This document shows positions 1 through 33,286 of a stretch of 33,286 nt of DNA, one piece after another. Location of the stretch: contig CAXTKV010000034.1 of assembly GCA_964244895.1 (NCBI GenBank), forward strand, positions 1 to 33,286, in the 5' to 3' direction. Positions within the stretch are counted from its first letter, which is position 1. Each line of letters opens with the position of its first letter. The stretch is from an uncultured Deinococcales bacterium. GTDB taxonomy: Bacteria > Deinococcota > Deinococci > Deinococcales > JAAFIG01. The notes under the pieces are model-generated. The model saw only the letters and a program-made list of their open reading frames with translations, did no database searches and had not been told where the DNA came from. The translations under genes were made by a program, and so were the position numbers.

Positions 1-682
1 TGGTGTAGACCAGGTTGATGTCGGGGTTCTTCTGGAGGCAGTTCTCCATCGCGGTTTGGCCTTTGGCCTGATCGCCGAAGCCGTCCTGGGCGCAGGCGAC
101 GCCCTCAGTGACCTGATTGGCGGTCTTGGCGTCGATGCCTTTGAAGCCCATTCCGGCCAGGAAGCCGTTGTGGCGCAAGATGCCGACCAACGGGCCAGGC
201 GAGAGATCAATCGTGGCGATGACGGGCTTCTTGTTGCCCATGGCGACCTTGGCGTACTTGCCGATCAGCAAGCCAGCCTCGAAGTTGTCGGTGGCGAACA
301 GCGCATCGACGGCATCGGCGGGTTCGGTTGGGCTGTCCAGGGCGATGACCATCACGCCCGCATCGCGGGCCTTCTTGATCGATGGCACGAGCGCCTTGGA
401 GTCGGCGGCGACGAGCAAAATGGTGTTGACGCCGCTGGCGACCATGTTCTCAATCGCGGTGATCTGGCTGGCGGTGTCGGCGTCGAACTTGCCGGAGGCC
501 GAGGTGAATTTCGCGCCCAGTTCGGCAGCTTTCTTTGAGGCTCCCTCGCGCATTTTGACGAAGAACGGGTTGGATTCGGTCTTGGTGATCAATCCGATCG
601 AGGCCTGCTTGCCCTGGGCGAGCGCCAGGCCGACGACGGCGATCGCGCCGAGGCCGAGAACTGCGAGTGCTGTTTTGCGCAT
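1..682 (-). CDS. Sugar ABC transporter substrate-binding protein (RbsB/FrcB-like), 3' end runs off the window
   Basis: Manual translation from CAT at 680-682: MRKTALAVLGLGAIAVVGLALAQGKQASIGLITKTESNPFFVKMREGA...VIALDSPTEPADAVDALFATDNFEAG...AMENCLQKNPDINLVYT. It has a signal peptide, NPFF and ATDN motifs, and an AAGGAG RBS. Absent from the ORF track because it is truncated. Confidence 0.9.
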   Translation of the reverse strand, partial: MRKTALAVLGLGAIAVVGLALAQGKQASIGLITKTESNPFFVKMREGASKKAAELGAKFTSASGKFDADTASQITAIENMVASGVNTILLVAADSKALVPSIKKARDAGVMVIALDSPTEPADAVDALFATDNFEAGLLIGKYAKVAMGNKKPVIATIDLSPGPLVGILRHNGFLAGMGFKGIDAKTANQVTEGVACAQDGFGDQAKGQTAMENCLQKNPDINLVYT

Positions 683-734
683 GGTGGTTCTCCTTGTGGA
701 AACGAGAGGGCGAGGGGTCGAAGGATCGGTCGAG

Positions 735-1223
735 TCAGGCGTGGATGTTGATCGTGTGAGCTGGGATATCGAGCATTTCGATGTCGTCCACCACGGTTTC
801 GCGGCGCAAAACCAGCAGGAACTGAGCGGTTTCCCGAAGCGGAAACGGAGCCCAATGCCAGGTGCCTCGCTTGAGCAGCACGCCGCAACCGGGCTCGAGC
901 ACGAAGGCTCGGATGCGGCCCAGATCCAGCTCGCCCGGAGGAGCCACGATCAGCACGCTCGAGTCCGCGATCGAGATGAATGCTTCCGGGGTGCGGTTGT
1001 GGCGTTCAATTTGCGTCAGTACGAAATCGCGTCGGTGAGCGATCAGGTGCCCCGTGACGCCGCTTTTTTCGAGTCCGGCCAGGTCTGAGGTGGCGTGCCA
1101 GTACGTGATGTCGCCGCGATCCAGGGTCGGTGGCGTTTCGGGTTCCCCCAGCACAGTCCCGAACGGTGCAAAAGCCGCGTGGTTCAACGGTGCGACCTCG
1201 AGCGTGCGGGTTGAATCGGTCAT
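735..1223 (-). CDS. Ureidoglycolate lyase (AllA)-like cupin protein
   Basis: MTDSTRTLEVAPLNHAAFAPFG...IERHNRTPEAFI...RAFVLEPGCGVLLKRGTWHWAPFPL. FAPFG, ERH..EAF and G.WH motifs fit the AllA family. Start chosen at ATG 1223 after a CAGGAG RBS. Confidence 0.75.
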   Translation of the reverse strand: MTDSTRTLEVAPLNHAAFAPFGTVLGEPETPPTLDRGDITYWHATSDLAGLEKSGVTGHLIAHRRDFVLTQIERHNRTPEAFISIADSSVLIVAPPGELDLGRIRAFVLEPGCGVLLKRGTWHWAPFPLRETAQFLLVLRRETVVDDIEMLDIPAHTINIHA

Positions 1224-1368
1224 GGGTGTGCTCCTGTGCCGGATCGGGGCGGGTTCCAGATTGATGCCCGGATTGGTGCAACGATTCAAAGCCGTGGTGA
1301 GCGGCTTGCAAGCTGGTGCAAGCCAATGCTGCACGTGACAAAAACGCGTGCCTTACGCACGAACCAAA

Positions 1369-1384
1369 TTGAAATCGTTTGCAA
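1369..1384. promoter_or_regulatory. Putative LacI-family operator in the divergent promoter region
   Basis: TTGAAATCGTTTGCAA matches the LacI-type TGNAANCGNTTNCA pattern with a central CG. A shorter related site, TGCAACGATTCA, lies at ~1277-1288. Adjacent to a divergent LacI gene. Confidence 0.6.
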
Positions 1385-1620
1385 AAAAACTATAGTCAGA
1401 GCTTCTGAGTTTGTCAACACCCAAAAGACTGTTGGTCGGTCGAAAACTGGAAGCCAGTCTCTCGGGTCGTGCGAAAAATATGTCGTTCTGGACGGAGAAA
1501 ACGCGCCAGTTTCGCCCGCGTTAATCGCGCCTTTATCGTTTGGTTTATGACATTTGGAGTTGAAGCCGGTGCGGTTCGGGCGCACGAAACGCTGAAGCCT
1601 GATATACAGTCTGAAGCACG

Positions 1621-1636
1621 ACTGCAAATTTGCAGT
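1621..1636. promoter_or_regulatory. Perfect 16-bp palindrome upstream of the LacI gene (possible regulator site)
   Basis: ACTGCAAATTTGCAGT, 40 bp upstream of ATG 1676. Confidence 0.4.
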
Positions 1637-1675
1637 GACCGATTCAGCTCAGTTGCAGCAGGGAGCGAGCGCGAC

Positions 1676-2689
1676 ATGGTGACCCTCGACGAAGTAGCAC
1701 AACGCGCAGGCGTATCGACCGCCACTGCCTCCAGAGCGCTGTCGCGCCCGGATCTCGTGGCTGAAAAAACCCGCGATCGGATTCTCAGCGCCGCCCAGGA
1801 ACTCGGGTACAGTCCCAATCAAACAGCGCGCTCCCTGCGGCAAAGCGCGACCCGCACGTTGGGATTGATCATCTCGGATATTCTGGTTCCATTTCATGCC
1901 GAAGTCGCCAAAGGCGTCGAAGATTACGCCTCCAATCAGGGCTACAGCACGCTTCTGTGCAACAGCGACGAGAGCATCCTGCGCGAGCGCGAGGACCTCG
2001 AGTTGCTGCGCCGTTTCCCCGTCCAGGGGTTGATTCTCGAGCCGACCGGTGGCGATCTTTCGACCATCGAAGCCTTCGTCCGGGCAGAAATCCCGGTCGT
2101 CGAGGTGGACCGCATGAGCGGCGTCGAGGGCGTGATTAACATCATCTCCGACAATGTTCAGGGGGCTGCCGACGCGACCCGTTATCTGCTGGATCTGGGT
2201 CATCGGGATATCGCCGTGATCGCCGGAAACCTCAGGTTGACCAGCGGCCAGGAACGTCTGGAAGGCGTCAGGAGAACCCTGCAAGCTGCCGGGATCCCCC
2301 TGCCGCCCGAATGGATCGTGACGGGTCTGAACACCGCTGAGGACGGCGCGAGAGGGGCTCGGGCGCTGTTTGCCAACGCCAGCCGCAAGCCGAGCGCCGT
2401 GATCGCCGTGAACTTCATGATGACGGCGGGTGCGTTGGTGGTCTTGCGGGAACTCGGGTTGAGCATCCCGAACGACGTGTCCGTCATCGGTTTCGACGAT
2501 TCACCCGTCGCCACGCTGCTCGACCCGCCGTTGACGGTCGTGGCGCAATCCGCCTACGAGATGGGCCGCAGCGCCGCCAAAGTGATCATCGAGCAGATCG
2601 AAACCGGACTGACCCGCAACCGCGCCCCGAGCGTGGTTCGCTTCCCGATGCGCTTGATCGTTCGTCAGTCGTGCCGCTCGAGGCTCTGA
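1676..2689 (+). CDS. LacI-family transcriptional regulator
   Basis: MVTLDEVAQRAGVSTATASRALS HTH, LGYSPNQTARSLR hinge, and a periplasmic-binding-type effector domain (DNVQGA, GHRDIA, PNDVSVIGFDD, PPLTVV). Start at ATG 1676 after GGGAG. Confidence 0.95.
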   Translation: MVTLDEVAQRAGVSTATASRALSRPDLVAEKTRDRILSAAQELGYSPNQTARSLRQSATRTLGLIISDILVPFHAEVAKGVEDYASNQGYSTLLCNSDESILREREDLELLRRFPVQGLILEPTGGDLSTIEAFVRAEIPVVEVDRMSGVEGVINIISDNVQGAADATRYLLDLGHRDIAVIAGNLRLTSGQERLEGVRRTLQAAGIPLPPEWIVTGLNTAEDGARGARALFANASRKPSAVIAVNFMMTAGALVVLRELGLSIPNDVSVIGFDDSPVATLLDPPLTVVAQSAYEMGRSAAKVIIEQIETGLTRNRAPSVVRFPMRLIVRQSCRSRL

Positions 2690-2827
2690 GGAAATCAAAC
2701 TCGAGCCTTCCCGGAACAATCCGATTTGCAAGCTGAGCATTCGCGCTTCGGATGGTCAAAAACGGTGTCGTCAACTCGAGAAACGCGTTACCCTGACACG
2801 AAATAACCCCTCGACGAGGATGGATTC

Positions 2828-4171
2828 GTGACTGCAGACGAACCTCAAACTTTCGCTCAACCCGCGACTGCCAGGCTCGCACTGATCGGGCTGGGGTTCG
2901 GTGCTTGCTTTGCGATCCTCGGGACGTTCATCGAATGTGCGCGGGTCGGTCAGTTAACGCTCGTCGGGGCGCTCAAGCTACAGGCGAACACTCCTTTGTT
3001 GTGGATGATTGACCTGATTCCGTTTGTGCTGGCTACAATCGGCAGTTTCGTGCAGACTTCCGCGCGCAAATACCGAACCACCGGTGCGCAACGCCGCATG
3101 CCCGTGCTGTTGATCATCCAGACGGTCTTCTCGGTGCTGTTGTTCGTGATTTCGCTGGTGCAATCCAACAACTCTCAGAGCGACATCCAGACGATGAACC
3201 TGAGCGGTTCCTTGCGATACCGTGCGCTCTATATTCACAGCACGACCTTTCGAGCGGACGGCAGTTGGCGGCAGGTTTATGCGGAGATGCGCACGATTTT
3301 TCAGACGCTCCGAACCCAATTCCCCGAGGAAACCCGTCCCGCGCTCGAAACCTGGAAGGTTTTCTCGGATTCGCTCGATCAGCACGGGTACGTGGACTGG
3401 TTCACCGCGAATGACATGCGCAACGCCGCGAACGCGCTGACGGAACGCCTTCAGAATCGCCTGATCGAACAGACGGAGACCAGCAAGCGGCTGCTGACAT
3501 TCGGGTCTTTGAGCGTGCTGCTGTCGTTGGTGTTCAGCTTCAGTTTGCTGGGTCAACTGCGCCGCGTCGAGGATCGACTGCGCGAGAACCAAGCGCACCT
3601 GACGCGCGTTAACCAGACGCTCGAGACGAAAGTTCACCTCGATGCCCTGACGGGACTCAACAACCGTCGCGCTTTCGATGACCGCTTGCGCCTCGAGTTC
3701 GACCGCGCGCGATCGTCCGGTGCAGCCCTGTCCGTGGTGATGCTCGACATCGACGAGTTCAAGAAATTCAACGATGCCTTCGGCCACCCAGCCGGAGACG
3801 ACATCCTGCGAACCATCGGGCAAGTCATTTTTGATGTCGCGCGCAGCTCGGATTTCCCGGCCCGTTACGGCGGCGAAGAATTCATCATGATCCTGCCGCG
3901 CGCCGATACCGACGGGAGTTGCCGGGCTGCCGAGCGCCTCCGGGCTGCCATTGAAGCTCAACCCTGGGCGCTGCGGAGCATCACCGCCAGCTTGGGCGTG
4001 GCCACCTTGAAAGATGAGATGGAAACACCTCAGGATCTGATTCAGGACGCCGACCGCGCCCTGTACGCGTCCAAAGCTTGCGGGCGCAACCGCGTTACCC
4101 ACGCGGCATCGCTCAAAACCACGGAAGCCCACGGCGTTCCAACGGCCACGCTCGAGGTCAAGCACGTCTGA
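2828..4171 (+). CDS. Membrane-bound diguanylate cyclase with NarX/PilJ-like sensor segment
   Basis: Several hydrophobic TM segments, TMNLSGSLRYR sensor motif, DALTGLNNRR, DIDEFKKFND..GH..GD, RSSD I-site and intact GGEEF. Confidence 0.9.
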   Translation: MTADEPQTFAQPATARLALIGLGFGACFAILGTFIECARVGQLTLVGALKLQANTPLLWMIDLIPFVLATIGSFVQTSARKYRTTGAQRRMPVLLIIQTVFSVLLFVISLVQSNNSQSDIQTMNLSGSLRYRALYIHSTTFRADGSWRQVYAEMRTIFQTLRTQFPEETRPALETWKVFSDSLDQHGYVDWFTANDMRNAANALTERLQNRLIEQTETSKRLLTFGSLSVLLSLVFSFSLLGQLRRVEDRLRENQAHLTRVNQTLETKVHLDALTGLNNRRAFDDRLRLEFDRARSSGAALSVVMLDIDEFKKFNDAFGHPAGDDILRTIGQVIFDVARSSDFPARYGGEEFIMILPRADTDGSCRAAERLRAAIEAQPWALRSITASLGVATLKDEMETPQDLIQDADRALYASKACGRNRVTHAASLKTTEAHGVPTATLEVKHV

Positions 4172-4220
4172 GGCCGAGGAGAAAATCTCGAGCCTTCGCG
4201 TCACAGTCTGCGTCTTTGGA

Positions 4221-4280
4221 GCACCGTCCTGGACGGTGTTTTCATCTCCTGACACGAATTTCTTCGTCTGGCACGGTGTT
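4221..4280. repeat. Half-sites of the dispersed CGT-N5-ACG element
   Basis: GCACCGTcctggACGGTGTT (4221-4240) and ttCGTctggcACGGTGTT (~4263-4280), between convergent genes. Confidence 0.7.
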
Positions 4281-4516
4281 TATTTCGGATGCGGCTCGAT
4301 GGACGGTGCAGCGCCCGTCCGGAAGGCGTGTTCCTCGAGTTGCGGCCTCGAAAGGCTGGCCCTGACGCGAAATCAAAGGGTTGGCGCGAGGGCAACCTGA
4401 AAAGTCTCTCCTGCAAAAATCGTGCGTTGTACGGGTCTATGACCTGAACGCTCCTCCAGACGCGCATGATCAGCTGGGCAGAGTCTCGCCGCGCTCGAGC
4501 CAACGCATAAGCCGCT

Positions 4517-7267
4517 TCAGACCATCGCAGCCTGAGTTGACGCGTCCCACGAGGCCACCAGCGCGGCATCCATCGGGCTGGCGAACAGGTAGCCTTGGCC
4601 GTACTCGCTGCCGAGGGCGCGCAATTTCGAGCATTGCTCGCGCGTCTCGATGCCTTCGGCGATCACGTCAATACCCATGTTGTGCGCCAGCGCGATGATC
4701 GTCTGAACGATCTCGCTGGATTCGCCGTTTGCCTTGTCGAGACGAACCAGATCGTTGACGAAAGCGCGATCAATTTTGAGCGTGTTGATCGGGAAACGGT
4801 GCAGGTACGACAGGCTCGAGTAACCCTGCCCGAAATCGTCCAGCAGGATCGCCACGCCGAGTTGGCGCAACTGAGCCAGCGCCACCTGAAGGTGGTCGCC
4901 GCTCTTGATCAAGGCGGTTTCGGTGATTTCTAAGCGCAGTCGGCGCGCGGGCAATCCCGTCTCTTCGAGCGCGGCTTTGACGCGCTCAAAAAGACCGGGT
5001 TCGGCCAGCGAACGGCTCGAAAAGTTGACGCTGACCGTGCGGGCGGGTTCGTGCGGGGAAGTGGGCCAACCCACAGCTTGCGCGCAGGCCGTGCGAAGCA
5101 CCCAGGCGTCAATTTCAGCAATCAAGCTGGTTTCCTCGGCGATCGGCAAGAATGCGCCGGGTTCCAGCAGCCCGCGCTCCGGATGCTGCCAGCGCACCAG
5201 CGCCTCGAATCCGACGGCGCGACCCGTCTCGAGCGATACGACCGGTTGGTAGAACACGCGCAGCTCATCGCGATCCAGGGCGTAACGCAAACCCGTCTCG
5301 ATCTTCATGCGTTCCAGCGCCTCGGTGTGCATGGTCGCGTCGTAAACCTCAATGCCCGTACCGAGCGCCTTGGCGCGGTACATGGCCGTGTCGGCGGCCC
5401 TCAGGTAATCCGAACTGGTCCAGCCGATCGGGCTGGTCGCGATACCGATGCTGATGCCGCTGAAGACCTCGTGTCCGTCGAGCATGAAGGGCTTGCCGAG
5501 GGCGCGGCGCAAACGTTCCGCCAGCGCGCTCGGCTCACCGTGCGCATTGAGATTCTCTATGAGCACCACGAACTCGTCGCCGCTCAGACGCGCTACCGTG
5601 TCGCCGGGACGCATGTTCTCCTCGAGTCGCCGCGCCATCTGCACCAGCAACTGATCGCCGATCAGATGTCCCAGGCTGTCGTTGAGCACCTTGAAGCGGT
5701 TGACATCCATGAACAGCACGCTGAATCCGAAACGTTCGTCGCGCGCGTGATGCGCCACGGCGCGATCCAGACGATCCATGAACAACCGTCGGCTGGGCAA
5801 GCCCGTCAGCGTGTCGTAGTACGAGCCGCGCTCGGCCAAGTCCGTGAGTGATCCCGCCATGCGGTGCGCCTTGCTGTTCGCGTCGCGCACCGCCAGGCCG
5901 CGACACAGCACCCAACGGTACGTGCCGTTCTTGTGAAGAAGACGAATCTGACTGGCAAAGTTTGGCGAGTGACCTTCCAGGTGCGCCCTCATCTCGTCCT
6001 CGAGACGCTCCCGGTCTTCGGGGTGCGACAGCGCTTTCCAGGTGACGGACGTGGGCGTGATCTCGTCCTGCCCGTATCCGAGGATCTTGTTGAACCGTTC
6101 GGAGAGATAAAGCCGATCGGTTTCGATGTCCCAGTCCCACAAGCCATCGTTCGCGCCTTGCGCGGCCAGCGCGTAGCGTTCCTCGCTGACGCGCAGTTCG
6201 TGCTCGCGATGCTGCAATTCGATTTGGGCCCGCTCGAGCGCCCGGAAGGTGGTGTTGATCGTTGCGGCCAGCGAACCGAGTTCATCCTGCCCGTCCACGG
6301 TGACGCTGGCCGAAGATTGAGCGCTCTGCCCGACCCGGCTGACTTCGTTGCTCAACCGCGTCAACCTCGAGAGCACGTCGCGCTCGAGCAGCCAGACCGA
6401 AAGTGCCCCGAAGACCAACCCGATGACGGTCAACGAGATCAGCATGTAACGCAAGCTGATCTCGCCTTGCAGGTAGATCTGGCGCGGCTCTTTCATCTGC
6501 ACCACCGTCGCTGGGGTTCCGAAAACATCGCGCAGCAGGAAGTACCCGGCGACCGTCCGGTTGCCTTCCGGGTGCACGACCGCCTCCTGGCCCGTGTAGA
6601 GCGCTGCGATGTCCTCGCGGTCATTGTCTGCCAATGCGCGATCCTGAAGCGAAATTCGCGAGAGCGACAGGTGCGTGACCTTGCCGAGCTCCGTCAGCAG
6701 CTCGTCGTCGAAATACCGCGCCATCAACAGCGTGCCGCGACTCGGGCCTCGACCATCGCTGGTCAGGATCGGTCGAGAGGCGACCAGCATCGATCCCGAG
6801 GGAAGGCGCATCAAACCGGAAGTCATGCTGGACGGATTCGAGCCGTGCAACATCGGACTGCCCGGTTTCAGGTAGGTCTCTAAGCCCGTTGGCAATCGGG
6901 TTTGATGACCGTTCTGGAGCGCTTTGATAAACACGGTTCGCCCGTTCACGTCGAGGTACGCGATCAGGTTGATGTTCAGGTTGCTGAGCGAGGAATCGGT
7001 CAGGCTCGATTTCTGGTACGCCGCGTTGCGATCCTTGATGAAGGCATACGTGTCATCCCAGGCCGACCAGTCCTTGACGACCAGATCGAGCGAGCCGCGC
7101 GTGGTGGTGATCGCATCCTTGAGCCGTTGAATGTTCTTGAGTGCCTCGCGCCGCTCGAGCCGAGCGTAATCGCCCCTGGAGAGGGTCGCGATGGTGAAGT
7201 AAACCACCGCCACCAGCGCGGCAATCGATAAACCGACCAACCTGAGGGTACGAACGCGAAGGGTCAT
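4517..7267 (-). CDS. CHASE4-HAMP-PAS-GGDEF-EAL c-di-GMP cyclase/phosphodiesterase
   Basis: N-terminal TM, DWSAWDDTY (CHASE4), second TM, DELGSLA (HAMP), ANDGLWDWD..HPED (PAS), DTLTGLP..RLSGDEF, FEALVRWQHP, DDFGQGYSSLSYL, AEGIET, GQGYLF. Confidence 0.95.
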   Translation of the reverse strand: MTLRVRTLRLVGLSIAALVAVVYFTIATLSRGDYARLERREALKNIQRLKDAITTTRGSLDLVVKDWSAWDDTYAFIKDRNAAYQKSSLTDSSLSNLNINLIAYLDVNGRTVFIKALQNGHQTRLPTGLETYLKPGSPMLHGSNPSSMTSGLMRLPSGSMLVASRPILTSDGRGPSRGTLLMARYFDDELLTELGKVTHLSLSRISLQDRALADNDREDIAALYTGQEAVVHPEGNRTVAGYFLLRDVFGTPATVVQMKEPRQIYLQGEISLRYMLISLTVIGLVFGALSVWLLERDVLSRLTRLSNEVSRVGQSAQSSASVTVDGQDELGSLAATINTTFRALERAQIELQHREHELRVSEERYALAAQGANDGLWDWDIETDRLYLSERFNKILGYGQDEITPTSVTWKALSHPEDRERLEDEMRAHLEGHSPNFASQIRLLHKNGTYRWVLCRGLAVRDANSKAHRMAGSLTDLAERGSYYDTLTGLPSRRLFMDRLDRAVAHHARDERFGFSVLFMDVNRFKVLNDSLGHLIGDQLLVQMARRLEENMRPGDTVARLSGDEFVVLIENLNAHGEPSALAERLRRALGKPFMLDGHEVFSGISIGIATSPIGWTSSDYLRAADTAMYRAKALGTGIEVYDATMHTEALERMKIETGLRYALDRDELRVFYQPVVSLETGRAVGFEALVRWQHPERGLLEPGAFLPIAEETSLIAEIDAWVLRTACAQAVGWPTSPHEPARTVSVNFSSRSLAEPGLFERVKAALEETGLPARRLRLEITETALIKSGDHLQVALAQLRQLGVAILLDDFGQGYSSLSYLHRFPINTLKIDRAFVNDLVRLDKANGESSEIVQTIIALAHNMGIDVIAEGIETREQCSKLRALGSEYGQGYLFASPMDAALVASWDASTQAAMV

Positions 7268-7480
7268 GGTGAGGGTGAAATGCCCGATTGCGCAGGCAAT
7301 ACTTGATGATTGTGCCCGTGGGCGTCTTACAGCTTCCTCACCCGATGATCAGGTTTTTCTCGGAACGCCCCACGGTTCTTTTGGGGGGAACTCGAGCGGT
7401 GTTCTCGCGCCGGGTTGCACGACCGGAACCCCCGATTCGAAAGCCAGGAAATTGAACAACCAAACCCCGACATCCAAACG

Positions 7481-7486
7481 TACACT
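7481..7486 (+). promoter_or_regulatory. -10 element of a probable leaderless promoter
   Basis: TACACT, 6 nt before ATG 7493, with no Shine-Dalgarno. Confidence 0.55.
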
Positions 7487-7492
7487 CACGTG

Positions 7493-8041
7493 ATGAAACG
7501 ATCCTTCGCGGTGTGGCGGGTGGCCCTGAGCGCAGTTCTGATCCCCGGCCTGATGGCCTGCGGAGCGATCCCATTGATGGTCGGCGTCGATCCGGTCAGC
7601 CTGAACCTGGGTGCGCTCGTACCGACCGGCGGCCAGGTGATCTATCAGGCTTTGGCCAGCGCGGTGCTGCGCCAGAACACGCCGATCTCGATCAATTCGG
7701 TCACGGTCACGGGGAACGCCAGCGGCACGAACGTCGTCTCGAGCCTGAAGGCCTTCATTTACGGGCGCACGACCGACCCGGCCAGCGACCCGAACTGCTC
7801 TGCCAGCGGTCTGTACTCCATCTGTTCGGCCAGCAGCCAGGTCAAACTCTCCGGCGAGATCGGGTTCTCTGCGGGCGGCGCGGCCCAGGCGTTCACCTTC
7901 GGTGGTGGGGCTGGCGGCAACATTTTGCGCGACGGGGTCAACCAGAACAAAATCTGGTTCGGCCTGGAAGTCACCCAGGGCGCGAGCGCGGGCATGACCT
8001 TGCGCTTGGCCGACATGGTCGCGCGCGTCACGCTGTTCTGA
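7493..8041 (+). CDS. Hypothetical lipoprotein
   Basis: MKRSFAVWRVALSAVLIPGLMAC: basic N-terminus, hydrophobic stretch, LMAC lipobox. Mature part is beta-rich with two Cys. Confidence 0.75.
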   Translation: MKRSFAVWRVALSAVLIPGLMACGAIPLMVGVDPVSLNLGALVPTGGQVIYQALASAVLRQNTPISINSVTVTGNASGTNVVSSLKAFIYGRTTDPASDPNCSASGLYSICSASSQVKLSGEIGFSAGGAAQAFTFGGGAGGNILRDGVNQNKIWFGLEVTQGASAGMTLRLADMVARVTLF

Positions 8042-8059
8042 GGTGACATCGCAAATCTA

Positions 8060-8106
8060 GCGTCCTGGACGGTGCCCGAGTCGTGAACACCGTCTGGGAC
8101 GCATTT
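8060..8106. repeat. Two back-to-back half-sites of the dispersed element
   Basis: GCGTcctggACGGTGC ... AACACCGTctgggACGCATTT, with arms in the opposite order to the canonical copies. Confidence 0.75.
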
Positions 8107-8234
8107 TATTGACTCGCCCGAATTGCGCGGTCGGTACTGGACGCTGGCGGCCTTCGGGATGTCAGAATGGATGACGTTCGCAGCACGCGCACGCGACCGT
8201 GCGTCAGATCTCGAGCAGGATCGGAGTCCCAGCC

Positions 8235-9449
8235 ATGACAGAGCACTACCCATTCGCCTCGCGCATGAACGGCGTGAAAGCCAGCTTCGTGCGCGAAATC
8301 CTGAAAGTCACGACCCAACCCAACATGATCTCCTTCGCGGGTGGATTGCCCGCGCCCGAACTGTTCGACGTGGATGGCATGCGTCAGGCCGCGCTCGAGG
8401 TTTTCGACTTTGAGGGCCGCGCTGCGCTTCAGTACAGCGTCACCGACGGCGTCCTGAAACTCCGCGAGAACCTGGTCAAACTGATGGCCGCGCGCGGTGC
8501 GCACGGATTGCAAGCCGACGAATTCGTCGTCACCAACGGCTCGCAGCAGGGCATCGACCTGATCGCCAAGATCATGCTCGACCCCGGCGATGTCGTGGTG
8601 CTGGAGCGACCCAGCTACCTGGCCGCCGTGCAAGTCTTCGACCTGTACCAGGCCGATTACCTGGGCATCGAAGTGGACGCCGACGGCATGATCGTTGAAG
8701 ACCTCGACGAGAAACTGACGGCGCTCAAAGCCTCCGGCAAGACCGCCAAATTCATTTACACCGTCGCCACCTTCGCCAACCCGACCGGCGGCACGATGAC
8801 CCTGGAGCGCCGCCGCAAACTCCTCGAGATCGCCGTCAAACACCGGATCCTGGTCGTCGAGGACGACCCGTACAGCGACCTTCGCTTCGCCGGAAAAACC
8901 GTCCCACCGATCCTGGCGCTGCGCGACGAAGTGCCCGGCGCAAAGGACTGGATCGCGTACCTCTCGACCATGTCCAAAATTCTCGCACCCGGACTGCGCG
9001 TCGCCTGGATGACGTTGCCGCAACCCGTGCGCCAGAAAATTTTGATCGCCAAACAAGCCTCCGACCTGCACACCAGCACCTTCAACCAACTCCTCGGATC
9101 GCGCTACCTCGAGAGCGGACGACTCGAAGCCAACCTGCCCCGCATCCGCGAATCCTACGGCCTGCGCGCCCGCACCATAATCGACGAACTCGAGGCCGCG
9201 CTACCCAAAGGCGTGTTGGAATTCAGCCAGCCCGAAGGCGGGATGTTCCTCTGGGCGCGCATGAACGAAGGCGTGGACACCGCCCAACTCGTCCAGAAAG
9301 CCATTCAGGCCAACGTCGTGTTCGTGCCTGGGGTGCCTTTTTACCCCGGCAACCCCAGGCAGAACTATATGCGGATTTCTTTTAGCACGCCCACGCCGGA
9401 AGAGATCAAAGAAGGTGTCAAGCGGCTCGCGGAAGCGATCCTGGATTGA
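8235..9449 (+). CDS. PLP-dependent class I aminotransferase, 2-aminoadipate transaminase (LysN)-like
   Basis: VREILK..MISFAGGLPAPELF, NGSQQGIDL, FANPTG, EDDPY, STMSKILAPGLRVAW (PLP Lys), GGMFLW. Start at ATG 8235 after GGAG. Confidence 0.9.
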   Translation: MTEHYPFASRMNGVKASFVREILKVTTQPNMISFAGGLPAPELFDVDGMRQAALEVFDFEGRAALQYSVTDGVLKLRENLVKLMAARGAHGLQADEFVVTNGSQQGIDLIAKIMLDPGDVVVLERPSYLAAVQVFDLYQADYLGIEVDADGMIVEDLDEKLTALKASGKTAKFIYTVATFANPTGGTMTLERRRKLLEIAVKHRILVVEDDPYSDLRFAGKTVPPILALRDEVPGAKDWIAYLSTMSKILAPGLRVAWMTLPQPVRQKILIAKQASDLHTSTFNQLLGSRYLESGRLEANLPRIRESYGLRARTIIDELEAALPKGVLEFSQPEGGMFLWARMNEGVDTAQLVQKAIQANVVFVPGVPFYPGNPRQNYMRISFSTPTPEEIKEGVKRLAEAILD

Positions 9450-9464
9450 CGGCCTAAGATAAAG

Positions 9465-9510
9465 AAAACCGTCCCACACGCGATTTAAGAAACGCGTGTG
9501 GGACGGTGTT
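9465..9510. repeat. Full 46-bp bipartite dispersed element
   Basis: AAAAC-CGT-cccac-ACG-cgatttaagaaacg-CGT-gtggg-ACG-GTGTT. Confidence 0.9.
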
Positions 9511-9565
9511 TTCGTCTTGGGTCCCATCTCACGCGCTGGGTGGGGGCTTCCGCTAGACTTTCCTC

Positions 9566-10117
9566 ATGACGCAGGTGCGATTCACCTACGAGGACCTCGA
9601 GGACTTCCCTGAAGATGGGAAGCGCCGTGAACTCATCAACGGAGATTTGCTTGTGGCTCCAGCCCCCAACACGCTTCACCAGCGCATCGTGATGCGTTTG
9701 TCCGCCGCGCTTTTCAACCACGCTGACGCGCAAGGTCTGGGCGAGGTCTTTACCGCTCCGCTCGACGTGATTTTCAACCAGGGCGATGTGATCGAACCCG
9801 ACATCGTTTTCGTTTCGCGCGAACGCGCTCAAATCGTCACGGCGCGCGGCATTGAAGGCCCACCAGACTGGGTGATCGAGGTTCTCTCGCCCTCGACCCG
9901 AACCCGCGATCTGGGTGTCAAAAAGAAACTCTGCCAGCGCGAGGGCGTGCGCGTTTACTGGGCAATTGACCCCGACGCGCGCACGATCACGGCCTGGGAT
10001 GGTGATTGGAACGATCCCAGAGCTTTCTCCTCGAACGATATCGCCAGCGTTTCGGTACTCGCGGGATTTTCGCTTGTAGCAAAAACACTGTTCGCAGAGC
10101 TGCCATCACAGACGTGA
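9566..10117 (+). CDS. Uma2-family (PD-(D/E)xK) putative endonuclease
   Basis: DGKRRELINGDL..P..HQRI, APLDV, EPDIVFV, GPPDWVIEVLSPST..DLG.K, GVRVYWAIDP. TAGACT lies 6 nt upstream of the ATG (leaderless-type). Confidence 0.9.
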   Translation: MTQVRFTYEDLEDFPEDGKRRELINGDLLVAPAPNTLHQRIVMRLSAALFNHADAQGLGEVFTAPLDVIFNQGDVIEPDIVFVSRERAQIVTARGIEGPPDWVIEVLSPSTRTRDLGVKKKLCQREGVRVYWAIDPDARTITAWDGDWNDPRAFSSNDIASVSVLAGFSLVAKTLFAELPSQT

Positions 10118-10307
10118 TTCTCGAGAACGCGTATGAGCGCGCGAACAGCCCATGAGGTGCTGGTCGTGTGAGCAAGAAGGTGCTGTCTGATGGCGCAAGA
10201 ACGGTAATCTCGAGATTACCCGAGCCGTGCAATCACGCGGTTGTGAACTTCAATTCACCAATCTCGAGATCGTCATGGAAGGACTCGAACCAACGGTCAC
10301 ACACGCG

Positions 10308-10353
10308 AACACCGTCCGGCACGCAGATTAAATAACGTGTGCCGGACGGTGTT
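10308..10353. repeat. Full 46-bp bipartite dispersed element
   Basis: AACAC-CGT-ccggc-ACG-cagattaaataacg-TGT-gccgg-ACG-GTGTT, 7 bp from the S8 protease stop codon. Confidence 0.9.
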
Positions 10354-10360
10354 GCTGAGG

Positions 10361-12703
10361 CTATCGGCGCGCCAGAGAACCCAGCGTTTGCTCGAGCCTG
10401 GATGGTGCGGCTGCACCTGCGGAAGCGGACGTGATCGGCTGCATCCGAATCACCAACCCGATCAGGTTCTGGCTGGCGCCAATGGCGAAGGATTTGGTGA
10501 AACCGAAGGGATCACCCGCGTCTACCTTCTGGTTGTTGTTCACGTCCTGCCAGCCCGCCGCGATGTAGGTTCCGGCGGTCATGTTGGTCAGCTTGAACGA
10601 CACCTCGAGGTTGTTGGCTTGCACTTCGGTGATCACGGAACCGTCCTGGTCGAACAGGCTGCAATCGGGCGCGGAGCATTTCAGCGCGGCCACGTAGGTT
10701 TTCAGGTTGCCCGTGGTGGGCGGCGGTGGCGGCGGTGGGCCGGGTGGGGGAGGGGTGGTTCCCGTCCCGGTCAGTGCTCTGGCCGCGTTGACCAGTCCCG
10801 CGCCGCAATCGTTGCCGCTCGGACGGTTGCAGGCGGTAGCGCTCAACGGGCTCGAGGCGGCCTTGAGGCGCGTCATGACGGTATCGAAGCTCAATCCGGG
10901 ATCTTTGCTGAGCATCAACGACACCAAGCCCGCGACGTGCGGCGAGGCCATCGAGGTTCCCTGGTAGAAGCCGAAGACGGGGGCACCGTTCTGATCCAGC
11001 AGCGTACTGAGCACGCCTGCGGGGTAGGTTTTTCCGCCCAGGCTGAAGGTCTGTTGAGTGTCACCGCCCGGAGCCATCACGTCCACGGGTGCGCCGTAAT
11101 TGGAGTACGGGGCGCGCGTGTTGGTCGGGCCAGTCGCGCCGACGGTGATGACGTTATTGCAACTCGCGGGAGAGTACTGGCTGGCGTCGTCGTCGCTGTT
11201 GCCCGCCGCCACGACCACGATCACGCCTTTGGCTTTGATGCTGTCGTACAACTGCTGTTCAGTCTGGCTGCACACGCGCTTGCCGCCCAGGCTCAGGTTG
11301 ATGACTTTGGCCGGGTTCGGGTTGTCCGGCACGCCGTCCACGTGGATACCCGCCGCCCACTGGATGCCTGGCAGGATGTCGTCGTTCGTGCCGCTGCCGT
11401 TGACACCCAGGACGCGCACCGGCACGACCTTCGCGCCCCAGTTGACGCCCGCTACGCCCGAACCGTTGTTGGTCTGCGCCGCTATCGTTCCGGCGACGTG
11501 CGAGCCGTGATAGCCGGAATCTCCGCCCAGGTCGGTGGCGTCGGCATCGCGCCCGTCGCCATCGCCCGCTTCGGTGGGGTCGGTGATGAAGTCGTAACCG
11601 CCCACGAAGGTACCTTGCAAATCCGGGTGGTCGGTCTTGCCGGTGTCCACCACGGAAACGGTGATCGGGTTGGCGGTGCCGTCGGTGATGTCCCAGGCGG
11701 CCTCGAGGTTCATGGCCTTGTAATGCCATTGCAGCACGTAATTCGGATCGTTCGGAACCTTCAGGATTCTGGAAATGTAATTCGGTTCCGCGTATTCCAC
11801 GTCGGATCGTTGCTCGAGTTGACGCGCCATCTCGAGCGTGCCCGCCGCGTCAAGCTTGGCGCGGAACAGGCTCGTGCGCGGCAGGGCCGCACCGAGCGCA
11901 CCGACCCGTGAGAGGCTGACGACCGCACCCGAAATTTGCGCTCGCAAGCTCGAGATGCCCTGCGCAGCGATGCCATCGCGGAACTTGACGATCACATCGC
12001 CGGGAACGAATTCCGGTTGTTGCGCTTTTGATGGGTTGGACAGGGCAGGATTGATACCGACTGGGTCGCTCTGGATGGTCTGATCGCGCAAGAGTGGTGT
12101 CAGCGTCCTGCTCGAGAAAGCCGAGAGGCCATTCGCGCCGGTGACGGTGTACATCGGCAGGTTCACGCCGGACTTGGGCGGCTGAATGATCGATGCCTTG
12201 CCCGTGCCGTCGTCACCGTAGAAGGTGAGGTAATCGCCCGCGTTGACTTTTCCGCTGCCGTCGATGTCCTTCCAGGCGTACACGATGTACTGCACGTTTG
12301 CCAGGCCGGAAATGGAGAAGTTGGCGCTCGAGCCGGAACTGGTGATTTTGCCGCCCTTGCTGTTGGCATTGGCGCAATCGAAGGTCGTCGATGACGTGAC
12401 CACGCAAGCGGCGACGCTGGTATTCGTGACGCTGCCGCCGCTACCGCTCGGGACGCTGACCGTTCCCGAGAACGTTCCGGCGGCTGGTGGTGGGCTGGGC
12501 GGCGGTGGCGTGGGTGGGCTGGGCGGTGTGGGGGATGGCGGTGCGGGCGGCGGGTTCTCTCCGACCTGACCCGGCAAGATCAGCAACCCGGAAACCGAAG
12601 CCGAGCCGTTCGCTGGTGGCGGCGGGGGTGGCGGTGTGACGGGTTTACTTGGACAAGCCGTGAGCGCGAGAACCGCGGCCAAGCCGAGCAGCGCGTGTTT
12701 CAT
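10361..12703 (-). CDS. Lipoprotein S8 (subtilisin-like) serine protease with Pro-rich linkers and repeated accessory beta domains
   Basis: LTAC lipobox. Catalytic triad VVDTG / YHGSHVAG / GTSMASPHVAG; FVPGDVIVKF..VEYAEPN propeptide. Two related domains contain W.D.(D/N)..KV.AGD. AAGGAAAGG RBS. Confidence 0.95.
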   Translation of the reverse strand: MKHALLGLAAVLALTACPSKPVTPPPPPPPANGSASVSGLLILPGQVGENPPPAPPSPTPPSPPTPPPPSPPPAAGTFSGTVSVPSGSGGSVTNTSVAACVVTSSTTFDCANANSKGGKITSSGSSANFSISGLANVQYIVYAWKDIDGSGKVNAGDYLTFYGDDGTGKASIIQPPKSGVNLPMYTVTGANGLSAFSSRTLTPLLRDQTIQSDPVGINPALSNPSKAQQPEFVPGDVIVKFRDGIAAQGISSLRAQISGAVVSLSRVGALGAALPRTSLFRAKLDAAGTLEMARQLEQRSDVEYAEPNYISRILKVPNDPNYVLQWHYKAMNLEAAWDITDGTANPITVSVVDTGKTDHPDLQGTFVGGYDFITDPTEAGDGDGRDADATDLGGDSGYHGSHVAGTIAAQTNNGSGVAGVNWGAKVVPVRVLGVNGSGTNDDILPGIQWAAGIHVDGVPDNPNPAKVINLSLGGKRVCSQTEQQLYDSIKAKGVIVVVAAGNSDDDASQYSPASCNNVITVGATGPTNTRAPYSNYGAPVDVMAPGGDTQQTFSLGGKTYPAGVLSTLLDQNGAPVFGFYQGTSMASPHVAGLVSLMLSKDPGLSFDTVMTRLKAASSPLSATACNRPSGNDCGAGLVNAARALTGTGTTPPPPGPPPPPPPTTGNLKTYVAALKCSAPDCSLFDQDGSVITEVQANNLEVSFKLTNMTAGTYIAAGWQDVNNNQKVDAGDPFGFTKSFAIGASQNLIGLVIRMQPITSASAGAAAPSRLEQTLGSLARR

Positions 12704-12966
12704 CTTGTTCCACCTTTCCTTGCGTCCGGTGTGCGTCCTGGCAGACGCGTGTGCAATCTCAGTTTTAAGCTGACCGACTTAGTGCTGACTTAATGGATCT
12801 GCGGTGCTCGCGGTGCGTCCTGCATGTCTCGAGATTCCACGATACAAGCTGGGTATCTTTGTGAAATGATCCCGAGGTTTTGGCCGTCTGGCACGACGTT
12901 CCCGGCTGCGCCCGGCTGGGTGCGGCTCCTCGAGCCTGGGTTTTTGGGTGCGACTCCTGGAAGGCT

Positions 12967-14319
12967 TCAGGGGCACTGCGCCACGTCGCTGCTGCGGTTG
13001 TTGGCAAACACGTTGCCTGCGCCCTGCTCGAGAACGGAGGGCGTGTTCAGGCCGTCGTCGGTGCAGATGCCGTAACCGTCGCTGTACTGGATTCTGGTGT
13101 TGGCGATGCTGGCGTAGGAACCCTCGAACGCGCCGCCGACTTTGACGGCTGCCGCGCCGCTGCCCGCGTACAGAATTTGGGCGTGATCGAGTTTGTTATC
13201 TCTCGAGGACGACTCGAAGAACTCGATGCCCTGCCACGCGCCCGCGCTCTGGGTCTCGGCGGTGAAGACGATCGGTTTCTGTGCGGTGCCGATGGCGCTC
13301 AGGGAACCGCCGGAGCGCACGTCGATGCTCGTGCCGTCCGCCGCGACGATCTTGACGCCCGGCTCGAGCCTCAGGGCAGCTTTGACGTAGATCACGATGC
13401 TGATGTAGTAGGGCACGCCCAGGTCTTTCCAGGTTCCGGGTTCCTGGAAGTCGTTGACCCAGCGCGCATAAATGTAAGGGCTGGTGTTGGGTTTGTTCTT
13501 GCCGACGTAATCGCTGGCCTTGTCGAGGATTGCGACCTGGTTGTAGCCGATCACCAGGCCGAAACCCAGGTTGTCCTCGAAAATATTGTCCTCGAATTCC
13601 TTGAGGCGCAGATCCTCGCCGAAGTTCGCGCCGTTGGCGTAGCTTCCGGAGACGCGGTTGTGCTTGAAGGTGATCAGTCCGCCGCCGCCGGAAATGCCCG
13701 CGAAGTTCTTCCAGATTTCGCCGCCGGTCTGGCCTGCGCCCCGGATGTCCAGGTACTCGAGGCGGCTCTCGCGGCTGCCGGACATGAACGACAGGCCGTT
13801 CCAGTAGCCTTTGACATCTATTTCCGGCAGGAACTGGATGCGCGCGCCCGCCGTGCCGACGGCGTTCATTTGTCCGCCGGATTCGATGTAAAACGTCGCG
13901 TCCTTGCTGAATTGCACGACCGTGCCGGGTTCAATCTCGAGGTAAGAAGACAGACTGACCGTGCCGTTGACCTGGTAATCGCAGGCGGAGGCGGAATTGA
14001 CCCATTTCGATGGCACGCTGACCTTGTGGTTGACCTCGAACACGACGGCGCACTTGCCGCCGGGGACGGGCGGCGGCGCGGGTGGCGGGTTGCCGATCGG
14101 AGGTGGCGGCGGGTTGCTTCCGCCCGTCGGCGTCTGGTTGCAGGCGCTCGCGATGACCAGCGCGATCAAGGCCAGCCCGAGGCTCGAGAATCGCCGTGCG
14201 CGCGGGAGGCTTGCATCAGGGACACCGTCCAGGACGCATTTTAAAATTTGCGTCGTGGACGGTGTTTTCTCGAGGTTGGAGGGTGCCGACGGCGGGATGG
14301 GTTGGTATTGAACTCGCAT
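12967..14319 (-). CDS. Lipoprotein with right-handed beta-helix-type repeats
   Basis: ASAC lipobox after a hydrophobic stretch, Pro linker, and two repeats L.(I/L)EPG....GT...PI.F...G.W.G..F. ATG 14319 is preceded by GAGGTG. The start position is somewhat uncertain. Confidence 0.75.
   Translation of the reverse strand: MRVQYQPIPPSAPSNLEKTPSTTQILKCVLDGVPDASLPRARRFSSLGLALIALVIASACNQTPTGGSNPPPPPIGNPPPAPPPVPGGKCAVVFEVNHKVSVPSKWVNSASACDYQVNGTVSLSSYLEIEPGTVVQFSKDATFYIESGGQMNAVGTAGARIQFLPEIDVKGYWNGLSFMSGSRESRLEYLDIRGAGQTGGEIWKNFAGISGGGGLITFKHNRVSGSYANGANFGEDLRLKEFEDNIFEDNLGFGLVIGYNQVAILDKASDYVGKNKPNTSPYIYARWVNDFQEPGTWKDLGVPYYISIVIYVKAALRLEPGVKIVAADGTSIDVRSGGSLSAIGTAQKPIVFTAETQSAGAWQGIEFFESSSRDNKLDHAQILYAGSGAAAVKVGGAFEGSYASIANTRIQYSDGYGICTDDGLNTPSVLEQGAGNVFANNRSSDVAQCP
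14221..14266. repeat. Full 46-bp bipartite dispersed element, in-frame within the lipoprotein N-terminus
   Basis: GACAC-CGT-ccagg-ACG-cattttaaaatttg-CGT-cgtgg-ACG-GTGTT, translated on the minus strand as KTPSTTQILKCVLDGV. Confidence 0.9.
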
Positions 14320-14441
14320 GGGTTGCACCTCGAGGGTCTGCGCGAACGCGAAGGATCGTCGCCTCGACCATACGGCGTGGGGGACTATTGGGCATCGTAG
14401 AAACTACGTAGCGGCGCGAACGGGATTGCGTGCGAACGGAA

Positions 14442-16844
14442 TTACGCGCGCCCGAGCAAGCCGCGCGAGCGCGCCTCGCGCACCGCTTGGGTGCGGGATC
14501 GCACGCCAAACTTGTTGTAGATGCTCGTCAGGTGCGTGCTGACCGTGCGCGGACGAATCCCCAACCGATCACCGATTTCCGCGTCCGAAAAACCGTCCGC
14601 GACCAACGAGACGACCTCGAGTTCGCGGGTGGACAGCTCGTCGCGTTGCCGTTGCGGGCCGGGTTCCGGGGCGTTCAGGATCTCCTCGACCTCGAGCGCG
14701 CGCCCTTCGGCCACCGCGCGATCCCAGCCGTCACCCAGGGCGCGCATGGATCTGTGCGCGAAGCGCTCCAGCATCGCCTGATCCGGCCCGAGCCACGGCA
14801 GCCCTTCGGCTTCGCGGTAACGGTTGGAAGCCCCGACCAGTCGCGCGGCGCGGACGTGCTGATCTTCGCGCGCAGCGATGGCGGCGGTGGCCATCAACCA
14901 GTTGTCCTCCAGGCCGGAACCCGCTTCACCACGGTGGGTCTGGAGGTTGACGACCAAGAGTTCTTCTTGAAGGGCGCGCGCCCGCTCCAGCTCGCCCAGG
15001 TCGGCCAGCGTGATCGCCAGGAACGGCAGGATGTTGCGCGTGCGGCTGAGGTTGCGCTGCGCGTGCGCGATCTCGAGGGCGCGCTCGAGCGATTCCTTCG
15101 AGCGCGGGCTGTTCCCGAGCGCGTAATCGATCATGCCGATGGCCATCAAGCGCCCCGAGATCGCATTGGGTGAACTGGCTCGCACGTAAGAGAGCGATTC
15201 CTCGAAGGTCTCCCTGGCGCGTTTGAACTCGGTCGCGCCGTACAGGTTCAGCCCGAGCGCGAACGTCACCTGCGCGATCATGTCGGATTCACCGTTCGCC
15301 CTGGCGATTTGCAGCCCTTCCTCGAGATAGGTTCTGGCCCGATCCGGATGACCCAGACTGTCCTCGCACTTGGCCAGGTGCGAGAGCACCGAGGCGATGC
15401 GCCGCTCGAGCCGCAGTTCTCTGTACAGCCCGAGCGCCTCGCGCAGTTTCTCGATGGCTTCATCGAAGCGGCTGACGTAGTAGAGGTAATCCGAGATGCC
15501 TTCGAGCGCCCGCGCGCGCACTTCGGGGCTGCCCTCGCCGGGGCGCAGCGCGCGTTCCATCCACGCGAGCGCCTCGTGGGTGCGACCGCGGTAATTCCAC
15601 AGGGGGTACAGCGATCCAGCCACGAACAGGGTCAGCGCCGCGTCGCGCTCCAGACCCCAGCGCATGGCGGCTCGCAGGTTGTCCAGATCGGCTTCCAGAC
15701 GGTCAATCCAGGCCGTCTGGTTCGGGCCGTAAATTTCGGGTTCGGCGCGCTGGCACAGGCTCAGAAAGTAGCGCGCGTGCGCCGCCTGAACCTCGTCCAT
15801 CTGCCCATCCAAGTGCAGGTGCTCCAGGGCGCTCTCGCGGATCGTCTCGAGCATCGAAAAGCGGCCAACTTGCGATTGCACCAGGCTCTGCTCGACCAGC
15901 GATTCCAGCCGCGCCAGCGTGTTCGGCCCACCGATGGCTTCCGCCGCTTCCAGATCGAAACCGCCCGCGAACGCGCCCAGCCGCGCGAACAAGTGCCGCT
16001 CCTCGGGTTCCAGCAGCGTCAGGCTCCACTCGAGCGTGGCCCGCAAAGATTGCTGGCGCTGGCTGGCGTCGCGCGGCCCGCCCACCAGGGCGTCCAGCGG
16101 TGCGCTCAGGCGTTCAAGCAGGCCGTCCACGGTGAACAACCGCAACCTCGAGGCGGCCAGTTCGAGCGCCAGCGGCAGCCCGTCCAGCCGCGCGCAGATT
16201 TGCGCGATGGCGCTGGCGTTCTCGGGTTCGAGTCTGAAGTCCGACCTGATGGCGCGGGCGCGCTGAACGAAGAGTTGTACGGCATCGTTTTGGGCCACGG
16301 ATTCAGGGCTGGCCTCGTCAGGCGGCTCGAGGGGCCGCACCGGGTACTCGTGCTCACAGCGCACCCGCAGGGCGCGGCGGCTGGTGACCAGCACCTTCAA
16401 CTGCGGGCAGGCTTCCAGCAGCTCGACCAGCTCGGGCGCAATCTCGATCAGGTGTTCCAGGTTGTCCAGCGCCAGGAGCGCGGAACGCTTCGAGAGGTGG
16501 CGCTTCAGGGCTTCGAGCGCCGCCGCGCCCTCCGGCGGGTCGGGCAGCCCGAGGGCTCGAGCCGCGCTCGGCCAGACGCGCGCCGCTTCCGTCAGGCTGG
16601 CGAGCGCCACCCAGCACGCGCCGTCGGCGAAATCGTCCGCGATCAGACCCGCGCAGGCCAGCGCCAGCCGCGTCTTGCCGACCCCGCCCGGCCCGACCAG
16701 CGTGACCAGCCGCACGTCCGCCCGCGTCATCAGGTCGCGCACCGCCGCGAGTTCCTGCGCTCGCCCCAGAAGCGGTGTCGTGGGCGTCGGAAATGCCCCT
16801 GCAACCGTGCCGTGCGCGGTTTTTCGGAAGGCTGGCGTCGTCAT
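14442..16844 (-). CDS. STAND/NB-ARC-like NTPase-TPR-LuxR transcriptional regulator
   Basis: PLLGR..EL, LVTLVGPGGVGKTRLA (Walker A), LLALDNLEHL (Walker B), LVTSR, LDGLPLALELAA, TPR-like helices, and C-terminal LSTRELEVVSLVADGFSDAEIGDRLGI..RTVSTHL (LuxR HTH). Start chosen at ATG 16844 after GAGG. Confidence 0.92.
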   Translation of the reverse strand: MTTPAFRKTAHGTVAGAFPTPTTPLLGRAQELAAVRDLMTRADVRLVTLVGPGGVGKTRLALACAGLIADDFADGACWVALASLTEAARVWPSAARALGLPDPPEGAAALEALKRHLSKRSALLALDNLEHLIEIAPELVELLEACPQLKVLVTSRRALRVRCEHEYPVRPLEPPDEASPESVAQNDAVQLFVQRARAIRSDFRLEPENASAIAQICARLDGLPLALELAASRLRLFTVDGLLERLSAPLDALVGGPRDASQRQQSLRATLEWSLTLLEPEERHLFARLGAFAGGFDLEAAEAIGGPNTLARLESLVEQSLVQSQVGRFSMLETIRESALEHLHLDGQMDEVQAAHARYFLSLCQRAEPEIYGPNQTAWIDRLEADLDNLRAAMRWGLERDAALTLFVAGSLYPLWNYRGRTHEALAWMERALRPGEGSPEVRARALEGISDYLYYVSRFDEAIEKLREALGLYRELRLERRIASVLSHLAKCEDSLGHPDRARTYLEEGLQIARANGESDMIAQVTFALGLNLYGATEFKRARETFEESLSYVRASSPNAISGRLMAIGMIDYALGNSPRSKESLERALEIAHAQRNLSRTRNILPFLAITLADLGELERARALQEELLVVNLQTHRGEAGSGLEDNWLMATAAIAAREDQHVRAARLVGASNRYREAEGLPWLGPDQAMLERFAHRSMRALGDGWDRAVAEGRALEVEEILNAPEPGPQRQRDELSTRELEVVSLVADGFSDAEIGDRLGIRPRTVSTHLTSIYNKFGVRSRTQAVREARSRGLLGRA

Positions 16845-16978
16845 GCTCGGAACCTCGATCAGCCCTCTCACGATAACGGCCTTCGTCCAGCTTTTGTGAG
16901 AATCGTGCCGTTCCACACGATGACTGCGCGCCCTGCGGTGCGCGTCTCGGGCTCGTAAATAACCGCGCCTACGACGAG

Positions 16979-17024
16979 AACATCGTCCAGTGCGCGAATC
17001 AATAAATGCGTCTGGGACGGTGTT
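16979..17024. repeat. Full 46-bp bipartite dispersed element (slightly degenerate left arm)
   Basis: AACAT-CGT-ccagt-GCG-cgaatcaataaatg-CGT-ctggg-ACG-GTGTT, between divergent genes. Confidence 0.85.
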
Positions 17025-17179
17025 CCTGGTGATGGTTCGGGGTCGTGAAGACTCGGTCTGGCCCAGATTGCGCGCCCACCAGAAAATCGAGCGTTCCGTA
17101 CGCAATTTCTCGAGTTCGAGGCGAGCCAACCCGGTTATTGGTATCGTTCTGGGGATCCTCAGCGGTTCGGGAGGGATTC

Positions 17180-20100
17180 ATGCGCGCACACTCGGACGGT
17201 CAATTGAAGCAGCACACGCCACGCGGATCGGAGCGGGCCACGCCACGCGGATCGGAGCGGGCCACGCCACGCGGTCGGATGGAATTTCACGTCTCGCGCA
17301 AATCGCGCGACTATTACGGCTTTGATCTCGAGTTGTTCTCCAGTTCCGGCAACGTCGTCTTTCCCAATTTCTTCGCGGCACGCGTCTTCGCGCAGAAGAT
17401 GAACGCCAAACGCGACCTGGCCAGGTTCCCGGAGCGCGCGGTGCAGGCCAGCCAGTTGAACGCCATGGGCCTGATCGACGAACTGCTGCACGTGATGCTG
17501 AACCGCTACAAACAGGATCACAACCCGAAATTGATGGCGCAAACCCTGGCCGCGCTCGAAGCGCGCATCGGCGCGGAATGCGTGGACAGAACGCTCAAAA
17601 CCTTCTGCGACGAATTCCCGCCCGTGCGCGTCTACCGCCGCAACCTGGACGTGGACGCGTACTACAAGGGTCAGACGGACGGCGTGCCGAACAGGGAAAT
17701 TCTTCTCGAGGAACTGATCCTACTGCACCTGGCGAACGCCAACCCAGCCTTCTCACCGTTCCTGGAACTCTTCGACGACGAGCGCCTGGAATTTGAAACC
17801 TGCTACCCGGCGCTGGTGCCCGCCGTCGAGCAGTTCTTCGACACCCAACCCGGCTTCGCGGCGGTCGGCGGCCTGAAGCTGTACCGCGCCCTGCGGATGC
17901 CCGCGCTCTCGCACCCGTATTCGCTGGAAGCCCAACTGGAATTCCTGCTCGGGCGGTTTTCCGGCGCGTTGGGTAGCTTCGCGGTGCGGCTGCTCTCGAG
18001 CGTGGATCTGATCCGCGAGGAAGGCCAGTGGTTCCTGGCGCAGGGCGCAGCCAACGGCCCCGGTGGCCCCGGCGGTTTCGGCGGCGAGGTTCACATCCAG
18101 ACGCTCTCGAGCCAACTGCTGGAATACGAACCCGAGAATTTCACGGTCGATCGCGAGTGGATGCCGCGCCTGGTCTTGATGGCCAAGAACGCCTTCGTGT
18201 GGCTCGATCAGCTTTCCCGGCTCTACCAGCGCCCGATCCGCACGCTGGCTGATGTGCCCGACGAGGAACTCGATCAGCTTCAGGCCTGGGGTGTGACGGG
18301 CCTGTGGCTGATCGGGTTATGGGAGCGTTCCGCCGCATCGAAGGACATCAAGCGGCGCATGGGCAACCCGGACGCCGTGGCCAGCGCGTATTCGCTCTAC
18401 GATTACGAGATCGCGCACGACCTGGGCGGCGAGGGCGCACTGGAAAACCTCAAGGCTCGGGCCTGGGCGCGCGGCATCCGCATGGCATCCGACATGGTGC
18501 CCAACCACATCGGTGTCGATGGACGCTGGGTGATGGAACACCCGGACTGGTTCGTGCAACTGCCGTACCCGCCGTTCCCGAGCTACACCTTTCACGGCCC
18601 GGATCTGTCCAACGACGAGCGCGTCGGAATTTTTCTGGAAGACCACTACTGGGATCGTTCGGACGCGGCGGTCGTGTTCAAACGCCTGGACAGGTGGACG
18701 GGCGCGGAGACCTTCATCTATCACGGCAACGATGGCACCAGCCTGCCGTGGAACGATACCGCGCAACTCGATTACCTGAAAGCCGACGTGCGCGAAGCCA
18801 TCATCCAGACGATCCTGCACGTCGCCAGGCAGTTCCCAGTAATCCGCTTCGATGCCGCCATGACGCTCGCCAAGAAGCACATTCAGCGCCTGTGGTTCCC
18901 GGAACCCGGCGCGGGCGCACCCGCCATCGCGTCCCGTGGCGAATTCGGTCTGAGTAAAGCGGATTTTGATCTCATGATGCCCGAAGAGTTCTGGCGCGAG
19001 GTCGTGGATCGCTGCGCCATCGAAGCGCCAGACACGCTGCTGCTGGCTGAAGCTTTCTGGATGATGGAAGGCTACTTCGTGCGCACGCTGGGCATGCACC
19101 GCGTTTACAACAGCGCCTTCATGAACATGCTGCGCGACGAAAAGAACGGCGAGTACCGCGCGATCATGAAAAACACCCTGGAATTCGAGCCGGAAATCAT
19201 GAAGCGCTACGTGAACTTCCTGAACAACCCCGACGAGAAAGCGGCGGTCGAACAGTTCGGCAAGGGTGACAAGTATTTCGGTGCGGCAGTCTTGTGCGCC
19301 ACGCTGCCGGGCTTGCCGATGCTCGGGCACGGGCAGGTCGAGGGTTACACCGAAAAGTACGGCATGGAGTACCGCCGCGCCTACTACGATGAATCACCGG
19401 ATGACGGCCTGATCGAGTACCACCGCCAGCAGGTCTTTCCGCTGTTGAAAAAGCGCTACCTGTTCGCGGACGTGGAAAACTTCGTGCTCTACGATTTTCA
19501 TACCCTGGAAGGCGTGGTGAGCGACGATGTTTTCGCGTACTCCAACCGTTTCGGTGATGAGCGCGCGCTGATCGTGTACCACAACAAATACGGCACTGTG
19601 CGCGGCACGATCCGGCACGGGGATCGCGGCAAGCACCGAGGAGCGGGCGTCGTGGACGGCCTCGGGCTCAACCCGGACGGCGCGCACTACGCGATCTACC
19701 GCGATCTGGTCAGCGGCCTGGAGTACATCCGCAGCAGCAAGGACATCGCGCACGACGGCCTGCAACTCGAGCTCGGGCCGTTCGAGCGCCGCGTCATGCT
19801 GGACTGGCGCGAGGTCTACGACTGGGACGGACGCTACTGGCGCATCGCGCAGATGCTCGGGCCGCGCGGCGTGCCCTCCATCGAGGACGCCAGCCGCGAC
19901 CTGGTCTTAGAACCGATCCTCGGGCCGTGGCGAGAGGTCGTCAACCCGCACGTGTTCCGCAGCCTGATCGAGGCGCGCGGCGCGAAGTCGGCGGCGGGCT
20001 TGATGGGCGAACTCGAGGCGAAACTCAAGGGCTTCGCAGACGGCGTGGAATCCGTGAGTCAACGCAACCCTGACGGTGCGGCTTTCGCAGCGGGCGTCCG

Positions 20101-21559
20101 ATCCGACCTGGAAAAAGTGCTCAAGCTGCCGCCCGGCCTGGGATTGAGCGACGATCCCGTCAGATGGGGCGGCGTCTTCAGTTGGGTGCTGACGCGCCGA
20201 TTGGGTCAACTCGACGGCGACCCATCCTCGGCGCGTTCGCGCAGCCTGATCGACGAATGGCGGCTCGGGCCGACCCTGGAAAATACCCTGCGGGAACTCG
20301 GCGCGAGCGGAACTGATTCCTCGCGCAGCGTGGCGCACGCGAAATTGCTGGTCGCGCAGCAGGATTCCCTGGCGGGTTCAGCCTCGAACGCGTTCCTGGA
20401 AGAGTTGTTCAACGATGCCGAAGCCCAATCTGTGCTCGGCGTCAACCGTTACCGCGAGGTGCTGTGGTTCAACCGCGAATCCTTCGAGGCGCTGCTCATG
20501 AGCACCGCACCCGTCGCGGTCATCGCCGCCAGCACACCGAGCGCGACCCGCACGGCATCATGGACGGCGCAACTGGACGCGTTCCGCGCGTTGGGCGAAT
20601 CTTCCGGCTACCGCGTCGAGGAACTGTTGGTCAGCCTGCGCGCGCCGAAAGCCAAACGCGCCAGTGCGTCCACGACGAAGAAAACTGTAGCCAAGCCCGA
20701 GAAGACCCCGCCCGAGACGGCCTCCTCGAGATCAAAAAAGACCGTCCCAGACGGCGTCGTTGTCGCGCCTCCAAAGAAAGCCCCAGTTGCAAAAGCACTG
20801 GTTCAGAAACCAGCTGCTGAGCCCGAGATCGCGTCCAGCGCGGCGTCTACGGGATCGAAGAAGACCGCTCAGAAAGCCGCGTCTACCGTTGCGCCGAAGA
20901 AAACGCCGCCCGCGAAAGCTTCGAGCGCGACCCCCGCCGAGAAAGCCTCGAGCGTTGCGGTTCCGAAGACGCCCGCAAAAACCAACAAGGCTGTTCCTGT
21001 CGCGGTTGCGACCCCCGTGAAGGTCGCACCTAAACCCGCGAAAGCCTCGGGCGGGCCCGCCGTCTCGGGCAAGGTTGCCAAAGCTCCGGCAGTCGAGGCG
21101 AAAGCGCCGAGCGAGGCCAGCGCGACCAAAGCCGTCGGCAAGGGTGCTGCGACCAAAATTTCGAGCAAGACAGCGCCGGCCTCGAGTGCGCCCACGGCCA
21201 AGAAGACCGCTGCGCCCAAAGCGGCGAAGGTCGAACCGAAGAAACCCGCCAAAGCCAGCCCCGCGAAGACCGCCAAACCCGTCCTGCCCGACGACCTGAC
21301 GCGGATCGAGGGCATCGGCCCGAAGATGGCGTCGGCATTGAACGCGGCGGGCATCACGACCTTCGCGCAGCTCTCGAAATCCAAGGACGCCGCCTTGCAG
21401 GCCGCCCTCGAGAAATCCGGGATGCGTTTCGCGCCGAGCCTGCCCACCTGGTCGAAGCAAGCCGCGCTCCTGGAACGCGGCGACGAGGCCGGGTTTCAGA
21501 AACTGACGGGACGCCTGGTGGCGGGTCGCGATCCAGGCAAGGGTTCGAGCAAGTCTTAA
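17180..21559 (+). CDS. Large GH13 alpha-amylase-family protein with C-terminal Lys/Ala/Pro-rich tail and helix-hairpin-helix domain
   Basis: GH13 motifs SDMVPNH, IRFDAAMTL (nucleophile), LLAEAFW (acid/base), NNPDE. These are followed by a ~220-aa K/A/P/S/T tract and DDLTRIEGIGPKMASALNAAGITTFAQL. Start at ATG 17180 (GGAGGG RBS) or 17279. Confidence 0.88.
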   Translation: MRAHSDGQLKQHTPRGSERATPRGSERATPRGRMEFHVSRKSRDYYGFDLELFSSSGNVVFPNFFAARVFAQKMNAKRDLARFPERAVQASQLNAMGLIDELLHVMLNRYKQDHNPKLMAQTLAALEARIGAECVDRTLKTFCDEFPPVRVYRRNLDVDAYYKGQTDGVPNREILLEELILLHLANANPAFSPFLELFDDERLEFETCYPALVPAVEQFFDTQPGFAAVGGLKLYRALRMPALSHPYSLEAQLEFLLGRFSGALGSFAVRLLSSVDLIREEGQWFLAQGAANGPGGPGGFGGEVHIQTLSSQLLEYEPENFTVDREWMPRLVLMAKNAFVWLDQLSRLYQRPIRTLADVPDEELDQLQAWGVTGLWLIGLWERSAASKDIKRRMGNPDAVASAYSLYDYEIAHDLGGEGALENLKARAWARGIRMASDMVPNHIGVDGRWVMEHPDWFVQLPYPPFPSYTFHGPDLSNDERVGIFLEDHYWDRSDAAVVFKRLDRWTGAETFIYHGNDGTSLPWNDTAQLDYLKADVREAIIQTILHVARQFPVIRFDAAMTLAKKHIQRLWFPEPGAGAPAIASRGEFGLSKADFDLMMPEEFWREVVDRCAIEAPDTLLLAEAFWMMEGYFVRTLGMHRVYNSAFMNMLRDEKNGEYRAIMKNTLEFEPEIMKRYVNFLNNPDEKAAVEQFGKGDKYFGAAVLCATLPGLPMLGHGQVEGYTEKYGMEYRRAYYDESPDDGLIEYHRQQVFPLLKKRYLFADVENFVLYDFHTLEGVVSDDVFAYSNRFGDERALIVYHNKYGTVRGTIRHGDRGKHRGAGVVDGLGLNPDGAHYAIYRDLVSGLEYIRSSKDIAHDGLQLELGPFERRVMLDWREVYDWDGRYWRIAQMLGPRGVPSIEDASRDLVLEPILGPWREVVNPHVFRSLIEARGAKSAAGLMGELEAKLKGFADGVESVSQRNPDGAAFAAGVRSDLEKVLKLPPGLGLSDDPVRWGGVFSWVLTRRLGQLDGDPSSARSRSLIDEWRLGPTLENTLRELGASGTDSSRSVAHAKLLVAQQDSLAGSASNAFLEELFNDAEAQSVLGVNRYREVLWFNRESFEALLMSTAPVAVIAASTPSATRTASWTAQLDAFRALGESSGYRVEELLVSLRAPKAKRASASTTKKTVAKPEKTPPETASSRSKKTVPDGVVVAPPKKAPVAKALVQKPAAEPEIASSAASTGSKKTAQKAASTVAPKKTPPAKASSATPAEKASSVAVPKTPAKTNKAVPVAVATPVKVAPKPAKASGGPAVSGKVAKAPAVEAKAPSEASATKAVGKGAATKISSKTAPASSAPTAKKTAAPKAAKVEPKKPAKASPAKTAKPVLPDDLTRIEGIGPKMASALNAAGITTFAQLSKSKDAALQAALEKSGMRFAPSLPTWSKQAALLERGDEAGFQKLTGRLVAGRDPGKGSSKS
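17215..17274 (+). repeat. 24-bp tandem repeat, 2.5 copies
   Basis: CACGCCACGCGGATCGGAGCGGGC x2 plus CACGCCACGCGG, encoding TPRGSERA repeats. Confidence 0.9.
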
Positions 21560-21593
21560 CTGTTGCCCGCTTCCACAACCCAAAATGCCCAAG

Positions 21594-21619
21594 ACCTCCC
21601 CTGCCAAGGCAGGGGAGGT
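21594..21619 (+). terminator. GC-rich hairpin downstream of the amylase gene (possible terminator)
   Basis: ACCTCCCCTGCC-aa-GGCAGGGGAGGT. No clear U-tract. Confidence 0.5.
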
Positions 21620-21676
21620 GTCGTCAGCCCGCTTTTGGTTGATGACGGAGGGGTCGCCTTGCATTTCTGAACCCAC

Positions 21677-21694
21677 TTTTGTATCCTGTATACA
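21677..21694 (+). promoter_or_regulatory. Leaderless -10 element overlapped by a putative GntR operator
   Basis: TTTTGTATCCTGTATACA immediately before ATG 21695. TATCCT is 7 nt upstream of the ATG, with a TGTATACA palindrome and repeated TGTAT. Confidence 0.55.
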
Positions 21695-22408
21695 ATGCTG
21701 ACCTCGGAGCCATCTCGAGAACCCGGACTCGAGCCACCCAAAACGCTGGGATTCGCCAGACCCAACCTCGTGCGCGACGAGGTCTACGACCACATCAAGG
21801 CTGAAATCCTGACCGGCAAGCTGACCAGCGGCGAACGCCTGGCCGAGATCGCGCTGGCCGAACGCCTCGGGGTCAGCCGCACGCCCGTGCGCGAGGCCGT
21901 GCAGCGCCTCGTGCAGGACGGTCTGGTCGAGGTCGAAGCCAACAAGGGAGCGAAGGTGCGCGCCCTGTCCATTTCGCAAATAGAGGAGACCTACGCCGTG
22001 CGCGAGGCGCTCGACGGGCTGGCCGCGCGTCTGGCCGCGGAGCACCGCACCGAGGCTGACCTGTTGCGGATGCGGGATGCGCTGGACAAGCTCGAGACTT
22101 CGCCCATGGACGCCTACCTCGAGCAGGTCGCGATCGACCTGGAATTTCACGCCGCCATCGCCAACGCATCCAGGAACACCGTGCTGGACGGTGTTCTTCG
22201 CGGTATTTCAGAAACCGTCACCCGCGTCAAACAGCTCACCCGCGAGACCAACCAGACCCTGGAAACCCGCACCGACCACCACGCGATCCTGAACGCCATC
22301 CAGGGACGCGATCCGGAGGCCGCCGAACGCGCCGCCAGAGCCCACGTCCGCCGATTTCAGAGGCTCGTGATCGGGCAAATCATGGAGGTTCAAGATGCTC
22401 AACGTTGA
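21695..22408 (+). CDS. GntR-family (FCD domain) regulator of proline utilisation
   Basis: GERLAEIALAERLGVSRTPVREA HTH; REALDG..D.EFH..I..ASRN..DHHAIL.AI...D (FCD). Overlaps PRODH by 14 bp. Confidence 0.92.
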   Translation: MLTSEPSREPGLEPPKTLGFARPNLVRDEVYDHIKAEILTGKLTSGERLAEIALAERLGVSRTPVREAVQRLVQDGLVEVEANKGAKVRALSISQIEETYAVREALDGLAARLAAEHRTEADLLRMRDALDKLETSPMDAYLEQVAIDLEFHAAIANASRNTVLDGVLRGISETVTRVKQLTRETNQTLETRTDHHAILNAIQGRDPEAAERAARAHVRRFQRLVIGQIMEVQDAQR

Positions 22409-23318
22409 CCGCCTCTACCGTTCCGCCGTGCTGGGCGTGGCCGGAAACGGCTTCATCAAGAAACTCGTCGAGGAACGCGGACGATTCGCGGTCAACCGCT
22501 TCGTGGCCGGGGAAACCCTGCCTGAAGCGCTTCAATCCGTGGACGCGCTCGAGCAGGACGGCGTTCACGGCATCCTGGATTTGCTGGGCGAGATGGTCAA
22601 CACCGAAGCGGAAGCCGAAGCCTTCACCGCGCAGATCCTGGAGATTTGCGCCGCGCTGGAAGCCAAAAGCTGGCCGAAATACGTTTCCATCAAACTCTCG
22701 CAACTCGGGCTGGACTTGCGCCCCGAACTCGCTTTTCAGAACGCCAGACGAATTATTGCCGCCGCGAAACTCGCCGGGGCGTTCGTGCGCGTGGACATGG
22801 AAGACAGCCCGCGCATCGATAAAACCATCGAGCTCTTTCGCGCCTTGCGCGGTGAATTCTTCAACGTCGGGTTGGTGCTGCAATCCATGCTCTACCGCAC
22901 CGAAAAAGACCTGGAAGACCTGGCGGATCTGAAACCCAACTTGCGCATCGTCAAGGGCGCGTACCTCGAGCCCGCCGGGGTCGCGTACCCCGACAAGAAC
23001 GCCGTGGACATGGCCTACCGCCGTCTGGTGTACCGCAACCTGGAACTGGGCAACCACACCGCCATCGCCACGCACGACGAAACCATCATCAAGGACATCA
23101 AGTTGTACGCCGAGAAATCCAAGATTCCCAGGGATCTTTTTGAATTCCAGATGCTCTACGGTATCCGCCGCGACTTGCAAAAACAGCTCGCGCAGGAGGG
23201 CTTCACGGTGCGGGCGTACATCCCCTACGGAAAGGACTGGTATGCGTATTTCTCGAGAAGAATAGCGGAGAGACCTGCAAACGTGGGCTTCGTGCTGAGC
23301 GGAATGCTGAAGGGTTGA
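22395..23318 (+). CDS. putB: Monofunctional proline dehydrogenase
   Basis: RFVAGET, DLLGE, SIKLSQLG, RVDMED, RIVKGAYLEP, IATHD, FQMLYGIR, YIPYG..W..YFSRRIAERPAN. Confidence 0.93.
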   Translation: MLNVDRLYRSAVLGVAGNGFIKKLVEERGRFAVNRFVAGETLPEALQSVDALEQDGVHGILDLLGEMVNTEAEAEAFTAQILEICAALEAKSWPKYVSIKLSQLGLDLRPELAFQNARRIIAAAKLAGAFVRVDMEDSPRIDKTIELFRALRGEFFNVGLVLQSMLYRTEKDLEDLADLKPNLRIVKGAYLEPAGVAYPDKNAVDMAYRRLVYRNLELGNHTAIATHDETIIKDIKLYAEKSKIPRDLFEFQMLYGIRRDLQKQLAQEGFTVRAYIPYGKDWYAYFSRRIAERPANVGFVLSGMLKG

Positions 23319-23328
23319 GGTGTTGAAG

Positions 23329-23430
23329 AAGACCATCTGCGACGGTGTTCTCGAGAATCAAGAAAATGCTGTGCTGGAGCGCGAGTAGCCCGTTAGGTGC
23401 TGTTTCAAGAACAAGAACGGTGTTCTCGAG
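23329..23430. repeat. Two half-elements; 14-bp direct repeat ACGGTGTTCTCGAG
   Basis: ACGGTGTTCTCGAG at 23342-23355 and 23417-23430, between PRODH and the antitoxin. Confidence 0.7.
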
Positions 23431-23470
23431 TCTCACAGACACGTTTTGAAGAACGGAGCACAATACGATC

Positions 23471-23686
23471 ATGGTGAGTCTCAAAGAGATCAAAGCTGCC
23501 GTACCGGAACTGAGTCCCGAAGAACGTGACGAACTACGCGCATTACTCCAGGAACTCGACGATAGCTCAGAACTTAGCCCAGCGTGGAGGGTGGAGATCG
23601 AGCGACGTGTCGCGGATTATCGAAGCGGAAAAACGAAAGGTGTGCCGCTCGAGGACGTGATGGATGAGCTTGAACGTCGTTCTTGA
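23471..23686 (+). CDS. Putative addiction-module antitoxin
   Basis: ELSPEERDELRALLQEL..ELSPAWRVEIERRVADYRSGKTKGVPLEDVM: typical small acidic addiction-module component, overlapping a RelE/ParE-like gene. Confidence 0.8.
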   Translation: MVSLKEIKAAVPELSPEERDELRALLQELDDSSELSPAWRVEIERRVADYRSGKTKGVPLEDVMDELERRS

Positions 23687-23972
23687 TGCGTTCGCTCGCG
23701 TCGAACTCAGTCGCATTCAGGAACGTCTCCGAACGATTTCGCCTCAGCGTGCAGCGGCGTTTAGGAAAGCGCTGAGTGAAACCCTCGAGAGCGTGCTGGC
23801 TTTCCCCGAAGCCTACAGAGTGGTTCACCAACAGGTTGGTGCGCGTTAGATTCGCGTGAATGGCTTCCCCTATTCCCTGGTTTACCTGATTGATCCTGAC
23901 GCCATTTTCATCATCGCTGTCATGCACGAACGCCAAGACCCAGAGTACTGGCTTGATCGTCTCGAGCCGTGA
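23664..23972 (+). pseudogene. RelE/ParE-family toxin interrupted by an in-frame TAG (23847-23849)
   Basis: MSLNVVLDAFARVEL...LAFPEAYRVVHQQVGAR*IRVNGFPYSLVYLIDPDAIFIIAVMHERQDPEYWLDRLEP-TGA. The hallmark C-terminus (FPY.LVY..I.IIAVMH.R..P.YW) continues in frame after the stop. Confidence 0.85.
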
Positions 23973-24010
23973 TTGTTGTCAAAACGTGAAACTGAGAAAA
24001 GAGGAATCAA

Positions 24011-25558
24011 ATGAACCTTCCCCCGTACCGCCAGGAACCGATGTTGGACACCAAAAACCCCGACCAGATCGCCAGGTACAGGGCCGCGCTGGACTCCGTG
24101 CGCGCCAGAATCGGGCAGAAAATCCCGCTCGTGATCGGCGCGGAACGCATCTTCACGGATGACGCGATCCCGTCCGTCAACCCGTGCAAGACCTCCGAGA
24201 TCATCGGCTTGACCTCGAGCGCCAGCGCGGAGCACGCGGACAGGGCGCTCGAGGTGGCGTGGACGGCCTTCGGTTCCTGGAAGCGCACCAGCGCCGAGGA
24301 TCGTGCGGGTTTGCTCTTGAAGGTGGCTCAGGTCTTGCGTGAGCGCCGCTACGAGTTCGACGCGCTGATGACCCTGGAGGTCGGCAAGAACTTCTGGGAG
24401 GCCGAAGCGGAACTGACCGAGGCCGTGGATTTCCTCGAGTTCTACGCGCGGCAGGCCCTGAAATTTGCTGAACCCCTCGAGATGCTCCAGATGCCGAACG
24501 AGCGCGACGTGGCGACTTACATTCCGCTCGGGGCGGGCGTCAGCATCACGCCGTGGAATTTCCCGCTGGCGATCTTCCTGGGGCAGTTGCTCGCCCCGGT
24601 CGCGGCGGGCAACACCATGATCGCCAAACCCGCCGAGGAATCGAGCGTGATCGCGGCCTGGGCGGTGGATGCGGTGCTGGACGCGGGCGTTCCTGCGGGC
24701 GTGGTGAACTTCCTGCCCGGCAACGGTGAAGTCGTCGGCGCGAGGCTGGTGCAGAGCCCGAAGACGCGCTTCATTGCCTTTACGGGTTCCAAGAACGTGG
24801 GCTTGTGGATCAACGCGGAAGCCGCCAAAGTCCAGCCTGGTCAGCGCTGGATCAAGCGCGTCACGCTGGAATTGGGCGGCAAGGACGGCATGATCGTGGA
24901 CGAGACCGCCGACCTGGACAACGCCGCCGATGCCGCCGTGGCGGGTGCGTTCGGCTTCGCGGGCCAGAAATGCAGCGCCCTTTCCAGGTTGATCGTGGTG
25001 GACAGCGTTCACGAGGCGCTCTTGGAAAAAGTTAAATCACGCGTCGAGAAGCTCAAAATGGGTGAGGCGGAACTGGGCAGCGATGTCAACGCCGTCATCA
25101 ACCAGGAATCGCACGACAAATCCAGGCAGTTTCTCGAGATTGCAAAAACGGAAGGCCGCGTGGTCGTCGGTGGCGAACTGGGGCCATCCGAAGGCTATTT
25201 CGTTCAGCCGACCGTCGTGACGGACGTGAAGCACGAATCCAGGCTGGCGCAGGAAGAAATCTTCGGCCCGATCCTCTCCGTCATTCCCGTTCCCGATTTC
25301 GAGGAAGCCATGCGCGTCATCAACGACACCGATTACGGTCTGACGGGCGGTTTGTGCTCGACCGACGAATCCCGCCTGGCGCGCGCCGAACAGGAATTGC
25401 ACGTCGGCAATCTGTACCTGAACCGCAAGATCACCGGCGCGATGGTCGGATCGCACCCGTTCGGCGGGTTCAACCTGTCCGGTACGGATTCCAAGGCGGG
25501 TGGGCCGGATTACCTGTCGCACTTCTTGCAGATGAAATCTATTGCGCGTCGGACGTAG
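24011..25558 (+). CDS. pruA: L-glutamate gamma-semialdehyde (P5C) dehydrogenase
   Basis: [43 protein letters not shown] (catalytic Cys), [43 protein letters not shown]. Confidence 0.95.
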
Positions 25559-25569
25559 TCGGTCTCGAG

Positions 25570-25615
25570 AGCACCGTCCAGCACGCATTTTAAGATTCGC
25601 GTCCGGGACGGTGCT
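25570..25615. repeat. Full 46-bp bipartite dispersed element
   Basis: AGCAC-CGT-ccagc-ACG-cattttaagattcg-CGT-ccggg-ACG-GTGCT. The complementary flanks extend to CGAG..CTCG. Confidence 0.9.
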
Positions 25616-25648
25616 CTCGCATCAAGCACGCTCGAGCTGCACGGTTTC

Positions 25649-25672
25649 GTAGGGGCGCGATTTGTCGCGCCC
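25649..25672 (+). repeat. GTAG-type REP-like palindrome (single copy)
   Basis: GTAG-GGGCGCGA-tttg-TCGCGCCC: GTAG tetranucleotide followed by a GC-rich hairpin. Confidence 0.6.
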
Positions 25673-25717
25673 GCCCTAACGCCAACGCGACAGGAACGCT
25701 GATTCTTCAAGCTCACG

Positions 25718-25744
25718 AAAAAGCCCCGGAGATCATCCGGGGCT
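25718..25744 (-). terminator. Rho-independent terminator for the minus-strand hypothetical gene
   Basis: AAAA-AGCCCCGGA-gatca-TCCGGGGCT: stem plus U-tract on the minus strand, 13 bp after stop 25758. Confidence 0.75.
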
Positions 25745-25757
25745 CGAGCGTTCGAGT

Positions 25758-26117
25758 TCAGCGTTGGTCAATGCTCGACGGTGGGTCGATCCTGCCGACC
25801 ATGACTTCCTGCGTGGCGGTCAGGCTCGGGTTGGGACGCACCATCGGCATGACGGTCTCGGCGTCGCAACTGGCGATGAACCGCCAGCGGTACGTGCCGG
25901 GAATCTGCGCGGGAGCGGGTTGCAGCGCGATCACTTCGAGTTGGATGCCGTGAGCGAAGAGCGTGATCGGGCCTCTGGAGAGCGAGATCACGTCCACGGC
26001 GACGATGCTGAAGCTGCCGCGCGCCTCGCTACGAGTACCGTCGACGGTGTTGACCCAACCGTTGAGGATGGTGCGGGTTTTATCTCCCTGCTCGAGTTTT
26101 CCACTGGTGAGATCCAA
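25758..26117 (-). CDS. Hypothetical protein (119 aa)
   Basis: TTG start with purine-rich upstream sequence, GC-rich third codon positions, followed by a terminator. No recognised family. Confidence 0.55.
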   Translation of the reverse strand: MDLTSGKLEQGDKTRTILNGWVNTVDGTRSEARGSFSIVAVDVISLSRGPITLFAHGIQLEVIALQPAPAQIPGTYRWRFIASCDAETVMPMVRPNPSLTATQEVMVGRIDPPSSIDQR

Positions 26118-26366
26118 AACCCTGCGCCCCCTTGAGCATCGTTCCAGAGACTGTCTGGTGCGTGCTTTGGTCTTGAGATTCAGATTACGGGCAGAACGCT
26201 TTTGAACGTGTGCAGATCACGCACGCATACCGTCCAGAAAGCATTTTCTGAGCTTTGATGATCGCGCAGGGACTCGGCCATGCCGTGTGGCACGCGATGC
26301 TTATTGTTGATCAAGTCTGGCGTTCCAAACTGGTTTTCGAGCGGGTTGACCCGATTGAACCTGCAC

Positions 26367-28133
26367 TCAAAGCGCTTCGACGTTGGAGCGCAGTTCCAGG
26401 GTGCGGCTTTGCAGCGCGCCAGCTTCGGTTTCGGCGCTCTCCAGGCGTTCGGTTTCGGCGCGGATGAAACGCGTGTACGGCGCGGTCGCGTCGCGCAACC
26501 GGGAAGCTGCGCGTTCCGTCTCGAGGGCGTACTCGCGCTTCAGGACTTCGTGCAGGCGGGATCGGGTCTCGGTCACGCGCTTGCGGAGTTCTTCTTTGGC
26601 CTGAGCGCGTTTGCGAGGCAGGATGAACGCGCCCAGCCCGACCGCTGCCGCGCCGATCAGGATGCCGGTGAAATCCGCCGCCAGTCCGCCCAGCACCGCG
26701 ATCAGCACGCCGCCCAGCCCGATGCCGCCGACGCCTGCCACGCCGGACTGGATCACGGCGGATTGGGCGTCCTGCGCCAGCCTGCGGGCGAAAGCCTCGC
26801 GGTCGAAACCCTCGATTTCCTGGCGGGCGCTCTGCCCGATGGTTTCAAGCAAACCCTGACGGTCGTACTGAAAGCGCGCGCCCTGAATCAGGCTCTCGCG
26901 GGTTTGCGCGCCCGGCATCTGGGCGCTGGTGGCGGCTTTGGAGCGATCGGAAATGAAGGCCAGCGTGTCGTCCCAGAAGTGGATGTTGCGCTCGATGAAG
27001 CGGTCAATGACTTCGTTGACGCGCCGCTCGAGTTGCGCGGGGGCGTCCGCCACCACGGTGCGCTCGAATTCGGCCCTGATCTTGTCGGAATTCAGCAGAT
27101 CGAGCGTTCTGGAGAGGCGCAAGGTTTCGTCCAGGTAGATCTCGCCGCGCTTCTGAAGTCCGTCCAGCACGCTGTCTATTCCCTTGAAGTGCGCGTCCAG
27201 ATCCCGCTCGAGATCGCGCGAATGCACCTCGAGTTGGCGTTCCAGGTCGTTCAGCGTGCCCGTGTCGGCCTTCAGGACTTCCAATCCCGCCAGTGCGCGG
27301 TCGCGCGATCGTTCGGCCAGCCGCAGGGCCACACCGATGGGCGATAAAAGCTTCAGTTTCGCGCGGTCGCGCTCCTGCAAGGTCTGGCGCAGGAACTCTT
27401 GCAGGTCATCGAATCCCGCGTCGCCGCCCGTCTCGAGTGCGCGTTCGTGCCGCCTGACGCTGACCATGAACACGCGCGGCGCGCTGCCCAGCACCTCGCG
27501 CGCGTTGCGAGCCACGAACGATTCGACCTCCTCGAGCTGCGCCGGGGTTTCCAGCAAGTCCACCTTGTTGACGACCACGATCACCTTGCGACCCCAGGCT
27601 TTGGCCAGCGCCATGAACTGCCGTTCGGATTCCGTGAATGGCCGATCCGCGCTGGTCATGAACAACACCAGATCGGCGCGCGGCAAGAAACCTTCCGTCA
27701 GCGCCTGGTGGCGGCGAATCACGGCGTTCGTGCCGGGCGTGTCCACCAGCGCGACCCCCTCCAGAAACTGGAACGGCAACTCGCGCCGCACCACGAATTC
27801 GTCCACCGCTGCGCTCGCTTCCAGACCCGTCTGGTACGGCGCAGTTCTGTCCTGCGCGCCGTGAACCAGAATCGAAATCCGATCCGTGGTCGGCGTGACG
27901 CCCTCCTGGAGCACGTCCTGTCCCAGCAAGGCGTTCAGGATGCTGGACTTGCCGGAGTTGAACTCACCGACGACCACCAGCAGGAAGGTTTCCTCGAGGT
28001 TTCGGGCCGCCACTCGAGCCTCGCGCGATTCGTTTTCGGGCGCGCCCGCCCGCGCCAGGTGATCGGCCAGATCGCCCAGCACGTCGCGTTCCTGCGCGAT
28101 CAGCGCGCGCACTTCCGGCGCGACCAGATTCAT
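26367..28133 (-). CDS. Dynamin-like (mitofusin/FZL-like) GTPase
   Basis: G1 VVGEFNSGKSS, G2 PTT, G3 LVDTPGTN, G4 VNKVD; helical stalk; Gly-rich hydrophobic hairpin GVAGVGGIGLGGVLIAVLGG..GLGAFILP. Start chosen at ATG 28133. Confidence 0.9.
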   Translation of the reverse strand: MNLVAPEVRALIAQERDVLGDLADHLARAGAPENESREARVAARNLEETFLLVVVGEFNSGKSSILNALLGQDVLQEGVTPTTDRISILVHGAQDRTAPYQTGLEASAAVDEFVVRRELPFQFLEGVALVDTPGTNAVIRRHQALTEGFLPRADLVLFMTSADRPFTESERQFMALAKAWGRKVIVVVNKVDLLETPAQLEEVESFVARNAREVLGSAPRVFMVSVRRHERALETGGDAGFDDLQEFLRQTLQERDRAKLKLLSPIGVALRLAERSRDRALAGLEVLKADTGTLNDLERQLEVHSRDLERDLDAHFKGIDSVLDGLQKRGEIYLDETLRLSRTLDLLNSDKIRAEFERTVVADAPAQLERRVNEVIDRFIERNIHFWDDTLAFISDRSKAATSAQMPGAQTRESLIQGARFQYDRQGLLETIGQSARQEIEGFDREAFARRLAQDAQSAVIQSGVAGVGGIGLGGVLIAVLGGLAADFTGILIGAAAVGLGAFILPRKRAQAKEELRKRVTETRSRLHEVLKREYALETERAASRLRDATAPYTRFIRAETERLESAETEAGALQSRTLELRSNVEAL

Positions 28134-28301
28134 CTGCGCGCTTCCAGCACGACGGGATTCATGCCCAGACGTTAACACGCGTGCAGTACCCGAGAATCCG
28201 CATCTCGAATCGGTCAGTTCGTGGCGACCCTCCGTCTCGAGCATCGCGAAAGCTGATGCTCGGGCCACCGCCCTGTCGCATGTGGATGGGGGGAAGTTAA
28301 G

Positions 28302-28347
28302 AACACCGTCCGGCACGTGAATCATAAAATGCGTCCGCGACGGTGTT
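28302..28347. repeat. Full 46-bp bipartite dispersed element
   Basis: AACAC-CGT-ccggc-ACG-tgaatcataaaatg-CGT-ccgcg-ACG-GTGTT, followed directly by CTCGAG. Confidence 0.9.
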
Positions 28348-28354
28348 CTCGAGT

Positions 28355-29272
28355 TCAGACGGCGTGTTCGACGGACAGCGCCTCGAGCCTGGCCTCGTGA
28401 CCGGCGATCTCGGGGATCGCGTCGGCGGGCAGGTCTTTTTTGACGACCGCCAGCGCGAAGAACGCGCCTTCCCCGTCGAAGGCGCACGAACCGATCTGGC
28501 CGACCTCGCGCCCGCCCAGGTGGATCGGTGCGCCGGAACTCACCTCGCGCTTGAATCGCGCGCGCGCCAGAAGACGGTTGGTGTGGCCTCGAGCCTCGAG
28601 CCTCGCCATGATTTCCTGACCGATGTAGCAGCCCTTGCGGTACGACACGGCCCCTTCCAGACCGCATTCCTGGGGCAGCATCCCGGTGAAATGGTCGCGG
28701 TGCGCGTCGGATTGACCGCTCAGAATTCTGAAATGCTCGAGCTGACCGACGCTCATGCTTTGCACGCGCCTGGATTCCAGCCATTTGATCAGCTTCTCGG
28801 ATTCACCGGAGAGCGCGTGCAGGTCGAAACCGTCCGCGTTGCCCCGGTTGGTGCGCGCGACCAGCAGCGTGCCCGCGAAGGTCGGGAGCTGCTGCACGGC
28901 TGCGCCCGCCGTATCGAAGCCCAGCCCCACCATCAGATCGGTCGCACCCTCGCCGGAGACGTGCGTGACCCGGATCCGATCCGAGATGTCCTCGAGCTTC
29001 ACGTCGTCGATCACGATGTAGCGTTTCAACCGCGCGATCACGTCCGATGCCAGGCCACCCGCCGTGTGGACGTACAGATCCTGTTGGGCGTCCCTGCGGT
29101 AGACGCGCAGGTCGAACTCGATCTGACCTTTGGCGTTCAGGATCAGCGTTCGCGTCCCACCCGGCGCGGGCAATCCTTTGATGTCATTGCTGGTCTGACC
29201 GTGCAGGAATTCCAGGCGATCCGCGCCCGTCAGACGGACTGCACCGGACAGAATCGATGTGAAACGCACCAT
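28355..29272 (-). CDS. ygfZ: Folate-binding protein YgfZ (GcvT family)
   Basis: GADRLEFLHGQTSND, LNAKGQI, AVSYRKGCYIGQEIMARL (KGCY.GQE signature). ATG 29272 has TAGACT 7 nt upstream. Confidence 0.92.
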   Translation of the reverse strand: MVRFTSILSGAVRLTGADRLEFLHGQTSNDIKGLPAPGGTRTLILNAKGQIEFDLRVYRRDAQQDLYVHTAGGLASDVIARLKRYIVIDDVKLEDISDRIRVTHVSGEGATDLMVGLGFDTAGAAVQQLPTFAGTLLVARTNRGNADGFDLHALSGESEKLIKWLESRRVQSMSVGQLEHFRILSGQSDAHRDHFTGMLPQECGLEGAVSYRKGCYIGQEIMARLEARGHTNRLLARARFKREVSSGAPIHLGGREVGQIGSCAFDGEGAFFALAVVKKDLPADAIPEIAGHEARLEALSVEHAV

Positions 29273-29489
29273 GCCCGAAAGTCTATTCCTGTTGGCCTGC
29301 AATCAACACGCGCTTTCTTGCATTTTTGCGCTCGAGGCGTCTCGAGTATTCGCTGACTGACAAATGAGATTCCGCGATGAATCTTTCGAGATCGGATTAC
29401 CATTCCTTTTTGAAGCGGTGTCTAAAGTGTGTCAATCTTTCCCGGCGATGGGTGGTGCACTCGGGCGCGGCGGAGGATGCGGAGGTTCC

Positions 29490-29903
29490 ATGCGAAGAAT
29501 TCCGGTCGCCACCGTCCTCGCGCTCACCGCCCTCAGCTTCGGCCCGGCCCTGCTCTCGCGAGCCTGGGCGGACGTGACCTCCACGCCGATCGAACAAAAC
29601 GAGAAGATTCAACTGGCCATTCAGGAGCTCTACGACAATGTTCCCGGCATGACCTGCGAGGACAGCGACAACTGGTCGATTGAGGGAGGCCTGGACGCCG
29701 CCGGTGATTTCATTCAGTCCGAAGTCGGTGCGCGCGGTTGGGATGTGGTCGATCACGGCGCGCTGGAGCACAGTTACGCCATCGTGCTCGATCCCGACCC
29801 GAGCGATGAGCGCGCGGTCGCCATCGCCGGGTTGATCGAGGAATCCCAGACCACGACCTTCGTGTTTCTGGAGCGCTGCACGCTGCCCGAAAAAAGTCAG
29901 TGA
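29490..29903 (+). CDS. Secreted hypothetical protein (acidic)
   Basis: GGAGG RBS; MRRIPVATVLALTALSFGPALLSRAWA signal peptide with AWA cleavage; two Cys. Confidence 0.7.
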   Translation: MRRIPVATVLALTALSFGPALLSRAWADVTSTPIEQNEKIQLAIQELYDNVPGMTCEDSDNWSIEGGLDAAGDFIQSEVGARGWDVVDHGALEHSYAIVLDPDPSDERAVAIAGLIEESQTTTFVFLERCTLPEKSQ

Positions 29904-29947
29904 AGGCTGGAAGCTCGAGCGTATTGACTCGCTCGAGCTTCCAGCCT
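29904..29947. terminator. 18-bp perfect inverted repeat between convergent genes
   Basis: AGGCTGGAAGCTCGAGCG-tattgact-CGCTCGAGCTTCCAGCCT, directly after the stop codon. Each arm contains CTCGAG. Confidence 0.55.
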
Positions 29948-29948
29948 A

Positions 29949-30004
29949 AACACCGTCCAGCACGCGTTGTCTCGAGTCTCGAGGAATGCGTGCTGGACGG
30001 TGTT
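29949..30004. repeat. Bipartite dispersed element with a 24-bp spacer (56 bp)
   Basis: AACAC-CGT-ccagc-ACG-cgttgtctcgagtctcgaggaatg-CGT-gctgg-ACG-GTGTT. Confidence 0.9.
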
Positions 30005-30043
30005 CGTATCGCAATCAAGAATCCTGAAGTCTCGAGTTTCCCG

Positions 30044-31552
30044 TCAGCGCACGTCGATCTTATCGAGGTTCAACCAGTTGCTGCTGCCCTTGCCGGAATT
30101 GAAGATCAGCGAAACCGTGTTCGATCCGGCCTGAAGCGGCACGTTGACCGTGACCGTGGCGTAATTGCCCCAGCCGCCCGTGCCAGCAAAGCTCTGGTTG
30201 GCGACCACGTCCGCGCCGTTGGCGTACACCAGGCGGCTGGCGTTGCCCGCCCCAGCCGCGTACCGGAAGACGATCGTGGCCGTGCGAGCGCTCGGGCTGT
30301 TGACCGCGAAATCCACCCACTTGCCGTCCGCGTTCCAGCCCGCCACGTAACCCGTGCCGGAATACCCCGCGTAGGTGCTTTCCGTGCCCAGGTTGTGCAG
30401 CACGCCGTTCTCGGCCTCGTAGACGGTTGCGCTCGAGGTGGGCGGCGCGGTCGTCTCGCCGCCCGCGTTCAGCAAGGCCACCTCGCCGATCAATAAGGCA
30501 CCGGACGCTTGCGTGGCCTCGTCCACGCCATCGAACGGCCCGGCCCATTTCAGGCCCAGCCCGTTGCTCGAGTCGCGGCTCGAGTTCCAGAGGCTGTTGG
30601 CGTTATTCGAAAGGTACGCGCCGTAGGCGGGCTTGTTGCCGCGATCCGCGTTGTAAAGCCGGGAAAGCCCCTGCGCGAAGATGCCCTTGAACATCTTTCC
30701 ATCGCCATCGCAGCCGCCAGCCTCGCAGGGTTCGCGCAGGACGCCGTTCGGGGATTGGGTGTTGATCGTGGCCTCCGCGATCTGCTCGGCATCGAACAGG
30801 TGGCCCCGGTCGCCATCGATCCGCCACAACTCGACCAAGCCGCCCAGGATCACGCCCTGGTTGTACGTCCAGGTGGTGCCGTTGTTGTTCTGACAGGATG
30901 CGTTCAAGCCGTCGTTGACCAGGTGCGAACCGTTGATCATGCCGGTGTTCTTGAACCAGTTCCATTCCCTGTTGGCCCAATCAAAATAGCTGCCCGCGCC
31001 CGTGCCGTTGGGTGCGCGCCGGTGCAGTTTGGTGGCGGCCAGCAAGAAGAGTTCGTTGGTGATGGCGTTCTTGTAATTCCGGTCGGTGCTCCACCACAGC
31101 CCGCCGCCGCAGGTGCCATCCCAGGCGCTGGTCATGACGGTGAAAATGGCTGCGGCCTCGTTGAGAAATTTGGGGTCGCTGGTCACGTCCCAGGCGCGTA
31201 ACCAGGCGTTCAAATACCAGCCGTCGTCGTCGTAGTAGTTCGAGCGCCGACCCACGTACCGGGAAAAGGACGTGTTGATGATGTTCAGGTATCTGGCGTC
31301 CCTGGTGCGCTGGTAGGTGTTGATCACGGCGTCCAGCCCGAGCGCGGGCTGCCAGGCTTCTCCGGTCGGGGTGATCCAGACGCCTGTGTTCGGGTCGTTG
31401 AAGCTCAGCAGTTTCGTGATGGCGGCGTTGTCGCGGTCTTCGGCCACGCCGAGGCTGCGGATGGTGGTCTGGTCACTGATGGCGGCGCTCTGGACGCAGC
31501 CGACGCTCAGCGTGCCCAGGATGATCAGGCTGATGGTGCCGATTGATCGCAT
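30044..31552 (-). CDS. GH76 endo-alpha-1,6-mannanase-like lipoprotein with C-terminal CBM35/CBM6-like module
   Basis: SVGC lipobox; YYDDDGW (catalytic DD), CGGGLWW, YKNAITNELF, WTYNQG, FKGIF; C-terminal YEAE..GYSGTGYVAG..LNLDKI. GAGGAG RBS before ATG 31552. Confidence 0.9.
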   Translation of the reverse strand: MRSIGTISLIILGTLSVGCVQSAAISDQTTIRSLGVAEDRDNAAITKLLSFNDPNTGVWITPTGEAWQPALGLDAVINTYQRTRDARYLNIINTSFSRYVGRRSNYYDDDGWYLNAWLRAWDVTSDPKFLNEAAAIFTVMTSAWDGTCGGGLWWSTDRNYKNAITNELFLLAATKLHRRAPNGTGAGSYFDWANREWNWFKNTGMINGSHLVNDGLNASCQNNNGTTWTYNQGVILGGLVELWRIDGDRGHLFDAEQIAEATINTQSPNGVLREPCEAGGCDGDGKMFKGIFAQGLSRLYNADRGNKPAYGAYLSNNANSLWNSSRDSSNGLGLKWAGPFDGVDEATQASGALLIGEVALLNAGGETTAPPTSSATVYEAENGVLHNLGTESTYAGYSGTGYVAGWNADGKWVDFAVNSPSARTATIVFRYAAGAGNASRLVYANGADVVANQSFAGTGGWGNYATVTVNVPLQAGSNTVSLIFNSGKGSSNWLNLDKIDVR

Positions 31553-31619
31553 GCGGTCACTCCTCGCCCCGCGAATCGGGTTCGCGGGTTCGTTGGTGTG
31601 GGCTGGGTTTTGGGCGGGT

Positions 31620-33017
31620 TCAATCGCCCGTGACGAACGCGGGGTCTGGATCGGGTTGAGCATCCTTGAGCATGCTGGGTTGGGCATCCTCGAGAGCGCC
31701 AAGTCCAGCGTCTTCAGGCGCGCTGAGTCCGTGAGTCTCGAGCGCGCTGAGTCCAGCGACCTCGAGCGCCAGTTCGGCGAACAGGCTGTTGGCCCAGCCG
31801 AACCACTCGCGGGTGAAATCGGCGGGATCGTCCGGGTTCAGGCTCTCGTGCATCGCGCCCGTGCCTGCGGTGGTCGCCAGGAGCGTCTCGAGCGCCCAAT
31901 CGCGTTCCCGGTCGTCGCTGGCGGTCAGGCCCTGCATGGCGATGGCCAGCGGCCAGACGCGGCGTCCCGGTGTGTGCGGGCTGCCGATGCCGCTGGCGTG
32001 GCTGCCGGAATGGTAGTGCGGGTTGTCCGGACTGAGCGCGAAACGGCGCGTGTTCTGATAGACCGGATCGCTGGCGGGTCGGTAGCCCAGGTACGGGATC
32101 GAGAGCAGGCTGGGCACGTTGGCATCGTCCATCAGGAGCTGGTTTCCCAGGCCGTCCACCTCGTAGGCGTAGATCCGACCAAATTGTGGGTGTTCCACGA
32201 CGGCGTGATCCCGGATGCCGCGCTCGATTTCCTCGCGCAGCGCCAGGGCGTTCTCGGCCAGCGCATCGTCACCGAACACGGCTCCGGCGATTTCAGCCAG
32301 GTGCTCGAGTTCGACGACCGCCATCATGTTGGCCGGAACCAGATAGCCGTAGGTGCAGGCGTCGTCCGATGGGCGGAAGCCCGACCAGACCATGCCCGTG
32401 TAAGCGACCGGTGCGCCGCGCCCGCCGTGGGTCAGCGTGTCGGTCGGCAGCAATCTGGGTTCGGGGCGCTCGAACAGGTACGGGGAATCCCCGTGGTGCT
32501 GTTCGGTGCGCATGACGCCCACGATGGTCTCGAGGGCGCGGTGGACGGTTGTTGTGAAGGGGGTGGCGTCGTCGGTGGCCTTCCAGTAGCGGTGCGCCAG
32601 CCGAATGGGGTAGCACAACGAATCCAGCTCGAACTTGCGCTCCCAGACCCACGGGCTCTGGGCGGGGCGGTCGGTGGTGTGGCCGTGCCCGTTGGCTTCG
32701 GGGTTGAAGGCGTTGGCGTAAGGATCGATCAGCAGGCAGGCCGCGTGCCGACGGATCAGGCCGCCGATCACGCGCCGCAAGCCCGCGTCGTGCGCGGCCA
32801 ACGGCACGTAAGGGTTGACTTGCGCGGCGGAATCGCGCAACCACATGGCGGGAATATCGCCGGTAATCACGAAGCTCGTGCCGTCCGGCATCAACTGAAC
32901 GGTCGTCTCGAGGGTGTTCGGGAAGCACCGTGCGAAGCCGCGACCGACGGCTGGGCTTTGAGCGAACCGCTGTTGCAGCGCCCGGACGGTGCGTTGTATT
33001 GAAGGGTAAGCGTCCAC
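31620..33017 (-). CDS. GH125 exo-alpha-1,6-mannosidase-like protein
   Basis: FVITGDIPAMWLRDS, DPYANAF, WERKFELDSL, SGFRPSDD, YEVDG, MDDANVPSLL, GSPHT, MHES..FTREWFGWANSLF. GTG start after CAGGAG. Confidence 0.92.
   Translation of the reverse strand: MDAYPSIQRTVRALQQRFAQSPAVGRGFARCFPNTLETTVQLMPDGTSFVITGDIPAMWLRDSAAQVNPYVPLAAHDAGLRRVIGGLIRRHAACLLIDPYANAFNPEANGHGHTTDRPAQSPWVWERKFELDSLCYPIRLAHRYWKATDDATPFTTTVHRALETIVGVMRTEQHHGDSPYLFERPEPRLLPTDTLTHGGRGAPVAYTGMVWSGFRPSDDACTYGYLVPANMMAVVELEHLAEIAGAVFGDDALAENALALREEIERGIRDHAVVEHPQFGRIYAYEVDGLGNQLLMDDANVPSLLSIPYLGYRPASDPVYQNTRRFALSPDNPHYHSGSHASGIGSPHTPGRRVWPLAIAMQGLTASDDRERDWALETLLATTAGTGAMHESLNPDDPADFTREWFGWANSLFAELALEVAGLSALETHGLSAPEDAGLGALEDAQPSMLKDAQPDPDPAFVTGD
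31653..31772 (-). repeat. Degenerate 24-bp tandem repeat, 5 units, encoding the GH125 C-terminal tail
   Basis: Plus-strand units: gggttgagcatccttgagcatgct / gggttgggcatcctcgagagcgcc / aagtccagcgtcttcaggcgcgct / gagtccgtgagtctcgagcgcgct / gagtccagcgacctcgagcgccag. Confidence 0.75.
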
Positions 33018-33087
33018 GGCGGCTCCTGCGGGAATGAAAGTTGGGGTTGATTCCGGTGGCCCGAGAACTCGATTTCGGTGATGCCCG

Positions 33088-33122
33088 AGAACACCGTGCT
33101 GGTCGGTGCCGGTGTTCTCGAG
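33088..33122. repeat. Collapsed/degenerate copy of the dispersed element
   Basis: GAGAACACCGTgctggtcggtgcCGGTGTTCTCGAG, between the SBP and GH125 genes. Confidence 0.6.
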
Positions 33123-33139
33123 ACTGTGCTGGTAAGAGC

Positions 33140-33286
33140 TTACTTGTTGGCGGCGATGATCGCGTTGATCTTGGCGCTGATGTCGTCCAGACCGGTCTTG
33201 GCGTCCACCTTACCGCTCAGGATATCGTTGTAGCTGGCGTTGATCACGTCCCAGGCCTTACCGGACCAGCTTGAGAGGAAGCGCAC
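33140..33286 (-). CDS. 3' end of a probable sugar ABC transporter substrate-binding protein (partial)
   Basis: ...VRFLSSWSGKAWDVINASYNDILSGKVDAKTGLDDISAKINAIIAANK-TAA resembles an extracellular solute-binding protein C-terminus. It lies upstream of GH125/GH76. Confidence 0.6.
   Translation of the reverse strand: MRFLSSWSGKAWDVINASYNDILSGKVDAKTGLDDISAKINAIIAANK

Follow-up and report, generated by a model that had tools for sequence, protein, structure and literature searches.

Thousands of strictly spaced palindromic box pairs in a Deinococcales genome as candidate docking sites for a chromosome-organising protein

A 33,286-nucleotide stretch of DNA from an uncultured Deinococcales bacterium (the window) carries seven copies of a bipartite palindromic sequence, and it may be asked whether such copies are RNA hairpins, the remains of a mobile repeat or double-stranded sites kept for a DNA-binding protein. 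The preliminary description of the window had listed six 46-bp copies and one 56-bp copy, and all of them are present where it placed them (Table 1). The pattern it gave holds as a consensus, being exact in the copy at 28302, with one mismatch in three copies and two mismatches in two; the four copies said to have non-complementary N5 cores do have them. Its placement of paired copies inside coding sequence did not stand, as none of the seven is shown to be in a CDS. The called (putative) starts fall downstream of the copies at 14221 and 16979, and the copy at 28302 lies upstream of the dynamin-like gene, because matches to the dynamin-like ORF begin at residue 205–216 of 804 in 14 of 18 family genomes (among the others, one match starts at residue 90, two are partial and one genome has no match). 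In the window, the box that truly lies in coding sequence is the single full one at 22175–22195, in the GntR gene. Six of the ten further half-sites listed are boxes of at least 14 bits, with centres at 4230, 4270, 8066, 8096, 20748 and 22185; those at 23332, 23417, 26229 and 33090 score under 14 bits, and an extra box at 27166 had been missed. At the P5C dehydrogenase gene, 15 of 17 family loci extend to the 3′ end, and none of these 15 has such an element in the 200 bp 3′ of the gene.

Table 1. Paired copies, other boxes and an example of the extended footprint in the window.
Feature	Position	Strand	Context	Score (bits)
Paired element, 25-bp centres	9465..9510	.	Tandem gap, 15 bp past aminotransferase stop	23.5 + 28.0
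Paired element, 25-bp class	10308..10353	.	Convergent gap Uma2/subtilase, 7 bp from subtilase stop	29.1 + 25.2
Paired element, 25-bp class	14221..14266	.	Minus-strand tandem gap, NB-ARC/TPR/LuxR gene / hypothetical gene (putative start 14169)	28.9 + 26.0
Paired element, 25-bp class	16979..17024	.	Divergent gap, LuxR-type gene / amylase-like gene (putative starts)	20.1 + 28.9
Paired element, 25-bp class	25570..25615	.	11 bp past P5C dehydrogenase stop	
Paired element, 25-bp class	28302..28347	.	Exact consensus; 7 bp past GCV_T-domain (ygfZ-like) stop, upstream of dynamin-like gene	
Paired element, 35-bp centres	29949..30004	.	Convergent gap beside GH76 gene	26.8 + 30.4
Single fully palindromic box	22175..22195	.	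Inside GntR/FCD gene, translated NTVLDGV	30.8
Two boxes 40 bp apart (minor spacing class)	4220..4280	.	Convergent gap, GGDEF/EAL genes	26.9 + 17.0
Two boxes 30 bp apart, strong flanks inward	8056..8106	.	Minor class	18.4 + 28.7
Single box	20738..20758	.	Inside amylase-like CDS; moderate, may be chance	19.7
Single box	27156..27176	.	Inside dynamin-like CDS; moderate, may be chance	19.4
Extended-footprint example	25495..25690	.	Element + ~75 bp each side; oscillation is an average of 3,171 flanks, unreadable in a single copy	

The genome bearing the window (G000) is a draft of 328 contigs, 91% complete and without rplB, in which genes were called with our own simple caller and boxes were counted at a threshold of at least 14 bits. 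The box is a 21-bp pseudo-palindrome, AA[C/G]ACCGT-N5-ACG with a second half that is either a full mirror or weaker, and G000 has 4,528 of them compared to 118 expected at its genome size from an order-5 Markov control. The scan of the genome and its relatives that had been proposed earlier gave 480 matches to the paired pattern in G000 and at most one in each of 363 other genomes of the phylum. Boxes form ~2,700 clusters, with three or more boxes in 20 of 2,755. Within 45 bp, 1,621 of 1,773 neighbouring boxes have a distance of 25/26 or 35/36 bp (788 at 25, 118 at 26, 527 at 35 and 188 at 36 bp), with 0–4 pairs at each of 28, 29, 32, 33, 38, 39 and 40 bp and 41 adjacent pairs in the minor 30/31-bp class. 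Expressed as spacers between CGT-N5-ACG boxes, the main peaks are at 14 (518), 15 (73), 24 (336) and 25 bp (112), and minor peaks of 25–47 at 13, 19–20, 23 and 30–31 bp rise from a floor of ~10. The strong halves of the two boxes point outward in the main classes, and many single boxes still have a partner, now decayed, 25 or 35 bp away. Integron attC sites have one orientation to cassette ORFs, extrahelical bases and a variable loop length; this identity was rejected, as the G000 copies stand in all gene orientations with arms in register and a quantised loop length.

The N5 cores had been described as free, which they are not: CCAGC, CCAGG and CCTGG dominate, and the suggested check of arm covariation found it in part. 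In the 25-bp class, perfectly complementary cores make up 37.6% compared to 18.2% after shuffling, and two core positions covary between the arms (z ~7.5). All seven window copies are predicted to fold into stable hairpins (−23.8 to −45 kcal/mol, z −3.7 to −9.7). Partial covariation and predicted hairpins fit a fold-back structure, and with the crowding of copies at stop codons, which is also typical of REPs, they speak for a family of RNA hairpins acting as terminators or 3′ transcript stabilisers. We give this reading a very slim chance, as sense-strand G·U pairs show no excess over A·C (327:341 and 297:301; in cores 174:207 and 192:225), the 3′ U-tract is absent with both flanks symmetric, 342 of 628 divergent gaps are occupied, and copies are found between a response regulator and its kinase and inside pheT. 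Furthermore, a U-tailed hairpin sharing the gap precedes the element in 25 of 33 cases, the loop length is quantised in 10-bp steps, and Rfam, consulted as the preliminary description advised, returned sub-threshold miRNA hairpin models only. An intrinsic terminator as such was rejected for want of a 3′ U-tract and of a strand-specific stem with G·U tolerance.

Clusters follow each other at a mean gap of 1.9–2.0 kb, and copies crowd just 3′ of stop codons (median distance 18–24 bp) and away from starts, with 27 of 1,660 main-class pairs (~2%) in called CDSs. Convergent gaps are the most occupied of the gap types (478 of 595), occupancy climbs with flanking gene length from 0.54 to 0.78 and shows no consistent rise with a codon-based expression proxy, and one class has a weak orientation bias to transcription (254:199, p = 0.011). 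Mutual avoidance of the sites extends to about 1 kb. The density of other clusters in non-coding DNA is 0.7 per kb at 100–300 bp compared to 2.9 beyond 1 kb. For both gaps of a gene to be occupied, the odds ratio amounts to 0.28 for genes of <400 bp, 0.55 for 400–700 bp and 0.48 for 700–1,100 bp, and to 1.5–1.6, not significant, for longer genes; clusters per gap plateau near one. Coding sites occupy holes of the intergenic pattern (median 1,137 compared to 605 bp, p = 2e-7, 43 sites). Mobile DNA is depleted of boxes: the box-poor contigs hold RepA, T4SS, TniB, an integrase and defence islands, and the transposase genes met (IS630-, IS3- and IS256-like) sit on such contigs. Projected on the coordinates of the complete relative G006, of which 35% is covered and whose gene order may differ in G000, the density is 7.9–9.5 boxes per 10 kb with no trend.

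Even spacing and absence from foreign DNA are also what a DNA uptake sequence or self mark would produce, in which a receptor or defence protein prefers site-bearing fragments and molecular drive leads to about one site per fragment. Like the DUS and USS described in PMC2817400 and PMC2397512, the sites are lineage-specific, number thousands, are more even than random and have a mutational origin in coding DNA, and their mean gap compares with ~1.5 kb for meningococcal DUS (PMC2397512); G000 also encodes three small HHH_3 (ComEA-like) proteins. However, the known uptake sequences covered by PMC2817400 are non-palindromic with 35–65% in ORFs, compared to the few coding pairs here, the half-site by itself shows hardly any enrichment in CDS (208 versus 181–193), and box-encoded tripeptides reach 0.9–1.3 fold. 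Strict pair geometry and phasing over 5–6 periods are absent from the DUS/USS features described in these two sources. Taken together, an uptake or self-recognition role appears distinctly unlikely.

Some of the sites arose in place inside native genes. Compared with 5 of 5 family orthologues, the pheT pair shows zero length change, and ancestral protein sequence makes up its spacer; the gntR box at 22175..22195 was likewise written in place, because its length is unchanged compared with 5 of 5 orthologues. In an alignment of 50 PheT rows, the NTV..DGV signature occurs without length change in G000 and four close homologues and with an added piece in three further homologues, and NTV is missing from the other 42. 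Altogether, 18 of 31 testable coding sites show no net length change. Other sites carry added DNA: in-frame gains are found at 8 of the 31 coding sites compared to 3.6% of control windows, and 6 of 10 coding pairs are gains of 3–19 residues. Three PheT homologues have a 13-residue box-like gain, and the ZntA copy is a gain of 14–17 residues that stays in frame in three close homologues while the spacer residues drift. Gaps with an element exceed the orthologous G006 gaps by a median of 134 bp in the 25-bp class (n = 13) and ~190 bp in the 35-bp class (n = 12), compared to 6 bp for gaps without the element (n = 63). The longer gaps and the gains at coding pairs point to insertion. Sister lineages retain the element, which in L059 (a related species, 80% nucleotide identity) is found at the orthologous place with equal spacer length and different spacer letters (n = 1).

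The DNA gain in occupied gaps, the in-frame gains and the decayed partners beside single boxes favour an old REPIN/MITE-like non-autonomous element, spread by a lost or unassembled transposase and later partly domesticated, which we consider unlikely. Identical copies are slightly in excess (6 versus 1.5), part of the genome is missing from the assembly, and repulsion between copies could result from target immunity. The anatomy agrees with the REPIN definition in 10.1101/2021.07.10.451892 (two inverted short palindromes, conserved arms, a highly variable spacer, almost only extragenic) and with the fixed doublet distances described in PMC3116915. On the other hand, the search for a RAYT that had been recommended found no match to Y1_Tnp (PF01797) in the 91% complete G000, yet this domain has matches in 16 of 18 family genomes lacking the element. 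A master sequence is absent, with the commonest 21-mer at 78 of 3,853 (2%) and 785 of 788 copies unique, although the share of a master also falls by decay after RAYT loss (as set out in 10.1101/2021.07.10.451892), which leaves room for an old REPIN origin. Spacer and boxes are unlinked, as among copies whose spacers are identical 3.04 of 10 core positions differ, compared to 3.25 for all pairs. A search for variable target duplication found none (in 700 tests per class the best z was 4.0, with 12 copies), and fewer copies than expected have CTCGAG on both sides (9 versus 27.6). Finally, the mutual avoidance contrasts with the REPIN doublets of PMC3116915, where no departure from random placement is reported above 200 bp, and insertion fails to account for the in-place sites in pheT and gntR or for the phasing of native codons described below. 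The profile lacks the terminal GTAG/CGTC tag, its CGT(C) belonging to the paired core; a separate GTAG family is present in G000.

When 3,171 flanks were averaged, an A/T oscillation appeared with a period of 11.89 bp (95% CI 11.72–12.04) and a reach to about 85 bp. Its amplitude is 4.0% compared to a jitter maximum of 1.2% and is unaltered with CTCGAG masked. The phase is identical in all four classes and anchored on each box, not on the pair centre, and the phasing is compositional rather than built from weak extra boxes. Amplitudes were 0.2–1.1% in five GTT/TTT/TTCTC controls and 2.7% in a small set of GTAG-REPs (n = 169), the latter inside the set's own jitter range (maximum 3.0%). The phasing was acquired in the G000 lineage: at third positions of coding bases aligned to G006 (313 anchors), the amplitude is 4.7% (z 4.8) in G000 and −0.7% (z −0.4) in the homologous bases of G006. 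It could be a mutational footprint rather than the result of selection, and a bound particle would be implied either way. The 10-bp step between spacing classes differs from the 11.9-bp flank period, and we could derive no single geometry that gives both.

Periodic flanks at gene ends also bring to mind strong gyrase (topoisomerase) sites, where the enzyme or a loading adaptor would relieve supercoils. The E. coli motif described in PMC6379681 is degenerate and combines a centre of 36 bp with two 47-bp arms of 10.75-bp period, and enrichment of cleavage sites is seen in BIME-2 repeats and 3′ of transcribed units. The G000 element resembles it in having a central segment with two A/T–G/C periodic arms of similar reach and in its preference for gene ends; the high occupancy of convergent gaps, the growth of overall occupancy with flanking gene length and the one GyrA/ParC-family gene in G000 speak for the same reading. 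However, the gyrase period falls outside the interval for the flanks, a degenerate motif does not match the sequence-specific core, the phase tracks each box instead of the pair centre, and occupancy does not consistently rise with the expression proxy. Gyrase sites are therefore an improbable explanation.

On balance, the element probably provides paired docking sites for a dimer of dimers that bends ~150–190 bp, about once per 2 kb. Each 21-bp box would dock a homodimeric DNA-binding protein, and the 25/26- or 35/36-bp distance with strong halves outward would let two dimers bind together on the same helix face. The bound complex may bend, wrap or coat ~50–75 bp per side in ~12-bp steps, and the resident chromosome would maintain one such particle about every 2 kb, at the least harmful places, directly 3′ of stop codons and away from starts. 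Its likely job would be chromosome compaction or the handling of transcription-generated supercoils. New sites may arise by point change together with short insertions or arm-to-arm copying, and then be kept by selection. The earlier preference for a double-stranded site for two dimers over a terminator hairpin is supported by the quantised spacing, the absence of G·U bias and U-tail, the in-place coding origin, the mutual avoidance and the phased flanks; the spacer-length distribution is not broad, nor is the location strictly 3′ of genes. Among the three roles offered then, nucleoid organisation fits best, a REP/MITE finds partial support in the anatomy and the DNA gain, and a resolvase-type site finds none. 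Points against docking are the REPIN-like anatomy, the DNA gain in gaps, the in-frame coding gains and the incomplete assembly. No cognate binding protein was identified in G000, and none of the 19 family genomes encodes a histone fold.

More tentatively, the element may represent a sequence-programmed bacterial chromatin, in which one genus's protein docks as a dimer of dimers on ~2,700 sites and forms 150–190-bp particles with a 12-bp lattice in ~2-kb steps, under a need strong enough to rewrite codons (pheT) and pattern coding DNA, and marks resident as opposed to incoming DNA. To our knowledge, the sites of sequence-specific bacterial chromosome organisers number in the tens, and abundant nucleoid proteins show little binding specificity. 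The Deinococcus phylum is known for compact nucleoids and DNA repair. If true, thousands of positioned sites that imprint a nucleosome-like periodicity on the genes beside them would constitute a new mode of building a nucleoid. The data also bear on the old question of whether dispersed palindromic repeats are selfish copies or selected host sites, and the three measurable tests (in-place origin, mutual avoidance and acquired flank phasing) are applicable to any REP family.

Among known systems, matS/MatP, SBS/SlmA, NBS/Noc and ram/RacA are alike in having palindromic double-stranded sites, dimeric readers and a structural rather than regulatory purpose. Those systems use tens of sites that mark one chromosome region, and some of the proteins spread; in contrast, G000 has its ~2,700 clusters, pairs of obligatory geometry and flanks with a 12-bp lattice. 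The RDRM/DdrO operator of Deinococcus (PMC1978522), judged from table examples in that source and from its consensus, has like the G000 box a palindromic 17-bp core whose centre is 5 bp long, but the G000 box has different outer bases and is ~200 times more frequent. We rejected this identity, as the sites number thousands away from starts, compared to tens at DNA-repair promoters; G000 has an RDRM-like set of its own, with 22 loose matches, many before DNA-repair genes (names assigned by eye), and a DdrO-like protein. As described in PMC10969869 and PMC2229807, Rickettsia palindromic elements are also palindromic and tolerated in frame in housekeeping genes, and Caulobacter CIRs, inverted repeats of intergenic DNA, are linked to a frequent short site (GANTC, compared to CTCGAG in G000). 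The former are ~150-bp insertions, in tens, encoding a conserved peptide, and the latter are conserved ~110-bp repeats, whereas in G000 many coding sites require no insertion and the spacer lacks conservation. Neisserial DUS and pasteurellacean USS, in the same sources as above, share with the G000 element a frequency of about one per 1.5–2 kb and the ability to overprint coding sequence, and G000 differs from them by palindromic boxes in strictly spaced pairs, ~2% in CDS, and long phased flanks. REP/REPIN–RAYT systems and BIMEs, as presented in PMC3116915, 10.1101/2021.07.10.451892 and PMC3733652, share the inverted palindrome doublets, the conserved arms with variable spacer, the preferred distances, the mostly extragenic position near 3′ ends and the lineage specificity. 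Unlike them, the G000 element has no RAYT match, terminal GTAG/CGTC tag, master sequence or linkage of parts; its copy number is about ten times the typical hundreds of REPINs, its copies avoid each other where REPINs are placed at random or in tandem clusters, and it combines in-place coding origin with phased flanks.

The seven paired copies that the preliminary description had listed in the window were all recovered, and its 46-bp pattern stood as a consensus but was not exact in every copy (0–2 mismatches per 46-bp copy). They belong to a family of paired DNA sites that is real, genus-level and apparently undescribed. In the draft genome of the source bacterium (G000; 5.12 Mb in 328 contigs, 62.7% G+C, 91% complete, contamination 2.3%), which homologue names assign to Deinococcales and which is the sole representative of its genus among the genomes searched, a 21-bp profile found 4,528 boxes at at least 14 bits against 118 expected, and these form 2,755 clusters (1,732 pairs, 1,003 singles and 20 larger groups). 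Each box consists of a strong half with the sequence (G)AA[C/G]ACCGT, an N5 core that is rich in G+C and in which CCAGC, CCAGG and CCTGG predominate, ACG, and a second half that is either a complete mirror of the strong one or weaker. In pairs the strong halves point outward, and the spacer between the boxes is A/T-rich with a pyrimidine-purine at its centre. The fixed geometry proposed from the window also holds genome-wide, with 1,621 of the 1,773 neighbours within 45 bp lying at centre-to-centre distances of 25, 26, 35 or 36 bp; minor classes occur at 30/31 bp (41) and 41/42 bp (26). Gene coordinates are from our own codon-model caller (4,505 genes), whose starts are approximate. The ribosomal protein L2 gene was not found in the draft, so that the assembly probably lacks the main ribosomal operon.

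Positions of the features named in the text, by contig of the draft genome (the window is C34)
Feature	Contig	Position	Remark
46-bp paired copies, six	C34	9465, 10308, 14221, 16979, 25570, 28302	
56-bp paired copy	C34	29949	
gntR box	C34	22175-22195	
24-bp tandem repeat	C34	~17210-17275	approximate; ~2.5 copies
GTAG-type REP	C34	~25649-25672	
DdrO-like XRE protein	C77	2266-2655	
RDRM-like promoter	C2	~29,000	also contains three boxes
Protein with element, first of two	C220	7222-8280	72% identical to the second
Protein with element, second of two	C250	2-646	
HHH_3 (ComEA-like) small proteins, three	C39, C206, C225		
HU paralogues, three	C10, C103, C117		
Plasmid- or island-like contigs	C15, C5, C50, C36, C190, C191, C165, C164		loci L039-L058

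The paired pattern gave 480 matches in G000 and at most one in each of 363 other genomes of the phylum; in 125 genomes of a family that is apparently Deinococcaceae it likewise gave at most one match per genome, a count that also bears on the SNR repeats of D. radiodurans. The single-box pattern matched 554 times in G000 versus 1–17 times in 18 genomes of the same family as the source, and a PWM scan of 1.8 Mb of a relative (G006) returned three matches at at least 18 bits. A de novo scan for spaced palindromes found no analogous family in 392 kb of six relatives, while 20–60 kb of G000 revealed it immediately. Rfam returned miRNA hairpin models only, every one below its gathering score, and blastn returned one plasmid and three phage records with 20–21-bp matches (E 0.5–0.6). 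Two patterns had no match in viral contigs; a strict pattern had none in genome contigs, from which own-genome records were possibly excluded, and among metagenome contigs a strict pattern matched one, looser relatives falling outside that pattern. No description of the family was found in literature searches or in Rfam, and the accessible portion of the main text of a REP survey mentions neither Deinococcus nor Thermus (PMC3733652). At one locus of a related species (L059, 80% nucleotide identity), the element lies at the orthologous place with its boxes and spacer length retained and its spacer letters changed, and the peptide signature of the element is present in close homologues of ZntA and PheT; judged from these sequences, sister lineages do carry the element. 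Sequencing run X1 contains a 90–94% relative, whose long pieces mostly stop before elements.

Within G000, 28 contigs (420 kb) are almost without the element. On those inspected, whose CTCGAG density is mostly host-like, there are genes for RepA, conjugation, transposons, integrase, CRISPR and defence, and 5.6% of the genes on box-poor contigs are matched in the compared part of G006, versus 22.4% on box-rich ones. The plasmid- or island-like contigs encode RepA, T4SS coupling and VirB4-like proteins, TniB, BREX and ABC-3C defence, Cas3/Csd1 CRISPR genes and extra DNA polymerase III alpha genes. Elsewhere, two similar proteins (on C220 and C250) have the element at the same place, which points to a duplication or to DNA of a second strain in the bin.

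The element is not at present copied as a unit. In the 25-bp class 785 of 788 copies are unique, the commonest 21-mer accounts for 2% of boxes, and spacer and boxes are unlinked; nearest-neighbour distances track the block-permuted null save for a small excess of near-identical copies (6 versus 1.5 at distance 0, and 44 versus 28.5 expected at distance 2). No target duplication was found at the elements, and the idea that CTCGAG is one was dropped. Of 18 relatives lacking the element, 16 have a Y1 transposase; none was found in the incomplete G000 assembly. At 11 box-rich places (10 of the 20 multi-box clusters plus a single dense stretch), the adjacent genes are ordinary or unnamed and include no recombinase. 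Nine of 11 integrase matches were inspected; most of the nine are on box-poor contigs, and no array flanks any of them. Separately, G000 contains a GTAG-type REP family of diverse members (161 GTAGGGGC starts), for which the assembly yielded no Y1 transposase, and similar repeats lie 3′ of genes in two relatives (loci L013 and L014).

An RNA hairpin is extremely improbable as an account of the elements. Copies can fold into predicted hairpins, and in the 25-bp class cores of the two arms are complementary more often than by chance (37.6% versus 18.2%; the figures are 12.3 versus 8.5% at 35 bp and 9.0 versus 8.0% at 36 bp). The earlier judgement that a double-stranded site fits the copies better than a terminator hairpin is supported: the sense strand has no excess of G·U over A·C, U-tracts are lacking and the flanks are symmetric; where a U-tailed hairpin shares a gap with an element, it comes before the element in 25 of 33 cases. 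The covariation between arms is limited to the box and would fit either symmetric binding or the copying of one arm onto the other within a quasi-palindrome.

Two origins were seen for the sites, in place and by gain, when coding copies were aligned with homologues. The 36-bp pair in pheT overlies conserved coding sequence and leaves its length the same as in five orthologues, a form common to four close homologues, and the gntR box in the window swaps codons one for one. ZntA has 14–17 additional residues common only to three close homologues among 28 aligned, and three PheT homologues gained 13 box-like residues at an existing site. Of 31 coding sites alignable to the 1.8 Mb of G006 (35% of that genome), 18 show no net change, some low-scoring singles among which may be chance, eight gained at least three residues, one lost at least three and four differ by 1–2; gains of at least three residues occurred in 3.6% of control windows. 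Among coding pairs, 4 of 10 are unchanged in length and 6 of 10 gained. The sites in MetH, FtsK, RecQ and DnaX fall in variable loops, where gain and overprinting are not reliably separable, and the RNA-ligase site had no orthologue in five genomes. The idea that the element extends genes at their C-termini was dropped. In several sister-lineage PheT proteins (P0122-P0127 and P0149), further unrelated insertions of ~10–50 residues occur in one loop (alignment columns ~466–541).

Between genes, occupied gaps exceed their G006 counterparts by a median of +134 and ~+190 bp versus +6, an excess greater than the element length. No other result speaks as strongly for an origin by insertion as this lengthening, which may also mean that space was opened for a larger footprint. 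We regard descent from an old, domesticated REPIN-like element as unlikely: the in-place sites, together with the avoidance and phasing described below, go against an ordinary REP-like label.

Among gaps of at least 30 bp, boxes occupy 1,409 of 2,238 between tandem genes, 478 of 595 between convergent and 342 of 628 between divergent ones, and pairs in tandem gaps lie at a median of 18–24 bp from the stop and 89–102 bp from the start. Of the 1,660 main-class pairs, only 27 lie inside called CDSs, and boxes of at least 20 bits in CDS interiors are nevertheless in excess (78 versus 9–14 in three synonymous shuffles). The sites keep apart from one another. Neighbouring clusters per kb of non-coding DNA number 0.69, 0.66, 0.94 and 1.4 at 100, 200, 300 and 400 bp, and 2.2, 2.5 and 2.9 at 600, 800 and 1,000 bp; the gap CV is 0.586 versus a null of 0.690 ± 0.017. 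Where a site flanks a gene of under 1.1 kb, the opposite flank less often has one too (odds ratios 0.28–0.55), with the same trend in the small samples of genes with G006 orthologues (p 0.04–0.10). Because of this avoidance, because clusters per gap plateau near one from 80-bp to 1.5-kb gaps, and because coding sites occupy holes in the intergenic pattern, one site would serve about a kilobase. Helical phasing between neighbouring clusters was rejected (130 gaps, best p 0.03 among seven periods tried). REPINs are described as random in placement above 200 bp (PMC3116915), and uptake sequences as more even than random (PMC2817400). That the element is an uptake or self mark is quite unlikely. 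It is distributed like an uptake sequence but lacks tested defining features of such sequences.

A/T content oscillates outward from each outer box with a period of 11.89 bp (95% CI 11.72–12.04), an amplitude of 7% beside the box and a decay length of 35 bp, and none is left past ~88 bp. This phasing exceeds all 200 jittered controls, persists with CTCGAG masked, and keeps a single phase in all four classes and, for singles, on their strong side; at five control motifs lying away from boxes the amplitude was 0.2–1.1%, and a small GTAG-REP control was uninformative. The signal lies in the composition, CGC/GCC recurring at multiples of 12 from the centre of the box with AAA in between; weak extra boxes were rejected as its source, and so was an arm of a longer inverted repeat, there being no cross-arm complementarity past the box. 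At native coding bases aligned to G006, third positions in G000 carry the signal (4.7%, z 4.8) but the homologous G006 bases do not (−0.7%), so this lineage gained the pattern around its sites. On this alignment, it was neither inserted with the sites nor pre-existing. Whether by selection or as a mutational footprint, the phasing would imply a particle long positioned on double-stranded DNA. A gyrase site is very unlikely; the arms of the E. coli gyrase motif extend about as far as the element flanks do but have a period of 10.75 bp (PMC6379681).

The family is best read as docking sites for a predicted chromosome-binding complex. A homodimer would read each box, two dimers would act together at spacings that differ by one helical turn, and their complex would bend, wrap or coat the flanks in ~12-bp steps, giving one 150–190-bp particle per ~2 kb of resident chromosome that might serve compaction or supercoil control. 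This mechanism of docking by a dimer of dimers with bending or wrapping of the flanks is, as a whole, the most likely one, and we favour it with modest confidence; that some protein reads the elements as double-stranded sites, as the docking, uptake and gyrase readings all suppose, is highly probable. We suggest tentatively that it may be a new kind of bacterial chromatin. The cognate protein was not found in G000 among integrases, XRE, HU and HHH_3 proteins, a basic protein, histone folds, or codon-bias and HTH shortlists. The 15 XRE proteins inspected among 20 matches are the DdrO-like protein and ordinary or island regulators, HU has three copies in G000 versus 1–3 in relatives, and look-alikes of the basic protein (on C258) are common in Deinococcota. 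No histone folds were found, and the shortlists, which were not filtered by genus specificity, gave no standout.

Several other sequence features were noted. CTCGAG, the most over-represented hexamer of G000, directly borders 443 of 3,448 strong boxes on their outer side. It is counted 43,766 times on both strands (12.8x zero-order expectation) and occurs at 4.6–10 per kb in the family relatives sampled (loci L002-L038), an iteration that we take to resemble the cyanobacterial HIP1 phenomenon and of which no literature account was found; CGGCCG, CCCGGG, CCGCGG, GCCGGC and GACGTC are strongly avoided. The reversed control pattern TGGCA-N5-TGCCA occurs 13–48 times per genome versus 1–11 for the forward one in two family genera (g4 and g5), and may reflect composition or a small site family. 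In the window, the 24-bp tandem repeat lies near the start of a 1,504-codon amylase-like ORF that terminates in a helix-hairpin-helix domain. RDRM-like operators (22 sites in G000) precede gyrA, gyrB, uvrB, uvrC, uvrD, recQ, ruvB, ddrA and ddrB, names assigned by eye, and the radiation-desiccation regulon apparently reaches into this bacterial family.

Among known systems, the RDRM operator has a core geometry similar to that of the box, and G000 has its separate RDRM-like set and DdrO-like gene. The element resembles a REPIN in appearance but lacks tested defining features of REPINs, and likewise of MITEs, terminators, attC, RDRM and the gyrase motif.
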